Source: an uncultured Alphaproteobacteria bacterium
GTDB taxonomy: Bacteria; Pseudomonadota; Alphaproteobacteria; Rickettsiales; UBA1997
Length of the DNA stretch: 64,000 nt
Direction of reading: 5' to 3'
Assembly (NCBI GenBank): GCA_949288805.1
Contig: CASELL010000001.1
Location: 89,027-153,026, forward strand
Shown here: in pieces, positions 1 through 64,000 of the stretch
Layout: each line of letters opens with the position of its first letter
Position numbering within the stretch: the first letter of the stretch is position 1
Made by a program: the position numbers and the translations under genes
The notes under the pieces: model-generated
Databases searched by the model: none
What the model saw: the letters and a program-made list of their open reading frames with translations, nothing else
Told to the model about the DNA's origin: nothing

Positions 1-141
1 ACTATATTCGGTTATTTAAATAAAGATGGATTGTTTGTAATACTAGGTATTATATTTTTTATAATAAACTTTGCTATGCAATTAACATTTTTAATTGTTG
101 GAAAAGCTCTTTTTTTAAAAATATTAAATAATATATTTTAA
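1..141 (+). CDS. 3' end of an ORF cut by the window edge; hydrophobic C-terminus (membrane protein?)
   Basis: Frame 1 is open from base 1 to TAA at 139-141 (...GLFVILGIIFFIINFAMQLTFLIVGKALFLKILNNIF*). No family recognisable. Confidence 0.25.
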   Translation, partial: TIFGYLNKDGLFVILGIIFFIINFAMQLTFLIVGKALFLKILNNIF

Positions 142-212
142 TAAATTTTTCTATTGAAAATAATATTTATCATAATATAATCTTATTGATTTATTAATTA
201 AATGAGGTTTTT

Positions 213-995
213 ATGAGTGAAAACAAAAAATCTTGCCATTTGGGTGGTTTTTTAAAAAAGATTCCTTGTGAATTAAAGTTAGTTTATTTACTAATAATAA
301 TATTGTTTTTATGTAATATTTTTACTTTATTCAAATTATGTAGTGGAAAAACATTTGCAAAATGGATAGATAACAATCCAAAGGCAATTTTAGATTCTGT
401 TCAAAAATATGCTGAAGCAGAACAAGCAAAAGCTCAACAACAACAGCAACAACAAACAGCTGAAGCTGTAAAAAATAATAAAGAAGCTATCTTTAACGAG
501 AAAAACTCTGGTGTAGCTAATAAAAAAGGAACTCAAGTAATAGTTGAATTTTTTGATTATAACTGTGGTTATTGTAAAATGGCTTCAAAAGTTGTTGATA
601 AAATGGCAAGAGAAGATAAAAATATTAAAGTTATTTTCAGAGAATTACCAATTTTTGGTGGAACATCTGATCTAGCTGCTAGATATTCTACAGCTGTTGC
701 TATTGAATATCCAGATAAATATTTAGATTTCCATTCAACTTTAATGGAAAGTGGAGCAAGAAGTGAAAAAGATATTGAAAATGCTCTAAAAACAGCTGAT
801 ATAAGTCTTTTTAAAATTAAAAAAGTTATGGAAAATAAAAAATCTCTTATAGATTCTGTTTTACAAGAAAATAGAGATTTAGCTTTCAATAAATTAGGTC
901 TTCAAGGAACTCCTGCTTTCGTTATTGGAGAAACTTTAGTACCTGGTTTTATAGAAGAAGCTACAATAAGATCATTGTTAGAATCTGCTAAATAA
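213..995 (+). CDS. DsbA-family thiol:disulfide oxidoreductase, membrane-anchored/periplasmic
   Basis: Thioredoxin-fold CxxC motif in FFDYNCGYCKM. C-terminal GTPAFVIG is typical of the DsbA family. N-terminal hydrophobic anchor. GAGG Shine-Dalgarno upstream of the ATG. Confidence 0.85.
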   Translation: MSENKKSCHLGGFLKKIPCELKLVYLLIIILFLCNIFTLFKLCSGKTFAKWIDNNPKAILDSVQKYAEAEQAKAQQQQQQQTAEAVKNNKEAIFNEKNSGVANKKGTQVIVEFFDYNCGYCKMASKVVDKMAREDKNIKVIFRELPIFGGTSDLAARYSTAVAIEYPDKYLDFHSTLMESGARSEKDIENALKTADISLFKIKKVMENKKSLIDSVLQENRDLAFNKLGLQGTPAFVIGETLVPGFIEEATIRSLLESAK

Positions 996-996
996 T

Positions 997-1881
997 ATGA
1001 AAAGAATATCGTTAATATTTTTGTTATTACTTCTTGTTTCTTGTACAAGATTAAGTAGGCTAAATAGACTTGAAAAAGACTTAATTAATAGCAATAATTT
1101 TGACGATATTCTTGCTTTAAAATATCTAAGATATGCTGATATATTAAAAAGAAACTACGACTATGAAAGTTCTAGTTATTTTGCTGGATTAGGTTTAGAT
1201 GCCTATAAAAGAAAAAAAGATTTTTCTTTAACGCTAGACGATACAATGAAAGATCTAGATCCTGAAACATTGGCTGATCTTTATTTTTTATTTAATTGTT
1301 GGATATATTTTGAAACTAACAATAAAAATCTTGGAGAGGCTACAATATGTAAGGATTCTTTTGTAAAACTAACCAGTTTAATTGAAAAAAATAAAAATAT
1401 TGCTCTACAAAATAAAATAGTTTCTCTCGAAGAAGAAAATACAAAATTTTTAACTGGTGAAGAAGAATTATATTTTGTTGATTTTGCTAAAAATAAATCA
1501 ATAGATATATTTTTTGACTATGACAATTATAAATTAAACCCAGAAGCCCTTGTAAAAATTAGTGGTATATTAAAATATATAAACACTCTAAAAGGAGATT
1601 ATAAAATCACAGTCATTGGTCATGCTGATAGAATAGGAAAAGCAATTTATAATAATACAATAGCTAGAAGAAGGGCAAATACTGTATATAATATTTTATT
1701 GAAAAATGGAGTTCCAAGAGATTTTATCGAAGTTGAAAGCGTTAGCTCTAGCTCCCCGAATGTAATTACCAGACAAACAGATAAAAATCAACTAAACAGA
1801 AGGGTTGAGGTTGTAATAGACACAAATTATAAAAATCTTGATGTTACTCCACAACCATTTAGAAAAACAGTCAAAGAATAA
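997..1881 (+). CDS. OmpA-family lipoprotein (C-terminal OmpA/peptidoglycan-binding domain)
   Basis: Lipobox LLLLVSC. C-terminal ITVIGHADRIG...NNTIARRRANTVYNILLKNGV...NRRVEVVI matches the OmpA_C-like motif. Starts 1 nt after the dsbA-like stop. Confidence 0.8.
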   Translation: MKRISLIFLLLLLVSCTRLSRLNRLEKDLINSNNFDDILALKYLRYADILKRNYDYESSSYFAGLGLDAYKRKKDFSLTLDDTMKDLDPETLADLYFLFNCWIYFETNNKNLGEATICKDSFVKLTSLIEKNKNIALQNKIVSLEEENTKFLTGEEELYFVDFAKNKSIDIFFDYDNYKLNPEALVKISGILKYINTLKGDYKITVIGHADRIGKAIYNNTIARRRANTVYNILLKNGVPRDFIEVESVSSSSPNVITRQTDKNQLNRRVEVVIDTNYKNLDVTPQPFRKTVKE

Positions 1882-2699
1882 TGCTAAATAAATTATTTGT
1901 TTACGATATAGAAACAATACCAGATACCGATGTTTTATATAACTTAACCGGTAGCGAAACAGTAGATGTTATCGAAAAAAGAAAAGAATTAGAAGAATAT
2001 AGTTCCTTAATATCAAATGGAAATCCTTTTCCTAGACAGCTTTTCCATAAAGTAATATCGGTTAGTATTTTGATTGCAGATATTAAACATGTTGATGGTT
2101 ATGAATATTATAATATTGAAAAAATAGGAACGATATCTTCGATAAATAATACAGAAAAAGAAATAGTTGATAAGTTTTTTAAATATATATCGAATCATAT
2201 ACCAAGACTTGTTGATTATAATGGCAAAACATTTGACTTGCCAGTTATGAAATATAGAGCTATGAAATACAATATTAGCATTGAAAATCTTTTTAAGTCT
2301 GGCGATAAGTGGAATAATTATAATCAAAAATATTCTCTTGATTGGCATTGTGATTTATTGGATGCCCTCTCTGATTTTGGTTCTTCTGCTAGATGTAAAA
2401 TGAATGAAGTTTGTGCTATTTTGGGAATACCAGGGAAAATTGGGATAGATGGTTCAAAAGTTGCTACTATGTATGATAATGGATTGTTAAAAGATATTGA
2501 TAATTATTGTGAAACTGATGTCTTAAATACATATTTAATTTATTTAAATTATGCGCTTTTAACTGGAAAAATAAATAATGATGGCTTCTTGTCAATGAAT
2601 AACGATCTAATAAACTATATGAAAGAGGAAAACTTGCCTCATTTTCTTGAATTCTTGGAGGAGTGGAAAAATGTTGATTCTCGTGGTTTGGGGTTTTAG
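1881..2699 (+). CDS. Predicted 3'-5' exonuclease, PolB-exonuclease-like (RNase H-like superfamily)
   Basis: N-terminal FVYDIETIPD (Exo I DxE), later YNGKTFDLPV and NYCETDVLNTY (Exo III-like YxxxD). ATG overlaps the upstream TAA (TAATG). Confidence 0.7.
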   Translation: MLNKLFVYDIETIPDTDVLYNLTGSETVDVIEKRKELEEYSSLISNGNPFPRQLFHKVISVSILIADIKHVDGYEYYNIEKIGTISSINNTEKEIVDKFFKYISNHIPRLVDYNGKTFDLPVMKYRAMKYNISIENLFKSGDKWNNYNQKYSLDWHCDLLDALSDFGSSARCKMNEVCAILGIPGKIGIDGSKVATMYDNGLLKDIDNYCETDVLNTYLIYLNYALLTGKINNDGFLSMNNDLINYMKEENLPHFLEFLEEWKNVDSRGLGF

Positions 2700-2709
2700 A
2701 AAAAATATT

Positions 2710-3339
2710 TTATTTTATTAACAAATATCTAAATAGGTTGTTTTTAGATTTACTATTAACACTAGCAAAATCTTTCCATTCTAGATTATAATTTTTTTCA
2801 ATGTGTAAATTATAAAAATTTTTGCCATATTTTTTCTCAATATCACTTATTATATCATCAAATACAATATCGCCACTAACTATTTTCTCTTGCCACAATG
2901 GAATTATCGACAAAATTGTATTTCTTCTATGGTTACATTTCCAATATTTATAATCATTGGTAATAAATAAAACATAAGCCTTACAATTTAATTTATTAGA
3001 TAATCTTTCCATTCTTTCTATATTAGAATATATTTTATGGCAAGTAATAATTTCTGCTCCATGATTTTTAAATATACATTGTTTAGTTTCTAATTCTGCT
3101 GTTTTGTATTCAAATTCAATAAAATATTTATCTGTATTGTATTCAAAATATAAATCTATATAATTTTTACCGTTTAGAAAATCATATTTTGGATATCTTG
3201 CTATTATTTTAGAAATACCATTAATGTTTAATAATTCTTCTTTAATTCTATATTCTAGGTCTTTTTTATTTTTTATAATATTGTTATTAAAAGATTCTTT
3301 TAATTTCTCTATTAATATATTTATTATATCCTTTTCCAT
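2710..3339 (-). CDS. Hypothetical protein, last gene of the RM-like operon; possible PD-(D/E)xK nuclease fold
   Basis: 209-aa ORF 58 nt downstream of res on the same strand. The segment NYIDLYFEYNTDKYFIEFEYK can be read as D...ExK. No family recognised, so the function is inference only. Confidence 0.45.
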   Translation of the reverse strand: MEKDIINILIEKLKESFNNNIIKNKKDLEYRIKEELLNINGISKIIARYPKYDFLNGKNYIDLYFEYNTDKYFIEFEYKTAELETKQCIFKNHGAEIITCHKIYSNIERMERLSNKLNCKAYVLFITNDYKYWKCNHRRNTILSIIPLWQEKIVSGDIVFDDIISDIEKKYGKNFYNLHIEKNYNLEWKDFASVNSKSKNNLFRYLLIK

Positions 3340-3397
3340 AAATTATTTTTTATTTTTGATATAAATATAATATAATTTATTATAAAAATCAACCAAG

Positions 3398-6300
3398 CTA
3401 TTTCAAAATCTCATTTAACAACCCTTGATAATCTTTAACTACCTCAAATTTAATTTGATTATCACTTACTACTGCAAAATGTTTTTTGGCACAAGATATT
3501 TTGTTATACTCAATATTACGAAGATCAAGACTAGAAATACTACCCTTAGTTTCAGCTATAAAATATATATGTTTTACCTTATCTTTATCAAAAGCAATAG
3601 CCCAATCAGGATTATAATTACCAATAGGAGTTTTTATATAAAAACCACTAGGCAATTTTGTATAAACAACAACATTATCAGCCTCTTCAAGTTCTTTAGC
3701 AAATTCTCTCTCAATATTAGAATCATATAGTAAATAATCATAAATATTTTTTTTAGTTTCTATCATGTTATTATTTACTACACCTTTTAGATTATGATTA
3801 GTAAAGATTTCATTAGTATATTCTCCTTCTTCACCCTCAATTTTTTTATATTTAATATAATCAACTATTAAAGTTGCCTTTTGTTCATTTATAATTTTAG
3901 AAAGTTTATTTATAAAGCTTTCAGGATTAATTTTAAACATATTAAAGACTTCAGGCTTCAATTTTTTTAAAATATCAATAATATCTTTTCTTGTCAAACT
4001 AGTTTTATCAACTAATTCTCCAATTAAATCATATGTGTTTTTATTTTCTATATTAGTAGTTTTATGATATGTTTTTTTCACATTATTACTTTGTTCTTCT
4101 ATATTATCAATAACACCATCAGCAATTTGAATAATAGTATGTTGTATATTTATTGATCCATTTGCCACATTTACCACATTTCTTACCAATTCTTCACTAT
4201 CAAAATCAACAATATAAAAAGTTTTTTTATTTATTTTATTCCATAATTCTTTAAATTCTTTTTTTTCAAAATTTATTTTATTTAATGAAATTTCAGTAGC
4301 TTTTATATTATCATTAACAACTTCAATATTTCCATTTTTACATACTTTATCTAAAACATCAATAATTACATCTTTTACATCATCCAATTCTTCATCCAAA
4401 ACAAGTTTATTTTCCCTTAAATCTTCATAATATTTATCAGTTAATTTACCTTTTTCTATATAATCATTTCTAATTAAAGTTTCATAAATACATATAGCTT
4501 TATTTTGATCAATTACTTCTTCATTTCCATCTTTATTTGTAAATACTCTATTTAAAAATAAATTACTATCAATAGTCGTCAATCTATTTCTAATATCTTC
4601 TTTAAACTCTTCTTGTAATTGTTGACTAAAACTTTCATAACTTTCACTAGCAATAATTGTCAATTTATTAATTTTATGAACTTCATTTTCAGTAACAAAA
4701 GAAGAATCTATTCTATCACCATTTTGATTTACACAAAGCCTCAAACCTCTTCCTATTTCCTGCTTTTTCTTAATTGTCGCATCACTTTCTTTCAAAGTAC
4801 ATATTTGAAAAACATTAGGATTATCCCAACCTTCCTTTAAAGCAGAATGTGAAAAAATAAATCTAACATCATTAGAAAAACTCAACAACAACTCTTTATT
4901 TTTCATTATCAAATCATAACCACTTACATCTTCTTTACTATTAACTCCATCAATAAAATGTTTATTTTTTTTATCCTGCGAGAAATAACCTTCATGAGTT
5001 CTTTTTACATCAATTTTTGTTAAATAATCAAAATATTCTTTTTCACCAAACCTGGGTTGTAAGGACTCAACAATTTTATTATATTCTTCTTCAAACATTT
5101 TAGCATATTCACCATTACTACTTTCTTCATTATCATAAACTCTATATTTTGCTACTTCATCAATAAAAAATAAAGATAAAACTTTTATACCATATTTATA
5201 CAATTCTCTTTCTTTCTCAATATGACTAATAATAGTTTCCCTAATTTGTATTCTTCTTAATTCTTTAATACTATTTTCATTACCTATAATTTGTCCTATT
5301 CTTAATTCAATACCATTTAAAAACTCAATCTTATTTTCCCTAGCATCAATAGTTTTAACAATAAAATTATTTTTATATTCTTGTAAATTATTAGATATAA
5401 AAAAAATATCATCGCCTTCCTCTATTTTTTTAAAAACTTTTCTAACTCCATTACTACCAAAAAAGTTTATTTGAAGTCTTGCCATAGGGGGCACATCTTT
5501 TGACAATATAATATTTTCAAAATAAATATAACCATTAGTATTTGCTTGATTCAAAAAAGTAATACCTTTAACACCTATCTTTTTTACAAGTTTTTTATTA
5601 TAAGCATCAACCGAGTCCAAAGAATAAACAAGATTAAAATTTTCTTTCAATGTCGCAGAATATCTCAAAGTAAACAAAGGATTAAATTCTTTTAATTTTT
5701 GTTTTGTAGAATTACCTTCAACACTCTGTGGTTCGTCAATTATCAATATAGGCCTTGTAGCAGATATAACATCAATAGGTGCTCTTGATCTAAACTCATC
5801 TAATTTAGAATATATTCTTCTTCCATTTTCTCCTTTAGAATTAAAAGCCTGCATATTTATAATCATTACACTAATATCTACACTACTAGCAAAATCATCT
5901 ATTTTACTTAAATTAGCAGAATCATAAATAAAATATTTTATTCTTTTTCCATATTCTTCCAAAAAATGATCTTCTGTAATTTTAAACGTTTTATAAACTC
6001 CTTCTCTAATAGCAACACTAGGCACAACAACAATAAACTTAACCCACCCATACCTTTTATTTAATTCATACATTGTTTTAATATATGTATATGTTTTACC
6101 TGTTCCTGTTTCCATTTCAACACTAAAATTATAGCTACTAGTTTCATTTTTATTTTTAGTAATATAAAGATCTCTAGACACTTCCAGATATTGTTTATTT
6201 TGTATTTTTTGTATATTAGCAAGAATAGTATTTTCTTCTAAATTAATATCACCATTTCTATAAGCATCATTTTCAAGATCAAGATTACCTTCTATAAAAC

Positions 6301-6412
6301 CATTATCTTTTAAATATCTTAAAGTCCCAGATTTATTATTACCTTCAAATATATCACAAATAGCATTACTAGCATCTTCTTGAAACTTTTGATGTTTAAA
6401 TTTTAATTTCAT
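3398..6412 (-). CDS. res: Type III restriction enzyme Res subunit (SF2 helicase/ATPase plus C-terminal PD-(D/E)xK endonuclease)
   Basis: Motif I METGTGKTYTY, motif II LIIDEPQS, late helicase motifs SALKEGWDNPNVF and QEIGRGLRL. C-terminal nuclease motif NPDWAIAF...IYFIAETKG. Confidence 0.9.
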   Translation of the reverse strand: MKLKFKHQKFQEDASNAICDIFEGNNKSGTLRYLKDNGFIEGNLDLENDAYRNGDINLEENTILANIQKIQNKQYLEVSRDLYITKNKNETSSYNFSVEMETGTGKTYTYIKTMYELNKRYGWVKFIVVVPSVAIREGVYKTFKITEDHFLEEYGKRIKYFIYDSANLSKIDDFASSVDISVMIINMQAFNSKGENGRRIYSKLDEFRSRAPIDVISATRPILIIDEPQSVEGNSTKQKLKEFNPLFTLRYSATLKENFNLVYSLDSVDAYNKKLVKKIGVKGITFLNQANTNGYIYFENIILSKDVPPMARLQINFFGSNGVRKVFKKIEEGDDIFFISNNLQEYKNNFIVKTIDARENKIEFLNGIELRIGQIIGNENSIKELRRIQIRETIISHIEKERELYKYGIKVLSLFFIDEVAKYRVYDNEESSNGEYAKMFEEEYNKIVESLQPRFGEKEYFDYLTKIDVKRTHEGYFSQDKKNKHFIDGVNSKEDVSGYDLIMKNKELLLSFSNDVRFIFSHSALKEGWDNPNVFQICTLKESDATIKKKQEIGRGLRLCVNQNGDRIDSSFVTENEVHKINKLTIIASESYESFSQQLQEEFKEDIRNRLTTIDSNLFLNRVFTNKDGNEEVIDQNKAICIYETLIRNDYIEKGKLTDKYYEDLRENKLVLDEELDDVKDVIIDVLDKVCKNGNIEVVNDNIKATEISLNKINFEKKEFKELWNKINKKTFYIVDFDSEELVRNVVNVANGSINIQHTIIQIADGVIDNIEEQSNNVKKTYHKTTNIENKNTYDLIGELVDKTSLTRKDIIDILKKLKPEVFNMFKINPESFINKLSKIINEQKATLIVDYIKYKKIEGEEGEYTNEIFTNHNLKGVVNNNMIETKKNIYDYLLYDSNIEREFAKELEEADNVVVYTKLPSGFYIKTPIGNYNPDWAIAFDKDKVKHIYFIAETKGSISSLDLRNIEYNKISCAKKHFAVVSDNQIKFEVVKDYQGLLNEILK

Positions 6413-6422
6413 TCAATCCTCC

Positions 6423-8459
6423 TTACAATACCTTTATAGTGCAATTATTCATTTTAGATTTAATAATTTCATCGGCTGTAATTTTTTCAGCAGAATCAAC
6501 AAAACAACCATCCCTAAAAAATACTATTTCAGGCTTCAAATCTGCTATATATCTAATAACATTTTCATTTATATTTTTTTCAAAACAAGCAACCAAATTA
6601 TCAATTATATATATTTTACGATTATCAACAACTTCAATTTTATGTTCTATAGTCAATGGAAAACCATTTTCCAACAAACAAGAAAACAACAAATCTTCAT
6701 CTGTTCTATCTTGTTTAATATTAGAAACTAACCCATCTAACATTTCTTGAGTATAATTATTAGGTTCATAATAAACATCTTCCATATTGCTAGAATCAAC
6801 CCTAAATACTCTAAAACCAATATCTAGATCATTTTTACCTGTTGTTTCAACAATTTTATTGCCTGCTCTTCTAATTCTTTCTTTGCCTATTTCACAAATA
6901 TTTTTATAACCAGCTTTGAAAGCTTCACTATCTTCTTTACATTCTTCTTGTAATTGTACCATTATAAATTGTCTATTGCCACCATCTTCTGCATTTAAGT
7001 CCATCACTGCATGTGCTGTTGTGGCAGAGCCGGAGAAAAAGTCTAGGATTATGTCGTCGGGGGTGGTTGAAAGTTTGAGTAAATCATTTATTAAATAAGT
7101 AGATTTTGGATTATCAAAAACTTTTTTATTATTAAATAATAAATTTAATTCATTTGTTGCATTTGCATATTCAGTTTTATACAATATAGACTTACATGTT
7201 GTAGAAGCATATTCTAATAATAATTCATCCATTTCAGGTCTTTTTTTTTGTTTAATTCCATTATTATAAAAAATATCATTATTTTTTAATAGCTTATTAA
7301 AAGTTTCAAAACCGCTAGTCCATCTAACCTTTTCATTAAAAGAATTTATAGGTAAAATAAATTTAAATCCTTGTTTTTCATAAAAAGTTTTTAAATTTTC
7401 AATGTATGTATCATTAAATTGTTTTAAATTTTTATCATAAATTTTTTCAAATTCTTCTTTTGTTATTGAGTATAATTGATTATCTTTTAGTAAAATTGGA
7501 AAATACATATAAGGTCTTTTTTCTCTTTCTTTATCTTGTCCACTTTTTTGAAAAGTTATTTCATTGTAAAACCCAATATCATCTAAATATTTAAATTTAT
7601 TTTCAGTTTTTTTACCAAAAATATTTTCAGTTTTATTAAAACCATATTCTTTTATTTTTTCTTTATTTTTTGAATATATTAAAATTTTATGTCCGACTTC
7701 TGCTATAAAATTATCATTTTCTTTTCCTTTTAAATTATCTAAAATAAATAAAGAACTTATAAAATTTCTCTCTCCAAAAACTTCATCACATATTTTTTTT
7801 AAGTTTGCTTGTTCTCTATCGTCTATTGATATAAAAATTACACCATCATCTGTTAATAAATTTTTTGCTAATTTTAATCTAGAATATATCATTGAACACC
7901 AATCACTATGAAATCTAGGGTTAGTCTCTTTATTTTCTTTAAATTGTTTATTATCTTCTTCATCTCTATAATCAATTTCTTCTTTATATTCTTCATCATC
8001 AATAGTAAAATTATCATTATATGTAAAACTATCTTTACCGGTATTATAAGGCGGATCTATGTATATCATTTTTACTTTATTAAAATATGACTTTTGTAAT
8101 ATTTTTAACACATCGAGATTATCACCTTCAATATATAAATTTTTTGTACTATCCCAATTTTTACTTTCTTCTATACAAGGCCTTAAAGTTTTTGTAATTT
8201 TTTTATTTGCTTCTAATAAAGCCTCTTTTTTACCAACCCAAGTAAATTCATAACTTTCTACTTTATTATCTATAAGTTCATTTGATAATTCTTGTTTTAA
8301 TTTATTAAAATCAATTTTTCTAACTAGGTTGTTGTTTTCGTCAATGCTTTCTGTAAATACTTGAGGAAATAATTGTTCCATGATTTTAATATTATTATTA
8401 ACTATATCAATAGTTGTATTTTCTAATTTTTCAACTTTGAATAAATCATTTATTTTCAT
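6423..8459 (-). CDS. mod: Type III Mod-like N6-adenine (beta-class) DNA methyltransferase
   Basis: Motif IV MIYIDPPYNTG lies N-terminal to AdoMet motif I ILDFFSGSATTAHAV, which is the beta-class order typical of type III Mod. Ends 10 nt upstream of the res start. Confidence 0.9.
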   Translation of the reverse strand: MKINDLFKVEKLENTTIDIVNNNIKIMEQLFPQVFTESIDENNNLVRKIDFNKLKQELSNELIDNKVESYEFTWVGKKEALLEANKKITKTLRPCIEESKNWDSTKNLYIEGDNLDVLKILQKSYFNKVKMIYIDPPYNTGKDSFTYNDNFTIDDEEYKEEIDYRDEEDNKQFKENKETNPRFHSDWCSMIYSRLKLAKNLLTDDGVIFISIDDREQANLKKICDEVFGERNFISSLFILDNLKGKENDNFIAEVGHKILIYSKNKEKIKEYGFNKTENIFGKKTENKFKYLDDIGFYNEITFQKSGQDKEREKRPYMYFPILLKDNQLYSITKEEFEKIYDKNLKQFNDTYIENLKTFYEKQGFKFILPINSFNEKVRWTSGFETFNKLLKNNDIFYNNGIKQKKRPEMDELLLEYASTTCKSILYKTEYANATNELNLLFNNKKVFDNPKSTYLINDLLKLSTTPDDIILDFFSGSATTAHAVMDLNAEDGGNRQFIMVQLQEECKEDSEAFKAGYKNICEIGKERIRRAGNKIVETTGKNDLDIGFRVFRVDSSNMEDVYYEPNNYTQEMLDGLVSNIKQDRTDEDLLFSCLLENGFPLTIEHKIEVVDNRKIYIIDNLVACFEKNINENVIRYIADLKPEIVFFRDGCFVDSAEKITADEIIKSKMNNCTIKVL

Positions 8460-8468
8460 ATATTACCC

Positions 8469-9073
8469 TTATTTTAAAAGGCTTTTCAACCTTTTAATCT
8501 CTTGAGTTATTTCAAATTTTTTGTCTAGTTGTTTTTCATTTTTAGTCTTGTTTTCTAATACTTTTATTTGTTTAATAATTTTCTCTTGTTCTATATTGTT
8601 GATAATTTCTTCTGACAACTGTTTTTCTCCATTAAAATTATCAAGAGATATTTGATTAATAAAATTTCTAAAAATATTTTCAATTTTGTTGCCATCTATT
8701 GTTAATTTTATATCAGATAGCCAACAAGTATTAAATGTTTTTATTATAACATTATTTTCTTTGTAGGAAATATATAATTTATATCTCCCTTCATATTCTA
8801 ATATAAAAACTATAAAATATGGTATAGCTTTATCTATTGCTTCTAAAACTTTATTATCAAGATTAATATTTTTTAATTTTATGTTGAAAAATTGTATTTC
8901 TTGTTCTTCTTCTTTGATGTTTAAAGTTTTTGAACTTATAGAATTAGTCCATATTATTTTTTCTATATTATTAACAAACTCTTTTTTTAGTTGTGAGTTT
9001 TATTTGCTTTTTGATAAAATTTTTCTTTTGGTATAATTTTGTTTATTTCGGTTGATTCGGGTAAACTTAACAT
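8469..9073 (-). pseudogene. DUF4391-family gene interrupted by a -1/+2 frameshift near A-runs (not in the supplied ORF track)
   Basis: The minus-strand ATG at 9071-9073 overlaps the SNF2 stop (ATGTTAA). It reads MLSLPESTEINKIIPKEKFYQKANKTHN* with the stop at 8987-8989. A second frame is open from about 8997 to TAA at 8469-8471: NSQLKKEFVNNIEKIIWTNSISSKTLNIKEEEQEIQFFNIKLKNINLDNKVLEAIDKAIPYFIVFILEYEGRYKLYISYKENNVIIKTFNTCWLSDIKLTIDGNKIENIFRNFINQISL... That frame has no in-frame ATG/GTG/TTG near its 5' end. Both halves fit my recollection of DUF4391 (N-terminal LPxST..NK.IPK.KFY, central IPY.I.F.LE..G.Y). Confidence 0.7.
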
Positions 9074-12000
9074 AAATCCTCCTCAATTACAAAAAAACAA
9101 ATTAATTCAAAATCATTTAAACTTTTTAATTTATTTATAGTAGTACCACCAGAAGAAAACAAACTATCAACATCTTTTTTATCTTTTATTTCTACTATTG
9201 ATTCTATTGATTTTTCAAGTAGTTTACTATAAAAATCCATTTTCTTGCCATCATTAGTTTTTTCATTAAAAACTTTACATAATTTTTTATTTACATCTTT
9301 TCCACTACAATATAATCTTAATTTATCTAATAAATCTTTTGTTTTTAGATAATCATAAAATATTTCTCCATTGTTTTTTATGTAAATTAAATAATAAGGG
9401 TCTAAAATATTTTGATTGTTGCTTTCATTTTCACTTTTTAATAAATAAATAACTCCTGCGGGCATTTCTTCGTTTGCCTCTATTACTGTATTCATTCCAT
9501 TAGGAGTTTTTTCTATACTAGGATGTTTTTTAATATAATCTATTAATTCAAGTCTAAAATCATTAAAACCAAGATCCATTATTGATATATTATTATCTAT
9601 TTCTTCTAGATCTACAACTTCGTTTTTGATTTTTTCTAATTGTTTTTTTCTATATTCTAATTCAATTTCTTCTTCGTTTATATTATCGTCATTACTAACA
9701 CTAATTACACCGGCCATTTTATTTGTTAATTTATCTTTTAATTTTATATAATCGTCCAATTCTACTGGAGGCCAGAAATTAACCATTTGTATTACTTCAT
9801 TTTTACTGCCTATTCTGTCAATTCTACCAAATCGTTGTATTAATCGAACAGGGTTCCAATGTATATCATAATTTATTAAATAATCACAATCTTGTAAGTT
9901 TTGACCTTCACTAATACAATCAGTTGCTATTAAAATATCTATGTCTTCATTATCTTGTTGTAATAAATCTCTTTCTTTTGATATAGGAGAAAATTCAGTT
10001 AAAATTGAATTGATATCGTTATTAACTTTATTAGCATTAGTTTTTATAGTATTACCAGTTATTAGGGCAGTATTTAAATTAAAATTATCTTTTATGTAAT
10101 TTACTAAATTGTCATAAAGATATATAGCAGTATCACTAAATGCAGTAAAAATTATTATCTTTTTATTGTTTTTGTTTATTGGATTGTTTATTTTATTATT
10201 TATTGTTTCTTTTAATTTATGTAATTTATAATCTTTATCTTTATTTATTAAACTTGTGCTATTATATAAACTTTCTAAGATTTGTTTATCTTTTTCAAGA
10301 TTTGCTTGCCAACTATAACAATCTATATCAGCTAAATCTATTTCCATTTTATTATTAATAATAGTCATATTGTTTGAATCTTCATAATCAAGATCATTAA
10401 AATCTTCATTATTTAAACTATAATTATTAAATTGACTACTAAAAACATCTTTTGTTATACTAAAAGCATCTAGTTCTTCTTTTTTATTTAAAAAATCGTT
10501 TATTGTTTTTAATGTATAATCAATTTTCTTTATTATTGTTTGTAAAGTTTGATTAAAAGAAAAAACAGAACTTTCCATTCTTTTTAATAGATTAATTGAC
10601 ATTAATTTTACAAGGCCTTTCTCTCTATCGCTTTGTTTAATTTTGTCGTTTTCGTTTTTGTTGTATTTTTCAACTCTACTTGGTAATAAAAAACTTGTAG
10701 GATTATAAACGCATAAAGTTAAATCCATTAAATCTTGTATTATTTCGTTATAATTAATATCGTCTTGATTTATTGTTAAAGTTGGGCTTTCATTTATTGG
10801 TTTTAGCCTTTTTGGAAATCTACCTATATCGTCAATATTATAAAACTTTTCAATATTTTTTCTTGATCTTGATATAGTTACATCATCTAATAATTTAAAA
10901 AAATCTTCATCAAGGCTATTTATTAAATCTTGAGTAGTTCCATTTTTCTTTTTACTCCATTCATTAAATCTTTGTTGCGCTTGTTTTAAAACTTTATCTA
11001 TTCTATCGTTTCCTTCTTCGTCTTCGTAAGCTAATTTTAATTGGTTCTTTAAGTCAGTAAATCTATTATTTACTGGAGTAGCAGATAACATCAAAACTTT
11101 TGTTTTTACTCCTTCTTTTATTACTTTATTTAATAATATATTATATCTATTATATTTTAATTCGTTTTCTTCAGTTAAATAAGAAGAACCACCATTTCTA
11201 AAATTATGTGATTCATCAATTACTACTAGATCAAAATTGCTCCAATTTATTCTTGATAAATCTACTCCACTTTCAGATATTCCCTTTTTTCTCGTTAAAT
11301 CACTATGAAATAATACAGTATAATTAAATCTATCTCCCAAAAGTGGGTTGTTTTTGTAATTATGTTTGTAACTGTCCCAATTGTTATATAATTTTTTAGG
11401 GCATAAAACTAAAACATCTTTATTTCTATTTTCATAATATTTTATTACAGAAAGTGCTGTAAAAGTTTTACCAAGTCCAACACTATCAGCTAGAATACAA
11501 GCATTATACTTTTCTAATTTATTAATTATCGATAAAGAAGCAGTTTTTTGAAAATCATATAATTTATTCCATATTTTACTTTTTTTAAAACCTACTGCTT
11601 CATTTGGTAAAGTATCCTCATCAAGATTTTCTATATAATCTTTAAATAAATTATACAAAGTAAAAAAATATATAAATTCAGGAGAGTTTTCATTATATAT
11701 AGTTTCTATATTGTTTATTACTTCTTCTGTTACATCTTGTAATTTATCTTTATCATTCCAATTTTCATCAAATCTTTTTAATACCCTATCATTTTCAATT
11801 TTGCTAATACAATAATCAATATTACTATTTTCAACCCCTAGGCTCGTAGTTGTAAAATCAATAATTTGATTATATAGTATAGGCATTTTATCTTGATTTT
11901 GTATTATCATATAGGTAGACATATAATCTGGGTGTTTATTTGATTTAAAACGTGCCTTTGTTCTTATCCATTCTATACATTCTTTTGCTATTGCCTTTTG

Positions 12001-12294
12001 TTTTAATTCATTTCTTAATTTTACTTCGTACTTTGTCCCATAAATATTTCTTTCTCTTTCTAATCTAGGTATAAAAAATTCTCTTTTTTCTTTTGGAGTT
12101 TTTTCATTTAAAAAGGTAGGTGATGTAAAAATAAATCTAAAACTTTTAACTTTGTTTAACTCTTTTCTTAACTCTTGGTAGGCATATATTGAAAAACAAT
12201 TTGCACTCACAGAAATATTAGCTTTTTCCTTTATTTCTGAAGATAAATCGTCTTTTAATATTTTTGTTATATTATCAAAAGTTTCGTTTGACAT
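9067..12294 (-). CDS. SNF2/Rad54-family helicase-related protein, first gene of the RM-like operon
   Basis: Motif I ILADSVGLGKTFTA, motif II LVVIDESHNFRN, motif III MLSATPVNN, C-terminal lobe ATDCISEGQNLQDCDYLINYDIHWNPVRLIQRFGRIDRIGS. The roughly 240-aa N-terminal domain is unassigned. Confidence 0.9.
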   Translation of the reverse strand: MSNETFDNITKILKDDLSSEIKEKANISVSANCFSIYAYQELRKELNKVKSFRFIFTSPTFLNEKTPKEKREFFIPRLERERNIYGTKYEVKLRNELKQKAIAKECIEWIRTKARFKSNKHPDYMSTYMIIQNQDKMPILYNQIIDFTTTSLGVENSNIDYCISKIENDRVLKRFDENWNDKDKLQDVTEEVINNIETIYNENSPEFIYFFTLYNLFKDYIENLDEDTLPNEAVGFKKSKIWNKLYDFQKTASLSIINKLEKYNACILADSVGLGKTFTALSVIKYYENRNKDVLVLCPKKLYNNWDSYKHNYKNNPLLGDRFNYTVLFHSDLTRKKGISESGVDLSRINWSNFDLVVIDESHNFRNGGSSYLTEENELKYNRYNILLNKVIKEGVKTKVLMLSATPVNNRFTDLKNQLKLAYEDEEGNDRIDKVLKQAQQRFNEWSKKKNGTTQDLINSLDEDFFKLLDDVTISRSRKNIEKFYNIDDIGRFPKRLKPINESPTLTINQDDINYNEIIQDLMDLTLCVYNPTSFLLPSRVEKYNKNENDKIKQSDREKGLVKLMSINLLKRMESSVFSFNQTLQTIIKKIDYTLKTINDFLNKKEELDAFSITKDVFSSQFNNYSLNNEDFNDLDYEDSNNMTIINNKMEIDLADIDCYSWQANLEKDKQILESLYNSTSLINKDKDYKLHKLKETINNKINNPINKNNKKIIIFTAFSDTAIYLYDNLVNYIKDNFNLNTALITGNTIKTNANKVNNDINSILTEFSPISKERDLLQQDNEDIDILIATDCISEGQNLQDCDYLINYDIHWNPVRLIQRFGRIDRIGSKNEVIQMVNFWPPVELDDYIKLKDKLTNKMAGVISVSNDDNINEEEIELEYRKKQLEKIKNEVVDLEEIDNNISIMDLGFNDFRLELIDYIKKHPSIEKTPNGMNTVIEANEEMPAGVIYLLKSENESNNQNILDPYYLIYIKNNGEIFYDYLKTKDLLDKLRLYCSGKDVNKKLCKVFNEKTNDGKKMDFYSKLLEKSIESIVEIKDKKDVDSLFSSGGTTINKLKSLNDFELICFFVIEEDLC

Positions 12295-12321
12295 TTTTAT
12301 AAAAATAATAACTGATTAGAT

Positions 12322-12366
12322 TTTATAATTAAACTAATAATTGTCAATTAATAGTTTAATTATAAA
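12322..12366. repeat. 45-bp near-perfect AT-only palindrome centred on TTGTCAA/TTGACAA
   Basis: tttataattaaactaataattg t caattaatagtttaattataaa has 22-nt arms with one mismatch. It lies between the stop of the 1234-aa gene (12420) and the SNF2 start (12294). Confidence 0.6.
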
Positions 12367-12419
12367 TCTTTGGTTTATTAATAAACACCCCAGAACAAGC
12401 AAATTTTAATTAAGTAAAT

Positions 12420-15400
12420 TTATATTATTGGCTCTAAATCATAAGATTTATAAGAATCGATTTGATTTTCAATAAATTCTTTAACATTTTTATAAAAAAT
12501 TTCTTGATCCATATTTTTAATTATCGATTTATTCTCTAAAAATTTTTCAATTTCATTTTTTTTATTAATTAAATCATCTATTTTATTTTCAAAGCCCATA
12601 TAATCTAATAACATTTTATATAAATATCCACATTCAATAAGATTAGTAATTTTATTGCATTCTAAATTTTTATGATTTTTATATTTAATATTTTTATTGG
12701 CTTCTTTATAGTATTTTTTAATAACCATTAAAATAGTAACATCTGTAATGTCAAAATTATATAAAATAATGCCAATATATCTATATATTTCTTTTGTATC
12801 TTTATTATTTCTAACTAATTCAAATAAACCCTGAAACCATTCAAAATTTGGCTTAATATCTATTTTATTTAATATATCAAAATTTAATTTATCGTTGTTT
12901 TTTAAATATTCAATTACAAAATCATAATAAAATTTATAATCTTCTTGAAATTTCTTTTTTAACATTTCTGGAATAGTATTATCTTTTTTTATAAAAGAAT
13001 ACATAGATTTTTCTATATCTATAATATCATTAATATTTTCTTCACAAAATTTTTCATTACTATATAATTTTTCAAAAAGACTTTCTAAATAATAACTAAA
13101 CATATCATCTCTAAATATTTTATCATTATTGAAATTTGTACATTCTTTTAATACTTTAAAAATTAAATCTATATTATTTACATGTTCATGATTTATTAAA
13201 CAAAGTTCAACATATTTTTTTTTATTATATTTTTCTGTATTATTTAAATATATATTAAAAATTTTATAATCTTCAATATAAAAAAATGAACAATTTTCCC
13301 AATAATACTTTTCATTATTTTTAATAATTTTTTTTACTTCATCATCAAATGTTTTATATGATAAAACTTTTTCAATAAACAATACATTTTTATCTAAAAT
13401 ATCAAAAGCTTTATTAAATATATTTTCTTTATCTAAATAATTTAAAAAAATAAATAATTCATGATATTTTTCTTTTCCAAATAATTGTTTAATTGTGTTT
13501 GTTTTATTAATTTTTGTTTTAGCTAATATTTTAAATAAATATTTTTCATTTATTTTTTCATATAATTCTAAAAATTTATTTATATCGTTATCATAATCTC
13601 TTAAAAATTTATCTAATTCATTAATTGTCTTTAATTCTAGATCTTTATCTTTATAAAACTTATAATGATTAATATTACTAAAATATATTACATATTTTTC
13701 AAATTTATCTATATTTATTTTATTACAAATTTTTTCTAATTTTTTTATATTATCATTATCTTTTCTATATTCTAAATATTTTATATTTTCTTTAAATATT
13801 TTTGTTAATTTATTTTTAGATTCGTTATCAAATTTATTAAAATCAATATCGTTTAATAAAGATATATATTTTTCAATAATATCTTTATCTTCCAATAAAT
13901 TAATATTATTACAAAATTTAACAGGTTCTTTTTTTAGGAAATTAAAATATTTTTCTAAAAAATATTGTTTAATACTATTATTTAAAGTTAGTTTTTTAGG
14001 ATATAATTCATTATTTGCTCTCCTTATAAAAATGACAACATTTTTTGCATTTAAAACTTCAAATATAATATTTTTAAACAACTCTTTATCTTTATATTCT
14101 TCTAAAATTTCTCGTAATTCAAAACTATTTAGTATATTTTTATTATCAATCATAAATATTGTTTTTATAAGGTATTCAAAATATTCATATATATTTTTAT
14201 TATAAAATAAATATAATAATTCTTCCAATACACGATCATCATAATTTTTATATTTATACAATATGTATTCAAATATCTCTATAATATCTTTTATATTATT
14301 AATTTCATTTTCTTTGATCATACAATCAATTTTTGTCAAAAACTGCGGAATATCAATCAAAGCTAAGTTAATTAATAATTCAAAATTATTTTTATTAATA
14401 AATTTCTCTATTAATTTATTAAATAATTGCTCAAACCAAACATATTTATAATTATATTTTTTATATAACATATTAAATATATTAAAAACACCAGTAATTA
14501 AATAGTTTGAATATTTATTGTCCTCTTGTTGTAATACTTCATTTAATAAAAAACTTTCTATTTTATCTAAAATAGATTCTATTTCTTTTTCATCAAAATT
14601 ATAGCATTGTATAAAATTAGAAACATAATAAACTTTACAATAATTATTTTCTCTTTCTAATATTAAATTATTTTCTTTTAACTCTTTTATAGTTTTATTA
14701 AATTTATCTTTTATAAATTGTTGTTCATAATTACCATTACCCCATCTATAAAAAGGTAAAATATTTAAAAACAAATCTTTTTGATCTATTTTAAAATTAT
14801 TTATTTTTAATAAACTTTGATGTAAATATTTTAAATTTGTATCACAATCATTAATTAAATCAATATAATTAATAATATTAAATTTGTTTTTAAAATAATA
14901 TAAAACACCTTCTTGTGTTATATTTTCTAGATATATAGTATTATAACTATTAAGAAAATTATTTTTAAAGTCATTACCAATAGGAATTATAATTTTTGTT
15001 TTTTTAGATAAAATAGACATAATTTCATAATTGGGATTTTTATCTATAATATATGGTACTATAATACTATTAATATAAGAATATTTAGATATTTCTAATA
15101 GTGTTTCATTTGTAGTAATTATTTGACTTTTAAAATAAATATTATAGTTATTATATTTTTTTAGATATGATATCAAAAACAACAAAGATTCTTCTTGAGA
15201 ATTTGATTTTATATATAAAATATCGCATTCTTTAAGTTTTTTATCAATATCTTCTTTTTCATATTTTCTTGATAATATTAATTCTTCATTCAAAGGTATT
15301 TTTGTTGAATTTTTCCAAGTTTCAAAAAATTTATCAAACTCATCATAACCATCAATTTTTTGATTACATAAATTTATTTTTAACCAGTTTTCAGTAGACT

Positions 15401-16124
15401 TTGACATTATTAATAAACTATTTAAATCTTGTTTATCAATAATTTTAACATCATAAAAAAAATTCTTTTTTTTATATAAGTCAATTAATTTATTTTTTTT
15501 AGTTTCTTCTGTGTTTTGTTTAGTAATAAAGCAAAAAGTTTTATTTTTGTTTTCTTCATTTTTTAATCTTTTGTTTATATCTAATTCAAATTTTTTGCCC
15601 CAATCTTCTTCTATACCAAATTCAAAAATTATTTCTTTATTACCTATACCAAATTTTGTATCAAAATTAAATTTAGCATAACCATCTGAACCTGACAAAT
15701 AAACTCCATCTTTAATAGGTATTCTAATTGAATCATTATTTCCATATATATCAACAATTAATCTGAGAATAAATTCAGCGAAAGTTTCTCCATTAGAAAT
15801 AATAGAAATATAATCTTTTTTTACAATCATAAGATTTTCATTTTTTAAAAAATTTTTTAATTCTGTTTTTGTAAGATTAAAATCTTTACAAGTATCTTCA
15901 ATTCCAAAATTATTGTATGAATTAATAATATTCCATTTTTCTTCATTACTTCTATCTTCAATTTTTACTTTAAAATTATTTTCTTTAGAAATTTTAATTA
16001 AAGTTTTTTGAGATATATTAAAATACTCTGCTGTTTCTTTTAAAGAATGTGTTTTTCTATATTCTTTAATTAAATTAATAGTTTTTAAATCTTTAATTAC
16101 AACTCTTTTTTTTCTTTCTACCAT
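12420..16124 (-). CDS. Giant orphan protein (1234 aa): N-terminal helix-turn-helix module(s), possible Mrr-like nuclease-type segment, long helical-repeat body
   Basis: Uninterrupted 3.7-kb ORF with a GAGGT SD 7 nt upstream. HTH-like SLKETAEYFNISQKTLIKISKEN and a second GIEDTCKDFNLTKTELKNFLKN. The segment FAEFILRLIVDIYG...LSGSDGYAKF...EIIFEFGIEEDWGKK resembles restriction-endonuclease-like N-domains only loosely. No Walker A found. Confidence 0.55.
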   Translation of the reverse strand: MVERKKRVVIKDLKTINLIKEYRKTHSLKETAEYFNISQKTLIKISKENNFKVKIEDRSNEEKWNIINSYNNFGIEDTCKDFNLTKTELKNFLKNENLMIVKKDYISIISNGETFAEFILRLIVDIYGNNDSIRIPIKDGVYLSGSDGYAKFNFDTKFGIGNKEIIFEFGIEEDWGKKFELDINKRLKNEENKNKTFCFITKQNTEETKKNKLIDLYKKKNFFYDVKIIDKQDLNSLLIMSKSTENWLKINLCNQKIDGYDEFDKFFETWKNSTKIPLNEELILSRKYEKEDIDKKLKECDILYIKSNSQEESLLFLISYLKKYNNYNIYFKSQIITTNETLLEISKYSYINSIIVPYIIDKNPNYEIMSILSKKTKIIIPIGNDFKNNFLNSYNTIYLENITQEGVLYYFKNKFNIINYIDLINDCDTNLKYLHQSLLKINNFKIDQKDLFLNILPFYRWGNGNYEQQFIKDKFNKTIKELKENNLILERENNYCKVYYVSNFIQCYNFDEKEIESILDKIESFLLNEVLQQEDNKYSNYLITGVFNIFNMLYKKYNYKYVWFEQLFNKLIEKFINKNNFELLINLALIDIPQFLTKIDCMIKENEINNIKDIIEIFEYILYKYKNYDDRVLEELLYLFYNKNIYEYFEYLIKTIFMIDNKNILNSFELREILEEYKDKELFKNIIFEVLNAKNVVIFIRRANNELYPKKLTLNNSIKQYFLEKYFNFLKKEPVKFCNNINLLEDKDIIEKYISLLNDIDFNKFDNESKNKLTKIFKENIKYLEYRKDNDNIKKLEKICNKINIDKFEKYVIYFSNINHYKFYKDKDLELKTINELDKFLRDYDNDINKFLELYEKINEKYLFKILAKTKINKTNTIKQLFGKEKYHELFIFLNYLDKENIFNKAFDILDKNVLFIEKVLSYKTFDDEVKKIIKNNEKYYWENCSFFYIEDYKIFNIYLNNTEKYNKKKYVELCLINHEHVNNIDLIFKVLKECTNFNNDKIFRDDMFSYYLESLFEKLYSNEKFCEENINDIIDIEKSMYSFIKKDNTIPEMLKKKFQEDYKFYYDFVIEYLKNNDKLNFDILNKIDIKPNFEWFQGLFELVRNNKDTKEIYRYIGIILYNFDITDVTILMVIKKYYKEANKNIKYKNHKNLECNKITNLIECGYLYKMLLDYMGFENKIDDLINKKNEIEKFLENKSIIKNMDQEIFYKNVKEFIENQIDSYKSYDLEPII

Positions 16125-16303
16125 AATTTACCTCGTTTAAAAATATTGAATAATTTAAATAATTCACTAAAAATACCTTTATTATTTTTTTTATTTACAT
16201 TACTATATATATTACAATTATTACAATTATAATTATTATATGTATTATATATATTATTAATTTTGTTTTTTTTATGTTTAAAATGTTGATATTTATTAAC
16301 CAT
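16118..16303 (-). CDS. Questionable 61-aa Asn/Lys-rich upstream ORF overlapping the start of the giant gene
   Basis: The stop overlaps the giant gene's ATG (ATGGTAG). Contains a CNNC motif. Its low-complexity composition is what a random ORF in AT-rich DNA would look like. Confidence 0.15.
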   Translation of the reverse strand: MVNKYQHFKHKKNKINNIYNTYNNYNCNNCNIYSNVNKKNNKGIFSELFKLFNIFKRGKLW

Positions 16304-16422
16304 ATATTAAATATTTATTTATTATTGTAAATATAATAATAATTTTTTTATTTGTCAAGTATTTTTTATTAAATTAGTAAACTTTTTAAACAAAATTATA
16401 AAATAAATACAATTTTTAACAA

Positions 16423-17730
16423 TTACTTATCAAACAACCAATCTAAAACATTTAATCTTTTAATTCCTTTTATATTGCCATCATCTTCGTCCATAGTAAG
16501 TAAGTATTTTGGATAATTATCATCTATACTATTTAAAGATCTCAATTCTCTTTCTAATGTTTCTTTAGAATTATATGTATAAAAAGCGACCTGATAATAT
16601 TCAGTTAATCCTTCTTTTTGTGCTACAAAATCTACTTCTATATTGCTTCTATTATTTATTCTGCCAACATATACCTTATAACCTCTTCTTAATAATTCTA
16701 GATAAACTATATTTTCTAATATTCTACCATGATCTCCTTCTTTATAACCCAATAAAGCAGATCTTAAACCTAAATCTACCATATAATATTTTGAATTAGT
16801 ATTTGTTAATATTTGTTTACCTTTAATATCAAATCTATCACATTTATATAATAAATAACTATCCAAAAGTCCATTTAAATAATTAGCAATAGTCATAGCA
16901 GATAAATTTTGAGGAGTATTTTTTAAACTTTTTTCTATTCCTCTAATTGAAGTTTCGTTTCCTATATTGTCAAATAAGAATCTTGTTAAAGCATCAAGTT
17001 TATCAACATTTGATATATTGTATCTTTTAATTATATCTTTTTGTAAAGTACTTGTATATATAGTATCATTTAAGTAATCATTTATTAATTGTCTATTGCC
17101 TAAAAAACTAACTGTTTGTGGGAAACTACTTTCTGTTATATATTTTTTATATAAACTAAAGGAATCATTTCTATTTAAATAATCTTCTTTATTAAGTGAA
17201 ATAAATTTTGTAGTTTCATTATAAGCTATATAATATTCTTTAAAAGAATATGGTAACATTTTAATTTCTATATATCTACCACCCAAGGCATTTGCTATAT
17301 CACTAGAAAACATATAGGCATTAGATCCAGTTAAATATATGTCTATATTTCCTTGTAATCTTAAAGTATTAACTATTTTTTCCCAACCTTCTAATAATTG
17401 TACTTCATCTATAATTAAATAATTTATTTTATTTTTATTTATTTTTTTTAAAATGAAATCTAACATTTTATTATAATCAACTAAAAAATTTTTATCATTA
17501 TAAATAAGACCAATTTCTCTTACTTGTAATAAATCTTCTAAATTAATACTTATGATATTATTAGTTTTAGTTTCTAAACTAGATTTAAAATAAGATAATA
17601 AACTAGATTTTCCACATCTTCTAACGCCAGTAATAATTTTTATAATATCAGTTTTTCCAGATAAAGATTCTAATTTATCAGAATAAACTTCTCTTCTAAA
17701 AAATATTTGTCTACTTGATTTATTAGTCAT
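16423..17730 (-). CDS. AAA+ ATPase of the COG1373 type (AAA domain plus C-terminal DUF4143)
   Basis: Walker A GVRRCGKSSLL, Walker B YLIIDEVQLLEGW. The C-terminal part (LENIVYLELLRRGYKVYVGR...EVDFV) is typical of DUF4143 proteins. The track ORF starts at 17787, but the Met at 17730 (MTNKSSRQIF) is the more likely start. Confidence 0.8.
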   Translation of the reverse strand: MTNKSSRQIFFRREVYSDKLESLSGKTDIIKIITGVRRCGKSSLLSYFKSSLETKTNNIISINLEDLLQVREIGLIYNDKNFLVDYNKMLDFILKKINKNKINYLIIDEVQLLEGWEKIVNTLRLQGNIDIYLTGSNAYMFSSDIANALGGRYIEIKMLPYSFKEYYIAYNETTKFISLNKEDYLNRNDSFSLYKKYITESSFPQTVSFLGNRQLINDYLNDTIYTSTLQKDIIKRYNISNVDKLDALTRFLFDNIGNETSIRGIEKSLKNTPQNLSAMTIANYLNGLLDSYLLYKCDRFDIKGKQILTNTNSKYYMVDLGLRSALLGYKEGDHGRILENIVYLELLRRGYKVYVGRINNRSNIEVDFVAQKEGLTEYYQVAFYTYNSKETLERELRSLNSIDDNYPKYLLTMDEDDGNIKGIKRLNVLDWLFDK

Positions 17731-17838
17731 TATTCTAATTTTATTAATATAATTAAGTATAATATACAAAATTACAAAAATCAACAATTTTGTCTAATAT
17801 ATTAAAAAAATAAACAAAATTTTAATTATTTATTATAA

Positions 17839-19237
17839 TTAAGAATCAATAAATACAATACTATTTAAACATTTATCAATGTTATCTTTTGTTTTTTCTA
17901 GCTTTATATTATCAGTATCGCCGTATTTGTTTTTGAAGTCGGTGGCTTGTTGTTCTAGTTTGTTGAGAAATTGTGAAACTTCTTTATAATTACCATTTTC
18001 AAAGTGATAGCTTAGATTACTACTGTTATTATTTTTATAATCATTTAATATTTTATTACATTCTTTTATACCTTTAAAAAAATCAACAAAATTACCAAAT
18101 TTTATTGTAAAATCTGTTTGACGAAAACAATAATTTATGTCAATAAAATTTGTAGAAAGTGTTACTCTATAACAAAATTTTTTATTAAAACATTTAAGTA
18201 TATTTTCTTTCTCCTTTTCATATTTATTAATATCATACAAAATACAATCTTTATTATATTTAAAGCCCTTTCTAGCAAATATTTCATTAACAATATAATC
18301 CCAATAAAATTCACTTTTATATTTATTATAAAATTCAAAAAGATAATCAAAAATTAAGTTAAATTGCCTACAAGTTATATTATTTGATGATGCCAGTTTA
18401 TTTAAAGATAAATAAATACTCACTATTATAAACATCTTTTTCTTCTTTAATATCAAAACTAAACTTTTCTTTTAGTTTTGTTTTTATATAACTTAAATAG
18501 TCAATTTTAGATAATTTAATTTCTTCTACAAAAAATCTTACAAAATAATTTTCACCATCTGACTCTTCTTTAAAATTATACATTGCTTGTAAAGAATGAT
18601 TTAAGGCCCTTCTATTAGCAAAATAAAAAATAATTATTCCATCGATATCAAAAAAATGTTTTGTTGTTTCAAGTATTTTCATGGCATAGTCAGGCCTACA
18701 TCTGTCTAATTCATCAATAATTAGAACAAGTTTTTTTGAATCTGTTTTTTTAATTAAAGTTGTTAAAGATTTTTTAAATTCTGTTATTGGGTCTTGTGGT
18801 TTTTTCTCAAAATATTCAATAAATTCTTTAGCAGAAGGGCAAAAAACATTCGAAGCAACTTTAACAAGTTCATACATAACACAAGCACTTTTTTGAATAA
18901 AATCTTTAATTTTTTCTAATCCAATTTTACTTCTATAATATTCTAATATTTTATTACAAATTAAATTTAGTGGTTGTTCGTAGTAATCGTTTTCCCAAGC
19001 ACTAAAATAAACGGCATCAATATTTTTGTCTAATAAAGTTTTTGTTAATGCTCTGGCAAAGTATGTTTTTCCGGTTCCAAAATCGCTTTCAATTAAAAAT
19101 ACGTTTCTTAATTCTTCAAAGTATTTTTGTTTGCCAATTTCTAGTTCGGGGTGTTCTGTTTTTGTGAAGTTGAATTCTTCTGTTTTTGTGATTATTTTGT
19201 CTAGTAGTTTTTGTCTTTCGGGAAATAGGTCTGGCAT
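17839..19237 (-). pseudogene. KAP-family P-loop NTPase split into two overlapping ORFs (279 aa + 205 aa) by a frameshift
   Basis: The upstream ORF has Walker A SDFGTGKTYFARAL and the KAP signature LVLIIDELDRCRPDYAMKILETTKHFF. The ORFs overlap at 18398-18456 in different frames. ...VYNSEYLFIFK* and ...SIYLSLNKLASSNNITCRQFNLIFDYLFEFY align in succession with IYNSIYIKIAF...NLREINYAFRFIEYYF of the intact paralog. Confidence 0.65.
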
Positions 19238-19259
19238 TTTAGTTTATGGTTATTAATAA

Positions 19260-20783
19260 TTAATATAACATTTCAAAACATTGTCTTAAAATTGATTTTT
19301 CTTTAAAATAATTTATATTATGAAGTAAATTCATAATTTTAGGATATTCATTAGATTTTTCATTATTTTCATCTTTTACCATCATAAAATCAAAAAACTC
19401 TTTATCAAAAATATATTTATAATTTTCATAATTTAAAGATTTAATTTTATTATATATTTCGTCATTATATTCTTTATTAAGCGATCCATTAGCGCAACTA
19501 ATATTATTAAAAATACATAAACCAATAAAATTTTTAATATTATATTCCTTATCTAATCTACAAGAAAAATTAATATTTTTTAAAAAATTACCTAAAATAT
19601 TAATATTTATATCTACAATATCATTTGTCTGATTATCAAATAATTTTTTATAAATTTCATTATTCTTTGTTTTTAAACAAATTAAAAACATTAAAGATAA
19701 AACATATAAGAAATCTAATTCTTCATTAAAATAATACTCAATAAATCTAAAAGCATAATTAATTTCTCTTAAATTTAATTTAAATAAATCAATAAATAAA
19801 TACGATATGTAATTTATAAACTCTTTTTCACCAAATGTAGGATAACTACCAAAAGCTATTTTAATATAGATACTATTATATATTTTATTTGTAATATCAG
19901 CCTCTTTAATTTTATTCTTTATATACTTTTTTAAATCAATATTATTATCAACATTTCTCAAATCAAAATGATAATCAAAAAATTTCTTAATATAACTATC
20001 AAAATCCATACTCAAACCATAAACAACTTTCATTGAAGATTTTAAATTATTGTCATCAACTGCTATTAAAAATACCATATTTTCAACATCATATATATGA
20101 TTTATTGCTTCTAAAAATTCAACAGCATAGTCAGGCCTACATCTGTCTAATTCATCAACTATAATTAATAATTTTGTGTTTTTTTGATTTTTATTTAAAG
20201 ATTCAATATATTGACCTAATACATTTTGTATATTTTGTATATATTTTTTGTAATTTTTATATTCTTCATCAATATTGTTTTGTTGTAATTGTTCTAGAAA
20301 ATCTTTATTTAAACAAGCATCTTTAATTTCTTTTATTATTTCTTTACTTTCTTCTTTTATATATAATTTATCTAACAATAAATTAAAAAATGATTTCCCA
20401 ATTACAGGTAACGAATTTTTGCCAACTTTTGTTGCTATTGTGGTAAATTTAGATAAAGTATCTTTAAAACTTTTTTTAATATTCTTTTCGTCTATAGAAT
20501 CTAAAATAGACAAACCAATACTTAATATAGGATTGTTTAAAACATCATCTTGCCAAGCATTAATTTTTAAGATTTTAAAATTATTTTTAAAATCAAAATC
20601 TTCATGTTCTCCTTCTATAAAATTTTGTAAAGAATTTAAAAAATATGTTTTGCCAGTTCCATATTTGCCATATAAAGCTAAAGTATATGTTTTGTGCTCT
20701 TTGTTTGTTTCTGAAAATATTTCAATATTTCTGATAATACTTTTTATTAATTCTTTTCTTGCTTCTAATAAATCTTCAAACAT
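19260..20783 (-). CDS. KAP-family P-loop NTPase (intact paralog, 507 aa)
   Basis: Walker A LYGKYGTGKTYFLNSL and KAP Walker B region LLIIVDELDRCRPDYAVEFLEAINHIY. Confidence 0.8.
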   Translation of the reverse strand: MFEDLLEARKELIKSIIRNIEIFSETNKEHKTYTLALYGKYGTGKTYFLNSLQNFIEGEHEDFDFKNNFKILKINAWQDDVLNNPILSIGLSILDSIDEKNIKKSFKDTLSKFTTIATKVGKNSLPVIGKSFFNLLLDKLYIKEESKEIIKEIKDACLNKDFLEQLQQNNIDEEYKNYKKYIQNIQNVLGQYIESLNKNQKNTKLLIIVDELDRCRPDYAVEFLEAINHIYDVENMVFLIAVDDNNLKSSMKVVYGLSMDFDSYIKKFFDYHFDLRNVDNNIDLKKYIKNKIKEADITNKIYNSIYIKIAFGSYPTFGEKEFINYISYLFIDLFKLNLREINYAFRFIEYYFNEELDFLYVLSLMFLICLKTKNNEIYKKLFDNQTNDIVDININILGNFLKNINFSCRLDKEYNIKNFIGLCIFNNISCANGSLNKEYNDEIYNKIKSLNYENYKYIFDKEFFDFMMVKDENNEKSNEYPKIMNLLHNINYFKEKSILRQCFEMLY

Positions 20784-21032
20784 GATATATTTTTTTATTA
20801 ATAATAATTTCTAGTTTAAAAAATATATATTTTAAAGCAACTATAAAAATATAAAAAAAATCTAAAAAATATATTGACATTGTTCTATGTTGATAATTTT
20901 CATTTTAATAATGTATAATCTATTATATATTATTAACGTTATTTAAAAAACGCATATTTTGTTGTTAAAGTTTTTTGTATCTTTAAACATATTACTTCCA
21001 CACACAAATAAATATTTTTTTCAAATTCAACC

Positions 21033-21060
21033 TTGACAAACAAAACAAAAAATATATATT
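21033..21060 (+). promoter_or_regulatory. Sigma70-like promoter candidate for bamE-like/rdgB
   Basis: TTGACA (21033-21038), 16-nt spacer, TATATT (21055-21060), 25 nt upstream of the ATG at 21086. Confidence 0.4.
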
Positions 21061-21085
21061 TTAATTACAAGAAAAAGAAAAGAAC

Positions 21086-21493
21086 ATGAAAAAAATATTT
21101 TTAATACTATTCATACTACTTGGTGCCTGCACCATAAAACAAAACAGAGGCTTTTACTTCACCGACAAAGACAAGGTTGAAAACTTCGACGTCTACAACT
21201 TCACAAAACAAGATGTAATAGACAACATAGGCTACCCATCCGTAGAATTAAACGACAATACTTGGTTATATTATTCATACACAACAGAAAATTACAATTT
21301 TTTAAGACCAAAAATAAAAAGTGAAGATATTTTAATTGTGTACTTTGACGAGAAAGACAATGTAAGTAAATATTCTTACACTACAAAAGAAGACACAAAA
21401 AATCTAAAAAGTATAAAAAAAGAAGATACGGGCGAGAAAAAGAATATATTTAAAAGTATTTTTGATGGATTAATGTTCACTCCAACAATGTAG
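21086..21493 (+). CDS. BamE (SmpA/OmlA)-like outer-membrane lipoprotein
   Basis: Lipobox LLGAC. FTKQDVIDNIGYPSVELNDNTWLYYSY fits the SmpA_OmlA pattern. Size 135 aa. Confidence 0.6.
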   Translation: MKKIFLILFILLGACTIKQNRGFYFTDKDKVENFDVYNFTKQDVIDNIGYPSVELNDNTWLYYSYTTENYNFLRPKIKSEDILIVYFDEKDNVSKYSYTTKEDTKNLKSIKKEDTGEKKNIFKSIFDGLMFTPTM

Positions 21494-21499
21494 GTTTTT

Positions 21500-22099
21500 A
21501 TGATTAAAAAAATATTATTAGCAACAAAAAATAATGGCAAAATTGAAGAGTTTAAAAAATTATTAAGTAATTTTGACATTGAAGTTTTATCTTTAAGAGA
21601 TTTTGATATTGAAGAACCAGAAGAGAATGGCAAAACTTTTCAAGAAAATTCAATTATAAAAGCAAAATATTATGCCGAAAAATTAAAAATATCTTCAATA
21701 GCCGATGATTCTGGTTTATGTATTAATGCTTTAAATGGTTTTCCATCAATATATTCTGCTAGAATAAATGGAGATAATAAAGATTACAAAAATACATTTA
21801 ATTTTTTAGAATTGTTATTTAAACATAACAATATAAAAGATCTTTCTGCTTTTTTTGTTTGTAATGTTAGTTTTTATGATTATGATAAAAAGGAAACTTT
21901 TTCTTTCGAAGGTAAAGTTAATGGAAATATTGATTTTACAATAAAAGGAGAAAGTGGTTTTGGTTATGATCCAATTTTTGTTCCTAATGGTTATAATCAA
22001 ACTTTCGCAGAATTAGGCATGGAAGAGAAAAACAAAATTAGTCATAGAGCACTTGCTTTTAATAATTTTATAAATTGGTTTAAAGAATATAACAAATAA
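21500..22099 (+). CDS. rdgB: RdgB/HAM1-family non-canonical purine NTP pyrophosphatase
   Basis: LATKNNGKIEEF at the N-terminus, SGFGYDPIFVP and KNKISHRALAF near the C-terminus. Confidence 0.9.
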   Translation: MIKKILLATKNNGKIEEFKKLLSNFDIEVLSLRDFDIEEPEENGKTFQENSIIKAKYYAEKLKISSIADDSGLCINALNGFPSIYSARINGDNKDYKNTFNFLELLFKHNNIKDLSAFFVCNVSFYDYDKKETFSFEGKVNGNIDFTIKGESGFGYDPIFVPNGYNQTFAELGMEEKNKISHRALAFNNFINWFKEYNK

Positions 22100-22102
22100 T
22101 AG

Positions 22103-23227
22103 CTAGATAATATTTCTAGCTATTTTATCAAAACTATTACTATTTTCTGTAATTAGATTGATTATATCTTTACAACGTTCTTCATCAATATCAAACATAC
22201 TACCTATATTAATTAGATCATTATTACTTATATCTTTACCTTTACCATTTATTGTTGTTGTATGTTCTCCATTTATTCCATTGGATTTTGTTAAATCATA
22301 TGCTGGGCTTAATTTCCAATTTTCTTTGCTATCCATTAAAAAAGAAAAGTTTTTTGAGTGGTCATCTTTGTTTTCTATTATAACATTAAAACACATTAAT
22401 CTATACATTTTTATAACTTCATTAAAATCTTTTGTAATTAATTTTGTTAATTTTAATAAATCTATATAGTCAATAAAAGTTGTTCTAAAATCAATATTTA
22501 ACAATCCAGCAACTGAATGTAAATGTAATTTTTTATTGTCATCAATTCTATCAAATCTTTGAGTAGCAAAATAACCAACACAATTTTTTGAAGGCAATAA
22601 AACTGTTTTAGACATTTCTATATTTGATTTTTTAGCAATAATAGAATAAACATATTCTTTTAATCCTATATCATAATCATCCATATTTGATCGAAACTTA
22701 ATTATGTAATCTGTGCCTTTTTTAGATATAATATTTTTATTGTTTAATTTCACTGTAATTTTAGGTCTAGCACCACAAGATGAACCATTTAGTTTTAGTA
22801 AATCATCTACAAAATAATTTGAATTATTTAATACTTCAATAGATTCGTTTGCTAATTTATCAAGTTCTATATTGTTTATGTTATTTTCTAAAATATTATT
22901 TGCTGGTTCATATTCTAATGCTCCAAACCCATTGTCTCCAACAAAACTTAAATAATCAAATTCATTTACATTTTTAATATTATTTTTTTTAAAATATCTA
23001 TTTATTAATAATCTACCCCAACCATCAGCAATGTTATCTTTAAAAACCCCATGTAAATCAAAATTATTTGTATATATTTGATTATTAAATGGCAAGGTTA
23101 TTGGACTTATATTAATATTTTTACTTAAAAAATCATTATCATATTGAAAATATATTTTTTTATTAGAAATTGCTAATTCTCCAACTTTAACTCTATTATT
23201 CTCAATATTTATAAAAACATTCATCAT
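22103..23227 (-). CDS. hipA: HipA-family toxin kinase (type II TA)
   Basis: N-terminal coupling region VKVGELAISNKKIYFQYDNDF. Catalytic-loop-like ENKDDHSKNFSFLM. 4-nt ATGA overlap with the upstream XRE gene. Confidence 0.85.
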   Translation of the reverse strand: MMNVFINIENNRVKVGELAISNKKIYFQYDNDFLSKNINISPITLPFNNQIYTNNFDLHGVFKDNIADGWGRLLINRYFKKNNIKNVNEFDYLSFVGDNGFGALEYEPANNILENNINNIELDKLANESIEVLNNSNYFVDDLLKLNGSSCGARPKITVKLNNKNIISKKGTDYIIKFRSNMDDYDIGLKEYVYSIIAKKSNIEMSKTVLLPSKNCVGYFATQRFDRIDDNKKLHLHSVAGLLNIDFRTTFIDYIDLLKLTKLITKDFNEVIKMYRLMCFNVIIENKDDHSKNFSFLMDSKENWKLSPAYDLTKSNGINGEHTTTINGKGKDISNNDLINIGSMFDIDEERCKDIINLITENSNSFDKIARNII

Positions 23228-23514
23228 ATCATTTTATCTTCGTTTTTTAATAAATCTTTTAAATTTTTAAAATTATTTGTAGATATTTTAAATAAATTAT
23301 CAAAATCATTTTGACTATCCAATATAAAAGCTATTTTAAGCAAACTTTTAAAAGATATTTCCCCAGTTCTTTCAAATCTTTTTAAAGACCCTAAACTCAC
23401 ACCACTTTTATTTGACAATTGTTGTTGAGTTAATTTATATAATTTTCTTTTATTTCTAACTCTTAAAGAAATATCTTTTATTATTTCTTGTTCTGTTTTT
23501 AAATTAGATAACAT
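23224..23514 (-). CDS. XRE-family HTH antitoxin (HipB-like)
   Basis: LTQQQLSNKSGVSLGSLKRFERTGEISFKSLLKIAFIL is a Cro/C1-type HTH. The gene is translationally coupled to hipA. Confidence 0.75.
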   Translation of the reverse strand: MLSNLKTEQEIIKDISLRVRNKRKLYKLTQQQLSNKSGVSLGSLKRFERTGEISFKSLLKIAFILDSQNDFDNLFKISTNNFKNLKDLLKNEDKMI

Positions 23515-23580
23515 ATTAGTTATATTATATAATTTTTTAATAAAATAGATAATATATTAACTAAAATAAAAATCAACAAA

Positions 23581-24272
23581 TTATTTTTTCTTATACTTTA
23601 AACACTTAACAGGACAGTTTGATATACATTCAAAACAACCTATACAGTTTGGATGATTAACAAATTCAGTACTTTCAACTTTAATATTCATAGGACAAAC
23701 TTTATCACATTTATGACAATGAACACAGATATTATTGTCTCTTTTAATACTAAACAATCTAAAAGAACTTAACAAACCATAAAAAGCACCTTTCTCACAA
23801 AAATAATTACACCAAGGCCTATCAATAAAAATTGAAGTAATTAAAAATATACCAATGATAGAATATAAAAGTGTAGATAATTCAATACCTCTCAATATAT
23901 CACCAAAAGAACCCTTGGATTCCAACCACTCATAGATATTAACTTTACAAATACCAAAGAATATAAAAAGTATCTTGTATAAACTAGATATTTTTGAATT
24001 TTATCTGGAACTCTATATCTTTTTATTTTTAATTTTTTAGATATTTTATTTATAAAATCTCGAATTGCTCCAAATGGACATATCCAACCACAATAAAATA
24101 CACCGAAAAATATTATAAATAGTACTAAATAAGTGCCTATTTTTGTATATTTGAATGTTATAGTAATAGTTAATATAATTATAAGTAATTGAATTGTAGT
24201 TCTTATTTTTGCATATAGATTAAAAAGATTTATATAAATTAATAATAAAATTATTTCTTTAATTGTAAACAT
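23581..24272 (-). pseudogene. Membrane 4Fe-4S-binding protein (NapH/YccM-like) split into two overlapping ORFs
   Basis: The upstream ORF has CGWICPFGAIRDF. The downstream ORF has RPWCNYFCEKGAFYG plus two ferredoxin motifs, CVHCHKCDKVCP and CIGCFECISNCP. The frames overlap at 23892-23925. Confidence 0.6.
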
Positions 24273-24304
24273 TGTAAATTAATTAATTCTATTTAAAATA
24301 CATT

Positions 24305-25195
24305 TTGATTATAAAAAAATGTTTATTTATGATTAATAATAATGTCATTTTACTAACAATAGCTTTAAAAGTTCCAATATTTTTTACAATAGCTTTAATA
24401 ATTGTAAAATTTTTAGTATATAAAATAACTGGTTCTTTGGCTATATTTTCATCATTTACAGATTCTTCATTAGATTTTGTAAGTTCATTAATAACATTTG
24501 TTGCTTTAAAATACTCATTAAAAAAAGAAAATCATAAATATAATTATGGCTATCATGGTGTAATTGACATAGCAACTGTAATAATAGCAGGTTTTATTAT
24601 AGCTACTTCAATAACAGTATTTTATAAATCAATAATTAATCTAATTAACAAAACTGTAATTGAATATTCCGATGCTTCTGTTTATGCTATGTCTTTTTCC
24701 ACATTATCATCAATAGTAATATCTCTATTCTTGTATTATGTTTATAGAAAAACTCAATCAATTTTAGTTAGAAGTGAAATAGCACATTATTCTTCTGATA
24801 TTTTTACTAATGCTGGTGTATTAATATCTTTATTAGTAGGCAAATTTTATACTAGTTATTTAATAGATCCAATTATAGCTATTATTATGGCCTTAATATC
24901 GTTAAAACCAGCAACAGATATACTTATAAATGCTATAAATAATATCATGTCAAAAGAAGTTGATGAAGATATAAGACAAAAAATAATAGAAATAGCAACT
25001 AGAGACAAAACTGTTATGGGTTACCATAAATTTAAAACAAGAAAATCTGGTGAAAGAATATTTATTCAAATGGATATTGAATTGCCTAGTGATATAACTT
25101 TTAAATTAGCTCATGATATAGTAGATAAAATACAATATGATGTTGAAAACGAAATTGAGAATAGTGAAATAATTTTACATGCAGATCCAAGATAA
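24305..25195 (+). CDS. Cation diffusion facilitator (CDF) transporter, FieF-like, with C-terminal cytoplasmic domain
   Basis: TGSLAIFSSFTDSSLDFVSS (TM2 metal site) and HYSSDIFTN (TM5 site). C-terminal ...GYHKFKTRKSGERIFIQMDIEL... The TTG start at 24305 may really be the ATG at 24329. Confidence 0.8.
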   Translation: MIIKKCLFMINNNVILLTIALKVPIFFTIALIIVKFLVYKITGSLAIFSSFTDSSLDFVSSLITFVALKYSLKKENHKYNYGYHGVIDIATVIIAGFIIATSITVFYKSIINLINKTVIEYSDASVYAMSFSTLSSIVISLFLYYVYRKTQSILVRSEIAHYSSDIFTNAGVLISLLVGKFYTSYLIDPIIAIIMALISLKPATDILINAINNIMSKEVDEDIRQKIIEIATRDKTVMGYHKFKTRKSGERIFIQMDIELPSDITFKLAHDIVDKIQYDVENEIENSEIILHADPR

Positions 25196-25196
25196 A

Positions 25197-26156
25197 TTAA
25201 AAATGTTCACATATAAAATTAAACTTTTCTTCATTGGACATTTTTGATATTAGATTGATATTATTATCAACAGTATCTAATCTATGTTTTAATCCAATTC
25301 TGTTTGCTATTTGTATAGCTAATCCAGGTCTGGCATTTATTTCAAGTAATAAAGCACCTCTTGTTTTGTCTAAAACAATATCAACTCCAACATAATTTAA
25401 GTTAGTTATTTCACAAGCTTTATAAGCAATGGCTAAATGTTCTTCCCAATTAGGAATAATAAGTTTTGATAAATCGGCTTTTGTATCTGGATGAATTGAT
25501 ATTGGTTTACCTTTCATAACAGCATATGAAGCTTTACCATTTTTTAAATCAATACCAACTCCAACAGCACCTTGATGTAAATTAGCTTTACCATTAGACA
25601 TAGAAGTTGATAATCGCATCATAGATAAAACTGGCATTCCTTTATATATTATAATTCTAGCATCAGGAACACCTTGATAGCTGTATTCTTTAAAAATATC
25701 AGTAAATTGAATCATTTCTTCAATAATAATAACATCATTTTTTCCACCTAAACTATAAAGCCCACTTAAAATATTAAAACAATGTTCGTTTATTTCTTTT
25801 AATGTCAAAACATGATTCGAAGCAGTTGTAAAAGTATTATTATTAAAACTTTTAATTACAACTATACCTTTACCTCCACTGCCCTGTGCTGGTTTAATAA
25901 CAAATTCTTTATAGTCTTTTACTATATTTAAAAGATTTTTTACTTCATAACTAAAATTAATTACTCCTATAACTTTTGTAGTATTAATACCATTACTTAA
26001 AGCTATTTTCTTAGTTTCTAATTTATTATCTACAAGTGGAAAATATTTTCTATTATTTTGTGATAAGACATAGTTATGATTTCTAGCATTTATACCTAAA
26101 ATACCATTCTTTTTTAATTCTTTATAAGTTTTAAATAAATTAATCATTTTTTTCAA
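25197..26156 (-). CDS. Alpha-L-glutamate ligase-related ATP-grasp enzyme (RimK-like)
   Basis: ATP-grasp features VIKPAQGSGGKGIVV, ...VGVDIVLDKTRGALLLEINARPGL. Its stop is 1 nt from the convergent CDF stop. Confidence 0.8.
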   Translation of the reverse strand: MKKMINLFKTYKELKKNGILGINARNHNYVLSQNNRKYFPLVDNKLETKKIALSNGINTTKVIGVINFSYEVKNLLNIVKDYKEFVIKPAQGSGGKGIVVIKSFNNNTFTTASNHVLTLKEINEHCFNILSGLYSLGGKNDVIIIEEMIQFTDIFKEYSYQGVPDARIIIYKGMPVLSMMRLSTSMSNGKANLHQGAVGVGIDLKNGKASYAVMKGKPISIHPDTKADLSKLIIPNWEEHLAIAYKACEITNLNYVGVDIVLDKTRGALLLEINARPGLAIQIANRIGLKHRLDTVDNNINLISKMSNEEKFNFICEHF

Positions 26157-27684
26157 TTAAAGTTTTAAATCTTGTAAGTTCAGTTAATCTATAACCTGTA
26201 TAAGTTCCAATTAACATAACTAAAAATAAAATACATACATTTAATTCATTAAATACATACATCATATATCTTATTTGTTCACTACTAATAACTAAATAAG
26301 TTAAGGAAGCAACAAGTAAAGTATGAATATTTTGATTTAATGCTTCTTTTTCTCCACTTTCTTCTATTAAAATTGTAGATCTTTCTATAATCCAAGCTGT
26401 AATAATTAATGGGAAAAATAATAAAGACAAACCAATTCTTATATTTAAGTTATAACTCAATACAGTTAAAATTTGTATTAAAAATATAACAAATATAACA
26501 ACAGACGATATTCTTGGAACTAATAATAGGTTCATTTTTGAAAATAACTTTCTAATGAATAATCCAATAGATATCAAAAATATAAAAGCAATCAACCCTC
26601 TAATTAAACCTGTTTCAATAAATGACATAGCTATTAATATTGGAGTAAAAGTTCCTAATGTTTTTATACCAACCATATTTCTTAATATAACTATAACCAA
26701 TATAGCTAATGGAAATGTAGCAATAATTTTAAGAATATTTTGCTCTCTAATCGGTAAATTATACATAGAATATTTAAAAGATCCTTCTGCAGAATTTAAC
26801 TCTGCTTTATATTTAGATAAAAATAAAGTATTGTATTTATTTTTTAAAACAGAAAACAATATTGTTGAATCTTTACCACCCTCAATATCAAGTAAAGAAT
26901 CTCCACCATGCTGAAAAATAATAAAATTATTAGGTAATCCAATAGATCCAGTATTTAAATCATAAACTTTCCATTCGTTATTATAATAAGCCTCTAATAA
27001 TAAATCTGCTTTTTGAAAAGTTTTACCTTCAACAAGTTTAACTCCTCTAATCATTCTAACAGGAATATTTTCAAAAGAAAGAAGAGATTTTGCTATATTA
27101 AATATATCTTTTTGATCTATTTTTAAAGGTAAAAATGTTTGTACTTCTGGAATTGCTGGTTTCTCATTTAAAATTGATATCAAATTAGAGATAAAATCTT
27201 TATCATTATTTGTATTTTTAGCTATATCAACTATTTTTTTAGCAGATTTTAATTGATTATCATCAAAATATGGTTTTTCAACTTTACCATTAAATCTTTC
27301 ATTTTTATGATTAGGTCTAAAACCATTATCTAAAACTAAAACTTTGTAGTATAATTTTTCTATATCTCCTTGTTTTAAATTATCTTTTGTAAAATTAATG
27401 ATATTTCTATAATTTGAATGTGTTTCAGTAATTTTATAATTATCGGCAGTGGTTGTATCTGCCAAAATGTTTTTGTTATTAGGGGTTGTTAAAGATAACT
27501 TAACAGGACCACCAAGCGCTTCATAAGTTATTTTTGCTTCTACTAACCAAACATTAATTTTATCATTAGGATTTATTGAAAAACCATAATATCTTGTTTT
27601 ATAATATATAGAATATAAAGCATATATAAAAGATAAACTAAAACATATAAACAATATTAAACTAAGAGATATTTTTTTCTTCAT
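26140..27684 (-). CDS. N-terminal transglutaminase-like (probably inactive) domain fused to a multi-TM (7TM-type) module
   Basis: Signal/anchor helix, a soluble region of about 300 aa, then about 7 hydrophobic helices (ILKIIATFPLAILVIVILRN ... VCILFLVMLIGTYTGY). The family call rests mainly on its position between the ATP-grasp and DUF785-like genes. Confidence 0.55.
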   Translation of the reverse strand: MKKKISLSLILFICFSLSFIYALYSIYYKTRYYGFSINPNDKINVWLVEAKITYEALGGPVKLSLTTPNNKNILADTTTADNYKITETHSNYRNIINFTKDNLKQGDIEKLYYKVLVLDNGFRPNHKNERFNGKVEKPYFDDNQLKSAKKIVDIAKNTNNDKDFISNLISILNEKPAIPEVQTFLPLKIDQKDIFNIAKSLLSFENIPVRMIRGVKLVEGKTFQKADLLLEAYYNNEWKVYDLNTGSIGLPNNFIIFQHGGDSLLDIEGGKDSTILFSVLKNKYNTLFLSKYKAELNSAEGSFKYSMYNLPIREQNILKIIATFPLAILVIVILRNMVGIKTLGTFTPILIAMSFIETGLIRGLIAFIFLISIGLFIRKLFSKMNLLLVPRISSVVIFVIFLIQILTVLSYNLNIRIGLSLLFFPLIITAWIIERSTILIEESGEKEALNQNIHTLLVASLTYLVISSEQIRYMMYVFNELNVCILFLVMLIGTYTGYRLTELTRFKTLIEKND

Positions 27685-27696
27685 ATATTAACCAAA

Positions 27697-28272
27697 TTAA
27701 TTTAAACTATTCTTAATACTAACATCAACAACAGCTAGGCCACTTAAAATATTTCTACCAATTAAAACTTGATAGTTAAACTTTTCTCTATTACCAAGAT
27801 TAAACTCTTTTGTAAATAATTGATTTCCAATTTTAATCTCCATATTTACAACTATTCTTTTTTCATTTTCTCCTTGTTGTCTCTTTATAAATGTTTTTCT
27901 AACAATTTTTTTCTCAAATGTCCTTTTTTCTTTCGTTTTTCTATTTTTTACATCAAAAGATACCCATGGTTCACCATCCCTCTCGAACTCTTTTATATTA
28001 AACGCATCTATTGAAGATGTTTCAGCTCCAGTATCTATTCTAGCATAAAACACAGAATCTATATCTTTTAAATAAACAGGTTCAACCTCACCAATAATAC
28101 CAAGTGGATAATATACATCAGCTTTAATATCTTTTCTTGCTATTTTTTCACAAAAAGACTCTTGATCAACAATTGTATTTTTTGTAGCAGTATTTACATT
28201 TTTAACATTATTACAGCAAGCACTTAAGAATAAAAAAATTAATACTCTTTTCATATATTTTTTTAAAAACAA
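27697..28272 (-). CDS. Retropepsin-like aspartic peptidase domain protein (DUF785, annotated 'ATP-dependent zinc protease' family), lipoprotein-like
   Basis: ARIDTGAETSSIDA contains the D-T-G-A aspartic protease signature. C-terminal VLIGRNILSG. N-terminal signal with Cys (LFLSACC). Confidence 0.7.
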   Translation of the reverse strand: MFLKKYMKRVLIFLFLSACCNNVKNVNTATKNTIVDQESFCEKIARKDIKADVYYPLGIIGEVEPVYLKDIDSVFYARIDTGAETSSIDAFNIKEFERDGEPWVSFDVKNRKTKEKRTFEKKIVRKTFIKRQQGENEKRIVVNMEIKIGNQLFTKEFNLGNREKFNYQVLIGRNILSGLAVVDVSIKNSLN

Positions 28273-28336
28273 CTAGATAAAATATAATATAAGCTTCAAA
28301 AAAGTCAATAACTTTTAATTGAAATGAAATAGAACG

Positions 28337-28408
28337 TTGGGCTGGCAGGATTCGAACCTGCGCATGATAGGATCAAAACCTATTGCCTTACCGCTTGGCT
28401 ACAGCCCA
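28337..28408 (-). tRNA. tRNA-Gln (anticodon UUG)
   Basis: Hand-folded cloverleaf: TGGGCTG TA GCC AAGCGGTAA GGC A ATAGG TTTTGAT CCTAT CATGC GCAGG TTCGAAT CCTGC CAGCCCA A. It parallels E. coli tRNA-Gln arm by arm. CCA is not encoded. Confidence 0.9.
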
Positions 28409-28441
28409 TACAGCATTATTATAAAATATTTTTTTTAAAAA

Positions 28442-29326
28442 TCAAGAAAAATTAGTATATCTTGGATGTTTATCCTTATATATTGATAAAACTTTATTTA
28501 TATCTACATTAGTATATATTTGAGTAGTCTTTAAACTACTATGTCCTAACAATTCTTGTATTATTCTCAAATCTACACCATTCATTAATAAATCACTAGC
28601 AAAAGTATGTCTTAAAGAATGCGGAGTTATATTGTTTGGAAGGTTTAACCCTATTCTTATATTTTGTATCAACTTCTCAAAGGCTGTAGCAGAATATTTT
28701 TTACCTCTTTTGCTTAAAAATAAATAATTTTCAATATTGTAAGGGCAAGATGTTTTATATTTTTCAATTAAATCAACAACAAGTGGCAAAATATAAACAA
28801 TTCTTTCTTTATTACCTTTACCTAATATTTTTACTGTATCTTTTGTTATAAAATCATTTAATTTAATATTTAAACATTCATTAATTCTCAAACCACAACC
28901 ATATAATAACAAAAAAATGGCCACATCTCTATCAATTTCCCATTCTTCATTATTAAAATCTTTGATACATTGTAGCATTTTATATAAATTATTATCACTT
29001 ATATTTCTTGGAAGACTTTTATTAAACTTTGGGCCTTTTATTTTAAAAACAATTTCATTAAATATAGAATATTTTTTTTCTAAAAATTTAAAAAAACTTT
29101 TTATAGATGATAAAGCTCTTGAATTAGTTCTGTTTGATAGCCCTGCCATGCTTCTATATGACAACCACGCTCTAAAATCATCATAATCTAGTTTATCTAA
29201 ATCTGTTTTATTTAATATATTTTTAATAAAATAAAAAAAATTATCAATATCATTCTTATATGCTAAAATTGTTTTTTTTGAATAATTTTTTTCATATAAA
29301 AGATATTGATAAAAATTTTTATCCAT
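28442..29326 (-). CDS. Tyrosine recombinase XerC/XerD type
   Basis: N-terminal SAM-like domain (RALSSIKSFFKFL). Catalytic region GLRINECLNI...HSLRHTFASDLLMNGVDLRIIQELLGHSSLKTTQIYTNV. 294 aa. Confidence 0.85.
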   Translation of the reverse strand: MDKNFYQYLLYEKNYSKKTILAYKNDIDNFFYFIKNILNKTDLDKLDYDDFRAWLSYRSMAGLSNRTNSRALSSIKSFFKFLEKKYSIFNEIVFKIKGPKFNKSLPRNISDNNLYKMLQCIKDFNNEEWEIDRDVAIFLLLYGCGLRINECLNIKLNDFITKDTVKILGKGNKERIVYILPLVVDLIEKYKTSCPYNIENYLFLSKRGKKYSATAFEKLIQNIRIGLNLPNNITPHSLRHTFASDLLMNGVDLRIIQELLGHSSLKTTQIYTNVDINKVLSIYKDKHPRYTNFS

Positions 29327-31365
29327 TATTTAAAAATTCTTTTAATTTTATCAAAAAAGCCTTTCTTTTTCCTTGATACAACATTATTTTTTCTATTATT
29401 ACTATATCTTCTATTATTATTTTTGTTTTGATTATTAGCTTTTTCATAATAACAATTATCAGCAAAAGAAACATTCAATTCATTATTATATAAATCACAA
29501 TCATCAAATAATTCATTTACTTTACCTATATGTTGAATTGGACATAAATCTTCTTTTTCTTCATTAGTTAAAGAATCTCTTTTTGTTATATCAAATTCAT
29601 TATTAAACTTATTTTCATCAATAGAAAATATTACATGTATATCATAACTTTTTTCTATATCAATAATTTCCTGTCTCTTATAATTAAATATAAAATTAAT
29701 CATATTAGAATTTGTTATAACATTAACAACTTTTACAAATTTTTCCTTTGTAGCATATTTTATTGCTCTTAAAATAGCATTTGCTGTAATATATCTAGAT
29801 TTAACAGTTCCTCTACCTTCACAATGTGGGCATTTTTCACTAACTTTCTCTCCAAAACTAGCATTTAATCTTTGTCTTGACATTTCTAAAAGTCCAAACA
29901 TTGATATTCTATCAATTTGTATTTTTGCTTTATCAATAGAAGTTTCATCTCTCATCAATCTTTCAATAGCTCTTCTATTTCTATTTTCAAACATATCAAT
30001 AAAATCTATTACTATAAGTCCACCAATATCTCTTAATCTCAATTGTCTAGCAATTTCTTTTCCTGCTTCAATATTTGTACTTAAAGCCATTTCCTCAACG
30101 GATTTTTCTTTCGTAGCTTTTCCAGAGTTAACATCTATTGTAACAAGAGCTTCAGTTTGATCTATTACTATTGAACCACCAGAAGGTAATTCAACTCTAT
30201 TACTATAAAGCTGTGCTATTTGATCTTCTACTTTATATTTATAAAATAATGGTATTTTATCAGTATGCTCTTTTATAATAGCTTTTTGTTCGGGCATTAT
30301 TAAATTAACTAATGTTTTTACTGTTTTAAAAGCATTACCACCCTCAACAACTATTTCTTTAACTTTATCATTGCATAAATCTCTAACAGCTCTCTTTAAA
30401 ATATCATCTTCAGAATGTATAAAAGTAGGAGCAATAGATTCCAAAGCTGTTTGTTTAATAGCTCCCCATAATCTCAATAAATAAACATAGTCTCTTAATA
30501 TTTCTTCTGGCTTTCTACCAACACCTGCTGTTCTAATAATTACAGATTTAGTATTATCAGGATTTAAAGTGTTTAGTATATTTTTTAAAATCTTTCTATC
30601 TCTTAAATTAGTAATTTTTTTAGATATACCACCTTTACCTTCTACATTAGCCATTAAAACAGAATACTTACCAGCTATTGATAGATAAGTAGTTAAAGCA
30701 ACCCCTTTATTACCTCTTTCTTCTTTTAAGACTTGAACTAATAAGTATTGACCTTCTTTTAAAACATCTTCTATTTTGTATTTTCTAAAATCATTATATT
30801 TTATATCATTTTTTTCTTCTTCATCCTCTTTTTCTTCCACAATATTTTCTTCAATATTTGCTTCTTCTAATATATCAATATTGTCATTATTATTGTCAAC
30901 TATTTCTAATGATAAATCCTGTTCTACAATAGGTTCATTATTTTCATTTAAAACAGGCTCGTTATTTTCATCAAGTTTTACAAGATTTTCAACTTCAAAA
31001 TCTTCAGCAGTAGCTTCAACTGCTTCTTCGTCATCATCTAGATCTAAAGTATATTTTTTATCCTCTATATTAAGAAATTTTACAGCGGTTAAATCAGTTT
31101 TTCTTTCTTCTGGAATATTATAATAATCTGGGTGAATATCAGACATAGGAAGAAATCCATGTCTATCTCCACCATAATTTATAAAAGCAGATTGTAAAGA
31201 GGGTTCAATTCTAATTATTTTAGCAAGATATATATTACCTTTTAATTGTTTTATAGAACTAATTTCTCTATCGATACTACTTAAAACATTATTATCATCC
31301 AAAAGAGCAACTCTCGTTTCTTCTGGAAAAACTGCATCAATTAATAATTTATTTGTCATAATCAC
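29326..31365 (-). CDS. rne: Ribonuclease E/G family endoribonuclease (RNase E-like) with acidic insertion after the S1 region
   Basis: S1 region GNIYLAKIIRIEPSLQSAFINYGGDRHGFL. Catalytic core VIDQTEALVTIDVNSGK, GGLIVIDFIDM and the CPHCEGRG zinc link. D/E/N-rich insert at about residues 100-190. Confidence 0.85.
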   Translation of the reverse strand: MIMTNKLLIDAVFPEETRVALLDDNNVLSSIDREISSIKQLKGNIYLAKIIRIEPSLQSAFINYGGDRHGFLPMSDIHPDYYNIPEERKTDLTAVKFLNIEDKKYTLDLDDDEEAVEATAEDFEVENLVKLDENNEPVLNENNEPIVEQDLSLEIVDNNNDNIDILEEANIEENIVEEKEDEEEKNDIKYNDFRKYKIEDVLKEGQYLLVQVLKEERGNKGVALTTYLSIAGKYSVLMANVEGKGGISKKITNLRDRKILKNILNTLNPDNTKSVIIRTAGVGRKPEEILRDYVYLLRLWGAIKQTALESIAPTFIHSEDDILKRAVRDLCNDKVKEIVVEGGNAFKTVKTLVNLIMPEQKAIIKEHTDKIPLFYKYKVEDQIAQLYSNRVELPSGGSIVIDQTEALVTIDVNSGKATKEKSVEEMALSTNIEAGKEIARQLRLRDIGGLIVIDFIDMFENRNRRAIERLMRDETSIDKAKIQIDRISMFGLLEMSRQRLNASFGEKVSEKCPHCEGRGTVKSRYITANAILRAIKYATKEKFVKVVNVITNSNMINFIFNYKRQEIIDIEKSYDIHVIFSIDENKFNNEFDITKRDSLTNEEKEDLCPIQHIGKVNELFDDCDLYNNELNVSFADNCYYEKANNQNKNNNRRYSNNRKNNVVSRKKKGFFDKIKRIFK

Positions 31366-31467
31366 CTTTTTTATTTTTAAATATTTAAAAAATTATTGAA
31401 AATTTTTTATAAAAATATAACTTATTAATTAAAGTATATTTTTATTAATTTAAAAAACAATAAAAAC

Positions 31468-32634
31468 TTGATAAAAAATAAGATAAAAATTTTATTAGAA
31501 AACTGGTTCTTAACAATAGATAAAACAATATTATTGATTTATTTTGTTTTTTTATTTTTAAGTTCAATTTTTATATTTACATCCAGCTCTTCTGTTGCAA
31601 CAAGAATAAATATGGGTGAATTTTATTTTTTTAAACATCAAATATTTTTTATAGGAATATCCTCTTCTATTTTTCTTTTTTTAACTTTTTTAGACGAAAA
31701 AACATTTAAAAAAACTACAAAAATATTTTTTTTAATATCTTTTTTTCTATTAATATTGGTTCCATTTTTGGGTTTTCAAGCAAAAGGAGCTAAAAGATGG
31801 TTATATATTTTTGGTTTTTCAATACAACCGACAGAAATATTAAAACCAGCTTTAATTGTTTTAAACGCTTATCTTCTAGAAAAATTTAATAATACAAAAA
31901 ATATTAAATTTTTTTTAATTACTATATTTATATATTTATTTTGTGTTTTTCTAATATATAAACAGCCAGATATAGGAACATTAGTTTTAATAACGCTGGT
32001 TTTTTTTGCTCAAATGTTTTTATTAAATTTTATAAAAATAAAAGATTCTATTTTTATTATTTTATTTATAATGCTTTTATTTTTTATATCATATCTAACT
32101 TTACCACATGTAAATAATAGAATAAACAATTTTATATTAAGTCTAAAAGATCCATCTAATGTAAATTATCAAGTAAAAACATCTATTAGTAGTTATAAAC
32201 ATAGTGGTTTTTTAGGGCAGGGTTTTCTAGAAGGAGAAGTTAAAAATTATATTCCAGACGCCCATACAGATTTTATTTTTCCAGCAATAACAGAAGAATT
32301 TGGTTTTCTAATATCTTTTTTAATAATAACTTTATATTTTTATTTATTTTTTAGAATTATATTAAAAGCTAATATGGACAAAGAAAATCTGTTTAGACTG
32401 CTATCTCTTTATGGGCTATCTTTTCTTATATTATTTCAAGCTACAATAAATATAGGAGTTTCTTTAAATATTTTACCAACAAAAGGAATGACTCTTCCAT
32501 TATTAAGTTATGGTGGTTCATCACTATTAGGAACATCTATAAATATAGCAATAATAATAATACTGACTAAAAAAACTTTCAACACAACAATGAATGCTGA
32601 AAGTTCCCTAGATATAACCTCTTTTAAAAGCTAA
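31468..32634 (+). CDS. SEDS-family (FtsW/RodA/SpoVE) peptidoglycan glycosyltransferase
   Basis: About 10 TM helices. Motifs IQPTEILKP, PDAHTDFIFPAITEEFG and TKGMTLPLLSYGGSS. TTG start. Confidence 0.85.
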   Translation: MIKNKIKILLENWFLTIDKTILLIYFVFLFLSSIFIFTSSSSVATRINMGEFYFFKHQIFFIGISSSIFLFLTFLDEKTFKKTTKIFFLISFFLLILVPFLGFQAKGAKRWLYIFGFSIQPTEILKPALIVLNAYLLEKFNNTKNIKFFLITIFIYLFCVFLIYKQPDIGTLVLITLVFFAQMFLLNFIKIKDSIFIILFIMLLFFISYLTLPHVNNRINNFILSLKDPSNVNYQVKTSISSYKHSGFLGQGFLEGEVKNYIPDAHTDFIFPAITEEFGFLISFLIITLYFYLFFRIILKANMDKENLFRLLSLYGLSFLILFQATINIGVSLNILPTKGMTLPLLSYGGSSLLGTSINIAIIIILTKKTFNTTMNAESSLDITSFKS

Positions 32635-34205
32635 TTTTTAAGACTGCTCAATTTATTATAATAATATTTTATATAATGGTGATCATACTTATAAATATTT
32701 TTAGCAATGTAAAGAGCTTGTTCGGCATAAAAAACAGCTAATTCACTATTATTATTGTTTTTATAATAGTCTGACATATAACCATAAAGTGTAGCCAAAG
32801 AAGAATAATTATATTGATTATCTTTTTCTGCTTGTATATAAATTTTTTCGGCATCTTTTTTCTTACCCATTCTCTCTTCTATTAAACCCTTAATAACATT
32901 ATTACAACAACCTCTATTAATACCATAAAAATCATACATTTCATCTAGATCTATTAAGCTTTTTAAAGCATCTGGTTTCATTCTATAAGACTTAATGGCA
33001 GATATTTTTTCTAATAAAGATGTCTTTAATAATATGTTTTTATCAATCATATTCATTGCTTTTGTGTAATATTCTATAGCTAAATCCTCATCTCTTATAT
33101 AAGAAACAAAACTCAACATATCGGCAAGATGAATATAAGATTCAAAATCGTTATTGTTTTCTACTAATTTTTTAGCAATATTACAAGCAGTTTTTGCTTT
33201 TTCGTTTTCGTTTAAATACTCATAATTTAAACACATTAAATAGTATGTTTTTGAACACAGTAGATTATTTTTTAAAATCTTAGCCTTTTTTGAAGCTGTT
33301 TTAGCAAACTTTAATCCATTGTAATAATTTCCATATGAATAATAAGCACTAGAAAGCTTTAATAATAAAGAAATATTTTCTTCTCTAGATATTTTTCTGT
33401 TGTTTAAACTTAAAGCATATTTATAATAATCTATAGCCTCAACAATATTTCCCCTAATTAACATTATATCACCCATTTTAATTAGAACATGATATTTTTC
33501 TTCATCTATATTTTTAATATCAAGATTTATTAAAGCGTTGGCATAATTTGATAAAGAGTTATAATAATCTCTTAAATCAAAATATAAATCACCCAATTCA
33601 GAGTATAATACATTCAATTCTCCTCTTAAATTGTTGTTATTTAATATTGAAGATAAACTTAATAATACATTTATTGATTCTTTGTACTTACAGTTTTTTT
33701 TGTATAGTTTAGCCAAATGAAAATAGGCTTTATAATTAAATTTATTATTTTCTATTGATATTTTGTAAAACTTTTCTGCATTATTATCATTAAAAGTCAT
33801 ATCGTTTATTAAAGCCTGTAATAAAAATCTATTAGATAAAGATGTATTGTTTAGTTTTGTCAAAGTAATGTTATCCAATTTTACCAATAATTCATATATC
33901 TTTCCATTTTTTAACAAAGAAAAAAGCTCATTTTTAAACTTATTATTTATAAAACCATTTCTTTCTAAATCAAGAACAATATCAATAAAATCATTATATA
34001 AACTATTATAGTATTTTATAGTTTCTATTTCTCCTAAACATGAATTATTAAAATCTCTATTTTTTACTAAGAATTCCTTATATTTTATATTTGTTATAAC
34101 TGGTTTTTTACTATATATTGTTTTATAGTCTTTACTAAATATTATCAATAATATTAAAAATAAAAATATTGGTGTTATTATAAATATTTTCTTCTTTTTA
34201 TTCAT
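32631..34205 (-). CDS. TPR-repeat protein with N-terminal membrane anchor
   Basis: Repeated 34-aa-type units (for example YNGLKFAKTASKKAKILKNNL, AIEYYTKAMNM, AVFYAEQALYIAKN). Its 3' end overlaps the SEDS gene by 4 nt (convergent). Confidence 0.65.
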   Translation of the reverse strand: MNKKKKIFIITPIFLFLILLIIFSKDYKTIYSKKPVITNIKYKEFLVKNRDFNNSCLGEIETIKYYNSLYNDFIDIVLDLERNGFINNKFKNELFSLLKNGKIYELLVKLDNITLTKLNNTSLSNRFLLQALINDMTFNDNNAEKFYKISIENNKFNYKAYFHLAKLYKKNCKYKESINVLLSLSSILNNNNLRGELNVLYSELGDLYFDLRDYYNSLSNYANALINLDIKNIDEEKYHVLIKMGDIMLIRGNIVEAIDYYKYALSLNNRKISREENISLLLKLSSAYYSYGNYYNGLKFAKTASKKAKILKNNLLCSKTYYLMCLNYEYLNENEKAKTACNIAKKLVENNNDFESYIHLADMLSFVSYIRDEDLAIEYYTKAMNMIDKNILLKTSLLEKISAIKSYRMKPDALKSLIDLDEMYDFYGINRGCCNNVIKGLIEERMGKKKDAEKIYIQAEKDNQYNYSSLATLYGYMSDYYKNNNNSELAVFYAEQALYIAKNIYKYDHHYIKYYYNKLSSLKN

Positions 34206-34390
34206 ATATAAAAATATTATTGTTTTTTTTTCATTTTATAATAACTTTTTAAAAAAACAAATAAAAAATTCTTGCTTTTTTTTAAAAAATAATTAGAAAA
34301 TATAAAATATTTAACAAAATAAACAAAAGTTCAAAAATATTTTTTATTAAAAAAATATTTAAAATAGTATAAAATTATATATAAAATAAC

Positions 34391-34418
34391 TTGACTTTTA
34401 AAAAAAATTATTTATACT
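34391..34418 (+). promoter_or_regulatory. Near-consensus sigma70 promoter of the initiator tRNA
   Basis: TTGACT (34391-34396), 16-nt spacer, TATACT (34413-34418). The tRNA 5' end at 34427 is 9 nt downstream. Confidence 0.5.
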
Positions 34419-34426
34419 ATAAGAAG

Positions 34427-34503
34427 CGCGGAGTAGAGCAGCTTGGTAGCTTGTCAGGCTCATAACCTGAAGGTCGATGGTTCAAATCCATCCTCCGCAA
34501 CCA
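34427..34503 (+). tRNA. Initiator tRNA-Met (anticodon CAU), CCA encoded
   Basis: CGCGGAG TA GAGC AGCTTGGTA GCTT G TCAGG CTCATAA CCTGA AGGTC GATGG TTCAAAT CCATC CTCCGCA ACCA. The C1xA72 mismatch and A11:U24 are initiator identity features. Confidence 0.9.
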
Positions 34504-34591
34504 AACAATCTAATTTTTATCGATTTAAATCAATTAAAATAAAAACTAACCATTTGTGTGTGTATGTAAATTTTTTTTATTATTTTATAAT

Positions 34592-34641
34592 AAAAAAAAT
34601 TTGTCTGTTATATACAATATTTAAACAACATTGTATATAAC
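34592..34641 (-). terminator. Intrinsic terminator candidate downstream of the T4SS operon
   Basis: Perfect 12-bp stem gttatatacaat/attgtatataac (34607-34618 and 34630-34641) with an 11-nt loop. On the minus strand a T8 run follows after 7 nt (plus-strand A-run 34592-34599). Lies 20 nt past the virB6-like stop. Confidence 0.5.
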
Positions 34642-34660
34642 AAACTATATATAACAAAGA

Positions 34661-37600
34661 TTAACTGTTTTTTGACTCAGCACCATCAAGTTCTTCTAGT
34701 TCTTTTTCTCTTTCTTTTATTTTTCTATCAGTTTCTTCTTGTTTTTTTCTTTCTTCTGCTGCTTCTTCAATTTTTGATTTCTTCGGTGCTTTTTGAATTT
34801 CTTCATAACTTTCGTTTTGAATAATATCTTTAATAGTTTTTATCTTTTTCAAATCAGACTTTAATTCTTTCATGTCAAAATAAGCATCAACAATTTCATT
34901 TTTCTTTTTATCTATCATAGCCTCAATAGCATCTAATTTTGTTTTATTTAATAATCCATATTTACTCTCTTCTAGTGAATTTATTTCATTTTCTAATCTA
35001 GATATCTTTTTTGATAATGTTTCTATTTTTGATAACCTTTCTTTCTCAGATGGATAGTTAAAAGTAATAGAAACTCTATCAGCTACTAATTTAATTTTTG
35101 ACATTGTTCGTCCCAATAGAGAATGGTGTCCAGCAGTATATTCAGACAATGTTAAAAGTCCTTTTCTGATACCATTAGCAACATAAGAATTACTAATCTT
35201 ATCTCCCAAAATATTAAGTCCGTTTTTAATACTTATAGAATCAACCACAGATAACGCTTTAAGTCTTTCTGTATCAATCTTTGATAAATCTTTTTTATCT
35301 TTTTCTATTTTTTTAGACATTTCAGATATATTTGAGTCTAATTCCATAATAGTATTATTATTTTGCTCTTTATTTTCTTTCAAGGAATTAATTTCACTTA
35401 ATAATCTTGTTTGGTCTTCCTTAGATGCTGATAATAATTCTTTATTTTTTTGCCTAATTTTTTTGTCTATTTCTAAATTATCATTTATTAAAGATCCTTT
35501 TTTAGTTAAAAATCCAAGCTGTGCTAATTTATCATTTTCATAATCTGTTCTAGCTTTATTATATGTTCTTGACATTTTATCATAGTATGTATTAACTGCT
35601 CCCTTAGCAATATTATCTACAGTTGAACCAAGAGCATAAGCTGAACCTTGAACATATGTGCTTCTAAATTCTTCTAATTTTTTACCAGTATCCATAGCTT
35701 TATTTAAAGTACCATATGTATCTAATGCTCCGTTAGCTCCACCAATTCCAGTCATTTTGGAAGAACCGGTCATCATATCACTAAATATTTTAGAAACAAG
35801 GTTCTCTAATTCACTTAAGAATGTATCGGCTAATTTAAAGAATAAAAATGCTATAAGTACATTAAATAAAAATGTTGTTATATAACCATCAAATAATTTA
35901 AGTAAAGTTTCAAACATTTCAAAAATATTTCTATTTACCAAACAAAAGAAAGAGAATGAATTTTGATCACAAATAACATTTGGATCTCTTCCATATTCAC
36001 TATGTTTTGTAAAAGTAATTCCATCCATTAATAATATATCCATAATATTTATATATAAAGTCAAAAAGGCTATATTAAACATTGGTTTAAATATTAAACC
36101 AACAATTTCCTTAAACCATGAATCAAATATACTTTTTGTTTTGTTGAAAAACATCAATGGTAAAATTATTGGTGATATAAATATTAAAATAGATAAAATA
36201 AAAAAAGATGAAACAAAAGTATAAGCTGCTTTTATAACAAAATTAAACATTATAAATATAAAAGCTAATATTAAACCAGAAAGAACACTACCGACAGTAG
36301 ATACAACCTTATTAAATCCAGGAACATTTGGAAAGAAATATTGTGGAACTAAAAATAAAACACTATATAAAACCAAATTTGGTGCTATATTTTGGACAGA
36401 ATATCCTAAATACCTAGTTATTTTACAATCTATAGTATCAAAAAATGCTAAATATGTTTTTCCAGTTTTATATTCAGATGTATCAAAATAACAACCATCA
36501 TATTCACTATTCCAAGCGGCAGAATTAGCTAAACTATCTCCCCAAGAACTTCCTGTTTTATATTTAATTTTTATCTTTGAACCATAATTGGTATCATTAT
36601 ATTTGTCAATAACATAAAGTAATTGCTGTATCTCTTGATTTTTCGATATTATTAAATTATTTTCTAACTGTTCTGGGAAATTTTTATTTGTTTTAATATA
36701 TATCTCTGGACTATTTGTTTTAGATTTAAAACCGCCAGATCCACAGCCACCATCTTCAATGTTTCTAATTTTGTATTCTGCATTGTTATATAAATTATAC
36801 TTATAACATAAATAGACATTTTTCTCTTCTTTCGTAATATTGTCTTCTTCAACTAATTTTATAACAGCATTAGAATTAAGATTTAAAACTTGATTTTTTG
36901 GAGAATTAATAACTCCAATAAATAAAGAATTAACAAAATCATAACCGGCTGTAGCAAAATTAAGTATATAATTATAAATACCCTTCTGCCAACCGTTATT
37001 AAATATTAAGAAAGATACTATTGAAAACTTAAATATAAATAACATTAAAGCATTTCCACTTTCTCCTTTGACTATAGAGTCCATCTTACCTGAAAATAAA
37101 GCAGAATAAGCAAATAAAACTAAGAATATAGTTAAAGCTATTTTAATTATATCTTTAAAATTATTTTGTATTTTTAAGAATGGATTAAATTTTTCTGGTA
37201 ATCTTTCTCCTTTTATTATGTAAGATACAGAACCATCAGCATTTACTATAGAATTATATTTTGATTCAAAAAACGCCATATTTCCATTTTTTAAATTTTC
37301 TTTTACAATTTCTTCTGTATCTGAACCACAATATCCGTAACTGTTAAGTTCTGAATTTTTACAGGAACTCATACCAGAAATACCGTTAATTAAATTATTT
37401 AAACTTTCATATACACACTCCACAACTGGAACAGACAATTGTCTTAAAATTGTTCCATCTGAACTTCTTTGTATATTTCTAGAGTTTGTACTTGAAGAGT
37501 TACATGAAGAGTCTAAAAAGGTTGATGTAATAATGTCACTTGTATCTCTAACTTCTTCTTTTTCAACTTCAACACAATGAGCTCTATATTGACAAAAATT

Positions 37601-40288
37601 CTTTGTTTGACCATAAGCACTTGTTTTTATTTTATTAATAGTTTCATCATTCAAAACTAAAGGATAAACAAGTTCTACTCCATCATCAAAAGAAGAAATT
37701 GTATAAAAACCAGCATCTGATAAATTTGTTCTGTTATTACTTCCACCATAATATTTATCCAAATCTTCATCGGTTAATTTACTAAAATCATATATAGTTT
37801 TAAAATCGTTATCGTTAAAATTACCAATATCCTTTTTTACCATGTCAAAAATAAAAGCAGCAGTTGCTCTAAAAGAATAAAGATCCTTATATTTTTCTCT
37901 CATATTAACAGAAAATAATCCTTCTTTACAAGAAGCAGCGTTTAAGTGTGTTGATTCTCTCTTAAGATCCGCACTAGCATCAAAATCGCCACTATCTAAA
38001 AAGTTATTTGAATCACAGTAACTAGCCCTATAATTCAATCCAACATTTAATTTAAAATCATATGGGCATAAAGCATCAGAAAAAACACAAACATAATTAG
38101 TATTTGTTTTTTTTGTTCCCTCAAAATAATATGTTTCTCCAGATTCATCGTTTATAGAGCATGTTATTTTTCCCAAATCTGTATCTAATGACTTAATATA
38201 ATCTACAAGTGTAGTTTTTAATGTTTCTGAAGTTGCATAACTATTTATAACATTTGAAAAACAAAAACTATTATTTACTACACTAATATCAGTTAGTGCC
38301 TTACCCCCAGTAATATCGGTTTCTGTACCTTTTATACTCTCTAAACAAAACATATGTTGACTTCTATATTTACAACATTGTCTTGCTTCTAAAAAGGCAT
38401 TGCTACATTTTTCATTAAAAATATTAAATATAATTTCATTTTGATTTTTATCTACAATATAAAAGGTATTTTCATTATCATCCTTAATAATACCATTATA
38501 AGATATAAAAATATTTTCTATATTATTTACTACCGAAACTCTTTCATCATTATTTGGTATAATTCCATTAGCAATATCATTTTTCAAAGCAGTTATAACA
38601 CTGTCAATATCTTTTTTTGGTAAAACACAACCATTCTTACCATCATAAAAAAATCTACTACAAGCAAAATTAGCTTTATCGTTCCCTTTCATATAATATC
38701 TTTGCATTAAAGAATAATATCCTTTAACTCTTGGAAGTCTTGGATCTATACAATAATCAATATCATATGTTATAGCTCTATTTCTATTATCATTTACATC
38801 AAGACTTATATCTTTCTCTACTATTTTTGATTCGTATTCTCTTCCGGAATATAAAAATTCTCTATATATTTTATTTCTTATATCTTTTGAAGTTTTAGTT
38901 ATACCATTACAGAAAGTTTTGTCGGAATCTTCACTACAAACAACATCCGTTATCTTATCACATTCATTATTATAATTTGGATCTGTGCTTGTATTTATAC
39001 AATCATTAACAGCCTTAAACCTAGAATTTGTATAAGGTCCTTTAACATAATATTTGCCATCTCTTGTTTTTTCATAACTAAACCAATCTTGACCACAAAA
39101 TCTTATATGTTGTAAACCCTTCTTTGCTTTTTCATAATTACTCTTAATATTAACTCCACCAACTCCTAAAAGTGCAGTTTTTGTAGCAGTTAAAACAGCA
39201 TACCTAGATGAAAAACAAAGTATTGCAGCAGGCCACGGTTGAGAAAGATAATCTCTAAAACCAAAAACAAGACTAAAAGCGTATTCAAAATCCAAAACAT
39301 ATTTCAAAGATATTGGATCATAAACCATTTTTGGATCTACAAACATAGAAGCTACTTCGGTACCCAAAGAAAGAGCATCCGATCCAACTTTAGAAATAAC
39401 CTTCATAATTGCTTTAAATTTCTTTAATTTCGTTTGAGCTTGTGCTATCTTTTGTTTTGCTTTTGCAATCTTTTTTGGATTACAAACAATACAATTTGAC
39501 TCGGCTGCAATTGATGCTGAAGCATATGTAGAAAATATAGGAATATCTAAACTTAAACAATGAGCTCTTGTTGGAGAATAAGAATATGAACATTTTGTTG
39601 AATTTGTATCTGTTAAAAATGTACTTTTCCATAAACTGCTATCATGACTAGGTAGCAAAAAAGTTTTATTAATTGTATCATAATAGTTACATTGATTATT
39701 TACTACTGAAATATTTTGTGGATATATAGGATAAACAGGATAACCACCAACAGAAGAAGATTCTTGTCTTGTTATATATTTTGTTTCTTCTTTATAAAAA
39801 GCTTGTACCTGACAATACTGATTCGTATTATAAACTTGGCTAAAAGCTAAAAAACCAGCAGCATCAACATTTGTAGTTTCAAAAATACTAAGAAAATTAG
39901 TTAAAAATGTAATAGCGCCCATAAGAGCATCTAAATCTGATTTACTTACAGCATTAGCAGATAAATCTGCAACACGTCCAGCAAATACAAAAGGCATAAC
40001 CATCTCAGAAATATTTATTATCTGTCCTATAATTGGAATACTGGATATAGTATTTATAGCCTTGGTAACTTGAGAACCAAAATAAGGAAGATCCGTATCT
40101 TTACACATAATTCTAGTTCTTGAATTGGAATCATATATATATCCAACACCAGAACAACTTTTTCCATCACTACCTTTTGTACATTCAAGGCTTTCATTAC
40201 TACCACAATTCATCAAATAATTAAATCCATGGGAGCTTTTTGTTGTAAAAATAAAAAATATTAATAAAAAATAATGTATAAATTTCAT
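34661..40288 (-). CDS. Giant VirB6/TrbL-like T4SS inner-membrane protein (rvhB6-type paralog, 1875 aa)
   Basis: Follows virB3-virB4-virB6-like in one operon (AGGAG SD, 9-nt gap). Signal peptide, a Cys-rich extracytoplasmic region of about 1000 aa, and a polytopic TM block with YLAFFDTIDCKITRY and KSIFDSWFKEIVGLIFKPMF. These motifs are shared with the upstream paralog. Long charged coiled-coil tail. Confidence 0.7.
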   Translation of the reverse strand: MKFIHYFLLIFFIFTTKSSHGFNYLMNCGSNESLECTKGSDGKSCSGVGYIYDSNSRTRIMCKDTDLPYFGSQVTKAINTISSIPIIGQIINISEMVMPFVFAGRVADLSANAVSKSDLDALMGAITFLTNFLSIFETTNVDAAGFLAFSQVYNTNQYCQVQAFYKEETKYITRQESSSVGGYPVYPIYPQNISVVNNQCNYYDTINKTFLLPSHDSSLWKSTFLTDTNSTKCSYSYSPTRAHCLSLDIPIFSTYASASIAAESNCIVCNPKKIAKAKQKIAQAQTKLKKFKAIMKVISKVGSDALSLGTEVASMFVDPKMVYDPISLKYVLDFEYAFSLVFGFRDYLSQPWPAAILCFSSRYAVLTATKTALLGVGGVNIKSNYEKAKKGLQHIRFCGQDWFSYEKTRDGKYYVKGPYTNSRFKAVNDCINTSTDPNYNNECDKITDVVCSEDSDKTFCNGITKTSKDIRNKIYREFLYSGREYESKIVEKDISLDVNDNRNRAITYDIDYCIDPRLPRVKGYYSLMQRYYMKGNDKANFACSRFFYDGKNGCVLPKKDIDSVITALKNDIANGIIPNNDERVSVVNNIENIFISYNGIIKDDNENTFYIVDKNQNEIIFNIFNEKCSNAFLEARQCCKYRSQHMFCLESIKGTETDITGGKALTDISVVNNSFCFSNVINSYATSETLKTTLVDYIKSLDTDLGKITCSINDESGETYYFEGTKKTNTNYVCVFSDALCPYDFKLNVGLNYRASYCDSNNFLDSGDFDASADLKRESTHLNAASCKEGLFSVNMREKYKDLYSFRATAAFIFDMVKKDIGNFNDNDFKTIYDFSKLTDEDLDKYYGGSNNRTNLSDAGFYTISSFDDGVELVYPLVLNDETINKIKTSAYGQTKNFCQYRAHCVEVEKEEVRDTSDIITSTFLDSSCNSSSTNSRNIQRSSDGTILRQLSVPVVECVYESLNNLINGISGMSSCKNSELNSYGYCGSDTEEIVKENLKNGNMAFFESKYNSIVNADGSVSYIIKGERLPEKFNPFLKIQNNFKDIIKIALTIFLVLFAYSALFSGKMDSIVKGESGNALMLFIFKFSIVSFLIFNNGWQKGIYNYILNFATAGYDFVNSLFIGVINSPKNQVLNLNSNAVIKLVEEDNITKEEKNVYLCYKYNLYNNAEYKIRNIEDGGCGSGGFKSKTNSPEIYIKTNKNFPEQLENNLIISKNQEIQQLLYVIDKYNDTNYGSKIKIKYKTGSSWGDSLANSAAWNSEYDGCYFDTSEYKTGKTYLAFFDTIDCKITRYLGYSVQNIAPNLVLYSVLFLVPQYFFPNVPGFNKVVSTVGSVLSGLILAFIFIMFNFVIKAAYTFVSSFFILSILIFISPIILPLMFFNKTKSIFDSWFKEIVGLIFKPMFNIAFLTLYINIMDILLMDGITFTKHSEYGRDPNVICDQNSFSFFCLVNRNIFEMFETLLKLFDGYITTFLFNVLIAFLFFKLADTFLSELENLVSKIFSDMMTGSSKMTGIGGANGALDTYGTLNKAMDTGKKLEEFRSTYVQGSAYALGSTVDNIAKGAVNTYYDKMSRTYNKARTDYENDKLAQLGFLTKKGSLINDNLEIDKKIRQKNKELLSASKEDQTRLLSEINSLKENKEQNNNTIMELDSNISEMSKKIEKDKKDLSKIDTERLKALSVVDSISIKNGLNILGDKISNSYVANGIRKGLLTLSEYTAGHHSLLGRTMSKIKLVADRVSITFNYPSEKERLSKIETLSKKISRLENEINSLEESKYGLLNKTKLDAIEAMIDKKKNEIVDAYFDMKELKSDLKKIKTIKDIIQNESYEEIQKAPKKSKIEEAAEERKKQEETDRKIKEREKELEELDGAESKNS

Positions 40289-40297
40289 AACTAACTC

Positions 40298-43200
40298 CTA
40301 TTCTTCTTTTGATTTTTTTAAAGATTCATTCCTTATGGTTTCTTTGTTTTTATTGTAATAATCAGCCCCCATTCTTCTTTTAATTTTATTATCGGTACGA
40401 TTTGAATTAGATTCTATTATTTTAGACGTAAGTCCCTTAATAGCCTTTTTAGGAAGAGCGTTTGTTACATTAGCTATTTTTATCATAGCAGTAGAAGCTT
40501 TAGATAAAATACCAGAAACTGTAAAATTACTCTCTCCCAATTTACCAAATATTTCACCACCAACATCACCAATAAACTTATCAAAAATTCCAAGCAAAAG
40601 CAATAAAAATATCATATCAGAAAATATTTTAAAAAAGTCCATAGAATTTTTAATTACACTAGGAAATCCAGCAAAACCACTAATAAAAATATCAATTAAA
40701 GTAGAACCAGAATTTCCAATGACTTCTTGTGAAGAAACTATACATATAGGAGATTCATTTCCTAAATCAATAACTTTTCCTTTACTTTTTTCTTCGCATT
40801 CCTGAACCATAGAAACAAATTCATCACCAGAACTAGATGGATTATCATATATATAATAGAAATTATTGTTATCTATTTTACATATTTTACCACAATAAAT
40901 ATCCCTAACCGGTTCTCTAACTCCATAAAATTTTGCATCTCCTATATAATATTTATCAAATATTAATAAGAATAACATGGTTGATAATATTGTAAACATT
41001 GGTCTAAATATAAGTTTTAATATACTATTTATCCAAGAATCAAATATTTTTCTTGTTTTTTCTATCAAATATAGAGGTATCACCAATGGAGCCATAAATA
41101 ACAATATAGTTAATTCCAAAGAATATGTTATAAATTGAAGAGCTATTTTTATAGCTATTGCTATTATTCCTATTGTTAATAAAATAAATGGCATAATTGT
41201 CATTATAGCAAAACCAAAAGAAAAAACTCCAGCTATGAAAAAGCTAATTATTGGAATATTTGTTACATTATCTGTTGTAATACCAAAATATCTAGATATT
41301 TTACAATCCAAAGTATCAAATAAAGCTAAATACGATTTTCCAAGTCCATAATCTTCATAATTATTTGGTATTTCATCATGTTTAAAAAAGTAACATCCTT
41401 GATAGTTTGGATTCTTATATATAGAATCATACATTGTGGACGACACTCTATCAAATCTTATTATCTTAGATGATAAATTTACTATATAATTAGATGTACC
41501 ATAAACAGCATTAAATACAGGCTCTTTCCAAGATGTTGTCATAGTAAAATATATAACAAAAATAGATGTTAAAATAAAATGTGTTATATCTTCAACATTT
41601 ATACCTGAATTATTTTTTATTATAATTTTGAAACCATAGAGAACAATAGCTATTGCAAGTATAATTTTAACTATTTCCATTAAACTTTCTTGTAGTTTTT
41701 TAAATGGACCGTCAATATTATATTTTTCTAAGTTTTCTCCTTCTTTATACTCTTCACCACTTAAACAATTATTATTTAAATCAGGTTTTTCTCCAGTTAT
41801 TAAACACTTTGTATGTCCAGCTTTATTGAACAACATATTTTTGAAGGTTTCAACAAAACACTCAACAAAAGGAGCTGTAAACACCCTAGTTGTAGCACCA
41901 CCATAATTTCTGGAATAATTTGTAAAGTTATGAGATGAACCAACACCATTAATGCAGGCTGTTGAAACATAAGGAGAATTAATATTTACTTCAGATGGTT
42001 CAAATTTCTTTATATAAACACAATGTCTATCTATTTGACAAAAATTTGATGGTTTATTATAACAAGGTAATATTTTAATTTCGTATTCACCAACCCTATC
42101 GCCCTGAATCTTTTCAATACAATTACCACCACATTCTTTTATAAAACCAGAAGTTTCATCACCCCTCACTTCACAATTTAATTCATTATCCATAGTAGAT
42201 AACTTTGAAATAACATTTGTATTATTTGAACCATAATCTTCCACATAAACTCCATCCTTATAAGAAATTGGTATATCGTTTTGTGTTGTTGACATAAAAT
42301 CTTGACCAACTTCTTCTGTTCCACCTAATATTGGGAAATTATAAGGGCATAAATTATATGTTTCAACACAATATTTCTCATATTCTCCAGTTATTGATTG
42401 ATCTGATCTTTTTATTTTAAAAGAAACAGTATCTGTGTTCTTTGGTTTATAGTCACATATACTTGAATAATCGATTTTGGCAACATTTTTATCAAATTCT
42501 TCCTGATCTTCGGGTGGTATTGAAAAAGCATTTTCAGAATATTCTGATTCTGGTATACTTAAACAATTAAAAAATCCATTATCTGGACCATATCCAGATG
42601 GACATTTATAATAAAGCCCATATTCTGTTTTATAATAAGAATAAGAACCAACCTCCGAACTATTAGTTGTAACTCCATTTTTTGTATCTTCTATTACATT
42701 TTTTACCTGCTCACATGCTATATTAATGTTAGAATTTTCATTTTCGGTAAAAATACCTGTAGACAAAGAACAATCACCATCCTCATCATATATTGAACAA
42801 AAAACATATACATCTCCATCATAATTAAATTTATTACCTATATTTTCCTTTCTATTTCTAATACATATAGTTTTTTGACTTGCTTCTATACAACATTTAT
42901 AGGCATTTAAATATTCATCTGTGTTTTTTTCTAAAAATCTATCACAAGCAAAATTAGCACTTTCAGTACCTCTAAAATAATATAACTGTGATTTTGTATC
43001 TCCTTTTTTTACGCCTTCATACCTTCTTCTTTCTGGCCTTGGATCTATACAATTGGAATCAAAGTTGTTAGCGTACTCAACGCCGCCATATAAAAATTCT
43101 CTATATTGTTTATATTTTACATCAAGATAAGTATCTATATTAGCAACTGTTATATTTCCATTTTCTTTTTGAAAAATTAAATTACAAAAATCTACTGATT

Positions 43201-44122
43201 TATCCCTAAAACATTTATCTAAAGCATATTTATATGAACCAAAAAAACTCCCTTTTGTAGGAAAAGACTTATCTTGATTGGATGAATTGGTTAGAGAAGA
43301 ATTTATCATATCTAGAGTTATATCTATTGATGTATTTGTTTTAGTTCTAAGATAAGACTCTAAATCTAGTGAAGCATATGTTAACCATTCATCTCCACAC
43401 AAAGCTAAAGTATCAAAATCTTTATCTGCTTTTTTATATTGAAAATAAGAAAGAGTTTCTTTTATTACATAAAAAACAGCAGATAAACCAAGTATCATAC
43501 CTAATTTAACTACAGTTTTTACTCTTTTTGGCAATTTTAGAATAAGAAACATAGCTATACAAACAGCAAAATTTCCCCAATAAATACCTTGACATATTGG
43601 AGTTTTGTTTGTTGGGTCAAGAGAAAAATCATCTTCTCCAGCTATTATCTCTGTTAATTTATCTATACCAGAAGAAGCCAATAATATTAATAAAGGAGCC
43701 AAAAGGGAACTAAAAGCACTTTTACTATTTATAAAATTTGCAACAGTATAAAAAGTCGATATACATAAAACAGGAGCCAATAAAACATCAACTACAATAT
43801 CCCATGCCCAAGCTCCAACTTGAGGACCAATTTCATTAAGACAATTTATACCAGCCAATATTCCGCCACCTTTTGAAGATTGACATTTATTAAAGTCTCC
43901 TTTTTTACTTTCACCATAAAATAAAACACCACCTGGTTTACATGTAAAACCAGTATCAACGGAATATGTATATTTTATACCTTTTTTACCAGTATTAATT
44001 AATGATCTAAGTCTATCTTTTGCTCCAATAGAATCTTCTGCAAAAGATTCAACACTAATAGAAAAAAATAAACAATTAAAAAACAATATAAAAACTAAAA
44101 ATATTCTAAAAAACTTTTTCAT
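40298..44122 (-). CDS. Giant VirB6/TrbL-like T4SS inner-membrane protein (rvhB6-type paralog, about 1274 aa)
   Basis: The track ORF begins at 44155, inside virB4. The Met at 44122 (MKKFFRIFLVF) has an AAGGAG SD and lies 10 nt after the virB4 stop. Signal peptide, Cys-rich domain, TM block with YLALFDTLDCKISRY and RKIFDSWINSILKLIFRPMF. Confidence 0.7.
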   Translation of the reverse strand: MKKFFRIFLVFILFFNCLFFSISVESFAEDSIGAKDRLRSLINTGKKGIKYTYSVDTGFTCKPGGVLFYGESKKGDFNKCQSSKGGGILAGINCLNEIGPQVGAWAWDIVVDVLLAPVLCISTFYTVANFINSKSAFSSLLAPLLILLASSGIDKLTEIIAGEDDFSLDPTNKTPICQGIYWGNFAVCIAMFLILKLPKRVKTVVKLGMILGLSAVFYVIKETLSYFQYKKADKDFDTLALCGDEWLTYASLDLESYLRTKTNTSIDITLDMINSSLTNSSNQDKSFPTKGSFFGSYKYALDKCFRDKSVDFCNLIFQKENGNITVANIDTYLDVKYKQYREFLYGGVEYANNFDSNCIDPRPERRRYEGVKKGDTKSQLYYFRGTESANFACDRFLEKNTDEYLNAYKCCIEASQKTICIRNRKENIGNKFNYDGDVYVFCSIYDEDGDCSLSTGIFTENENSNINIACEQVKNVIEDTKNGVTTNSSEVGSYSYYKTEYGLYYKCPSGYGPDNGFFNCLSIPESEYSENAFSIPPEDQEEFDKNVAKIDYSSICDYKPKNTDTVSFKIKRSDQSITGEYEKYCVETYNLCPYNFPILGGTEEVGQDFMSTTQNDIPISYKDGVYVEDYGSNNTNVISKLSTMDNELNCEVRGDETSGFIKECGGNCIEKIQGDRVGEYEIKILPCYNKPSNFCQIDRHCVYIKKFEPSEVNINSPYVSTACINGVGSSHNFTNYSRNYGGATTRVFTAPFVECFVETFKNMLFNKAGHTKCLITGEKPDLNNNCLSGEEYKEGENLEKYNIDGPFKKLQESLMEIVKIILAIAIVLYGFKIIIKNNSGINVEDITHFILTSIFVIYFTMTTSWKEPVFNAVYGTSNYIVNLSSKIIRFDRVSSTMYDSIYKNPNYQGCYFFKHDEIPNNYEDYGLGKSYLALFDTLDCKISRYFGITTDNVTNIPIISFFIAGVFSFGFAIMTIMPFILLTIGIIAIAIKIALQFITYSLELTILLFMAPLVIPLYLIEKTRKIFDSWINSILKLIFRPMFTILSTMLFLLIFDKYYIGDAKFYGVREPVRDIYCGKICKIDNNNFYYIYDNPSSSGDEFVSMVQECEEKSKGKVIDLGNESPICIVSSQEVIGNSGSTLIDIFISGFAGFPSVIKNSMDFFKIFSDMIFLLLLLGIFDKFIGDVGGEIFGKLGESNFTVSGILSKASTAMIKIANVTNALPKKAIKGLTSKIIESNSNRTDNKIKRRMGADYYNKNKETIRNESLKKSKEE

Positions 44123-44132
44123 ATCGTCTCCT

Positions 44133-46538
44133 TTATAATTTTTTAGATCTTTCATAATATATATCTAACCAATCTTCCGGTTTATCACTCCCAATTTCTT
44201 TTATTATTTCGTTTAATAAAATAACCGTTTCAGCTCTACCAGACAAAACCCTAATTACATCACCCATACCACCTAAATCAACCCTAGCTATAACACCACC
44301 TTGATCTTGTTTGACTAAAAAATATCTTGAACCAGGATCGGTTGTTTTAATTAATTGAAATTCTCTTTCACTTAACATAAAAGCAGTTTTATAAACATCT
44401 GTTGCTTTTAAATTTGGCAAATATATTTGTGTTGCTGTTTGTTGAACAAGAGTATCTGATATACTACTTTTAGTAGCGTCTTCTACTGACTGTGTAGCAA
44501 ATACAACAAATGCATTTAATTTTCTGAATACCTTTAACCAGTCTTTAATCTTAGGAGCAAAAACTGGATTATCAATCAAGGCCCAAGCCTCATCAAGAAT
44601 AATCATAGTTGGAGTTCCATCTAATGAACTTTGTATTCTATGAAATAAATATAATAATACAGGACTAATACTCTTTTTATCCTTTAATATCTCACCCATT
44701 TCAAAACCAAAAGCATAAGCAGAGAAAAAATCAATTATATCTTCATCATTATCAAACAATTTAGCATGAGATCCATCGCTATGCCACATTTCTAATCTAC
44801 CAGCCAAAGATCCAGGACCCCCCATTCCTAAAAATGGAGCAATATTTCTCAATCTTCTTTTTTCAAATGGCAATCTATAATTACCATTTATAGCTTCGGT
44901 AATTCTAGCCATATCCTCCGCTGTTATACTTTCACCATTAACAGTCAGTAAAACTGTTAACCATTCTATTAAGAAAGCTTTATTTTCAGCAGTCTCTGGC
45001 AATCTTAATGGATTAAAACCAGAATATCTACTAGCTTCTAATACAGAATATTTTCCACCAAGCGCTCTAATAAATATTTCCGCACCTCTATCTTTATCAA
45101 AAAAGAACATTCTACAATTAAATTTTTGAGCTTGTGCACATAAGAAATTCATCATAACAGTTTTACCAGCACCAGTAGGTCCAATAATCATAGTATGTCC
45201 AACATCTCTAACATGAAAACTAAAAAAATACGGTGTTCCCGAAACAGTATTTAATACAGTACAAGCATCTCCCCAATGATTACCGGTCCTTTTACCAGAA
45301 GGATAATTATGGAAAGAAGCAAAACTAGCAAGATTTAATGTATTAATTGTAGATTTTCTAACTATATATTTAATATTTCCAGGAAGTTGCGACCAAAAAC
45401 AAGCTTCCATATTCATTCTTTCTCTAATAGCAGTAATACCAACATTTGAAAACTCAACTATAGCCATAGAAACGGCACTTTCAACAGTTTTAGGACTGTC
45501 TTCGAAACATGTAATACTCAAATGATGACTACCAAAAGCAAACTTACCACTCATAGCAGCATCAAGAGCTTGGTCAATCTCTCTAATTTGTGATACAGCC
45601 ACGTCATCTGACTGAATCATTCTTCTTTGTTGTAATTGCATACTACTAATAGCAATCATTCTATTAATATAAACATAAGATTGACATATAATAAATTCAA
45701 ATGGCATTTGTAAAAAACCATCTAAAATACCAGCATTAGTAGATGGTCTATATTCCTTAACAGAAGCTATAGCTCCATATTTTTTTATTGTAGGAGTCAT
45801 TATTTCAAATACTTTTGGTCCAAAATATAATCTATTTGTATGTATATAATGATCTAGAGGAATAGGAGATAATCTATAATTCTGTATATCTCCACAATTT
45901 ACTATAACACCTAGAAACTTTAATATTTCAGAATAAACACCATCAGGAGTTTCTCTTAACGATAATAATTCTGGTTTATAATTCATAAAACCATTTAAAA
46001 CTCTGTCTGTAATTTCGTCCAATTCAGACATGGCATCTCTCATAGCTTTTTGTTTAGCGCTTTTATCTGCTTTATTTCTCAATTTACTAATAAAATTACC
46101 AATTTTAGCTATACCAGCTGTATCATCTTTTCTAACTATGCTAATATAATGTTCGTTTACAAAACATTTATCACCTGAATGTCTATCTTTCCATTCTTTA
46201 TTTAATTTTTTAGTAAAAATATTTGTATAAGTACCACCTGGATAAGCCTCCTCTCTTCTTCTAATAGTATGAAACCATAAGGCAAAATTACCAGAAGCCA
46301 TGCCTTTTAATAAGTTATTTCTAGCATTCTTTTTAATATCTATGTCATCATCGTCTGCAGTTTCAAAAGCAAAACCAGAAATCTTGATGACTTTTAACAA
46401 ACTACCATCTTTTAATAATATTGTATCATCTTTACAATGCAAATAATATGGAATATAATCCGAAGAACTTCTTTCTTTTGATAAATATCTCTGCCTTTCC
46501 ACCAAATTATTTGCTATATCAAACATACTAAACCTCAA
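44133..46538 (-). CDS. virB4: Type IV secretion ATPase VirB4
   Basis: Walker A IIGPTGAGKTVMMNF, Walker B region TMIILDEAWALID, VFATQSVEDA. About 800 aa. The start may be the ATG at 46526 (MFDIANN) rather than the TTG at 46538. Confidence 0.95.
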   Translation of the reverse strand: MRFSMFDIANNLVERQRYLSKERSSSDYIPYYLHCKDDTILLKDGSLLKVIKISGFAFETADDDDIDIKKNARNNLLKGMASGNFALWFHTIRRREEAYPGGTYTNIFTKKLNKEWKDRHSGDKCFVNEHYISIVRKDDTAGIAKIGNFISKLRNKADKSAKQKAMRDAMSELDEITDRVLNGFMNYKPELLSLRETPDGVYSEILKFLGVIVNCGDIQNYRLSPIPLDHYIHTNRLYFGPKVFEIMTPTIKKYGAIASVKEYRPSTNAGILDGFLQMPFEFIICQSYVYINRMIAISSMQLQQRRMIQSDDVAVSQIREIDQALDAAMSGKFAFGSHHLSITCFEDSPKTVESAVSMAIVEFSNVGITAIRERMNMEACFWSQLPGNIKYIVRKSTINTLNLASFASFHNYPSGKRTGNHWGDACTVLNTVSGTPYFFSFHVRDVGHTMIIGPTGAGKTVMMNFLCAQAQKFNCRMFFFDKDRGAEIFIRALGGKYSVLEASRYSGFNPLRLPETAENKAFLIEWLTVLLTVNGESITAEDMARITEAINGNYRLPFEKRRLRNIAPFLGMGGPGSLAGRLEMWHSDGSHAKLFDNDEDIIDFFSAYAFGFEMGEILKDKKSISPVLLYLFHRIQSSLDGTPTMIILDEAWALIDNPVFAPKIKDWLKVFRKLNAFVVFATQSVEDATKSSISDTLVQQTATQIYLPNLKATDVYKTAFMLSEREFQLIKTTDPGSRYFLVKQDQGGVIARVDLGGMGDVIRVLSGRAETVILLNEIIKEIGSDKPEDWLDIYYERSKKL

Positions 46539-46834
46539 TAAATATCATAAGAGTTAACCCCACCATGAAAAGTTTTATTAGCACATAAATTAAAGTTACT
46601 AGTTTTCATTAACAATAATTCAATCATAAGAGGTTCTTTTAAACATATAAAATATGCAATACAATGAAGTGTAGGCATCATAACCAATAAATAAACAAAA
46701 TTACTAGTCATAATAAAAGCCATAACAGAACCTATAGCATTAAGCGCTGCATAAACATAAGTAACGCCCAATATCATACTTGGTCTTGTTAAACCCAAAA
46801 ACAATGGATCAGCTTCTATTCTTCCGTTGGCCAT
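46535..46834 (-). CDS. virB3: Type IV secretion protein VirB3
   Basis: 99 aa, DPLFLGLTRPSMILGVTY followed by a hydrophobic helix. Sits immediately upstream of virB4 and ends in TGA. Confidence 0.85.
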   Translation of the reverse strand: MANGRIEADPLFLGLTRPSMILGVTYVYAALNAIGSVMAFIMTSNFVYLLVMMPTLHCIAYFICLKEPLMIELLLMKTSNFNLCANKTFHGGVNSYDIY

Positions 46835-46860
46835 TATAAAAAAGTATATACCTTGCTAGA

Positions 46861-46888
46861 ATTATATAAGCTTAAAAAAGAAAATCAA
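46861..46888 (-). promoter_or_regulatory. Sigma70-like promoter candidate for the virB3-virB4-virB6 operon
   Basis: Minus strand: TTGATT (46883-46888), 16-nt spacer, TATAAT (46861-46866), 26 nt upstream of the virB3 ATG. Confidence 0.45.
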
Positions 46889-46900
46889 GTAAAATTTTTT

Positions 46901-49900
46901 TTAATTGATGTATATTATATTTTCCAGACCAAAACCATATAAATCGTTAACTTGACATATTTTTAACTTATCTGGGTATTTATCAAAATAATAATCATAT
47001 TCTCTTTTATTTTCAATATATATACTATCAATAATTTCTTCATTTTTCAAAAATTCCAAATAATATTTTTCAGTTTTCTCAACAGATATATGATCTCTAT
47101 TATTCAACCAATTTACATACCCCCTACTCTTTTCTTTCCATTCTACATGTAAATAATTATCATATTTTTTATATTTTAAAAAACAAACTTTCATAGGTTT
47201 TAGATTTATACCTTTTATGTAATAAGTATAACTCTTTTCATTATCACCATCAATACTATTAATTTTATAATAATATTGATAATCTATTTTATCGTAATCG
47301 TAAGTTTGTTTATTTGTATATTCATTTAACAAAACAAAAATTTCATTTTCTTTATGATTATTAATTTCATCTTCAGTATCAAACAAACCTCTTAATAATT
47401 CGCTTATAGTATAAGTACCATCTTCATTTAAAACAATTTTATTAAATTGTATAATCTCCTTTCCATATAAAGCAATATTTTCGCCACTTAATATTGTATC
47501 TATATTTTTAAACATATCATCATCAATATTATGATTAAAATTAACAATTATTTTAGTATGTTTATCAAAATAATACGGTCTAATATTGATATCTTGTTCT
47601 AATTTCAAAACACTACCTATGCCACTACTAACTCTACTTTCAAATAAAAAATTATAACTATTATTATTTTTTGATTCATAAATATAAGCGCCTCTCCAAG
47701 TTTTTAACTCACCACTAACAACAAAAAATACATTAATTTTATCTATCATATCATTATTTAAAGCAGGAACTTCAACAATATTCAAATTACTATCACCAAC
47801 TCCCTGTAATATATCAATATTATCATTAATTTCATTATCTTCTTTTACATTATATATAGTATTATCAAATATTTTTGCTTGTACTTTTATTGTATAATTT
47901 TCTATACTTATATTAGTTATTTTTAATATATATTTATAATCATTAACAATTAAACTAACAATATCACTAGTTTCAAGATATATATAATTCAAAGGTAATA
48001 TAAAATCAAAAGTAATTCTTTCTAACCAAGTAGAATATAATATAGTTTCAGCAATAGTTTTTGCTCTGCTTTCTTCTAATATTATAGGTATTGTTTCAAC
48101 ATAAACATTATTATTATTTATAGAGGTTCTTTCAACATAAACAGAATTAGTATCATAATCTCTATTTTTGTCTAAAAATATTAAATTAACTCTTTGAGGT
48201 AAATCTTTATCACTAACTAATTCAATATTAATGTATTTGTTATTACTTATCTCTATTAAATCTTTATTACTAATTTCTATAATATTGTTATTGTTTTTAT
48301 TTGATATAAAGGCAATTTTACCATTTTTTTCTACACAATCAAAAAAATATACCTTTTGTAAAATATAAAAAACATCCCTAACAGTCATTGTATTATTAAT
48401 AACAAAACCGTTTATGAATTCATCAAGATTTATATTATCAAGTAAAGATAAATCTATATCTGCATCTTTAAATATTTGGGTTATTGAAACTTTAGCATTA
48501 GATAACCCAACTTTACCATTCAAAGAATAATCATATTTCCAATTCTCACCATCTTTCCATATATCAACTTTATTAGGATAATAAGGATAAGGCCTTATGT
48601 CCCAATAATACACAAACTTATTTTCTATATATTCAACATTTTTAAAAACTTCTTCTGTCGCCTCTATTGCTATTCTTTGAGCATAAAAATTACTATCTCC
48701 CATAGAATAAACTGGCAATTCAACAACTTTATATGGTTCATTTGTAGCTCCATCTATTGATCTAAAACCATATTCCGTAAACCATATTTTTTTCAATCTT
48801 TCACTCCAAGGACTAAAACTACCATCTTTATTAGTGTGTTTATTATTCCACCAATATTCAATATTTTTATAACCATCTTTATCTTCTATGTTTATTTTCT
48901 CATCATCCACAATTATATAATCATAACCCTCACCACTAAACCAAGATTGTTTTATTAAATCTTTATTTATACTATCTTGTGGACAATTAGTTAAAGGAAA
49001 GAAAGCTTTTATCCCTACAAAATCTATATATTCACTAGCCCACAATTTATCTAAATTATAATAACCATCTAAACTATGATATTCTTTAAAACCAGCACTA
49101 TAACTAACTTTTACATTTTCTCCAACTATTTCTTTTACTTGTTTTGCTAATTCAATTAAATTATTAACTCCAACAAAATTATAATTTTCATCATGAATAC
49201 TTGTAATTGAAGTAAGTTCATTTCCTATTAAAAAAACATCAATATAATCTTTTAATAAATTAGCATAATGTAAAATAAATTCATTATAACCATTATTTTT
49301 TTTAAAAAAATTATCAATATCTTCTATACTACCATTTAATAATTTATAAGAAGGAGTATTTTCAATATCAACTAATATTTCAGGACAAAATACAGTTTTT
49401 TTATTTCTATTTTTTAATTCTTTGAAAAAACTTAAAACATCATTATCACCAAAACTTGCTCCATTAAATCTAAAAGTTCCATCGCTATTTTTACCAAGAA
49501 GTGGTGTATTATATCTATTCCATTTTGTCCCAACTTTAAAAGAATCTGGTTTTGTGTAAATAGGATAACCAATTGTATTTGGATAAGAAGTAAAAACATT
49601 AAAATCAACTCTTGGCTTTAATTCACAATCTTTAATATTTAAACTATCAGCAAACATTGCAATATGAGGTACAACCCATTCACAATTAACAAATCTATCT
49701 AATAATTGATTTAAAGATAATAGTCCATCAGCAATATTTTCACTATTATTTTGATTTAATACAGTCCACGATCCAACACCAGATGGTATATAGTCAGGAT
49801 TTATTTGATCTTCAGCTCTATATTGTATTTTAGTATTTAATCTTGAATAACCATTACAAGGCATTAAATTAATGCCTTTTACACAAAAATCTAAACTATT

Positions 49901-50539
49901 TTCATCAATAGTATAATCATTTTTTCTTGTTATTTCAAATAAAAAATTAGGTATTCTATTGTTAAACTCTGTTAAAGGAAAGTTTTCAAAAACAATATAA
50001 CACATATCTCTATAAGCAGGAGTTTTTCCAATTCCATTTATAGCTTCCATCAAAGAATCAGGCTCTTGATTACTTGTTCCATTATAAAATCTATATTTAT
50101 ATTTTTTTAAATCTAACAATGTAGAATCAGCCCATATATTTTTAATATCTTCAACTTCACCTTTACATATTGATATAGCAAAACTTAAATAATAAAAATA
50201 TTCTATACTTGTTTGTTTTATTTTTTGGCCCTTACCTATTTTTATAGAGGTTGTATTAGTATTATAAACTTCTTTAATATCTCCTAACCATATTATATTA
50301 CCAGCAATTCTGTTTGTTCCATATATTAAAGGTATTACTTTATTATAGCTTGAAGCCTGTATTGATATTTCAGATAATTTACCGGTTATTTTATCTTTTT
50401 TCCATGTAGTTGTTCCAAAACTATCTTTTACATCGTCAACTAAATTAATAATTTGATTTTTTTTGCTATTTATAGAACTTAAGGCTTGCGAAAAAATAAA
50501 AGTGGTCATTTGAATTATTGTTTTTTCTTTATTTTTCAA
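46901..50539 (-). CDS. Gene-transfer-agent g15-like baseplate/host-specificity protein (phage-tail N-domain plus TIM-barrel-like glycoside hydrolase-type domain)
   Basis: The N-terminal block LSEISIQASSYNKVIPLIYGTNRIAGNIIWLGDIKE...YFYYLSFAISICKGEVEDIKNIWADSTLLDL...YRFYNGTSNQEPDSLMEAINGIGKTPAYRDMCYIVFENFPLTEFNNRIPNFLFEI follows the conserved N-terminus of alphaproteobacterial GTA ORFg15 homologs as I remember it. The central IDVFLIGNELTSIT resembles the GTA TIM-barrel-like motif. Confidence 0.75.
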   Translation of the reverse strand: MKNKEKTIIQMTTFIFSQALSSINSKKNQIINLVDDVKDSFGTTTWKKDKITGKLSEISIQASSYNKVIPLIYGTNRIAGNIIWLGDIKEVYNTNTTSIKIGKGQKIKQTSIEYFYYLSFAISICKGEVEDIKNIWADSTLLDLKKYKYRFYNGTSNQEPDSLMEAINGIGKTPAYRDMCYIVFENFPLTEFNNRIPNFLFEITRKNDYTIDENSLDFCVKGINLMPCNGYSRLNTKIQYRAEDQINPDYIPSGVGSWTVLNQNNSENIADGLLSLNQLLDRFVNCEWVVPHIAMFADSLNIKDCELKPRVDFNVFTSYPNTIGYPIYTKPDSFKVGTKWNRYNTPLLGKNSDGTFRFNGASFGDNDVLSFFKELKNRNKKTVFCPEILVDIENTPSYKLLNGSIEDIDNFFKKNNGYNEFILHYANLLKDYIDVFLIGNELTSITSIHDENYNFVGVNNLIELAKQVKEIVGENVKVSYSAGFKEYHSLDGYYNLDKLWASEYIDFVGIKAFFPLTNCPQDSINKDLIKQSWFSGEGYDYIIVDDEKINIEDKDGYKNIEYWWNNKHTNKDGSFSPWSERLKKIWFTEYGFRSIDGATNEPYKVVELPVYSMGDSNFYAQRIAIEATEEVFKNVEYIENKFVYYWDIRPYPYYPNKVDIWKDGENWKYDYSLNGKVGLSNAKVSITQIFKDADIDLSLLDNINLDEFINGFVINNTMTVRDVFYILQKVYFFDCVEKNGKIAFISNKNNNNIIEISNKDLIEISNNKYINIELVSDKDLPQRVNLIFLDKNRDYDTNSVYVERTSINNNNVYVETIPIILEESRAKTIAETILYSTWLERITFDFILPLNYIYLETSDIVSLIVNDYKYILKITNISIENYTIKVQAKIFDNTIYNVKEDNEINDNIDILQGVGDSNLNIVEVPALNNDMIDKINVFFVVSGELKTWRGAYIYESKNNNSYNFLFESRVSSGIGSVLKLEQDINIRPYYFDKHTKIIVNFNHNIDDDMFKNIDTILSGENIALYGKEIIQFNKIVLNEDGTYTISELLRGLFDTEDEINNHKENEIFVLLNEYTNKQTYDYDKIDYQYYYKINSIDGDNEKSYTYYIKGINLKPMKVCFLKYKKYDNYLHVEWKEKSRGYVNWLNNRDHISVEKTEKYYLEFLKNEEIIDSIYIENKREYDYYFDKYPDKLKICQVNDLYGFGLENIIYIN

Positions 50540-50657
50540 TACATTTTTTTTATACGGCAGTATATAAAATTCTTTATTAAAAAAAATTAACTAAATATTT
50601 TTTAATCAACATTAAACATTTTTATATAAAAAATGTTCTTTTTTTAAACATTTTTTC

Positions 50658-50686
50658 TTGACATTTAAAAAATTATGTTTTACAAT
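50658..50686 (+). promoter_or_regulatory. Near-consensus sigma70 promoter with no downstream CDS
   Basis: TTGACA (50658-50663), 17-nt spacer, TACAAT (50681-50686). Confidence 0.5.
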
Positions 50687-50692
50687 GTATTC

Positions 50693-50781
50693 GAAACAGA
50701 GTTTTGTTTTTTATTTTTTTCCTTTATTTTTTAATCAGGGTTGGTATTTAGAATACCAACCTTGCTTTTTAGTACAAACAA
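50693..50781 (+). ncRNA. Candidate small U-rich RNA of about 90 nt, defined by promoter plus intrinsic terminator
   Basis: Predicted TSS is about 7 nt after the -10 box. The transcript would end at the 50746-50780 terminator. No ORF. The identity is unknown, and the ends are inferred, not measured. Confidence 0.35.
50746..50780 (+). terminator. Intrinsic terminator
   Basis: 12-bp stem cagggttggtat/ataccaaccttg (one G-U pair), 5-nt loop ttaga, followed by cTTTTT. Confidence 0.6.
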
Positions 50782-50823
50782 TAAAAAAGTAATATAGTCT
50801 AAATGCTATAAAAACATAAAATT

Positions 50824-50995
50824 AAAAAAACATTATTATGGTAATAGTACCACTAAAAGGGATGAATAGTTGTCACTAAGACCTTGTATGTAAAGTGGGT
50901 ATCACATACCGCAACCACGATTGCGACAGAGGCGACTCCCGAAAGTATTAAAAGAGTCTCTGGGATTCATACAAATTCTGTCCCTTAAAGTAGTA
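50824..50995 (-). ncRNA. Candidate structured RNA of about 170 nt, family unknown, with its own near-consensus promoter
   Basis: The 140-nt core 50852-50991 has 58 G+C by hand count, against extremely AT-rich flanks. Its 5' and 3' ends pair (ACUUUAAGGGA with UCCCUUUUAGU). Internal helices: CAGAG-ACUC/GAGU-CUCUG, CGCAA/UUGCG, UAUGUGA/UUACAUA. A weak hairpin plus U7 at 50824-50853 is a possible 3' end. Confidence 0.5.
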
Positions 50996-51000
50996 ATAAT

Positions 51001-51029
51001 ATTGTATAAATTAATTATTAAATAGTCAA
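51001..51029 (-). promoter_or_regulatory. Near-consensus sigma70 promoter driving the structured RNA candidate
   Basis: Minus strand: TTGACT (51024-51029), 17-nt spacer, TACAAT (51001-51006). The predicted TSS near 50994 is immediately 5' of the closing stem. Confidence 0.55.
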
Positions 51030-51115
51030 GTACTATTTATATTTATTTTTTTTAATATTGATTTATTATTATTAAATACTATTATCTATATTGTATAAAA
51101 ATAATTTTATAGTAT

Positions 51116-51445
51116 ATGTTTTACGTAAGAAAAACCATGGAAATATCCGCTTCACACCAAGTAGAATTTCCTACAGAACATAAATGTGAAAAATTACATG
51201 GTCATAACTGGACTATTGATGTTTTTTGTAAAAATGAAACTTTAAATGAAAATGGTGTAGTTGTTGATTTTACAGAAATTAAGAAAATAGTTCATGGAAA
51301 ATTAGATCATCAAAACTTAAATGAAGTTTTAGATTTTAATCCTACTTCTGAAAATATTGCTAAATGGATAGTTGATAACGTCCCTTTTTGTTATAAGGCT
51401 ATCGTTAGAGAAAGTCAAAACAATGAGGCTACTTATGAGCTTTAA
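51116..51445 (+). CDS. 6-carboxytetrahydropterin synthase QueD / 6-pyruvoyl-tetrahydropterin synthase (PTPS) family
   Basis: ISASHQ at the N-terminus and the CEKLHGHNW zinc/catalytic motif. 109 aa. Confidence 0.8.
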   Translation: MFYVRKTMEISASHQVEFPTEHKCEKLHGHNWTIDVFCKNETLNENGVVVDFTEIKKIVHGKLDHQNLNEVLDFNPTSENIAKWIVDNVPFCYKAIVRESQNNEATYEL

Positions 51446-51977
51446 TCTTGAAGAATTAGAAAAATCAACTAATATTTTTTTAAAAGCAATAGGTGAAGAT
51501 ATAAAAAGAGAAGGGTTAATTGAAACACCAAAAAGAGTTGCTAAAAGTTGGGCTGAATTATTGAATGGTTATAATCAAAACGACAAACAATTTTATAAAA
51601 CATTTAATTGTGATAATAGCAATCTTATAATTATTAAAAATATTGAATTTACATCATTTTGCGAACATCATATTTTACCATTTCAAGGACTAATTACAAT
51701 AGGCTATGAACCAAATGGTAAAGTTTTAGGATTAAGTAAATTTGGAAGAATTGTTGACTGTTTTGCTAAAAGATTACAATTACAAGAAAAACTAGTTAAT
51801 GATATAGGTAAGTCAATACTTGAAAATTTAAAGCCTAAATCATTATTTGTAATATCAAAAGCAACTCATTCCTGTATGGCTTGTAGGGGAATTAAAAAAC
51901 AAAAATCTAATACATTAACATTTTTTACATATGGAAAAAAATATAATGAATTAGATTTAATTAAATTAATTGATTAA
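51435..51977 (+). CDS. folE: GTP cyclohydrolase I (type 1)
   Basis: TPKRVAKSW, FTSFCEHHILPF and ATHSCMACRGIKK. The track ORF starts at 51372, but the ATG at 51435 (MSFNLEE) is more likely. It overlaps the queD-like end by 11 nt. Confidence 0.9.
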   Translation: MSFNLEELEKSTNIFLKAIGEDIKREGLIETPKRVAKSWAELLNGYNQNDKQFYKTFNCDNSNLIIIKNIEFTSFCEHHILPFQGLITIGYEPNGKVLGLSKFGRIVDCFAKRLQLQEKLVNDIGKSILENLKPKSLFVISKATHSCMACRGIKKQKSNTLTFFTYGKKYNELDLIKLID

Positions 51978-52586
51978 TATTTTTAAAGATTCTTTTATTA
52001 AATTAATCGACCATTTTAATATTATTATTGCCCCCAAAATACCAATTAAAGGATCAAAAAATATTAAATTAAAATATTTACCTAATAATAGAGCAATTAT
52101 TGCTATAATTGATGTTAAAGCATCTGTTAATATATGTAAATATGCAGACTTAAAATTTAAATTTTCCTCGATATGATGCTCATGGTGATGATGTGAATGA
52201 TTATCTTTCATTAATAATATAGACACCAAATTAACAATTAAACCTATAATAGCAACTAAAATAGCTTCGTTAAAATAAATGTTTTCTCTTTTTATAAGTT
52301 TTTCTACTGATTCATAAAAAATAAAAAAAGACGTTAAAAGAAGTAAAATTGCGCTAGTATAACCACCAATTGCATTTAATGTTTTTTCTTTTTCTTTATA
52401 TTTTGTAATAAATATACATATAATATAAGTTATAGATAAAGCAAAAACATGTGTACCCATATGAAAACCATCAGCAGTTAAAGCCATAGAATTAGTTATT
52501 ATACCAAAAAATATTTCAGCAAACATTGTTATTAAATCTACAATTATAACTAATTTTGTTTTTCTTTTTAATTCGTTATTATTCAT
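51966..52586 (-). CDS. Short cation diffusion facilitator (CzcD/ZitB-like TM domain with His-rich loop; no obvious C-terminal cytoplasmic domain)
   Basis: NSMALTADGFHMGTH (TM2 site), HILTDALTS (TM5 site), loop DNHSHHHHEHHIEEN. Only 206 aa. Its 3' end overlaps the folE 3' end by 12 nt (convergent). Confidence 0.75.
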   Translation of the reverse strand: MNNNELKRKTKLVIIVDLITMFAEIFFGIITNSMALTADGFHMGTHVFALSITYIICIFITKYKEKEKTLNAIGGYTSAILLLLTSFFIFYESVEKLIKRENIYFNEAILVAIIGLIVNLVSILLMKDNHSHHHHEHHIEENLNFKSAYLHILTDALTSIIAIIALLLGKYFNLIFFDPLIGILGAIIILKWSINLIKESLKILIN

Positions 52587-52594
52587 AATTAATC

Positions 52595-52867
52595 CTAATC
52601 AACTTTACTAATATTATTAACTAATTCTTCTATTAATTCTCTATAATCGTTATTATTTTTTATTGAATTAGTAATATGATTGTTAAGGTGATCTTTTATT
52701 ATTTCTTTACTAACACCTTTTAAAGCAGATCTAATAGAAGATATTTGATTTAATATTTCAATACACTCTCTACCTTCTTCTATCATCTTTGATATAGCTT
52801 TAACTTGTCCCTCTATTCTGTTAAGACGAACCTTTAAATTTTTTTCATTTTCATAATAACATTTCAT
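52595..52867 (-). CDS. CsoR/RcnR/FrmR-family metal-sensing transcriptional repressor (DUF156)
   Basis: LNRIEGQVKAISKMIEEGRECIEILNQISSIRSALKGVSKEIIKDHL is the characteristic RIEGQ core. 90 aa. Lies 8 nt upstream of the CDF gene. Confidence 0.85.
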   Translation of the reverse strand: MKCYYENEKNLKVRLNRIEGQVKAISKMIEEGRECIEILNQISSIRSALKGVSKEIIKDHLNNHITNSIKNNNDYRELIEELVNNISKVD

Positions 52868-52873
52868 AAAATA

Positions 52874-52901
52874 ATATACATTATAGCCCTATAATGTATA
52901 T
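52874..52901. promoter_or_regulatory. 28-bp palindrome: operator candidate for the CsoR-family repressor, overlapping a TATAAT box
   Basis: ATATACATTATAG CC CTATAATGTATAT has perfect 13-nt arms. It lies 7-34 nt upstream of the repressor ATG. On the minus strand the arm contains TATAAT. Confidence 0.4.
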
Positions 52902-52986
52902 ATAAAAAATAAATTTTAAAAGTCAATATATTACTATATAAAATAAAAAAGACTTGATTTTTATTTTTTAAAATAATACAATATTT

Positions 52987-54063
52987 TTGTTAATTAATTT
53001 TATTATTGTGCTTAAAAAAATTAGTAATATATTTAAAACAAAAAGAATAATAGTAGTGTCTGATGGAAGTATTAAAACCACAGAGATCAATAATTGGAAT
53101 AGGTGTTTTAGATTTTTAATCTTTTTATGGTGTATTTTTACAAGTGTATTTTTCTTATTTAATTATAGAATCCAACTTGTAAAAGATAAAAAAATTATAG
53201 AACTAAAAAATATAAATGCCAGTTTAAATAATAGTATTACAGATCTAAATTCAATTGTTAATAATGTAGAAGAATATTTGACTACTTTAAATTTTTATGA
53301 TAGATTTAGTGATATAGACGTATCAAAAGTCAATAATGTTAAAAATAAACTTAAAAATGATAGTTATATAACAGTTGAGGAATATAAACAAATAATACCA
53401 ATTTTAGATAAAATAGAACATACTATAAATAATATTGATATTTTGGTTAGTTCTAGAGTAAATGGTATAAATAAATTGTTACAAGAGGTTTCTTTGGATA
53501 CAAAAGCTAGAGAAATGTATAATGTTAGTTATAAAAATAATGATACAACTGTTGAAAATAGTTTATTTAAAAATAGTGCGCTTGTTAGAACAAGTGATTT
53601 CTTGGATTTAAAATATAACATAGATTACTTAAACTTTTTAGAATCTTTTTTAGATTCTATACCTATGGGAAAACCAATGAAAAATTACTATTTATCTAGT
53701 AGGTTTGGTTCTAGAATAGATCCATTTACAAAACAAGTTAAAACACATAATGGTTTAGATTTTGCTGGACCATACAATTCAGTTGTCTATGCTCCAGCCG
53801 ATGGTGTTGTTATGTTTACTGGAATTAGAGGTGGTTTTGGAAATAGTTTGAATATAAAACATAAAAACAATATAACAACAGATTATGCTCATTTGGGAAA
53901 AATACTCGTTAAAGAAGGTGATGTTATAAAAAGAGGAGATAAAATAGGAATTCAGGGTTCAACTGGTAGAAGTACCGGTCAACATCTTCATTGGGAAGTT
54001 AGAGTTGATAATAAAAGGGTTGATCCATTGAAGTTTATAAAAGTTGGAGAAAAGGTATTTTAA
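52987..54063 (+). CDS. M23-family peptidoglycan metalloendopeptidase with N-terminal anchor and coiled-coil region
   Basis: HNGLDFAGP, DYAHL and GRSTGQHLHWEVRV (HxxxD / HxH M23 motifs). TTG start is uncertain. Confidence 0.85.
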   Translation: MLINFIIVLKKISNIFKTKRIIVVSDGSIKTTEINNWNRCFRFLIFLWCIFTSVFFLFNYRIQLVKDKKIIELKNINASLNNSITDLNSIVNNVEEYLTTLNFYDRFSDIDVSKVNNVKNKLKNDSYITVEEYKQIIPILDKIEHTINNIDILVSSRVNGINKLLQEVSLDTKAREMYNVSYKNNDTTVENSLFKNSALVRTSDFLDLKYNIDYLNFLESFLDSIPMGKPMKNYYLSSRFGSRIDPFTKQVKTHNGLDFAGPYNSVVYAPADGVVMFTGIRGGFGNSLNIKHKNNITTDYAHLGKILVKEGDVIKRGDKIGIQGSTGRSTGQHLHWEVRVDNKRVDPLKFIKVGEKVF

Positions 54064-54070
54064 TAAATAA

Positions 54071-54487
54071 GTGGAGAACAATATGGTTTTAATAAATTCA
54101 AAAGATATTCCTTCCGTTATTTCAAAGTCCGTAAATATAAATGGAGATATTACTAACGGTGGTATTATAGAAATAGAAGGAAATATAGAAGGTAACATTA
54201 CGGCAGATACTGTCACAATAAGAGAAGGTGGTTTTATAAAAGGTAATATAAATTGTAAAACATTTAATATAAAAGGTAATTTTAATGGAAATGCTAGATC
54301 TGATAAAATAAATATAGCAGATACAGCAATTATAAATGGATTATTAGAGTATAACTTTTTATCTGCTGATTATGGTGCTAATATTAATTGCGAATTAAAA
54401 AGATTAACAGACCAAAAAAATGCTGTAAAATTATCTGATATTTTAAAAAAAGATGAAAAGAAAGAAGAAAATAAAAAAAATAATTAA
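54071..54487 (+). CDS. Bactofilin (polymer-forming cytoskeletal protein, CcmA-like)
   Basis: Beta-helical repeat pattern INGDITNGGIIEIEGNIEGNITADTVTIREGGFIKGNINCKTFNIKGNFNGNARSDKINIADTAIINGLLEY with a K/E-rich tail. The start could be the ATG at 54083. Confidence 0.8.
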   Translation: MENNMVLINSKDIPSVISKSVNINGDITNGGIIEIEGNIEGNITADTVTIREGGFIKGNINCKTFNIKGNFNGNARSDKINIADTAIINGLLEYNFLSADYGANINCELKRLTDQKNAVKLSDILKKDEKKEENKKNN

Positions 54488-54530
54488 TTAATAATTTATT
54501 AACAAACTTAATAAAGGTGGTAAATATATA

Positions 54531-54716
54531 ATGGTTCAAGTAGTAATAGGAGATCAAAATAAACTGGAAATGGGTATTAGGATTTTTAGAAAAAAGACCC
54601 AAAAAGAAGGAATAATTAAAGAATCTAGAAGAAGAGTTGAATATGAAAAACCTTCCGAAAAAAGAAAAAGAAAAATTAAAGAAAGTATTTCTAGATCGAA
54701 AAAAAAGAAAAAATAA
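54531..54716 (+). CDS. rpsU: 30S ribosomal protein S21
   Basis: MVQVVIGDQNKLEMGIRIFRKKTQKEGIIKESRRRVEYEKPSEKRKRK. AAAGGTGG SD. Confidence 0.9.
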   Translation: MVQVVIGDQNKLEMGIRIFRKKTQKEGIIKESRRRVEYEKPSEKRKRKIKESISRSKKKKK

Positions 54717-54758
54717 TAATGTTTATGTTTTTTAATATTAATAAAATGAGTAAAAACA

Positions 54759-54962
54759 ATGGCAGTACCAAAAAAGAAAACTTCTCCCTGTAAAAGAGGT
54801 TTGAGAAGAGGAGGAAACGGAACATATAAGCTAAATATGCCAAATGTTGTCGTTAATAAAGAAACAGGAGAATATCAATTACCTCATCATATATCTGTAG
54901 ATGGATATTATAAAGGTAAAAAGGTTATTCAAGAAAAAAACAAAGATAAAACAGAACAATAG
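54759..54962 (+). CDS. rpmF: 50S ribosomal protein L32
   Basis: MAVPKKKTSPCKRGLRR N-terminus. Canonical rpmF-plsX-fabH order. Confidence 0.9.
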   Translation: MAVPKKKTSPCKRGLRRGGNGTYKLNMPNVVVNKETGEYQLPHHISVDGYYKGKKVIQEKNKDKTEQ

Positions 54963-54964
54963 TT

Positions 54965-56017
54965 ATGTTAAATAAAAAAATTACCATATCTCTCGACTGT
55001 GCTGGTGGAGATAACTATCCAAAAGCAATGGTTGGAGGTATGGCAAAGTTTTTTGAAAAAAATAAAGATAAAGATAATATTAATTTTCTATTATTTGGTG
55101 ATGAAAATAGTATAAAAAAAGAAATAAACAAATATAATTTAAAAAAAGAATTCTATAAAATCATACATACAGATAAAAAAATAACTTCTGAAGATAAACC
55201 AACAAATGCCCTAAAAAAAGGAAAAGATTCTAGTATGTGGTTAGCGATAGAATCTGTTAAAAATAAAGAGTCTAATGCCTGCATATCAGCAGGCAATACA
55301 GGGGCTTTAATGGTTCTTTCTAAGTTTATATTAAGACCATTAGAGGGCGTTGATAGGCCAGCATTAATTCAATTATTACCATCAAAAAATAATAGCACAG
55401 TAGCCTTTTTAGACTTGGGAGCTAATGCAGAATGTAATTCTGAAAATCTTTATCAATTTGCCTTGATGGGAAGTGTTTTTTATACTTCTATAACAAAAAA
55501 ACAAAATCCAAAAATTGGTCTACTAAATATAGGTTCAGAAGATCTAAAAGGAAACGAATACGTAAGGAATGCAAGTCTAGAATTAAAAAACAGTATTTTA
55601 AAAGACAATTTTTATGGTTTTGTGGAAGGGAATGATATTTTTAATAACGTTGTTGATGTTATAGTTACAGATGGCTTTACTGGAAATATAACTTTAAAAA
55701 CTATAGAAGGAACTGTTAAATTTTTGTCTTTAAATCTAAAACAAATGTTTAAAAAGTCTTTGTTATCTATGATTGGACTTTTATTTTTATTTCTACCATT
55801 AAAAAAATTTAAGAAAAAACTAAGTCCAGAAACATATAATGGAGCTTTATTTATAGGTTTAAACGGAATATCTGTTAAGGCACATGGTAATTCTAACGAG
55901 AAATCCTTTTATTTTGCTATTGAAAACACTATAAAAATGGTAGAGGATAATATAAATACAAAAATTATGGATTTATTGTCTGAAGTAGAAAACGAGGAAG
56001 AAAATGAAGAAATCTAA
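54965..56017 (+). CDS. plsX: Phosphate acyltransferase PlsX
   Basis: ISLDCAGGDNYP, SAGNTGALM and VVTDGFTGNITLKTIEG. Confidence 0.9.
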   Translation: MLNKKITISLDCAGGDNYPKAMVGGMAKFFEKNKDKDNINFLLFGDENSIKKEINKYNLKKEFYKIIHTDKKITSEDKPTNALKKGKDSSMWLAIESVKNKESNACISAGNTGALMVLSKFILRPLEGVDRPALIQLLPSKNNSTVAFLDLGANAECNSENLYQFALMGSVFYTSITKKQNPKIGLLNIGSEDLKGNEYVRNASLELKNSILKDNFYGFVEGNDIFNNVVDVIVTDGFTGNITLKTIEGTVKFLSLNLKQMFKKSLLSMIGLLFLFLPLKKFKKKLSPETYNGALFIGLNGISVKAHGNSNEKSFYFAIENTIKMVEDNINTKIMDLLSEVENEEENEEI

Positions 56018-56963
56018 AATAATTATGACCGGTTCATATTTACCAGAAAAAATATATGATAATAAGTATATGGAGTCTATAGTTGATACTAGTGACGAAT
56101 GGATTACAGAAAGAACTGGAATTAAGAATAGACATATAGCTAAAGAGGATGAACTAACTACAGATTTAGCTTATAAGGCTTGCTTAAATATGTTTGAAAA
56201 CAATAATTTTGATAAAAATAATATTGATGCTATTGTTTTTGCTACTACAACACCAGATAGAATATTCCCATCTTGTGCTACAATCTTACAAAACAAATTA
56301 GAATTAAATGAAAAATGTTTTGCTTTTGATATTCAAGCAGTTTGCTGTGGTTTTATATACGCATTAGATATGGCTGATTCATTAATTAAAAGCGAAAAAG
56401 CAAAAAATGTTTTAGTTGTTGGTGCTGAAACAATGTCCAAAATAGTTAATTGGGAAGATAGAGGAACTTGTATATTATTTGGAGATGGGGCCGGTGTTAC
56501 TTTATTACAATCAACAGAAGAAAATAAAGGTATATTATCAACATCTCTACATTCTGATGGTTCTTACTTTGATATTTTAAAAATGAGTGGTGGACCGTCA
56601 TATAATCAACAAGTTGGTTATATTGAAATGCAAGGAAGAGAGGTTTTTAAACTTGCTGTAAACAAAATGTCATCGTGTGTTTTAGAAACATTGGAAAAGG
56701 CTGGTTTAACAATTAATGATATAGATCTACTTGTTCCACACCAAGCAAATCAAAGAATTATAAGCGGTGTTGGTAAAAAACTTGAATTACCAGACGAAAA
56801 AGTTATAACAACTGTTGCAGAACATGCAAACACTTCAAGTGCTTCTGTACCATTAGCATTAGATTATGCTATAAAAAACAATAAAATAAAAGATGGAGAT
56901 ATAATTGTATTGGAGGCTCTTGGTGGTGGCTTAACTTGGGGTAGTATAGTTATAAAATGGTAG
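56004..56963 (+). CDS. fabH: 3-oxoacyl-ACP synthase III (FabH)
   Basis: TSDEWITERTGIKNRH, active-site Cys context AFDIQAVCCGFIYAL, VPHQANQRI, GGGLTWGS. Confidence 0.9.
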   Translation: MKKSKIIMTGSYLPEKIYDNKYMESIVDTSDEWITERTGIKNRHIAKEDELTTDLAYKACLNMFENNNFDKNNIDAIVFATTTPDRIFPSCATILQNKLELNEKCFAFDIQAVCCGFIYALDMADSLIKSEKAKNVLVVGAETMSKIVNWEDRGTCILFGDGAGVTLLQSTEENKGILSTSLHSDGSYFDILKMSGGPSYNQQVGYIEMQGREVFKLAVNKMSSCVLETLEKAGLTINDIDLLVPHQANQRIISGVGKKLELPDEKVITTVAEHANTSSASVPLALDYAIKNNKIKDGDIIVLEALGGGLTWGSIVIKW

Positions 56964-57439
56964 AAGTAGATTATTCTATAGAAGACGATAGATGGAAACC
57001 ATATATAAAAAGTTTAAAAAAATACATTAATAATATATTTAACAATGTTGTTAGTGTGTTAAATTGCAATAGTTTTTTTAAAGATAAAACAATAGAAATA
57101 TCTATAACTTTTACAAATGATAATAATATAAAAAAAATAAATAAAGAATACAGAAATTGCGATAAAGCAACTAATGTTTTATCTTTTCCATTATATGAAA
57201 AAGAATTATTTAATTTAAAAGATGATTATATTTTAATTGGTGATATAATTTTATCTTATGATACTATAAAAAATGAAAGCATTAATATTACTTTTGAAGA
57301 TCATTTAACACATTTAATTATTCATAGTATTTTACATCTTTTTGGTTTTGATCATATGGAAGATAAAGAAGCAGAAGAAATGGAAAAGATTGAAATTGAT
57401 ATATTAAAAAAAATGAATATAGCTAATCCTTATGAATGA
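56957..57439 (+). CDS. ybeY: rRNA maturation endoribonuclease YbeY
   Basis: ATNVLSFP and the zinc motif HLIIHSILHLFGFDH. Confidence 0.9.
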   Translation: MVEVDYSIEDDRWKPYIKSLKKYINNIFNNVVSVLNCNSFFKDKTIEISITFTNDNNIKKINKEYRNCDKATNVLSFPLYEKELFNLKDDYILIGDIILSYDTIKNESINITFEDHLTHLIIHSILHLFGFDHMEDKEAEEMEKIEIDILKKMNIANPYE

Positions 57440-58305
57440 CACTTTCCACAATTACTACAACCATTACACAACATTTTAAAAGAACATTGATTGCACCTTT
57501 CTTTAAAATATTTTTTGTATACCTCTGTTCCAAATGTTTCTAAAAATAAATCATCCTTTTTACTTAATTTAAAATCAATTTTTTTACCAACAAAGTTTAA
57601 ATTACATTTTAAAGCAAATCTAGATTGATCAAATTTATTGTTAAACATATACAACTTACCATCTTTTCTAAACTTATTACCAGTTTCAGTAAAACAAAAA
57701 GTTATATTATTATTTTTACATTCATTAGATAATTTTAAAACCCAGTTATAATCTAAAACTCTCGATCCATCATAATTTTCGCCACCACAACAAACTTGTT
57801 CTATTTGATTCTCTTTTAGATATTTATTTATTGTAATTTCTTCTAAAAATGGAGCAACCATTAACCCTTTATGTTTAAAAGGCAAATCAAGTAATATAGG
57901 TATTCTTTCATCAACTCTTTTTTGATTTTCAGTTGTTATATTTAAAAAAACATTTTCCAAACCATCATCCCAATCTTCTGGTAAACATTTTAAAATTCTT
58001 TCTGGTCTTTTTGTTATTAAAAAAAATACAACATCACTTCTTTCTTTGATTATATTCCATGCTTCTTTTCTCCAATCATCAGCCTCTTCCAGAAAAAAAT
58101 CACTAGTCATACAAACACTGACAGTTTCACCACTTTTTACTTTATAATTACCATTTTTATCTTTTTTTATTGGGCTATTATCAAATGTCTTAAAAATTAA
58201 AGAACCATCTTTATTTCTTTGTTTATCAAGAAAGTACATGTAGCAGTGTTCACAACCTTCACTTTTTTTTATACAACCATGCCACGGATTCCAAGAGTTT
58301 AACAT
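57430..58305 (-). CDS. Phage Gp37/Gp68-family protein (DUF5131) with extra C-terminal Cys cluster
   Basis: N-terminal SWNPWHGCIKKSEGCEHCYMY is the family signature (WNPW.GC...S.GC..CY). C-terminal CNQCSFKMLCNGCSNCGKCH. Its 3' end overlaps the ybeY 3' end by 10 nt. Confidence 0.7.
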   Translation of the reverse strand: MLNSWNPWHGCIKKSEGCEHCYMYFLDKQRNKDGSLIFKTFDNSPIKKDKNGNYKVKSGETVSVCMTSDFFLEEADDWRKEAWNIIKERSDVVFFLITKRPERILKCLPEDWDDGLENVFLNITTENQKRVDERIPILLDLPFKHKGLMVAPFLEEITINKYLKENQIEQVCCGGENYDGSRVLDYNWVLKLSNECKNNNITFCFTETGNKFRKDGKLYMFNNKFDQSRFALKCNLNFVGKKIDFKLSKKDDLFLETFGTEVYKKYFKERCNQCSFKMLCNGCSNCGKCHS

Positions 58306-58321
58306 ATATTTAATTAGAATT

Positions 58322-58354
58322 AAAACTACATAATAAATAGTATTATGTAGTTTT
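58322..58354 (-). terminator. Hairpin (terminator candidate) between gmk and the DUF5131 gene
   Basis: Perfect 14-bp stem aaaactacataata/tattatgtagtttt with a 5-nt loop. The 3' arm ends in a U-run on either strand. Confidence 0.45.
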
Positions 58355-58359
58355 TAAAG

Positions 58360-58980
58360 TTATAACTTAGCAACAAAATCTTCCAATTGTTGTTGTTCAA
58401 TATTTTGAAGTCTTTTTGCATATATTATAGACTTAACTTGTTCAAAAGCTTCTTCTATATTGTCGTTGACAACTATATAATCATACTCATTAAAATGACT
58501 AATTTCATCTCTTGCTTTTTCCATTCTTTTTGTAATAACTTCTTCGCTATCTGTTCCTCTAGATCTTAGTCTATTTTCCAATTCTTTTATAGATGGTGGC
58601 AAAATAAATATTCTTAATAATCTTTTTACATCTAATTGATCGGAAACTTGTCTTGCCCCCTGCCAATCAATATCTAATATTATATCTTTATTATCAGCAA
58701 ATTTACTTTCTACTTCTCTTTTTAGTGTTCCATAATAATTACCAAAAACCTCAGCATATTCCACAAAATTATCTTTTTCTATTTCTTCTTTAAAAGTATC
58801 TTTACTTAAAAAATAATAATGTTTTCCATCCTCTTCTCCATCTCTTGGTTCTCTTGTTGTCGCAGAAACAGAAAGTTTTATATTTTCGTCGGTTTCTAAT
58901 AACTTTTTTGTAATAGTAGACTTTCCGGCACCAGAAGGAGAAGATAGTATTATTATGAAATTACTATAAGGTATCATCAT
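58360..58980 (-). CDS. gmk: Guanylate kinase
   Basis: P-loop LSSPSGAGKSTI, SATTREPRDGE and IDWQGA. Confidence 0.9.
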   Translation of the reverse strand: MMIPYSNFIIILSSPSGAGKSTITKKLLETDENIKLSVSATTREPRDGEEDGKHYYFLSKDTFKEEIEKDNFVEYAEVFGNYYGTLKREVESKFADNKDIILDIDWQGARQVSDQLDVKRLLRIFILPPSIKELENRLRSRGTDSEEVITKRMEKARDEISHFNEYDYIVVNDNIEEAFEQVKSIIYAKRLQNIEQQQLEDFVAKL

Positions 58981-59056
58981 AAATATTTGTATAATGTTTA
59001 CATTAAGTAGTATAATAATTTACTAAAAAATAAATTCAATATATATTTAAAAAATA

Positions 59057-59896
59057 TTATAAACTATTAGTTATAAACTTAATAACCCTATCATTATTTG
59101 AAAGATCTTTTTTACAACCAATAAATAAAAATCCATTACTAGAAAATATATCTACAACATCTTTTTTTTGATCAAAGCCTATTTCAAGATAAATTATTGT
59201 TTTTTTATTACAGTTTTTTGATATATTTTTAGCAATATATTTATAACAATCTAAACCATCTACTCCTCCATCAAGAGCAATTAATGGATCGTATTTTTTA
59301 ACTTCAATGTCTAAATTATCAATATCGTTAGTCTTTATATATGGAGGATTTGATACTATTACATCAAAATCACTATTTATTTTATCGTTCCAGTTTGAAT
59401 TAATAAAGTCAATATTTTGTATATTTAATAATTCAGCGTTTTTTCTTGCCACATTTAAAGATCTTTCATTTATATCTACGGCAACACCAGATGCATTTTT
59501 AAATAATTTTAATAAAGTTAATATTAGACAACCACTACCAGTCCCAAGATCCAATATTCTTATTTTACTATTAATATCAAAATCTTCTAAAACAGCTCTT
59601 ATCATACTTTCAGAATCAGATCTAGGATCTAATACATCAACATTAGTTAAAAAATCATAATCCCAAAAGGGTTTTTTACCTATTATTTTATATATAGGTT
59701 TACCTTTTATTCTTTCTTTTATTAGATTACTTAAAGATTCTTCTTCATAAAAAACATCATCTAAATGAAAAAATAATTCATTAACGTTTATATTTAATAA
59801 ATGTGATATAAAAATTTTACACTCCATTTCTGGAGTGTTTATATTATTTTTTCTTAATATATTTGTATATTTGATATAAATATTACTTACATTCAT
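59057..59896 (-). CDS. prmC: Peptide chain release factor N5-glutamine methyltransferase (PrmC/HemK)
   Basis: AdoMet motif ILDLGTGSGCL and catalytic VSNPPYI. Confidence 0.85.
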   Translation of the reverse strand: MNVSNIYIKYTNILRKNNINTPEMECKIFISHLLNINVNELFFHLDDVFYEEESLSNLIKERIKGKPIYKIIGKKPFWDYDFLTNVDVLDPRSDSESMIRAVLEDFDINSKIRILDLGTGSGCLILTLLKLFKNASGVAVDINERSLNVARKNAELLNIQNIDFINSNWNDKINSDFDVIVSNPPYIKTNDIDNLDIEVKKYDPLIALDGGVDGLDCYKYIAKNISKNCNKKTIIYLEIGFDQKKDVVDIFSSNGFLFIGCKKDLSNNDRVIKFITNSL

Positions 59897-60897
59897 TTAT
59901 AAAAAAGAATTTTTTGTATTAAATTAACAGCATCCATATTATTAATATATGTTTTTTTTGTTATTAAATCCATTGACAAATTGTAATATTTATTATTAAC
60001 TGTATCTTTATTATTCTTTGGTATTATTGTCATAAATTGTACAAAATTTGATATGTCGTCTTTCTTAAAAAGAAAAACAGAATTTGGATTGTTTATGCTT
60101 CTTATTAAAGAATTATAATTATTTATAGATAATTCAATATTAAGAGGGGATTGTTTTGTAAGTATACTAATATTATTGTCAAGTTTAGCACTAATATTAT
60201 AGTTATTTGTTATATCATTAAAAGAAAATACATCAACTATATTTTTTATAGAAACAAGCTGATTATTATTTTTTTCTAATATGTTTGAATATATAAATTC
60301 AAAATTAGCCTCTCCTTTATTATCGTATTTTATTTGATCAATATTAAGTCTTATGGTTCTGTTTTTATAATCATAGTCTTGTGTTGTAATTAATTTTATT
60401 GTAGTATTATTAAGATCTATTTTTCTATCAACATTTACAAAAACTAAATTATTTATAAAACCATCTAAACTCTCTAAACTCCATTTTTTATCAAAAGAAA
60501 CATCAATATTATCATTATTAACAAGTACATACTTATTAGAATCTTTACCGTATAAATATATCTTACCATCAACTGATATATTAGCTTTTTTTGTAAAAAT
60601 AACATTTTTAACAATAAGATTCTCAAAAATAATAGATGATGAACCAATGCTTGTTTTTATACCAATATTAAAATTTTTTATTTTTGTTTTTATTATAAAA
60701 GGAAAGCCACTAACACTTATTGAATCATAAGTAAAAGAAAATCTTGGGCTATAAAAACTATCTATATAATTAATTATTGTATTTTTAATCTTAAACCATA
60801 TAGTAATATAAGATACTAAAACAAACAAAATTATAACTATAGGAATAATAAAAACATTTTTACTATTAATTTCCTTAAAACTAGCTCTCATACACAC
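59893..60897 (-). CDS. Hypothetical membrane-anchored protein
   Basis: A single N-terminal TM helix (VFIIPIVIILFVLVSYITIWF), then an Asn/Ile-rich beta-type region. 4-nt overlap with the prmC start. Family not recognised; possibly the alphaproteobacterial DUF2125 type, unverified. Confidence 0.45.
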   Translation of the reverse strand: MCMRASFKEINSKNVFIIPIVIILFVLVSYITIWFKIKNTIINYIDSFYSPRFSFTYDSISVSGFPFIIKTKIKNFNIGIKTSIGSSSIIFENLIVKNVIFTKKANISVDGKIYLYGKDSNKYVLVNNDNIDVSFDKKWSLESLDGFINNLVFVNVDRKIDLNNTTIKLITTQDYDYKNRTIRLNIDQIKYDNKGEANFEFIYSNILEKNNNQLVSIKNIVDVFSFNDITNNYNISAKLDNNISILTKQSPLNIELSINNYNSLIRSINNPNSVFLFKKDDISNFVQFMTIIPKNNKDTVNNKYYNLSMDLITKKTYINNMDAVNLIQKILFYK

Positions 60898-60901
60898 CTT
60901 T

Positions 60902-62185
60902 TTAGTTATTACTTAAATATTTTAAAGGATCCATTGTAACTCTACCTTTTCTAACAGAAAAATAGAGTTGCGCCTCATTTACATTGCCGGTTCTACCAAT
61001 AGTAGCTATAACTTGCCCTTTTGTAACCTTATCTTTAACTTTAACGTTTATTTTATCACAATAACCATATATAGATAACCAACCAGAGTCGTGTTTAATT
61101 ATTATTATATTACCATAACCTTTCAACTCATTACCAGCATAAGCAACTTCTCCATCCATAGCTGCCAAAATTGGTGTTCCAAGATTTGCTCTAATATTTA
61201 TAGCATCATAAAACTTTCCATCACTCTGTTTTCCATATTTTTTAATAACTTCTCCCTTAACTGGCCAAGAAAATAAAACATTTGAACTCTTAGAACTTTC
61301 TTTTTTTTCTTGTTGTATATCATTATTCTCTACATTAGCAATAACATTTTGTTCTTCTTTCTTTACTACTCCTTCTTTTTTATTTTCTGTCTTTTTATTA
61401 TATACAACTTTTTCTTCTTTATAGTTAGTTTTATAATTATCATTTCTTTTAGCTAAATAAAGTTTTTGTCCCGGATGTATATTGTTTGGACTTTTCAAAT
61501 TATTATTTTTTATCAATTGTCCAACAGAAACCCCAGTTTTCCTAGATATTCCATATAAATTATCACCAATTTCAACGGCATAAAATTCTGGTAATTCTGT
61601 TTTTGAATTTGGAATCTTTATTTTTTGACCAATATATACATTGTATGGTGGCTCTATATTATTAATAGTCGCAACCTCTCTTAAAGACATATCGTATTTC
61701 AAAGCTATTCTTAATAAAGTATCTCCTTTTTTTACTGTTATAGCTTTATACTCTTCTTTATCAGTATTATCAAAAACTTTTAATTTTTGACCTATATATA
61801 TATTATATGGTTTTTTTAAATTATTTAATTCAACAATATCGGAAAACTTCATATTATACTTTTTGGCTAATCTTATTATATTATCTCCTTTTTTTACTGT
61901 TATAAAAATATAATCTACATTTTCTTCCTCTTTTTTAGTCTCTTTTTTTTCTTCTAAATAATTATCTTCAATAGTATTATTAGCTCTAATATCTCTAACA
62001 ACTTTATTATCTTTTCCTACTACATAGGTACCACTCATATAGCTTGGTTGTAAATTATTGCTACTTTTTTCTTCAAAATGACCAGTAGCACCCTCTTTAA
62101 AAACTATATTTGCTGAATCTTGTACACAAGAGGATAATAAAAATGTTAAAAACAAATAATTTATCTTTTTCATACTAGTTACCAA
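60902..62185 (-). CDS. Lipoprotein with three LysM repeats and a C-terminal M23 peptidase domain (NlpD-like)
   Basis: Lipobox LLSSC. LysM units VKKGDNIIRLAKKYNM..., VKKGDTLLRIALKYDM..., VEIGDNLYGISRKTGV... M23 region YDAINIRANLGTPILAAMDGEV...GNIIIIKH. The second-site His motif looks degenerate. Confidence 0.8.
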   Translation of the reverse strand: MVTSMKKINYLFLTFLLSSCVQDSANIVFKEGATGHFEEKSSNNLQPSYMSGTYVVGKDNKVVRDIRANNTIEDNYLEEKKETKKEEENVDYIFITVKKGDNIIRLAKKYNMKFSDIVELNNLKKPYNIYIGQKLKVFDNTDKEEYKAITVKKGDTLLRIALKYDMSLREVATINNIEPPYNVYIGQKIKIPNSKTELPEFYAVEIGDNLYGISRKTGVSVGQLIKNNNLKSPNNIHPGQKLYLAKRNDNYKTNYKEEKVVYNKKTENKKEGVVKKEEQNVIANVENNDIQQEKKESSKSSNVLFSWPVKGEVIKKYGKQSDGKFYDAINIRANLGTPILAAMDGEVAYAGNELKGYGNIIIIKHDSGWLSIYGYCDKINVKVKDKVTKGQVIATIGRTGNVNEAQLYFSVRKGRVTMDPLKYLSNN

Positions 62186-62188
62186 TAA

Positions 62189-63478
62189 TTAATAATTTAA
62201 AAACTCTTGATTTGTATTTATAACAACTTTTTTCTTATTTTGTAGTTGTAATACATAAAAATTTCTTTCAACCAAACCATTTGGCAAAAATCTAAATCTA
62301 CCATCTATACCATCAAAACCATTTGGATCCAATAAAGCTTTTTTATTAAGAACATAAGAGTCGTCAAATCTATCATAGAACCCATCTATAATATTAATTA
62401 AATCATAAACCATAGATGTAATTTTAATTGGCTCTTTCTTATATGTTTTTAAATAACTATCATAAAACTGAGCATACTTATCTGGGTTGGAACCAACAAA
62501 AATGACACCATCAAGATATGGATTATTAGCAATATTAGTATCTCCATCAAGTTTTGATGTTCCAACTAACTGAATAAATTTGTCATTTCTTTGATTTATA
62601 AATAATAAATTAGCTATTTCCTCAGCCATGCTTCCACCATCTGGAATAAATAAGGCTTGTGGATATATTTTTTCGTTTTCCTGTATAATCAATTCTGGTT
62701 CTTCTAGTTCTAATAGTTTGTTCTCTAATTTTTTTTTCTCAAAATTCTCATATATAGTTTGTGGCACTTCGTAAAAATTAACTAATTCACTAATTTTTGT
62801 TAACATATTCTTTTCGTTTTCCTCATAATAATCTGTTTTTATTAGCAAACCGTCTTTATTTATAATTGTGTTTCTTAATATTTTATTCATCAAAGCACCA
62901 TGCGTAGTATTTGGCATAAGAGCTACATAATTATAGAAATCATTTTCCATTAAGTAAGATATTAAAACCTGTATTTCCTGTTCGGGAATAGATCCTGTAA
63001 CAAAAACGTTGTCTATATTTTTTAATTGTTCATCATTAGATAAAGAAAAAGACACCAAATTATTTTCTTTAATTATATTCTTAATGGCTTTAGTTTCTTC
63101 ACTAAATAAAGGTCCTAAAACAACATCTATTCCATCTTTTACGGCTCTATTTAAAGCTTCAACAGCCCCAAAAGTAGTTCCTTTTGTATCATAAATCTTT
63201 AATACTATATTTTTTTTATTATTTTCAAATAAAGATAATTGAGCAGAATTAACTATAGATTGTCCAACAGACTTAACTTTTCCACTCAAAGGGACCAATA
63301 AAGCAACTCTTAATCTATTTCCAGAAACATCTGTATACTCATTAACCAATTCATCAGTATAAAAAGAAGAGTCTCCATATTCAACGCCACTTCTACCAGT
63401 AAAATAACCTAAATTACCAACACAAGATGTTAAACAAAATAAAAATAAAAATAAAAATTTTTTCATATTAATAACCAT
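62189..63478 (-). CDS. Lipoprotein with type-1 periplasmic-binding fold (LpoA/LppC-like penicillin-binding-protein activator candidate)
   Basis: Lipobox CLTSC. RVALLVPLSGKVKSVGQSIVNSAQLSL and GIDVVLGPLFSEE resemble the LpoA C-domain / Leu-Ile-Val-binding fold. The functional call is inference. Confidence 0.5.
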   Translation of the reverse strand: MVINMKKFLFLFLFCLTSCVGNLGYFTGRSGVEYGDSSFYTDELVNEYTDVSGNRLRVALLVPLSGKVKSVGQSIVNSAQLSLFENNKKNIVLKIYDTKGTTFGAVEALNRAVKDGIDVVLGPLFSEETKAIKNIIKENNLVSFSLSNDEQLKNIDNVFVTGSIPEQEIQVLISYLMENDFYNYVALMPNTTHGALMNKILRNTIINKDGLLIKTDYYEENEKNMLTKISELVNFYEVPQTIYENFEKKKLENKLLELEEPELIIQENEKIYPQALFIPDGGSMAEEIANLLFINQRNDKFIQLVGTSKLDGDTNIANNPYLDGVIFVGSNPDKYAQFYDSYLKTYKKEPIKITSMVYDLINIIDGFYDRFDDSYVLNKKALLDPNGFDGIDGRFRFLPNGLVERNFYVLQLQNKKKVVINTNQEFLNY

Positions 63479-63526
63479 AATTCTATTTTAAAAATAATAT
63501 AATAAAAAATATAATACAAGAATTTT

Positions 63527-64000
63527 TTATTTATTTTTTAAAACTTTTACTTTTTTAAGATGTTCTACATAAGTTTCAGAAAAATCATGTCCACCATTAC
63601 CAGTAGCAACAAAAAATAAATATTTTGTATTGGCAGGATTTAATACTGCTTTTATTGATTCTTCTCCTGGATTACAAATAGGTGTTGGTGGTAGTTTTTT
63701 TACCTTATATGTATTATACTCACTATCCATTCTAAGTAATTTATGTATCTTAACATCTTTTTCTTTACTAACATCTCCAAAAGCATAACCATAAATTGAT
63801 GTTGGATCAGATTGTAAAGGCATATTAATTTTTAATCTATTAACAAAAACAGAGGCAACAAGCCCTCTTTCTTCGGGAATACCTGTTTCTTTTTCCACTA
63901 TTGAAGCAAGAATCAAAGCTTCTTTTTTTGTTCTAATGGGTAAATCATCAGCTCTAGATTCCCAATATTTATTTATAGTTTTAAACATATCATTTTGCAT
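63527..64000 (-). CDS. mltG: Endolytic murein transglycosylase MltG (YceG-like), C-terminal part; N-terminus lies beyond the window
   Basis: ILASIVEKETG, LQSDPTSIYG, YNTYKVKKLPPTPICNPGEESIKAVLNP and GGHDFSETYVEH. Confidence 0.85.
   Translation of the reverse strand: MQNDMFKTINKYWESRADDLPIRTKKEALILASIVEKETGIPEERGLVASVFVNRLKINMPLQSDPTSIYGYAFGDVSKEKDVKIHKLLRMDSEYNTYKVKKLPPTPICNPGEESIKAVLNPANTKYLFFVATGNGGHDFSETYVEHLKKVKVLKNK

What the first reader, a model, noticed from the sequence alone, without database searches (positions are those of the whole stretch)
2710..20783. 18-kb single-strand defence-type island in an otherwise reduced, housekeeping-dense endosymbiont-like genome
Eleven consecutive minus-strand coding units, counting the frameshifted DUF4391 gene and the two halves of the split KAP gene, lie between two plus-strand housekeeping clusters: dsbA-like/ompA-like/exonuclease on the left and bamE-like/rdgB on the right. 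None is a core-metabolism gene. The units are an SNF2 helicase, DUF4391, Mod, Res, a small PD-(D/E)xK-like protein, a 1234-aa HTH giant, a DUF4143 AAA+ ATPase and two KAP NTPases. Two are frameshifted, which fits either recent decay or on/off switching. I saw no integrase, tRNA or obvious flanking direct repeat at either border, so the mode of acquisition is unclear. For a genome with rvh-type T4SS architecture and this packing density, spending about 28% of a 64-kb window on defence-like genes is unusual.
Basis: partly seen in the sequence, partly recalled or inferred. Interest (0 to 1): 0.75.

Follow-up and report, generated by a model that had tools for sequence, protein, structure and literature searches.

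The report
Strain-variable phage-defence hotspot in gut Rickettsiales
The 18-kb stretch is a real cluster of anti-phage-type genes that differs between near-identical strains of an uncultured gut Rickettsiales-like bacterium; most parts are known kinds, but one 1,234-residue protein belongs to a widespread family that nobody has characterised.

Summary
Window 2710-20783 carries ten minus-strand genes, none housekeeping. They are p209, type III Res and Mod, a frameshifted DUF4391, an SNF2 helicase, a 1234-aa giant with a 61-aa upstream ORF, a DUF4143 ATPase and two KAP NTPases.

PADLOC models assign Res/Mod to type III R-M, the SNF2 to "HKD+Snf2", the DUF4143 protein to PDC-S01 and both KAPs to PDC-S20.

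The locus is accessory. A strain with 98.6% identical flanks (L091) lacks window 2706-17818, a 15.1-kb segment. It joins exo directly to diverged KAP genes, followed by other defence genes. A sister species (L090) has unrelated genes after exo.

There is no integrase, tRNA or flanking repeat, and GC3 equals the background. The element is therefore ameliorated or came from a similar donor.

Both frameshifts look like decay, not switching. The DUF4391 lesion is identical in four assemblies. The KAP split is a private 5-bp deletion.

SNF2-DUF4391-Mod-Res is a cassette also found on Listeria, Enterococcus and Acinetobacter plasmids.

The giant is a divergent member of an uncharacterised ~1260-aa family (PHROG 18693). 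It has a predicted restriction-endonuclease-like N-domain and often sits in defence islands.

Verdict: a genuine defence hotspot of ordinary kind, with one promising unknown.

The parts
1881..2699 (+). Left anchor: PolB-exonuclease-like 3'-5' exonuclease (exo), the last conserved gene before the variable locus
   Evidence: PF10108/PF13482. Ten upstream genes, recJ through exo, keep their order in the sister species L090. Homology to L091 and L090 ends within 6 bp of the stop codon.
2706..17818 (.). 15.1-kb segment present in the window strain and absent in strain L091. It runs from p209 to the DUF4143 ATPase.
   Evidence: blastn of L091 against the window gives 98.6% identity up to 2705, then resumes at 17819 at 83%. 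The junction alignment A2 shows only A-rich microhomology and no target-site duplication.
2710..3339 (-). p209, a small protein of unknown function and the last gene of the R-M operon. Its stop codon lies 10 bp from the exo stop.
   Evidence: No family hit. The only homologue is weak: 25% identity, 7e-7, on a Sphingobium plasmid near an R-M subunit. A D...ExK-like motif (DLYF...EFEYK) is visible by eye only.
3398..6412 (-). Type III restriction subunit (Res): an SF2 translocase with a C-terminal PD-ExK endonuclease
   Evidence: PADLOC REase_III 1.2e-287 over the full length. PF04851 4.5e-14 and PF19778 3e-35 at residues 887-994. 43-45% identical to the Listeria and Acinetobacter plasmid cassettes.
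6423..8459 (-). Type III modification methyltransferase (Mod). The DPPY motif precedes the FSGSAT AdoMet motif.
   Evidence: PADLOC MTase_III 1.3e-195 over the full length and PF01555 3.9e-32. No simple-sequence repeat in the gene.
8469..9073 (-). DUF4391 pseudogene with a single 1-nt frame loss between 8999 and 8990. Its start overlaps the SNF2 stop.
   Evidence: Frames read. The repaired protein hits PF14335 at 8.9e-39. The lesion is identical in three other assemblies from different samples. There is no canonical slippery site, and no start codon for the downstream 170 codons.
9067..12294 (-). SNF2-family helicase with an N-terminal PLD-like domain that lacks the HxK catalytic motif. First gene of the cassette.
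   Evidence: PADLOC C3a139 'HKD+Snf2' 7.7e-118 over the full length. PF00176 and PF00271. 48-49% identical over 99% of its length to 'helicase-related protein' of Listeria, Enterococcus and Acinetobacter plasmids. HxK is absent in alignment A5.
12420..16124 (-). Giant protein of 1234 aa and 15.8% GC. It has an N-terminal extension with HTH-like repeats, a predicted restriction-endonuclease-like domain (about aa 110-250), an alpha/beta domain, and a roughly 800-aa helical region.
   Evidence: No Pfam, PADLOC, NCBIfam or PDB hit. phmmer finds 202 representatives, mostly 1240-1280 aa. Relatives hit phrog_18693 over the full length. The AF2 model of aa 100-460 has pLDDT 88.6. Family-invariant G145, D147 and E168, and near-invariant K178, are all present. 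dN/dS is 0.37 against strain L103.
16118..16303 (-). p61, a small N/K/Y-rich ORF that overlaps the giant's start by 7 nt. Status uncertain.
   Evidence: Called as a gene in other assemblies, at 61 aa and 59 aa. No family hit. The best promoter-like site on this strand lies just upstream at 16358-16330 (weak evidence).
16423..17787 (-). AAA_14 + DUF4143 ATPase (PADLOC candidate PDC-S01)
   Evidence: PF13173 6.4e-29, PF13635 1.1e-18, PDC-S01 4.6e-128. dN/dS is 0.03 against L103.
17834..19237 (-). KAP-B, a KAP-family P-loop NTPase. In this window it is split by a 5-bp deletion at 18414/18415.
   Evidence: PF07693 3.6e-26 and PDC-S20 1.9e-44. Intact at 467 aa in L007 and 460 aa in L103. The 5 bp (CTTTG on the coding strand) are present in L007, L103 and L091.
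19260..20783 (-). KAP-A, an intact KAP-family P-loop NTPase and a paralogue of KAP-B
   Evidence: PF07693 2.4e-31, PDC-S20 1.5e-56, phrog_8614 2.6e-44. Against L091 the P-loop half is 95-99% identical, while the C-terminal half is 52-70% identical with indels.
21086..22099 (+). Right anchor: BamE-like lipoprotein and RdgB/Ham1
   Evidence: PF04355 2.8e-05 and PF01725. Homology to L091 stops at about 20890, upstream of KAP-A.

Best explanation
The interval downstream of exo is a strain-variable defence hotspot in the chromosome of an uncultured, very AT-rich, gut-associated Rickettsiales-like bacterium. In this strain it holds four independent modules.

(A) One operon, SNF2 - DUF4391 - Mod - Res - p209. 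This is a type III restriction-modification system of the plasmid-borne, helicase-associated kind.
- Inferred from established type III R-M biology: Mod methylates one strand of an asymmetric site, and Res uses ATP to move along DNA and cuts unmodified invaders.
- The SNF2/DUF4391 pair is an accessory of unknown role. It is probably disabled here, because DUF4391 carries a fixed frameshift.

(B) The giant protein, with a small upstream ORF. I infer that it is a single-protein sensor-nuclease. A restriction-endonuclease-like N-domain would be the effector and the long helical region the sensor.

(C) A DUF4143 AAA ATPase.

(D) Two KAP NTPases. Their P-loop halves are conserved, while their C-terminal halves are swapped or diversified between strains.

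Shown here: gene content, family assignments, presence/absence polymorphism, mosaic divergence, and the nature of the two lesions.

Inferred: anti-phage function of modules B to D, and acquisition by recombination without a dedicated integrase.
For: - Family assignments for the island proteins.
- The cassette has the same gene order on Listeria and Acinetobacter plasmids.
- Tight spacing and overlaps support operon A: the SNF2 stop overlaps the DUF4391 start, and Mod and Res are 10 nt apart.
- Strain L091 places exo directly beside KAP-B/KAP-A, followed by PDC-S39 and a type IIG R-M fragment.
- Sister species L090 has the upstream synteny but no island.
- Both junctions recur in independent assemblies from several samples: left L001-L005, right L007-L009 and L103-L104.
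- Between the window and L091, the KAP genes have dS of 0.20 against 0.006-0.026 in the flanks, and dN/dS of 0.74-0.77. The divergence is concentrated in the C-terminal halves.
- The DUF4143 gene and the giant are under purifying selection (dN/dS 0.03 and 0.37).
- Giant family: 202 representatives of uniform length, a confident model, and neighbours such as R-M, Abi, SIR2, RES-Xre, RT+SLATT and DUF4238 in at least 6 of 12 contexts examined.
Against: - No protein was tested experimentally.
- PDC-S01 and PDC-S20 are candidate systems, not proven ones.
- GC3 is indistinguishable from the host, so horizontal origin rests on presence/absence only. The direction of the event, insertion here or deletion in L091, is undetermined.
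- The giant itself does not hit phrog_18693 directly. Its nuclease fold rests on sub-threshold Foldseek matches.
- Several family contexts show no defence genes: the Shewanella, Arthrobacter and R. leguminosarum plasmids and L098.
- All relatives are metagenome contigs. Only one contig (L091) shows the short allele.
Confidence: 0.8

Rival explanations
1. The locus is ancestral and stable: the gene set is inherited vertically and is part of the core genome of this lineage.
For: GC3 and codon composition match the rest of the window. There is no integrase, tRNA or repeat at the borders. All contigs with an identical exo or RdgB protein carry the island.
Against: L091 has flanks 98.6% identical but lacks 15.1 kb and has different genes beyond KAP-A. 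Sister species L090 has unrelated genes after exo. Five GTDB relatives (exo 69-77% identical) show none of the island genes within 10 kb of exo.
Confidence: 0.05
2. The island is a discrete mobile element (ICE, prophage remnant or transposon) that integrated as one 18-kb unit.
For: The R-M cassette is plasmid-borne elsewhere. The KAP-A and giant families have PHROG counterparts. The segment is bounded exactly by gene ends.
Against: There is no recombinase, transposase, att-like repeat or tRNA at or inside the island. The polymorphic unit is 15.1 kb, not 18 kb. The KAP pair stays behind in L091, which argues for modular turnover rather than one element.
Confidence: 0.1
3. The frameshifts are phase-variable on/off switches, as in phasevarion-type regulation of type III systems.
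For: Type III mod genes are often phase-variable (established knowledge). KAP-B is intact in some samples and broken in the window.
Against: No simple-sequence repeat lies in or near mod, res, DUF4391 or the KAP genes. Homopolymers are no longer than 9 nt and occur at background density. The DUF4391 lesion is identical in four assemblies. It lies in a 10-nt stretch with only a 4-A run and no slippery heptamer. The KAP change is a 5-bp deletion in non-repetitive sequence, seen only in the window.
Confidence: 0.04
4. The island is a metagenome assembly artefact: DNA from another organism joined to a Rickettsiales contig.
For: All sequences are metagenome assemblies. The window is not identical to any contig on record (99.87-99.96% identical to scaffold_107).
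Against: The same left and right junctions occur in independent ENA and Logan assemblies from different runs. GC3, amino-acid bias and GC skew are continuous across both borders.
Confidence: 0.02

Closest known systems
Type III restriction-modification systems (EcoP15I/EcoP1I type)
   Same: Mod is followed by Res in one operon. Mod is an N6_N4 methyltransferase with DPPY before the AdoMet motif. Res has SF2 helicase motifs and a C-terminal PD-ExK endonuclease.
   Different: Res reaches only 360 bits against the 564-bit cutoff of the NCBIfam equivalog PRK15483. The pair is embedded in a larger operon, with an SNF2 helicase and DUF4391 upstream and p209 downstream.
SNF2 ('helicase-related protein') - DUF4391 - Mod - Res cassette of Listeria, Enterococcus, Brochothrix, Leuconostoc and Acinetobacter plasmids
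   Same: Same four genes in the same order and orientation. Identities are SNF2 48-49%, Res 43-45%, Mod 36-38% and DUF4391 32%. The PLD-like N-domain lacks HxK in all three aligned members of this subfamily.
   Different: Here the cassette is chromosomal, in a genome of about 23% GC. DUF4391 is frameshifted, and an extra gene (p209) follows Res. A full-text search found only two papers that mention DUF4391. I did not open them, and I found no experimental study of the cassette.
DISARM (DrmD SNF2 helicase plus methyltransferase)
   Same: An SNF2 helicase sits next to an adenine methyltransferase. DrmD models are the second-best hits (PADLOC 2e-39; NCBIfam 2.9e-47).
   Different: The score of 161.6 bits is far below the 610-bit cutoff. 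There is no DrmA, DrmB (DUF1998) or DrmC in the locus.
KAP-family NTPase defence candidates (PADLOC PDC-S20; distantly QatA and PifA)
   Same: KAP P-loop domain, a single-gene arrangement and a variable C-terminal region.
   Different: The QatA score is 41-49 bits against a 600-bit cutoff, and QatBCD are absent. Here there are two tandem paralogues, one of them decaying.
PHROG phrog_18693 family of ~1260-aa proteins, annotated 'helix-turn-helix transcriptional regulator' or hypothetical on Rhizobium, Shewanella, Cupriavidus and Ralstonia replicons
   Same: Length, a collinear alignment with conserved residues along its whole length, invariant G-D...E...K in the N-domain, and an optional N-terminal HTH extension.
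   Different: The window protein is extremely diverged and AT-biased: 35% identity to its nearest relative, over 250 residues only. It gives no direct PHROG hit. Its N-terminal extension does not match XRE-type HTH models.

Membership tests
Type III R-M system | Mod subunit: N6-adenine methyltransferase of the type III class | tested here: met
   PADLOC MTase_III PDLC03634 1.3e-195, residues 10-677 on profile positions 3-620 of 621. PF01555 scores 112 bits against a cutoff of 26.7.
Type III R-M system | Res subunit: SF2 ATPase with a C-terminal PD-(D/E)xK endonuclease | tested here: met
   REase_III PDLC03647 1.2e-287 over the full length. PF04851 and PF19778 both above cutoff. The GTGKT, DEPQ and PD...ETK motifs are seen in the translation.
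Type III R-M system | mod immediately upstream of res in one transcription unit | tested here: met
   The Mod stop is at 6423 and the Res start at 6412, on the same strand.
Type III R-M system | Equivalence to the EcoP15I-type enzyme (NCBIfam equivalog PRK15483) | tested here: not met
   360 bits against a 564-bit cutoff. This is a distinct subfamily.
Type III R-M system | ATP-dependent cleavage that needs two inversely oriented unmethylated sites; hemimethylation by Mod | not testable with these tools
   Needs biochemistry or methylome data.
Phase-variable type III mod (phasevarion) | Simple-sequence repeat tract within or upstream of mod | tested here: not met
   No di- to heptanucleotide repeat of 4 or more units in mod other than two 8-bp dinucleotide runs. 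Homopolymers are no longer than 9 nt and at background density.
SNF2-DUF4391-Mod-Res cassette | Four genes in this order on one strand | tested here: met
   Same order in NC_022045.1 (Listeria) and NZ_CP051210.1 (Acinetobacter).
SNF2-DUF4391-Mod-Res cassette | Intact DUF4391 gene | tested here: not met
   Frame loss between 8999 and 8990, identical in four assemblies.
DISARM | DrmA, DrmB (DUF1998) and DrmC core, with DrmD above the model cutoff | tested here: not met
   DrmD scores 161.6 bits against a 610-bit cutoff. No DrmA-, DrmB- or DrmC-type gene lies in the island.
KAP NTPase (PF07693) / PADLOC PDC-S20 | KAP P-loop domain above the Pfam gathering score, plus a full-length PDC-S20 match | tested here: met
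   KAP-A scores 109.5 bits and KAP-B 92.5 bits against a cutoff of 20. PDC-S20 matches at 1.5e-56, residues 28-486 on profile positions 36-455 of 464.
Qat system (QatA) | QatA above cutoff, with QatBCD neighbours | tested here: not met
   41-49 bits against a 600-bit cutoff. No QatB, QatC or QatD.
PADLOC PDC-S01 (AAA_14 + DUF4143) | Full-length match to the PDC-S01 model, with both Pfam domains | tested here: met
   PDLC04787 4.6e-128, residues 28-453 on profile positions 9-408 of 412. PF13173 and PF13635 both above cutoff.
PHROG 18693 family (giant) | Significant match to the family profile | tested here: inconclusive
   The window protein has no direct hit at E<=1. It matches P0002 at 1e-26 and P0123 at 4.8e-19, and these hit phrog_18693 at 1.8e-75 and 3.6e-64 over the full length. 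Family-invariant residues are present along the whole protein.
PD-(D/E)xK (restriction-endonuclease fold) for the giant's N-domain | Alpha-beta-beta-beta-alpha-beta core with conserved acidic residues and lysine; structural match to known nucleases | tested here: inconclusive
   The model has pLDDT 88.6 with the expected order of elements. D147 and E168 are invariant and K178 nearly invariant. Foldseek finds nothing in the PDB at E<=1e-3. It finds only local BFVD matches to Mrr-type and other restriction endonucleases, at probability 0.90-0.98 and E 0.02-0.12.
Classical genomic island / integrative element | Integrase or transposase, tRNA or att target, flanking direct repeats, deviant composition | tested here: not met
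   None found. The only recombinase nearby is XerC, 7.7 kb away.
Defence island / hotspot (operational definition) | Several defence-family genes clustered at a locus whose content varies between close relatives while the flanks are conserved | tested here: met
   The window, L091 and L090 share the left flank but differ in cargo. The cargo in the window and in L091 hits PADLOC models.

The most novel reading that the evidence does not exclude
The 1234-aa giant, and the ~1260-aa family it belongs to (PHROG 18693, with 202 representative clusters across Proteobacteria, Bacteroidota, Actinomycetota, Endomicrobia and prophages), is an undescribed single-gene anti-phage or anti-plasmid system. A non-canonical restriction-endonuclease-fold N-domain (G-D...E-x-G...K) would be the effector. 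The ~900-residue helical body would be the sensor, with an optional HTH for autoregulation. A second, smaller point: the SNF2/DUF4391 pair is a dispensable add-on to type III R-M, since this lineage keeps intact Mod and Res reading frames while a broken DUF4391 is fixed.
Probability: 0.35. Interest if true: 0.65.

Novelty: new member of a known kind. Interest (0 to 1): 0.5.

Why it matters
Rickettsiales-type genomes are usually regarded as poor in defence systems because they are sheltered inside host cells. Here a very AT-rich, T4SS-bearing member of that group from animal guts keeps a locus where defence genes are gained, lost and diversified between strains that are about 98.6% identical in the flanking DNA. 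This implies ongoing exposure to phages or plasmids, and therefore a less sheltered lifestyle than the 'endosymbiont' label suggests.

The locus also offers two practical leads:
- A natural knockout of DUF4391 in a widely spread but unstudied four-gene type III R-M cassette.
- A divergent member of a large, uniform-length protein family with no Pfam, NCBIfam, PADLOC or PDB match. This family repeatedly sits among defence genes and could be tested directly in E. coli.

Tried and rejected
- **Synteny test in GTDB genomes.** It returned 74 loci, but the closest species (exo 69-77% identical) have completely different neighbours around exo. They could not define an empty site. The useful relatives came from the homologue search and contig look-ups.
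- **Word-indexed homologue searches with the giant and with the family alignment.** These found only 2 and 6 proteins. I attribute this to low-complexity words swamping the candidate list. The exhaustive HMMER search was needed.
- **First structure prediction, with a 2-sequence alignment.** It was unusable at pLDDT 48.6, so I repeated it with 60 sequences.
- **Foldseek on the two-domain model.** No significant PDB hit. A domain-only query was not possible.
- **Metagenome scan with the family alignment.** I examined neighbourhoods on annotated plasmids instead.
- **Promoter and terminator scans.** Uninformative at this AT content: 230 sites found against 198 expected, and no terminators.
- **Repeat search at the borders.** Only AT-rich chance matches.
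- **Literature searches for the cassette and for defence systems in Rickettsiales.** Nothing specific.
- **Programmed frameshifting or transcriptional slippage for DUF4391.** Considered and rejected. The A7 run lies after the frame-0 stop, and the 10-nt shift window has no slippery heptamer.
- **A functional link between the giant and the SNF2 helicase.** Its nearest homologue in L087 also sits next to a PLD-SNF2 gene and a methyltransferase. However, the two SNF2 proteins are only 25% identical, and ten other family contexts lack any SNF2 gene. The link is best read as co-residence in defence islands.

Full report
**Source and setting**

The window is 99.9% identical to ENA metagenome scaffold ERZ16268199:scaffold_107 and to several Logan and ENA contigs from related runs. 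The closest species-level genomes are uncultured 'Rickettsiales bacterium' MAGs from animal guts, for example RGIG8782 from water deer colon, whose exo protein is 77% identical.

GC content is 21-30% across the window and falls to 14% inside the island. The rest of the window encodes housekeeping genes together with VirB3 and VirB4 and a GTA-like tail protein.

**Observation**

Ten minus-strand ORFs fill 2710-20783. The flanks are DsbA, OmpA-like and exo on the left, and BamE-like and RdgB on the right.

The island covers 28.2% of the window. Co-orientation is not special, because almost all genes up to 50.5 kb share the minus strand.

**Family assignments**

| Gene | Assignment |
|---|---|
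| Res | REase_III 1.2e-287, with ResIII and RE_endonuc domains |
| Mod | MTase_III 1.3e-195 |
| DUF4391 (repaired) | PF14335 8.9e-39 |
| SNF2 | PADLOC C3a139 'HKD+Snf2' 7.7e-118; DrmD far below cutoff |
| DUF4143 ATPase | PDC-S01 4.6e-128 |
| KAP-A / KAP-B | PF07693 and PDC-S20; QatA far below cutoff |
| p209, p61, giant | no hit in Pfam or PADLOC; none in NCBIfam for p209 and the giant (p61 not run); none in PHROGs except marginal N-terminal hits for the giant (E 0.024 and 0.18) |

The nearest recombinase, at 28442-29326, is XerC.

**Is the locus accessory?**

Composition gives no signal. GC3 of island genes is 0.08-0.15, against 0.09-0.17 elsewhere (one gene, bamE, at 0.33). Only GC1 and GC2 drop in the giant, KAP-A and p209, which reflects K/N/I/Y/F-rich proteins. 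No tRNA, flanking repeat or simple-sequence repeat marks the borders.

Comparison with relatives is decisive.
- A homologue search with exo led to L091. Its exo is 99% identical and its left flank 98.6% identical at the nucleotide level.
- In L091, homology to the window stops at 2705, 6 bp after the exo stop codon. It resumes at 17819, at only 83% identity, through both KAP genes, and ends at about 20890.
- Beyond that point L091 carries a PDC-S39 protein and a type IIG R-M fragment instead of bamE.
- The window therefore has 15.1 kb (2706-17818) that L091 lacks. The junction shows only A-rich microhomology.
- In the sister species L090 (exo 89% identical), ten upstream genes are collinear. 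Downstream lie glycosyltransferases, PRPP synthase and a YafQ toxin.
- Both window junctions recur in independent assemblies, which excludes a chimera.

**The two lesions**

DUF4391 loses its frame between 8999 and 8990. There is no slippery site and no downstream start codon. The sequence is identical in three other assemblies, so this is a fixed pseudogene.

KAP-B is split by a 5-bp deletion present only in the window. L007 (467 aa), L103 (460 aa) and L091 all retain the five bases. L091's copy lacks the ATG start codon. There are no repeat tracts. These features indicate decay (or, for the 5-bp case, a possible assembly error) rather than switching.

**KAP pair**

Against L091 the P-loop halves are 92-99% identical. 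The C-terminal halves and one internal patch are 48-70% identical, with indels. dS is 0.20, against 0.006-0.026 in the flanking genes, and dN/dS is 0.74-0.77. This pattern fits allelic exchange or diversification of a recognition region.

**Cassette**

tblastn of the SNF2 protein against plasmids finds 110 near-full-length matches. The best are 48-49% identical, in Listeria, Enterococcus, Brochothrix, Leuconostoc and Acinetobacter. In those records the gene is followed by DUF4391, a methyltransferase and a Res-like helicase, in the same order as here.

The PLD-like N-domain of this subfamily lacks the HxK motif that is present in a PLD-SNF2 protein from L087. Only two papers in the searched library mention DUF4391 at all.

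**Giant**

The exhaustive HMMER search with residues 100-460 found 202 representatives, most of them 1240-1280 aa. Some are about 1350 aa and carry an XRE-type HTH. Relatives match phrog_18693 end to end, although the window protein does not match it directly.

No family member has a Pfam (beyond the HTH), NCBIfam or PDB sequence match; PADLOC was run on the window giant and its nearest homologue only, also without a hit.

Conserved residues span the whole alignment. G145, D147 and E168 are invariant and K178 is nearly so. With 60 sequences, AlphaFold2 gives pLDDT 88.6 and pTM 0.86 for residues 100-460. Foldseek finds nothing significant in the PDB. In BFVD it finds only local, sub-threshold matches of the first ~140 residues to Mrr-type and other restriction endonucleases.

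On annotated replicons the family gene stands alone, with no conserved partner.
- Contexts with defence genes nearby: type I R-M (Acetobacter), Abi/SIR2/RES-Xre/AbiEii (Thalassospira), RT+SLATT and a Shedu fragment (R. tropici), PDDEXK/ImmA/DUF4238 (Adhaeribacter, Bradyrhizobium), PLD-SNF2 plus type IIG R-M (L087), and this island.
- Contexts without them: the Shewanella, Arthrobacter and R. leguminosarum plasmids, and L098, where a Ser/Thr kinase gene overlaps the family gene.
- Sources for these contexts.

dN/dS against L103 is 0.37.

**Verdict**

This is a defence hotspot with modular, strain-level turnover, built mostly from known or candidate defence families.

What is new is modest: such a hotspot in a gut Rickettsiales-like lineage, a naturally broken DUF4391 in an unstudied type III cassette, and a divergent member of an uncharacterised large-protein family that merits testing.

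Noticed in passing
window 22103-23514: A hipA/hipB toxin-antitoxin pair (HipA_C 3.4e-42, Couple_hipA, HTH_3) lies just right of bamE/rdgB.
   Followed up: partly
window 25197-28272: A three-gene set: an ATP-grasp (RimK-like) protein, a 7TM transglutaminase-like protein and a RimB-like protein. It resembles a peptide-modification module, which is unexpected in a reduced genome.
   Followed up: no
window 28336-29326: tRNA-Gln sits directly next to a tyrosine recombinase. The recombinase scores as XerC (1.3e-85), so it is probably housekeeping rather than an island integrase.
   Followed up: partly
window 46901-50539; L084-L086: A 1212-aa GTA-type tail protein (GTA_TIM, Phage-tail_3, Rcc01698_C) lies beside virB3/virB4. 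In contig L086, which shares an identical FabH protein, that neighbour is replaced by Cupin and HxlR genes. This looks like a second variable junction.
   Followed up: no
window 57430-58305: A DUF5131 gene sits between ybeY and guanylate kinase.
   Followed up: no
window 102-182 vs L001 8222-8302: Twelve of the 17 mismatches between the window and scaffold_107 over 12.7 kb cluster in this 80-bp intergenic patch upstream of dsbA. It is a local hypervariable or recombined spot.
   Followed up: no
L091 11916-14589: The alternative cargo in the sister strain is a 593-aa protein that hits PDC-S39 and has an R-x4-H (HEPN-like) motif near its C-terminus, plus the C-terminal part of a type IIG R-M enzyme. 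The contig ends before the right flank is reached.
   Followed up: partly
L098 10001-15002: A giant-family member (P0276, 1222 aa) lies inside an LPS/polysaccharide gene cluster. Its 3' end overlaps by 11 nt the start of a 447-aa Ser/Thr protein kinase gene, which suggests a two-gene variant of the family.
   Followed up: no
L087 1951-15025: The giant's nearest homologue (P0002) sits with a PLD-SNF2 helicase, an Eco57I/TaqI_C type IIG enzyme, an FGase-like protein and a Fic protein. This is another defence-type island, in a genome of about 35% GC.
   Followed up: partly
window 12420-16124: At 15.8% GC (GC2 0.139, GC3 0.077), with 54% of residues K, N, I, Y or F, the giant is the most AT-biased gene in the window. 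It still shows purifying selection against L103.
   Followed up: partly

What the first reader, a model, noticed from the sequence alone, without database searches (positions are those of the whole stretch)
2710..12294. Five-gene SNF2 / DUF4391 / Mod / Res / small-nuclease-like operon: an expanded type III-like R-M module
A canonical type III system is mod plus res. Here both are embedded in one tightly coupled transcription unit. The DUF4391 ATG overlaps the SNF2 stop, the gap from DUF4391 to mod is 9 nt, the gap from mod to res is 10 nt, and the gap from res to the 209-aa gene is 58 nt. The unit therefore contains two separate SF2 motors: the SNF2 protein and the Res helicase. It may also contain two nuclease-type modules: the Res C-terminal PDW...ETK motif, and the IDLY...EFEYK segment of the 209-aa protein. 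I recall the SNF2-DUF4391-methylase-helicase neighbourhood recurring in genome annotations, but I know of no mechanistic work on the roles of DUF4391 or the extra SNF2 motor.
Basis: partly seen in the sequence, partly recalled or inferred. Interest (0 to 1): 0.7.

Follow-up and report, generated by a model that had tools for sequence, protein, structure and literature searches.

The report
SNF2–DUF4391 type III restriction cassette
This stretch carries a widespread but unstudied four-gene form of type III restriction-modification, in which the methylase and nuclease-helicase always travel with a second (SNF2) motor protein and a small protein of unknown fold. In this genome the small gene is broken by a one-base deletion, and the fifth gene is only a local hitch-hiker.

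Summary
The genes and spacings are as described, all on the minus strand. Two corrections apply. DUF4391 is not an open frame here: a single T is missing at codon 25, while 91-99% identical relatives have an intact 201-aa gene. The 209-aa gene is not part of the unit.

In 75 loci from many phyla, the order SNF2 → DUF4391 → Mod → Res held wherever the contig allowed: 59/59 upstream and 54/55 downstream. None of these loci has a homologue of the 209-aa protein.

SNF2, DUF4391 and Res co-vary tightly (r 0.94-0.97). Mod does not (about 0.45), because its recognition domain is swapped. SNF2 and DUF4391 overlap by 4 nt in most loci.

The SNF2 N-terminus has a phospholipase-D fold (best match SauUSI) but no conserved catalytic histidine. 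A confident DUF4391 model (pLDDT 89) has no structural neighbour in PDB or BFVD.

The cassette is also present in E. coli CFT073, and the SNF2 domain is encoded on 113 plasmids. I found no mechanistic literature. Sister strains of the window each carry a different lesion, including a clean deletion of SNF2+DUF4391 that leaves Mod-Res intact.

Verdict: a real, conserved, uncharacterised variant of type III R-M. Its accessory motor pair appears dispensable for keeping Mod-Res.

The parts
9067..12294 (-). SNF2-family ATPase, 1075 aa. It has three regions: an N-terminal PLD-fold domain, an SNF2 motor core, and a conserved C-terminal domain of unknown fold.
   Evidence: Pfam SNF2-rel_dom, Helicase_C and ResIII. 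Full-length match to PADLOC PDLC01075 'HKD+Snf2', E 7.7e-118. NCBIfam DrmD scores 161.6 bits, below the cutoff of 610. Motifs GLGKT273, DESH360, SATP404 and QRFGRIDR820 are intact. It is the most conserved component across loci.
11560..12294 (-). N-terminal PLD-fold domain of the SNF2 protein (aa 1-245), probably catalytically dead.
   Evidence: AF2 model pLDDT 78.7. Foldseek against PDB: SauUSI 7clg E 4e-5, then PssA, NucT, FAM83, PLDs and TDP1. There is no invariant His in alignments of 13 and 37 homologues. The strand at the HKD position reads K113..F116-[K/R]-S-N119. Sequence searches found no Pfam or PDB hit.
9070..9759 (-). C-terminal domain of the SNF2 protein (aa ~846-1075), conserved, fold unknown.
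   Evidence: 64% mean column identity across phyla. A profile search found no meaningful PDB match.
8469..9073 (-). DUF4391 gene, frameshifted in this window. One T is missing between 9000 and 9001, at codon 25.
   Evidence: Intact 201-aa alleles P0002 (99%), P0003 and P0004 exist. The repaired protein hits PF14335 at 134 bits. AF2 model pLDDT 89, pTM 0.80: an alpha/beta domain plus a C-terminal helical hairpin. No structural neighbour in PDB or BFVD.
6423..8459 (-). Mod, a type III N6-adenine methyltransferase of 678 aa, intact.
   Evidence: N6_N4_Mtase 3.9e-32. PADLOC MTase_III PDLC03634 1.3e-195. EcoP15I Mod 4zcf_A 3.8e-61. DPPY at aa 135 and FFSGSA at aa 474.
7020..7751 (-). Variable target-recognition region of Mod (aa ~237-480). 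It contains the A9 run (T9 on the plus strand) at 7241-7249.
   Evidence: This region is replaced by an unrelated sequence in sister strain L096, with near-identical flanks. It carries the two frameshifts of L001/L002, one of which is A9 to A8. The run is one of only 4 homopolymer runs of 9 in the 64-kb window.
3398..6412 (-). Res, the type III restriction subunit of 1004 aa: an SF2 ATPase plus a C-terminal PD-ExK nuclease. Intact.
   Evidence: ResIII and RE_endonuc. PADLOC REase_III PDLC03647 1.2e-287. EcoP15I Res 4zcf_C 3.3e-69, with the nuclease motif aligned. GTGKT103, DEPQ226, PDWA935 and ETKG954.
2710..3339 (-). 209-aa gene. It is adjacent but not part of the conserved cassette. It belongs to an uncurated family with a PD-(D/E)xK-like motif pattern.
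   Evidence: No homologue in the 75 loci. The indexed search found only itself, while full HMMER found 271 distant relatives. Family motifs are E25, D62 and E75-x-K77; the window protein has E77. Members give weak hits to HSDR_N_2, NERD, AHJR, TnsA, PDDEXK_9 and DpnII. Relatives lie in varied contexts.
12320..12347 (-). Promoter-like site (TTGACA-16-TAAAAT, 11/12) in the 125-nt gap upstream of SNF2.
   Evidence: Consensus match only; the total count in the region is not above shuffled controls.
3379..3406 (-). Promoter-like site (TTGAAA-16-TATAAT, 11/12) at the res/p209 junction.
   Evidence: Consensus match only. It suggests p209 can be transcribed on its own.

Best explanation
The locus belongs to a conserved, horizontally mobile four-gene variant of type III restriction-modification: [PLD-fold + SNF2 ATPase] - [DUF4391] - [Mod] - [Res].

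Shown: Mod and Res are orthodox type III subunits. They have EcoP15I-like methylase motifs, SF2 ATPase motifs and a PD-ExK nuclease.

Inferred from the EcoP15I model: Mod reads an asymmetric site and methylates one strand. ATP-switched Res-Mod complexes slide and cut unmethylated foreign DNA.

Shown: in this lineage these two subunits are always accompanied by an SNF2-family motor whose N-terminal PLD domain has lost the catalytic histidine. They are also accompanied by DUF4391, a small basic protein with an alpha/beta domain, a coiled hairpin and no recognisable fold relative. The DUF4391 gene is translationally coupled to SNF2.

Inferred: SNF2 and DUF4391 form a sub-complex, a dsDNA translocase plus an adaptor. 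This sub-complex works with Res, because the three co-evolve as one block. It modulates restriction rather than providing it. For example, it might clear or load DNA for the sliding enzyme, widen the range of cleavable site arrangements, or control self-damage. Recognition and cleavage stay with Mod-Res.

In this particular genome DUF4391 is frameshifted, so the accessory arm is probably disabled while Mod, Res and SNF2 remain open. The 209-aa gene is a separate, lineage-specific add-on at the 3' end. This is typical of the other defence genes that lodge in and around the cassette.
For: Family assignments.

Conservation: 75 loci from Alpha-, Gamma- and Deltaproteobacteria, Clostridia, Erysipelotrichaceae, Bacteroidales, Actinobacteria, Planctomycetes, Verrucomicrobia, Spirochaetes, Synergistetes, Saccharibacteria and one archaeal MAG. 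All genes are on one strand. SNF2 is present in 59/59 loci with room upstream, and Mod+Res in 54/55 with room downstream.

Plasmids: SNF2 homologues at only 27-31% identity still keep the four-gene order.

Coupling: the SNF2 to DUF4391 distance has a median of -4 nt, with overlap in 56/72 loci. Insertions occur almost only at the DUF4391/Mod junction (16/63) and the Mod/Res junction (11/59).

Co-evolution: pairwise similarity among SNF2, DUF4391 and Res gives r 0.94-0.97. Mod against the others gives 0.43-0.48.

Structure: PLD fold without a conserved His. DUF4391 model pLDDT 89 with no neighbour. DUF4391 pI is mostly 8.4-9.7.

Defence context: a WYL regulator lies upstream in 27 loci. TIR, KAP, GmrSD and SLFN genes are inserted, and GIY-YIG lies downstream.

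Accessory status: sister strain L096/L097 has a 3.3-kb deletion that removes SNF2 and DUF4391, yet keeps Mod (with a new recognition domain), Res and p209 open.

Analogy: in EcoR22I, mod+res alone gave restriction although an SNF2-like helicase gene lies next to them.
Against: No experiment exists on any member, so the physical SNF2-DUF4391-Res interaction is inferred only from gene order and co-variation. Co-variation of co-inherited genes does not prove contact.

The intact ORFs in the L096 deletion strain do not prove that Mod-Res is active there.

EcoR22I is not a member of this family. Its Mod is about 1034 aa and its Res about 1126 aa, from the coordinates. It is therefore only an analogy.

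Strong conservation of SNF2, the most conserved of the four, sits oddly with a merely optional role.

The single-base deletion in the window could be an assembly error.
Confidence: 0.68

Rival explanations
1. Five-gene operon: the 209-aa protein is an integral second nuclease of the system.
For: It is on the same strand, 58 nt after res. It is retained next to res in all sister strains. Its family has a PD-(D/E)xK-like motif pattern. One relative sits at the 3' end of a type I R-M operon.
Against: There is no homologue in any of 75 cassettes from other taxa. One of the two best minus-strand promoter-like sites (both 11/12) lies in the 58-nt gap. Relatives occur between purE-like genes, or next to AAA_23 or AAA_14 ATPases. 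The window protein has Glu at the family's near-invariant Lys77. Other cassettes carry different genes at that position, for example GIY-YIG/DUF4357.
Confidence: 0.07
2. Two independent defence systems that merely sit side by side: an SNF2-DUF4391 system and an ordinary type III R-M.
For: Defence genes cluster. Other defence genes insert between DUF4391 and Mod. The SNF2+DUF4391 pair is lost as a block in L096 with Mod-Res retained.
Against: Co-occurrence is near 100% in fixed order across phyla and on plasmids. Gaps are 9-10 nt where there is no insertion. SNF2/DUF4391 similarity tracks Res similarity at r 0.94-0.97, so there is no shuffling of partners. No DUF4391 locus without Mod/Res was found.
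Confidence: 0.1
3. A DISARM-like system. SNF2 is a DrmD equivalent, and the cassette acts like class 1 DISARM, with Res taking the role of the DrmA/B/C effector. It would block unmethylated DNA by a mechanism not limited to site-specific cleavage.
For: The best named NCBIfam hit of SNF2, and the best named-system PADLOC hit after the 'C3a139 HKD+Snf2' candidate model, is DrmD. Class 1 DISARM also combines an SNF2 helicase, an adenine methylase, a DEAD helicase, a DUF protein and a PLD domain. B. cereus plasmids carry drmA-drmB-SNF2-DUF4391-mod-res as one tight operon.
Against: The DrmD score is far below the cutoff, 161.6 against 610. There is no DrmA or DrmB in the window or in any of the 75 loci. 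The methylase is an N6_N4_Mtase type III Mod, not DrmMI. Res aligns with EcoP15I Res, nuclease included.
Confidence: 0.12
4. In this genome the locus is simply a decaying relic with no current function. This is compatible with the main explanation at family level.
For: DUF4391 is frameshifted here. Mod is doubly frameshifted in L001/L002. SNF2-DUF4391 is deleted in L096. A neighbouring KAP NTPase is split by a 5-nt deletion. In-frame deletion fusions are common in metagenomes.
Against: SNF2 (1075 aa), Mod (678 aa) and Res (1004 aa) are full-length open frames with all catalytic motifs. L004, 99.56% identical, has DUF4391 intact. The Mod recognition domain is being exchanged between strains, which implies ongoing selection on specificity.
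Confidence: 0.3

Closest known systems
Classical type III R-M (EcoP15I / EcoP1I; structure 4ZCF)
   Same: Mod matches at 3.8e-61 and Res at 3.3e-69. Shared features are the DPPY/FxGxG methylase motifs, the SF2 ATPase, a C-terminal PD...ExK nuclease, mod preceding res by about 10 nt, and a swappable recognition domain in Mod.
   Different: Classical systems have two genes. Here two further genes, PLD-SNF2 and DUF4391, are obligatorily linked upstream and co-evolve with Res. Res scores below NCBIfam's type III equivalog cutoff, 360 against 564. A 2025 review of R-M biology does not contain the term SNF2.
Class 1 DISARM (DrmD SNF2 helicase, DrmMI, DrmA, DrmB/DUF1998, DrmC/PLD)
   Same: Both combine an SNF2-like motor, an adenine methylase, a second SF2 helicase, a small DUF protein and a PLD-fold module. 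DrmD is the nearest named relative of the SNF2 protein. In B. cereus the cassette is fused behind drmA-drmB.
   Different: There is no DrmA, DrmB or separate DrmC. The DrmD model score is well below cutoff. The methylase and the nuclease-helicase are bona fide type III Mod and Res.
EcoR22I of E. coli ECOR22 (Silas et al., bioRxiv 10.1101/2023.04.06.535777)
   Same: A type III mod/res pair is encoded next to an SNF2-like, DrmD-related helicase in a P4-type hotspot. Mod+res alone restrict lambda and trigger Ocr-dependent death. Transposon suppressors map only to mod and res.
   Different: It is a different subfamily: Mod about 1034 aa and Res about 1126 aa from the supplement coordinates, against about 650 and 1000 here. 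DUF4391 is not mentioned. Membership was not established.
SauUSI (type IV, ATP-dependent; 7CLG)
   Same: It is the best structural match to the SNF2 N-terminal domain. It has the same overall layout, a PLD-fold domain followed by an SF2 motor and a C-terminal domain.
   Different: The SauUSI PLD domain is the active nuclease and the enzyme works alone on modified DNA. Here the HKD histidine is not conserved and the protein is tied to a Mod/Res pair.
Hma system (HmaA SNF2-nuclease, HmaB methylase, HmaC ATPase)
   Same: It combines an SNF2 motor and a methylase as a defence unit, and other defence genes insert inside the operon.
   Different: The proteins are unrelated (DUF3883, DUF1156, DUF499). 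HmaA matches only the helicase core.

Membership tests
Type III restriction-modification | Mod subunit: N6-adenine methyltransferase with DPPY (motif IV) before the recognition domain and FxGxG (motif I) after it. | tested here: met
   N6_N4_Mtase 3.9e-32. DPPY at aa 135 and FFSGSA at aa 474. EcoP15I Mod 3.8e-61. PADLOC MTase_III 1.3e-195.
Type III restriction-modification | Res subunit: SF2 ATPase motifs plus a C-terminal PD-(D/E)xK nuclease. | tested here: met
   ResIII and RE_endonuc. GTGKT103, DEPQ226, PDWA935 and ETKG954. Aligns with EcoP15I Res including the nuclease. PADLOC REase_III 1.2e-287.
Type III restriction-modification | Two-gene system, mod followed by res, with no further obligatory subunit. 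| tested here: not met
   Mod precedes res by 10 nt. However, SNF2 and DUF4391 accompany them in 59/59 and 54/55 testable loci.
Type III restriction-modification | One-strand methylation of an asymmetric site. Cleavage needs two inversely oriented unmethylated sites and ATP. | not testable with these tools
   Needs methylome and cleavage assays.
NCBIfam NF012027 (type III R-M endonuclease equivalog) | Score at or above the curated cutoff of 564 bits. | tested here: not met
   360.1 bits. This is a distinct Res subfamily.
PF14335 (DUF4391) | Score above the Pfam gathering threshold of 29.9 bits. | tested here: met
   134.2 bits, E 8.9e-39, for the frame-repaired protein. The gene as it stands in the window is interrupted.
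DISARM class 1 | Core triplet DrmA, DrmB (DUF1998) and DrmC (PLD). | tested here: not met
   No such hits in the window. No DrmA/DrmB homologue in 75 loci. They are present only in the B. cereus plasmid variant.
DISARM class 1 | DrmD SNF2 helicase at equivalog level (NF038317, cutoff 610). | tested here: not met
   161.6 bits.
PLD/HKD nuclease superfamily (SNF2 N-terminal domain) | PLD fold. | tested here: met
   Foldseek: SauUSI E 4e-5 with probability 1.0, then PssA, NucT, PLD and TDP1. Model pLDDT is 78.7, with a disordered loop at 64-86.
PLD/HKD nuclease superfamily (SNF2 N-terminal domain) | Catalytic HxK(x)4D motif with an invariant His. | tested here: not met
   No invariant or near-invariant His in alignments A3 (13 sequences) and A7 (37 sequences). 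The corresponding strand reads x-F-[K/R]-S-N. This rests on alignment only; no residue-level superposition was available.
SNF2-family ATPase | Helicase motifs I, II (DExH), III and VI. | tested here: met
   GLGKT273, DESH360, SATP404 and QRFGRIDR820. Pfam SNF2-rel_dom and Helicase_C.
PD-(D/E)xK nuclease superfamily (209-aa protein) | Core motif D...(D/E)xK on the conserved strands. | tested here: inconclusive
   The family of 50 aligned relatives has D62 and E75-x-K77 at 90% conservation or more. The window protein has D62, E75, E77 and K79, so the canonical Lys is replaced. Ten of 50 members give weak hits to PD-(D/E)xK-clan Pfam families. There is no PDB sequence hit, and hhalign against the Res nuclease domain was negative.
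PD-(D/E)xK nuclease superfamily (209-aa protein) | Alpha-beta-beta-beta-alpha-beta restriction-endonuclease fold. | not tested

The most novel reading that the evidence does not exclude
SNF2 and DUF4391 turn a type III enzyme into a mechanistically new, two-motor restriction machine. DUF4391, a new fold, would tether an SNF2 dsDNA translocase with a dead-PLD DNA clamp to Res. The complex would then no longer depend on passive one-dimensional sliding between two inverted sites. This would close the orientation loophole that lets phages such as T7 escape type III enzymes. Alternatively, the complex could sense and override anti-restriction proteins. Either way it would define a distinct R-M type with its own rules.
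Probability: 0.25. Interest if true: 0.8.

Novelty: new variant of a known kind. Interest (0 to 1): 0.55.

Why it matters
Type III R-M is regarded as a solved two-subunit system. This work shows that a large, phylogenetically broad branch of it never travels without a second motor protein and a small protein of unknown fold. More than 1000 clustered homologues of the SNF2 N-terminal/DUF4391 query profile were found. The SNF2 domain is encoded on 113 plasmids, including plasmids of Listeria, Enterococcus, Lactococcus, Bacillus, Acinetobacter and E. coli. About 64 of 5426 complete E. coli genomes carry the cassette, among them CFT073 and ABU 83972.

Annotation pipelines and PADLOC's models call only the Mod/Res half; PADLOC has no DUF4391 model. 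The branch is therefore counted as ordinary type III.

Because members exist in tractable E. coli strains, the question of why a sliding restriction enzyme needs an SNF2 motor is directly testable. The answer could also bear on DISARM, whose DrmD helicase is the nearest named relative and is equally unexplained.

The sister-strain series of the window is a ready-made natural genetic dissection of the locus. It comprises an intact copy, a DUF4391 frameshift, a Mod frameshift, and an SNF2-DUF4391 deletion with a Mod specificity swap.

Tried and rejected
- **Programmed frameshift or phase variation in DUF4391.** Rejected. The missing base is a T in ATATAAA. It is not in a repeat, there is no X XXY YYZ site, and relatives have the plain intact frame.
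- **Sequence searches of the SNF2 N-terminal domain, the SNF2 C-terminal domain and DUF4391 profiles against Pfam and PDB.** Nothing meaningful: cullin and CAP-repeat noise.
- **Structure prediction with a deeper DUF4391 alignment built from the fetched loci.** The model was still confident.
- **Chimeric DUF4391 + SNF2-N profile, to get both families from the last homologue search.** It worked for SNF2 but added few new DUF4391 sequences.
- **hhalign of the p209 family against the Res nuclease domain.** No similarity, probability 0.4%. Uninformative.
- **Filing the locus under Hma, Zorya ZorD, BREX BrxH or Dpd.** These hit only the generic helicase core. Rejected.
- **Treating EcoR22I as a member of this family.** Rejected after reading the gene coordinates in the supplement: Mod about 1034 aa, Res about 1126 aa.
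- **Terminator scan.** None found in 2400-12700. The total promoter count is not above shuffles, so only the two top sites are mentioned.
- **Literature on a CFT073 type III methylome.** The papers found deal with the type I system only.
- **Host identification.** No direct test was possible. Only context genes were available.

Full report
**1. What is in the window.**
The minus strand of 2710-12294 holds four long ORFs: a 209-aa ORF (2710-3339), res (3398-6412, 1004 aa), mod (6423-8459, 678 aa) and an SNF2-family gene (9067-12294, 1075 aa). Between mod and SNF2 there is no ORF of 60 aa or more. Translating the three frames shows a DUF4391 gene that starts at the ATG at 9073, inside the last codons of SNF2. 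It stops after 28 codons and continues in another frame to the TAA at 8469. G+C is 21-26% over the unit.

**2. Family assignments.**
- Res carries ResIII and RE_endonuc, and matches PADLOC REase_III end to end (E 1e-287).
- Mod is an N6_N4_Mtase and matches MTase_III (E 1e-195).
- The frame-repaired DUF4391 scores 134 bits on PF14335.
- The SNF2 protein carries SNF2-rel_dom and Helicase_C. It matches PADLOC model PDLC01075 ('HKD+Snf2') over its whole length (E 8e-118). DrmD is the best named relative but scores far below NCBIfam's cutoff.
- Res and Mod align with EcoP15I Res and Mod, including the PD...ETK nuclease.
- All ATPase, methylase and nuclease motifs are intact.
- The 209-aa protein and the 1234-aa ORF upstream (12420-16124) hit nothing in Pfam, PADLOC, NCBIfam or PHROGs.

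**3. The frameshift.**
Near-identical metagenome contigs encode intact 201-aa DUF4391 proteins (P0002 99%, P0003 95%, P0004 91%). The window reads GCAAATAAAACTCAC where all four relatives read GCAAATATAAACTCAC, so one T is missing between window 9000 and 9001. It is the only gap in 7270 aligned bases against L004, which is 99.56% identical. The site is not a repeat tract and has no slippery heptamer. Downstream re-initiation could give only the last 49 residues. A neighbouring KAP NTPase gene is split by a 5-nt deletion relative to a sister strain. Real gene decay is therefore plausible, but an assembly error cannot be excluded.

**4. The neighbourhood survey.**
A pattern scan of one genome per species, using a DUF4391 alignment, returned 75 loci from many bacterial phyla and one archaeal MAG. 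I called ORFs and searched them with the window proteins.
- Every locus shows SNF2 → DUF4391 → Mod → Res on one strand.
- SNF2 is present in 59/59 loci with room upstream.
- Mod+Res are present in 54/55 loci with room downstream. The exception is a deletion derivative.
- Neither the 209-aa protein nor the 1234-aa protein has a homologue in any of these loci.
- The SNF2 stop and the DUF4391 start overlap in 56 of 72 loci (median -4).
- The DUF4391/Mod and Mod/Res junctions have a median gap of 10 nt. They are interrupted by insertions in 16/63 and 11/59 loci.
- The inserted genes are other defence modules: TIR plus a trypsin-like protease, a KAP NTPase, a UvrD-type helicase plus GmrSD, and SLFN/AlbA_2.
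- A WYL-domain regulator sits directly upstream of SNF2 in 27 loci. A GIY-YIG/DUF4357 gene follows res in 8.

**5. Co-variation.**
Over 44 complete loci (946 pairs), normalised similarity is correlated at r = 0.94-0.97 among SNF2, DUF4391 and Res. Any of these against Mod gives only 0.43-0.48. SNF2 is the most conserved component. The three are therefore inherited and constrained as a block, while Mod diversifies. This is the behaviour expected of a specificity subunit.

**6. Wider distribution.**
- The last homologue search, run with a combined DUF4391 + SNF2 N-terminal (aa 1-125) profile, found 1033 clustered proteins; most of the 120 listed are SNF2 N-terminal matches.
- 113 plasmid records encode the SNF2 N-terminal domain. 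They include Listeria (20), Enterococcus (18), Bacillus (15), Escherichia (14) and Acinetobacter (11).
- The most divergent plasmid copies, at 27-31% identity (Shewanella, L. plantarum), keep the four-gene order.
- In E. coli, a plasmid form occurs in 10 complete genomes.
- A chromosomal form sits at the leuX island of CFT073, ABU 83972 and others. It reads WYL/YafY regulator, SNF2, DUF4391, Mod, Res, and occurs in 54 of 5426 genomes.
- PGAP names the four genes 'helicase-related protein', 'DUF4391 domain-containing protein', 'site-specific DNA-methyltransferase' and 'type III restriction-modification system endonuclease'.
- In B. cereus plasmids the cassette follows drmA-drmB in one tight operon. 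No DrmA or DrmB is present in the 75 loci.

**7. Structures.**
- *SNF2 N-terminal domain.* It has no sequence-level match. Its AF2 model (pLDDT 78.7) matches PLD-superfamily structures: SauUSI at E 4e-5, then PssA, NucT, FAM83, PLDs and TDP1. Alignments of 13 and 37 homologues contain no invariant histidine. The strand where HxK would lie reads x-F-[K/R]-S-N. The domain is most likely a non-catalytic PLD fold.
- *DUF4391.* It gave a confident model (pLDDT 89, pTM 0.80): an alpha/beta domain with six strands followed by a helical hairpin at residues 153-200. Foldseek found nothing significant in PDB (best E 0.15) or BFVD (best E 0.06). A profile search of PDB sequences was also empty. The family is mostly basic, with pI 8.4-9.7, so it is not a DNA mimic.
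- *SNF2 C-terminal domain.* These 230 residues are conserved and also unmatched.

**8. The 209-aa protein.**
The indexed search found only itself. Exhaustive HMMER found 271 distant relatives of about 200-220 aa. Their alignment shows an E...D...ExK pattern (E25, D62, E75, K77). The window protein has Glu at position 77. Ten of 50 members give weak hits to PD-(D/E)xK-clan Pfam families. Relatives lie next to SMC-like ATPases, between purE-like genes, beside an AAA_14-DUF4143 gene, and once at the end of a type I R-M operon. One of the two best minus-strand promoter-like sites (both 11/12) in the scanned region lies in the 58-nt gap before the gene. I read it as a small mobile nuclease-like gene that lodges in defence islands, not as a subunit.

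**9. A natural dissection in sister strains.**
At the same chromosomal site, flanked by the same OmpA, DsbA, ExoD and RimM genes, four states occur:
- L004 has SNF2, DUF4391 and Mod intact.
- The window has the DUF4391 frameshift.
- L001 and L002 have Mod broken by a 2-nt deletion plus an A9-to-A8 contraction inside the recognition region.
- L096 and L097 come from two samples. A 3.3-kb deletion between window 12015 and 8710, with a 9-nt overlap at the junction, fuses SNF2 residues 1-92 to the DUF4391 C-terminus. Mod, Res and p209 stay open. Mod carries an unrelated recognition domain between near-identical ends.

Similar in-frame fusions of the SNF2 N-terminus to DUF4391, Mod or Res C-termini occur in other metagenomes. 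That list was enriched for them by the chimeric query.

**10. Literature.**
- 'DUF4391' occurs in two papers of the library. Neither is about this system.
- A 2025 review of R-M biology does not contain the term SNF2.
- The nearest report is EcoR22I. Its mod and res genes lie next to an SNF2-like, DrmD-related helicase. Mod+res alone give restriction and Ocr-triggered death. Its gene sizes show that it belongs to a different subfamily.
- Class 1 DISARM has a comparable parts list.

**11. Interpretation.**
- *Shown:* an orthodox type III Mod/Res pair is embedded in a four-gene unit that is conserved, co-inherited and mobile. SNF2 and DUF4391 are translationally coupled. The SNF2 protein carries a PLD fold without the catalytic His. 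DUF4391 has no recognisable fold relative. Mod-Res open frames can persist after loss of the other two genes.
- *Inferred:* SNF2-DUF4391 is an accessory translocase-adaptor sub-complex acting with Res. The window copy has lost that arm. p209 is a bystander.
- *Unknown:* what the second motor contributes.

This is a new variant of a known kind. It is of moderate interest and readily testable in E. coli.

Noticed in passing
window 12420-16124 (-): A 1234-aa ORF with 13-15% G+C lies 125 nt upstream of SNF2. It has no hit in Pfam, PADLOC, NCBIfam or PHROGs. It is conserved in sister strains (1236 aa in L096) but absent from all 75 other cassettes.
   Followed up: partly
window 17839-19237 (-): A KAP-family NTPase is split into 279-aa and 205-aa ORFs by a 5-nt deletion, relative to the single 467-aa gene of sister strain L096. 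A second KAP NTPase (19260-20783) and an AAA_14-DUF4143 ATPase (16423-17787) lie alongside. The region looks like a decaying defence island.
   Followed up: partly
window 34661-50539 (-): Two giant TrbL/VirB6-domain proteins (1875 and 1285 aa), a VirB4/TrbE ATPase (801 aa) and a GTA-type tail protein (GTA_TIM, Phage-tail_3, Rcc01698_C; 1212 aa). With about 21% G+C, this suggests a host-associated alphaproteobacterium with a Rickettsiales-like type IV secretion system. The host was not identified directly.
   Followed up: no
L096 9001-9513 and L097; proteins P0005, P0160-P0164, P0172, P0240, P0252: There are recurrent in-frame deletion fusions of the SNF2 N-terminus to the C-terminus of DUF4391, Mod or Res, in several unrelated metagenome lineages. 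In L096 the junction has a 9-nt overlap between the flanks. The list is enriched by the chimeric query used.
   Followed up: partly
L096 9523-11451 versus window 7020-7751: The Mod recognition domain (aa ~237-480) is replaced by an unrelated sequence between near-identical N- and C-terminal parts. This is an allelic specificity swap like those of phase-variable mod genes in Haemophilus and Neisseria.
   Followed up: partly
window 7241-7249: An A9 run in the coding sense of mod is one of only four homopolymer runs of 9 in the 64-kb window. It is contracted to A8 in L001/L002. It may be a slippage hotspot, but the evidence is weak.
   Followed up: partly
L092 (B. cereus plasmid NZ_AP022904.1) 2241-15983: drmA, drmB (DUF1998), SNF2, DUF4391, mod and res form one tightly spaced six-gene operon. 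This is a DISARM/type III hybrid arrangement. The same SNF2 occurs on 15 Bacillus plasmid records.
   Followed up: partly
L011 1780-3458; L016 13896-16307; L062 10655-15205; L048 12650-14317: The DUF4391/Mod and Mod/Res junctions act as insertion hotspots for other defence genes: TIR plus a trypsin-like protease, a KAP NTPase, a UvrD-type helicase plus GmrSD, and SLFN/AlbA_2 with HATPase_c_4.
   Followed up: partly
L089 (E. coli CFT073) 6561-17126; L080 (plasmid NZ_CP101235.1) 3254-12300: The cassette is present in well-studied uropathogenic and asymptomatic-bacteriuria E. coli strains (CFT073, ABU 83972) next to a degraded P4-type integrase at tRNA-Leu. It is also present on about 110-kb IncFIB plasmids. 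Some E. coli variants have extra genes inserted (ATP-dependent nuclease/DUF2130, an ATP-binding protein).
   Followed up: partly
phage records MT836075.1 and MT836122.1: Two unannotated 13-kb 'Bacteriophage sp.' contigs from human faeces encode DUF4391 homologues at 35% and 28% identity. Whether they are true phage genomes or fragments of mobile elements was not checked.
   Followed up: no
L095 (L. cremoris pJM1D) 2102-5167: On this dairy plasmid the SNF2 gene of the cassette is interrupted by an IS712 insertion, while DUF4391, mod and res remain annotated as intact.
   Followed up: no
window 26140-27684 (-): A protein combining an inactive transglutaminase domain with a 7-TM domain (Transglut_i_TM + 7TM_transglut). 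It is unrelated to the finding.
   Followed up: no

Follow-up and report, generated by a model that had tools for sequence, protein, structure and literature searches.

The second gene of an SNF2–DUF4391–Mod–Res operon has very probably been knocked out by the deletion of a single T, an ordinary, genuine and recent event that is confined to one strain and is not a regulated or reversible switch. The gene lies on the minus strand of the window, that is, the whole 64,000-nucleotide stretch of DNA analysed here, in an apparent gap of about 600 bp between the SNF2 gene and mod. An earlier note on this DNA had proposed that the gap hides a DUF4391 gene disrupted by a single frameshift, and had offered four explanations for the disruption, namely a sequencing or assembly error, an inactivating mutation, slipped-strand phase variation and programmed frameshifting. 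Both the hidden gene and its single frameshift are confirmed, and the inactivating mutation is the only one of the four explanations left standing, with a T loss that is specific to the strain and relatives that are intact. Translation from the conserved ATG would stop at 28 codons, and the other 176, which lack a start codon, would not be expected to be made; the window strain presumably makes no functional DUF4391 protein and seems to tolerate its loss. For annotation, the ‘gap’ is a frameshifted DUF4391 pseudogene, and neither intergenic DNA nor a phase-variable locus. The features that the argument needs are the following:

8987–9073, minus strand: N-terminal DUF4391 fragment, ATG at 9073–9071, 28 codons, premature TAA at 8989–8987
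8469–8999, minus strand: C-terminal DUF4391 part, out of frame with the ATG at 9073, 176 codons (8999–8472) and a stop at 8471–8469
Between 9001 and 9000, minus strand: lesion site, one T missing from GCAAATA[T]AAACTC (alignments and blastn gap list)
8982–8988, minus (coding) strand: A7 run (T7 on the plus strand), with no role in the lesion
9067–12294, minus strand: SNF2-family helicase gene, 1075 aa, GLGKT at residue 273 and DESH at residue 360, intact
6423–8459, minus strand: type III mod, 678 aa, DPPY at residue 135, intact
3398–6412, minus strand: type III res, 1004 aa, ResIII helicase domain and C-terminal endonuclease domain, intact
12320–12347, minus strand: best promoter-like site, TTGACA-16-TAAAAT, upstream of SNF2, 11 of 12 matches, a match to the consensus only

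When the two frames are joined, their product matches Pfam DUF4391 (PF14335) over model positions 1–230 of 232 with 134.2 bits against a cut-off of 29.9 (E 9e-39), which is far beyond chance and makes the locus a full-length member of the family by its family model. It is not an intact single reading frame, with a 1-nt deletion at codon 25 and a stop after 28 codons. The ORF list and a three-frame translation agree with the earlier note on the first frame, whose peptide reads MLSLPESTEINKIIPKEKFYQKANKTHN up to the stop. Its ATG is conserved, as orthologues begin at the equivalent position, and the fragment contains IPKEKFY, the most conserved, invariant motif of DUF4391. The second long frame, said to run to 8469 without a start of its own, was likewise found as described: it is bounded upstream by a TAA at 9002–9000, and a scan for ATG, GTG and TTG found none before a TTG at 8618. 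Both stops involved in the break are TAA, and table 11 gives a normal reading of ORFs longer than 1000 codons, for which reasons an alternative genetic code was rejected. A protein search returned intact orthologues of 201 aa at 99%, 95% and 91% identity.

The comparison with these relatives locates the lesion to the base. At the DNA level, the window reads GCAAATAAAACTC where 5/5 related contigs read GCAAATATAAACTC, so that it lacks the second T, and the interruption is present in none of the five. The context of the lost base, ATATAAAC, is non-repetitive and contains no homopolymer; it is the deletion that creates the A4 run at 9001–8998 and the frame-3 TAA at 9002–9000. The earlier note had placed the frame switch in the A4 run and proposed a missing A. 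The position holds, as the lesion falls inside the present A4 run, but the base does not: adding an A restores the frame and yields Lys (KANKNSQL), whereas the ancestral residue is Ile and all intact orthologues carry KANINSQL. Over 7270 nt the window is 99.56% identical to the related contig L001, with the missing T as the sole indel. Apart from the deletion, the two DUF4391 genes differ by only 3 nt and the window copy has no additional stop, from which we conclude that the lesion is recent. Among intact close orthologues, dN/dS is 0.31–0.34 at a dS of about 0.15, which indicates purifying selection, and in 74 of 76 distant species a single uninterrupted ORF holds the DUF4391 match.

The broken gene is embedded in a compact operon. 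Its ATG overlaps the last codons of SNF2 (ttATGttaa) with GAGGAGGA just before it, and the ATG of mod, at 8459, follows 9 nt past the DUF4391 stop; the 605 bases are thus part of a tightly packed transcription unit. The promoter-like site at 12320–12347 is, on its sequence, the likely start of the operon, and a search for terminator-like sites between 8200 and 12600 found none. Mod and Res match N6_N4_Mtase, ResIII and RE_endonuc in Pfam, MTase_III (E 1e-195) and REase_III (E 1e-287) in PADLOC, and PRK15483 in NCBIfam with an E value of 2e-107 that nevertheless falls below the equivalog cut-off. An N6-adenine methyltransferase with DPPY beside a protein with helicase and endonuclease domains is the composition of a type III restriction–modification (R-M) system. 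The order SNF2, DUF4391, mod, res on one strand recurs wherever the flanks are present among the 76 distant loci, and the window has the same order; this position between SNF2 and mod–res is an empirical feature established here and lies outside the Pfam definition of PF14335.

A gene that is intact in the organism and lost its T in base-calling, assembly or polishing has little chance of being the right explanation. In its favour, the source is seemingly metagenome-derived, and the window does carry one indel of its own, 5 nt at 18414, that is missing from two other same-strain assemblies. By looking up the SNF2, Mod and 1234-aa proteins of the window, we found three further assemblies of the same strain, all of them T-less:

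Logan ERR10610584: T absent, 100% identical to the window over 15.2 kb
ENA ERZ16268199: T absent, 1–3 mismatches to the window
Logan ERR10610587: T absent, 1 mismatch to the window in 9.8 kb

These come from two sequencing runs and two pipelines and were assembled separately from the window, as the 5-nt deletion at 18414 occurs in the latter only. The T-less assemblies represent one strain (≥99.98% identical) and are technical, not evolutionary, replicates, in which the allele at the T site was judged from assembled contigs. Gene callers left a matching 607-nt gap in all three. In other samples of that run series, namely ERR10610649 and the ENA assemblies ERZ16268098 and ERZ16268266, the T is present in an otherwise identical assembled context. 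Because the loss recurs in three assemblies and two runs while sister samples assemble the intact allele, it is very unlikely to stem from random misassembly and unlikely to stem from a systematic, context-specific assembly or base-calling error. The lost base also sits outside any homopolymer, and its absence is the only indel in the 7.27 kb shared with L001. The sequencing or assembly error raised in the earlier note gives way, in all probability, to a real deletion.

Slipped-strand phase variation, by which length changes of the neighbouring A runs would turn the gene reversibly ON and OFF, is highly improbable. Type III R-M loci are textbook cases of phase variation (for example, PMC5084427 and the phasevarion literature), and a real homopolymer polymorphism between strains, A9 versus A8, exists in the adjacent mod. 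At the DUF4391 frame change, however, there is no hypermutable repeat: what was lost is a T in non-repetitive sequence, the A4 run arose through that loss, and four A's are far shorter than tracts known to vary, the variable homopolymers of Neisseria meningitidis being predominantly of at least 8 nt (PMC5084427). Tract-length polymorphism among close strains is equally lacking at the site, with an A7 run of identical length in 9/9 sequences and all four same-strain assemblies in one state. We also considered the A7 run itself as the switch and rejected it, as it never varies and begins inside the frame-1 stop codon TAA, so that no change in its length would repair the frame. A/T runs abound in the window, whose GC content is about 23%: 1344 of them are exactly four bases long and 117 exactly seven; since they are so numerous, such runs near the lesion are expected by chance, and they are commonplace neighbours of the break and not its cause. 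The sole tract of the phasevarion type in this locus is the A9 in mod (7241–7249, T9 on the plus strand), which is A8 in the sister loci L002 and L003 and, judged by sequence, is the better candidate for phase variation.

There is only a very slight chance that recoding rescues the gene, through a −1 ribosomal frameshift or transcriptional slippage at AAU-AAA-A that would yield a full-length protein with KANKNSQL at the junction. The short overlap of the frames does contain AAAA, and a −1 slip of tRNA-Lys there would give the full-length product. Yet an X XXY YYZ heptamer is missing from the overlap (AAU AAA ACU CAC AAC UAA), the 100 nt that follow lack structure (minimum free energy −8.8 kcal/mol, z = −0.82 against shuffles), and the arrangement is limited to one strain, with single ORFs in 5/5 close and 74/76 distant orthologues. 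Appreciable transcriptional slippage takes a longer run than four A's. Low-level spontaneous frameshifting at AAU-AAA-A may occur, and the programmed frameshifting that the earlier note had suggested finds no footing in the locus.

A functional split gene, in which a C-terminal protein translated from a start of its own would combine with the 28-aa peptide to restore activity, is scarcely credible even though the break falls between two predicted secondary-structure elements (helices 17–22 and 27–36), because the downstream frame has no ATG, GTG or TTG until 8618, which leaves just 49 aa, and no Shine–Dalgarno sequence, the 28-aa piece holds a strand of the central sheet as well as IPKEKFY, and such a split recurs at none of the 76 distant DUF4391 loci. 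A restart at a nearby codon was rejected for the same lack of an in-frame start codon before 8618.

In sister strains, the operon is broken in other ways. In L002 and L003, DUF4391 is intact and mod carries a 2-nt (AC) deletion at window position ~7470, about 220 nt upstream of the A9 tract, together with the A9-to-A8 change, giving products of 336 and 271 aa. In L082 and L083, a deletion of about 3.3 kb between two 9-nt TAAAATTAA microhomologies (window 8702–8710 and 12015–12023, minus strand) has joined SNF2, cut at codon ~91, to the final ~79 codons of DUF4391, creating a chimeric 170-aa protein (P0004; L082:10001-10513, L083:1318-1830); Mod and Res are retained intact. Three unrelated lesions in strains that are 94–99.6% identical fit a dispensable defence locus that is lost piecemeal, and the island may be in the course of being dismantled by different routes in sister strains. 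In type III systems Res relies on Mod for DNA recognition, and a mod-null is viable for that reason. In the window strain, which was assembled from two runs, SNF2, Mod and Res are intact and DUF4391 is broken, which argues against DUF4391 acting as an essential antidote to the other three proteins. Natural DUF4391 nulls with the other three genes intact speak, in the same way, against an indispensable self-protection factor and offer a starting point for experiments. As a separate observation, the centre of mod (window 7053–7702) is unalignable to that of L082 and L083 (678 versus 642 aa); it is presumably the target-recognition domain, and the divergence suggests a specificity swap between sister strains.

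The family to which the broken gene belongs comprises more than 2000 sequence clusters. The distant species sampled include Alpha- and Gammaproteobacteria, Clostridia, Actinobacteria, Saccharibacteria, Planctomycetes, Bacteroidota, Treponema and a Woesearchaeote, and the intact protein measures 200–270 aa in nearly all of them. The best match in GTDB representative genomes is 42% identical, and a search of JGI metagenome contigs for close relatives found none. The 99%-identical orthologue was modelled with AlphaFold on a 53-sequence alignment; the model reached a pLDDT of 90.7 and a pTM of 0.82 and predicts an alpha/beta domain (residues 1 to ~145) followed by a C-terminal helical hairpin (153–200). 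Foldseek searches with this fold against the PDB and BFVD gave no significant match, as did a sequence-profile search of the PDB, in which the weak hits to Abraxas, eS17 and coiled coils were set aside as helical or coiled-coil noise. DUF4391 had no match in PADLOC or NCBIfam, and the family is absent from PADLOC-DB v2. In the full-text literature, DUF4391 or PF14335 turned up only in an enrichment table and in an apparent typo for DUF7941, with no functional study. A further locus, in Pararhodobacter marinus (L056:8001-8719), has a DUF4391 match that ends at about residue 100 with a res fragment directly after it, and looks like another independently truncated one.

DUF4391 is thus a fixed component of an SNF2–DUF4391–Mod–Res cassette across many phyla, with a confidently predicted fold that matches nothing solved. 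Obligate synteny, apparent translational coupling to SNF2 and the joint loss of both genes in one strain hint that it might be a non-enzymatic accessory or coupling subunit that works with the SNF2 helicase alongside Mod–Res. A wider reading, speculative and on balance doubtful, is that nature has knocked out the locus independently at least three times, the frameshift being one case (the others being the double frameshift in mod and the SNF2–DUF4391 deletion) and that together they reveal an unnamed, four-component, multi-phylum defence system in which DUF4391 couples an optional helicase module and its loss is tolerated or even selected for. If this were true, the window strain would be a ready-made DUF4391-null for testing the function of the family. 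We find the by-products of the analysis, that is, an unnamed conserved four-gene cassette, a fold without a solved relative, natural nulls and the A9/A8 polymorphism in mod, more interesting than the frameshift itself.

The surroundings of the operon, from about 2700 to 23300, look like a defence island. Besides the four-gene cassette, it holds two KAP NTPases, one of them weakly QatA-like (19260–20783), an AAA_14–DUF4143 ATPase (16423–17787) and a HipA-family toxin gene (22103–23227). Directly upstream of the operon is a 1234-aa ORF (12420–16124, minus strand) of 16–17% GC, which has no match in Pfam, NCBIfam or PADLOC; sister strains have it too, but none of the 76 distant DUF4391 loci does. 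The second KAP-family P-loop NTPase gene (17839–19237, minus strand) is split into ORFs of 279 and 205 aa by the 5-nt deletion at 18414 (CTTTG on the coding strand, between TATT repeats); the 5 nt are present in ENA scaffold_107, which has a complete 467-aa gene, and in the Logan ERR10610584 contig, and the deletion must be a variant private to the window or a mistake of assembly. Further along, the stretch from 34661 to 50539 on the minus strand contains two very large ORFs of 1875 and 1285 aa without an NCBIfam match, after which come a VirB4 type IV secretion ATPase gene (44133–46538) and, at 46901–50539, a gene resembling the gene-transfer-agent baseplate protein ‘megatron’. The synteny also includes ExoD and a long RpoD, which together with the ‘megatron’-like gene hint at an alphaproteobacterium.

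Several known systems invite comparison. The cassette resembles SNF2-containing defence systems (DISARM with DrmD, Hma, and the BREX-related HKD+Snf2 plus methylase) in placing a large SNF2 helicase beside an N6-adenine methyltransferase in a defence island (PMC12839542, PMC11232893), and the best PADLOC match of its SNF2 protein is the ‘HKD+Snf2’ cluster C3a139 (E 8e-118). An HxK(x)4D motif is absent from the N-terminal ~240 aa of that protein, for which reason a phospholipase-D-type nuclease activity may be lost or absent. In contrast to those systems, the neighbours here are canonical type III Mod and Res with DUF4391, and there is no DrmA, DrmB, DrmC, PglZ or DUF3780. Assignment to DISARM, which is defined by DrmD above its cut-off with DrmA and the DUF1998-containing DrmB, does not hold: the SNF2 protein scores 161.6 bits against a cut-off of 610 with the DrmD model NF038317, and a Pfam scan of five proteins of the locus found no DUF1998 domain.

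With the phasevarions of Haemophilus, Neisseria, Helicobacter and Moraxella, the locus shares a type III R-M operon and frame-disrupting indels that differ between close strains; theirs arise in a long simple-sequence repeat inside mod, whereas here an accessory gene is hit at a non-repeat site without length polymorphism. As in the programmed −1 frameshifting of dnaX and of IS element transposases, two overlapping frames jointly encode one protein, but the slippery heptamer, the stimulatory structure and a conserved frameshifted arrangement are all missing here. The closest parallel is with the frameshift pseudogenes of bacterial defence islands, with which the DUF4391 gene shares a strain-specific, single-base deletion outside any repeat, no secondary lesions, and damage to neighbouring defence genes in sister strains through unrelated indels and a microhomology-mediated deletion; it differs from them in nothing essential, save that the affected gene here belongs to an uncharacterised family.

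Follow-up and report, generated by a model that had tools for sequence, protein, structure and literature searches.

The window analysed here is a stretch of 64,000 nucleotides from an uncultured alphaproteobacterium, the genome of which is small (about 1.08 Mb) and AT-rich (24% GC). On the minus strand, positions 12420-16124 hold a giant gene that starts with ATG and encodes 1234 amino acids; a GAGG sequence is found 5′ of the ATG, its last base being 6 nucleotides away. Upstream lie a repeat-rich leader with a micro-ORF and a promoter-like site, described below. The 1234-residue open reading frame is a real gene. When a 4.5-kb region was shuffled 200 times at the same composition, the longest open frame had 76 codons on average and 124 at the most, and the view of the preliminary description that a 3.7-kb frame is not accidental is thereby borne out. 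Moreover, 7% of all possible point substitutions in the gene create a stop codon; the open frame is therefore under maintenance. Its GC content is 15.8%, as compared with 24.6% (standard deviation 4.3) for the genes of the same genome, that is, about the first percentile, and eight amino acids (K, I, N, L, E, Y, F and D) together account for 80% of the protein. At least two other samples have yielded contigs that encode an identical protein. The gene was not found in 40 related genomes, the same genus included.

The protein had been taken for an orphan, a label that has to be abandoned. Profile evidence assigns it, as a strongly diverged copy, to a family of proteins of about 1260 residues that is widespread and has no name. 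Alignment to 36 members of this family with hhalign gave a probability of 99.6% and an E-value of 1.2e-24 over 979 aligned columns, the match being colinear across residues 109-1126, thus through head, middle domains and solenoid, with the last 108 residues or so outside it. A family HMM made without the giant protein in the alignment recognized residues 111-405 (hmmsearch, E 8e-52) and 914-1079 (E 3e-8). Identity to individual members is 13-20%. Within 185,579 species genomes, at least 594 loci of the family were confirmed by tblastn, in Bacteroidota, Pseudomonadota, Actinomycetota, Chloroflexota, Planctomycetota, CPR and one Methanosaeta MAG; the distribution is large and phylogenetically patchy. 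About 20 full-length copies are borne by plasmids (rhizobial, Shewanella, Cupriavidus and others) and ten lie in IMG/VR contigs; the overwhelming majority of the family is chromosomal or plasmid-borne rather than phage-borne. Apart from the optional HTH head, Pfam and PADLOC models do not match the family, and RefSeq names its members "hypothetical", "HTH regulator" or "HTH transcriptional regulator". The sole library entry covering it is phrog_18693, a PHROG devoid of functional annotation. The nearest relative of the giant protein, P0002, matches this entry end to end (E 1.8e-75, 1243 of 1258 positions), whereas the window protein itself gave no match at E 0.1 or better. As part of the best explanation of the locus, a horizontal acquisition of this highly diverged gene appears somewhat probable.

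At its N-terminus, the protein carries a tandem HTH head (residues 9-103 approximately; positions 15816-16100, minus strand) made of two units of the resolvase/psq type, resembling HTH_28 and HTH_7. AF2 models both units as tri-helical and places helices at 13-23, 28-34 and 39-48 in the first unit, and at 60-82 and 86-95 in the second one. The two units form an internal repeat (16-53 against 64-100), and Pfam gives sub-threshold matches to HTH_28 (0.0022; 18.5 bits for a cut-off of 25), to NUMOD1 (0.008) and to HTH_7. These observations agree with the HTH motifs first noticed in the initial 100 residues. A search of 1.8 billion proteins gave as the only relatives of this segment P0068 and P0081, both tandem-HTH proteins (E about 1e-4), the former passing the Pfam cut-off for HTH_28 and the latter those for HTH_28 and HTH_7. 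Sixteen other family members have XRE heads, to which this segment is unrelated. By these comparisons, the tandem resolvase-type HTH is specific to the window copy. Overall, about one third of the family members possess an HTH, and at least three mutually unrelated types have been fused to the N-terminus.

The head domain proper follows (residues 105-255; positions 15360-15812, minus strand). It is confidently modelled by AF2 (pLDDT 89-97), and DSSP assigns helix 112-127, a short strand near 134, strands 148-151 and 164-170, helix 175-187, strand 195-201, helix 207-219 and strand 225-229. This order is compatible with the alpha-beta-beta-beta-alpha-beta core of PD-(D/E)xK enzymes such as Mrr, Vsr and Mus81/ERCC4, to which the predicted core may thus be likened. 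As in these enzymes, an invariant Asp (D147) starts the second strand and an invariant Glu (E168) lies in the third; K178, D182, R186 and D230 are nearly invariant, and the window copy retains all of these charged residues. The head differs from PD-(D/E)xK enzymes by lacking the strand lysine of (D/E)xK, the motif being E-F-G, with K178 ten residues further on in the following helix. Foldseek searches, run with an N-terminal model containing three domains rather than with the head alone, gave weak matches to restriction and Vsr-type endonucleases in BFVD (E 1.6e-3 to 0.1, low TM) and to Mus81 in the PDB (E 0.06, the best PDB match having E 0.02). No endonuclease matched the head by fold below E 1e-3 or by sequence model. 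Because the endonuclease matches are weak, a nuclease of the restriction-endonuclease-like type is considered probable and not more. The loose resemblance to Mrr/restriction-endonuclease-like heads proposed earlier for residues 110-200 is consistent with the topology and with D147 and E168, but the fold searches did not confirm it. Another head, with the signature STGGGG..FE / DDL / GQIKH, occurs in P0109, in the copy of the Shewanella OS117 plasmid and in six loci on viral contigs. It sits on the same body and shares no homology with the head usually found there. P0108 bears a third head type. From these alignments, family members exchange heads on one conserved body. The receptor reading proposed below counts two nuclease-type heads, unrelated to each other, and at least one other head.

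After a Rossmann-like domain, to which we return below, a winged helix and an alpha-solenoid of the HEAT/ARM type extend over residues 421-1234 (positions 12423-14864, minus strand), as deduced from the colinear hhalign alignment and from the model of a relative. Indeed, AF2 modelled the homologous 960 residues of the Belliella alkalica member with a pLDDT of 91.5 and a pTM of 0.80, as a winged HTH followed by about 45 helices. The layout first suggested, an effector-like head on a helical-repeat body of about 800 residues, is supported by the AF2 models and by hhalign. In the PDB, the solenoid matched karyopherins, exportins, CAND1 and FANCI (E 1e-5 to 1e-3, TM about 0.2), as well as SA2 and DNA-PKcs; among the best 50 matches listed, these are generic HEAT proteins and DSR2 does not appear. 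This HEAT-like solenoid is the presumed sensor. Its most variable stretch corresponds to profile positions 680-1040 and has conserved blocks on both sides, which is what would be expected of a specificity surface.

The family ends with a motif, N.RG...GG.QER...P(R)TA...RED, of which the window copy keeps G1166 alone, with the replacements G1165C, E1169Y and D1217F. More generally, 23 of 42 invariant or nearly invariant family residues are kept, as compared with 35 of 42 in the equally AT-rich P0002; the positions lost include E589, E637, W641, G1165, E1169 and D1217. The window copy may thus be impaired. It may even be envisaged that erosion has cost it its function and that it persists as a relic, its frame still open but drifting, while the island around it decays in a small AT-rich genome. 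Beside the loss of conserved residues and of the GG.QER/RED motif, the low identity to the family and the biased amino acid composition mentioned above would fit such a view, as would the frameshifts in two neighbouring island genes, DUF4391 and one KAP NTPase. However, a 3.7-kb frame would have a probability of about 7e-4 of staying open through 100 neutral substitutions, every charged residue of the head is retained together with E312 and F316 of the Rossmann-like domain, and the identical protein recurs in other samples. Besides, at such divergence, alignment errors may explain some of the "lost" positions. Erosion is therefore held to be a rather unlikely explanation.

Close to the giant gene are found a type III R-M system with an SNF2 motor, PDC-S01, two KAP NTPases and HipBA, a setting that justifies the earlier description of the region as a defence island. 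If the reading proposed below is right, an organism with such a reduced genome would still possess an acquired multi-system defence island. Across 80 loci of the family, no conserved neighbour gene was observed, but the immediate surroundings appear rich in defence and mobile-element genes. PADLOC models (E ≤ 1e-8; counted per model, double matches being possible) recognized, among 132 flanking proteins, AbiEi (9), SoFic (4), PDC-S24 (4), PDC-S04 (4), and mad5, LmuB, type I S, type I MTase and type IIG (2 each). If no overlap occurs, at least 31 of 132 neighbours (about 23%) are matched, as a raw share. The nine AbiEi neighbours all come from one XRE-headed clade and are thus not independent. 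Integrase, resolvase and Tn3 transposase also occur among the flanking genes. Plasmid copies adjoin Abi and superinfection-exclusion genes, or PDDEXK and DUF4238; many copies reside on conjugative or mobilizable plasmids, one of them directly after parAB.

Considering these properties, the explanation to which we lean, if slightly, is that the giant protein is an NTPase-free sensor-nuclease in a single polypeptide, with an architecture like that of DSR2 and not of the STAND/Avs type. From N- to C-terminus, members of the family would consist of an optional HTH, an exchangeable head, a Rossmann-like domain, a winged helix and the HEAT-like solenoid. The solenoid would serve as the receptor for a ligand coming from an invader, for instance a phage or plasmid protein or a nucleic acid. 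Binding would either lift autoinhibition or cause oligomerisation via the middle domains. The nuclease head, once activated, would cut DNA, so that the invader would be destroyed or the infection aborted. The protein would act alone, without any NTPase, and the tandem HTH of the window copy would tether the enzyme to DNA, autoregulate its own promoter, or both. A wider version of this model, put forward more tentatively and with somewhat less than even confidence, would make the family a widespread and undescribed class of NTPase-free immune receptors, in which the variable solenoid patch (680-1040) would sense the invader and the plugged-on head would fire. HTH modules, acquired independently, would link the armed protein to DNA or to the promoter of its own gene, and the window copy, with its 9-nucleotide, iteron-like leader repeats, would represent a self-regulating, DNA-tethered form.

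On the other hand, the family might serve mobile elements in conflict or maintenance (plasmid or prophage exclusion, addiction, anti-plasmid interference) rather than the immunity of the host against phages, or act as a non-catalytic DNA-binding scaffold or regulator. The first possibility is in line with the many copies on transmissible plasmids, including the one after parAB, and with those in viral contigs and in a PHROG. Plasmids and prophages are common carriers of defence systems, and such a setting therefore does not separate defence from a mobile-element role. A regulator or scaffold would account for the frequent HTH heads, for the RefSeq label "HTH transcriptional regulator" and for the DNA-associated HEAT scaffolds FANCI, SA2 and DNA-PKcs among the fold matches. 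However, about two thirds of the family are devoid of any HTH, and the invariant acidic residues of the head, together with the fact that a domain with a D...QxK signature can take its place, speak for an enzyme rather than a scaffold. Altogether, these roles seem unlikely.

Upstream of the giant gene lies a leader of about 200 nucleotides. The preliminary description had noticed there a micro-ORF of 61 codons (16118-16303, minus strand) containing CNNC and ending in ATGGTAG across the ATG of the giant gene, all features that are indeed present, and had hesitated between a leader peptide and noise. The same segment is occupied by AT-rich tandem repeats of periods 9 and 18 (16136-16262). TRF reports period 9 at 16210-16230 (100% match) and at 16226-16262 (4 copies), period 18 at 16199-16257 (3.5 copies), and further rows at 16136-16164 and 16178-16196. 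Since these repeats make up 127 of the 186 nucleotides of the micro-ORF and hold two of the three frames open (6, 26 and 5 stops per 101 codons in the 305-nucleotide gap), its length is no sign of coding. It is probably, judging from the repeats, a side effect of the 9-nucleotide tandem repeats and not a gene. A real, translationally coupled Cys/Asn-rich leader peptide controlling the giant gene would be in keeping with the stop/start overlap, with the fact that gene callers retained the ORF in two other assemblies, and with the rarity of a 61-codon frame in 305-322 nucleotides (P ≤ 0.001, mononucleotide shuffles and Markov models of order 1 to 3). However, these null models are blind to the repeats, and the CNNC itself is the product of an exact 9-nucleotide duplication. 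No homologue was found elsewhere in the genome, and neither 64 family loci nor the gene of the nearest relative have a counterpart upstream; where small upstream genes occur in the family, they are HTH, membrane or spurious ORFs unrelated to this one. Pfam and NCBIfam also gave no match. No SD sequence precedes its ATG, although such a sequence is present in only 19% of the ORFs of the genome. Noise is thus favoured, and a leader peptide appears very unlikely. Further upstream, TTGACA-17-TATATT (16330-16358, minus strand) agrees with the promoter consensus at 11 of 12 positions and had the top score in the promoter scan; since the region holds no more such sites than expected from shuffling, it is regarded as a consensus match only.

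There remains the domain between head and winged helix (residues 260-420; positions 14865-15347, minus strand), in which a degenerate P-loop/Walker B pair had been suspected and an affinity with STAND/Avs proteins imagined. AF2 predicts instead a beta-alpha-beta pattern of Rossmann-like type, with strands at 302-306, 333-336, 354-357 and 377-382 and the family consensus A.S..EA.AF ... PL.LIP.F ... GHHVLVPLG. E312 and F316 are conserved in the family. Neither Walker A (GxxxxGK[ST]) nor Walker B is present in the giant protein or in the consensus of 36 to 71 members, so that their absence would be ancestral and not a matter of decay. Weak matches of the N-terminal model were obtained with the AAA+ proteins ClpC and NSF (E 0.02-0.07) and with pyruvate kinase, all at E ≥ 0.02. 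The models of Pfam (NACHT, NB-ARC, nSTAND) and PADLOC (Avs, NLR) match neither the protein nor 36 relatives, and NLR, Avs and Apaf-1 structures do not appear among the best 50 fold matches listed. That the Rossmann-like domain and the winged helix would be a decayed NOD module with Avs-like signalling is highly improbable: the order of head, alpha/beta domain, helical and winged-helix region and repeat sensor mimics that of STAND proteins and ClpC and NSF match weakly, but no STAND signature was found in the protein, in 36 relatives or in the family consensus. As for the layout, the AF2 models do display an N-terminal effector and a C-terminal repeat sensor, but non-STAND sensors have the same layout, and it is thus not diagnostic. 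The alternative guess of the preliminary description, an undescribed class distinct from classical STAND proteins, is the one that gains support.

The comparison with known systems may be drawn along the same lines. The defining feature of Avs proteins is a P-loop NTPase of the STAND type, which drives oligomerisation. With Avs3 and Avs4, the family shares an exchangeable N-terminal effector of nuclease type, a large repeat sensor, a single gene and a location in defence islands. It differs from them by having no Walker motifs and no match to STAND models. If the sensor-nuclease reading is correct, a single-gene immune system would exist in hundreds of species from most bacterial phyla, carried also by plasmids and by a few prophages, and would have been missed, under its present names, by the defence catalogues searched here. 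The closer parallel is DSR2 of Bacillus subtilis, which in one large polypeptide has its effector at the N-terminus, followed by a middle domain and, at the C-terminus, by an alpha-solenoid of the HEAT type; the solenoid is the receptor for a phage protein, and no NTPase is present (PMC11850899, PMC11263360, PMC10981675). The family would follow the same single-protein logic at a similar size. The effector of DSR2 is a SIR2 NADase, whereas the head of the family is predicted to be nuclease-like, and the two are not related in sequence, since the SIR2 and DSR2 models of Pfam and PADLOC match neither the giant protein nor 36 relatives. The family differs further by its Rossmann-like domain and its winged helix, to which a third of the members add an HTH. 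It is therefore tempting to imagine, should our reading hold, a nuclease-armed counterpart to DSR2, which would strengthen the idea that prokaryotic immunity generally uses large alpha-solenoids devoid of an NTPase as receptor scaffolds.

The giant gene (12420-16124, minus strand) is real and kept open by selection. It encodes 1234 aa from an ATG start, and a GAGG ends 6 nt upstream of this start. The preliminary description had held that a frame of this length is very unlikely to be accidental, and the comparison bears this out, since in 200 shuffles of the surrounding 4.5 kb the longest open frame had a mean of 76 codons and a maximum of 124. Moreover, a stop would arise from 7% of the point substitutions that the gene can undergo, so that the chance of an intact frame after 100 substitutions free of selection is ~7e-4. 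The composition of the gene is atypical. With a GC content of 15.8% (third codon positions, 7.7%), it falls at roughly the 1st percentile of the ORFs of the 1.08-Mb genome (24.6 +/- 4.3%), and 80% of the residues of the protein belong to only eight amino acids (K, I, N, L, E, Y, F, D). The gene is single-copy in the genome and is missing from 40 relatives, two of which belong to the same genus.

Used as a query, the giant protein had no match in Pfam, PADLOC, NCBIfam, PHROGs or the PDB sequences, because its composition and divergence hide its family membership. A word-indexed homologue search, swamped by AT-rich words, returned 2, later 6 proteins, one of them P0002, a distant relative of 1255 aa that is 35% identical across residues 133-383. 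The family is visible only through exhaustive phmmer and profile methods. Exhaustive phmmer against 1.8 billion representatives retrieved 106 proteins at E <= 1e-3, most of them 1240-1370 aa long and nearly all matching residues ~110-400 of the giant protein. An HMM built from 36 of these relatives, with the giant protein left out, matched P0002 end to end (E 1e-202) and the giant protein in two colinear segments (residues 111-405, E 8e-52; residues 914-1079, E 3e-8). With hhalign, the giant protein aligned to the family over 979 columns, from residue 109 to residue 1126 (probability 99.6%, E 1.2e-24). Judged from these HMM matches and this profile-profile alignment, the giant protein belongs to a real family, from which it has diverged strongly, and is not the orphan it had been taken for; its identity to the members is 13-20%, against ~30% among themselves.

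The family is widespread. In a pattern scan covering 185,579 species genomes, at least 594 loci were confirmed by tblastn; they come from Bacteroidota, Pseudomonadota, Actinomycetota, Chloroflexota, Planctomycetota, Chlamydiota, CPR groups and a Methanosaeta MAG. About 20 full-length copies are on plasmids (Rhizobium, Aminobacter, Shewanella, Cupriavidus, Acetobacter, Thalassospira and others), labelled in RefSeq as 'helix-turn-helix transcriptional regulator' or 'hypothetical protein'. In viral data, 10 loci were found in IMG/VR contigs and one partial match in GenBank phages, and P0002 matched phrog_18693, of unknown function, over 1243 of 1258 positions. The family is without a name in every library searched. 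Among 36 typical members scanned with Pfam and PADLOC, only N-terminal HTH models were matched (HTH_3 in 12, HTH_31 in 10) and none matched the ~1260-aa body; PDB profile searches with the family gave noise only, and a search of the literature on the PHROG identifier and on solenoid-nuclease defence proteins found nothing on this family. Two extra-long members from Logan/ENA contigs (P0110 and P0111, 1997 aa) carry HTH_3 and the usual WDG-type head; their additional length, several hundred residues, is inserted ahead of the solenoid and inside it.

The N-terminal part was modelled with AlphaFold2 (residues 1-420, 71-row alignment; pLDDT 86.6, pTM 0.75). As first noticed from the sequence, the protein is HTH-headed: in the model, residues 9-103 form two tri-helical HTH units related as an internal repeat. 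Pfam matches to this region (HTH_28, NUMOD1, HTH_7) are all sub-threshold. Its sole sequence relatives are two tandem-HTH proteins, P0081, which exceeds the cut-offs of both HTH_28 and HTH_7, and P0068, which exceeds that of HTH_28 and ends with DUF7487. Residues 105-255 form a compact domain (pLDDT 89-97) composed of a helix (112-127), a short strand (~134), two strands (148-151 and 164-170), a helix (175-187), a strand (195-201), a helix (207-219) and a strand (225-229). This order, alpha-beta-beta-beta-alpha-beta, is that of restriction-endonuclease-like nucleases. D147, in the family motif GWDG, and E168, in the motif WE.G, are invariant in 65 sequences, and K178, D182, R186 and D230 are at least 90% conserved. 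Foldseek with the three-domain model gave no match below E 1e-3. Among the top BFVD matches were proteins named restriction endonuclease, DNA mismatch (Vsr-type) endonuclease and endonuclease-like (E 1.6e-3 to 0.1), and HTH/psq proteins were matched as well; the PDB matches were ClpC and pyruvate kinase (E ~0.02-0.1) and Mus81 (E 0.06, probability 0.63). From topology and conservation, a nuclease fold of the head is considered probable. The resemblance to restriction endonucleases proposed for residues 110-200 agrees with the element order and the invariant acidic pair, and the endonuclease matches in the fold searches are weak. In the model, residues 260-420 form a Rossmann-like beta-alpha domain, and the stretch earlier read as a degenerate P-loop corresponds to the loop that follows its first strand (IKSNSQEES; A.S..EA.AF in the family consensus).

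For the remainder of the protein, the homologous 960 residues of a typical member, from Belliella alkalica (L005), were modelled from 70 rows (pLDDT 91.5, pTM 0.80). The model shows a winged helix followed by ~45 helices. Its PDB fold matches are the HEAT/ARM solenoids Kap121, exportin-4, CAND1, FANCI, HUWE1 and importins (E 1e-5 to 1e-3, TM ~0.2), a likeness which, at the level of the model, is generic solenoid similarity; the best 50 PDB matches include no bacterial defence protein. Family conservation peaks in the head, in a central block (profile 521-640, LLWALE.LAW ... NRP.NSL) and in the C-terminal 140 residues (N.RG...GG.QER...PRTA...RED), and is lowest at profile 680-1040. At 42 invariant or nearly invariant positions, the window copy keeps 23, against 35 in P0002, and its C-terminal motif is gone. 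These losses raise the idea that the window copy is functionally eroded. We regard this as unlikely, though worth bearing in mind; D147, E168, K178, D182, R186 and D230 are all retained in this copy.

Across the family, both the HTH and the head are exchangeable. A different head, of ~280 aa and with the signature STGGGG..FE, DDL, GQIKH, takes the place of the usual one in P0109, in the copy on a Shewanella OS117 plasmid and in 6 of the 10 loci from viral contigs, and P0108 bears yet another head on the family body. Pfam gave no match to the alternative heads. The idea that the STGGGG..FE head is a diverged form of the usual one was discarded (hhalign probability 0.2%). At least three unrelated HTH types are fused N-terminally: XRE (16 loci), a second type (3) and the tandem type of the window; P0110 also has a fused HTH. 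At some loci, a separate small HTH gene lies just upstream of the giant-family gene instead. The presence of separate HTH genes at the site where other loci have a fused HTH suggests that the giant-family gene needs a dedicated DNA-binding regulator. At L010, L053 and L073, such small genes (XRE-like, MerR/excisionase-like and HxlR-like) end less than 30 nt from the start of the giant-family gene.

The setting of the giant gene is that of a defence island. It lies within a run of co-oriented defence-type genes, which comprises a type III Res/Mod pair accompanied by an SNF2 motor, a PDC-S01 AAA_14/DUF4143 ATPase and two KAP NTPases (PDC-S20), one of them split, with hipBA slightly further on. 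The split KAP NTPase (17839-19237) appears as ORFs of 279 and 205 aa, and on a metagenome contig encoding an identical giant protein (L002) it is called as one 467-aa gene (6883-8286), so that the frameshift is either specific to the strain or a difference between assemblies. In the same-genus genomes, the genes flanking the window island are found on different contigs. One border gene, rdgB (Ham1), is at the very end of a contig in both (G001:C10:353-937, G002:C2:93-662), where the assemblies thus break; this hints that the site is also a variable or repetitive region there. P0002 has an island of its own (L001, 1951-15025), which comprises a PLD-SNF2 helicase, a methyltransferase of Eco57I/TaqI_C type (1094 aa), an FGase-family gene and the P0002 gene itself, after which comes a DUF4172-Fic (SoFic-like) gene.

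No neighbour gene is conserved among 80 related loci; Fic genes flank the giant-family gene in 4 of them. The adjacent SNF2 helicase can be set aside as a partner, since that beside P0002 is only 25% identical and none recurs in the 80 loci. Among 132 immediate neighbours, the PADLOC models matched at E <= 1e-8 include AbiEi 9, SoFic 4, PDC-S24 4, PDC-S04 4, and mad5, LmuB, type I S, type I MTase and type IIG 2 each, which sum to at least 31 (a raw share of ~23%) if none overlap. Pfam adds BsobI, HinP1I, RloB, AAA_13/15/21, integrases, resolvases and a Tn3 transposase. The 9 AbiEi neighbours, with AbiEii-sized genes beyond, are almost all in an XRE-headed proteobacterial clade and therefore represent few independent events; AbiE as an obligate partner is ruled out on the same counts. 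In these loci (L027, L033, L039, L059, L060 and four more), a divergent AbiEi (~204 aa) directly upstream is followed by a ~305-aa AbiEii-sized gene, and the three genes may constitute a lineage-specific block. Among plasmid copies, that of Shewanella OS117 follows an Abi gene and a superinfection-exclusion gene, that of Adhaeribacter, located behind an XRE/ImmA pair, has a PDDEXK nuclease on one side and a DUF4238 gene on the other, and that of Shewanella BA175 comes after parAB. Such locations, together with the fused HTHs, bring to mind a role in the service of mobile elements or a purely regulatory one. Given the invariant acidic pair in an exchangeable head, we consider such a role unlikely, though worth bearing in mind.

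Upstream of the giant gene, the 61-codon micro-ORF (16118-16303, minus strand), its ATGGTAG overlap with the start of the giant gene and its CNNC are all present in the sequence. Such a frame in this 10.5%-GC gap has P <= 0.001 under mononucleotide shuffles and Markov nulls. However, chance models (shuffles, Markov, genome gaps) are misleading or uninformative without regard to the degenerate AT-rich tandem repeats (periods 9 and 18; TRF, 16136-16262) in the ~200-nt leader. As their periods are divisible by three, stops are scarce in two frames (6, 26 and 5 per 101 codons in the three frames), and CNNC itself arises from an exact 9-nt duplication (16210-16230). No SD precedes the micro-ORF, no paralogue was found in the genome, no Pfam or NCBIfam family was matched, and neither P0002 nor any of 64 family loci has a counterpart upstream. 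The suggested leader peptide is thereby not upheld, and a functional peptide appears very improbable. The repeats lie between a good promoter-like site, TTGACA-17-TATATT (16358-16330, minus strand), and the start codon of the giant gene; from this position they could be regulatory, as iteron-like binding sites or DNA-curvature elements. An operator search upstream of the gene yielded only AT-rich pseudo-repeats. On the other side of the gene, 54 nt past its stop, a 45-bp AT palindrome that is nearly perfect (12322-12366) precedes the SNF2/type III operon, and its centre coincides with the -35 hexamer of a strong promoter-like site (TTGACA-16-TAAAAT, 12347-12320). The palindrome looks like a candidate operator, and it is conceivable that the HTH head of the giant protein binds it.

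An NTPase, the defining feature of STAND/Avs-type proteins, is missing from the giant protein, and this reading of it therefore fails; neither Walker A nor Walker B was found in the protein or in the family. By analogy, six traits match those of single-protein anti-phage sensor-effectors: patchy distribution, absence from relatives, atypical composition, a stand-alone gene, variable neighbourhoods rich in defence and mobile-element genes, and an exchangeable head with an invariant acidic pair on a conserved giant solenoid with one variable patch. These traits and the parallel with DSR2 lead us to propose a ligand-activated head nuclease. The solenoid would capture a ligand, the middle domains would relay this capture and turn on the head nuclease, and the HTH would serve in DNA tethering or autoregulation. 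Although it reaches beyond the domain architecture, activation of this kind is the reading towards which we lean, by a little. Among known systems, DSR2 is the best characterised parallel to the giant family.
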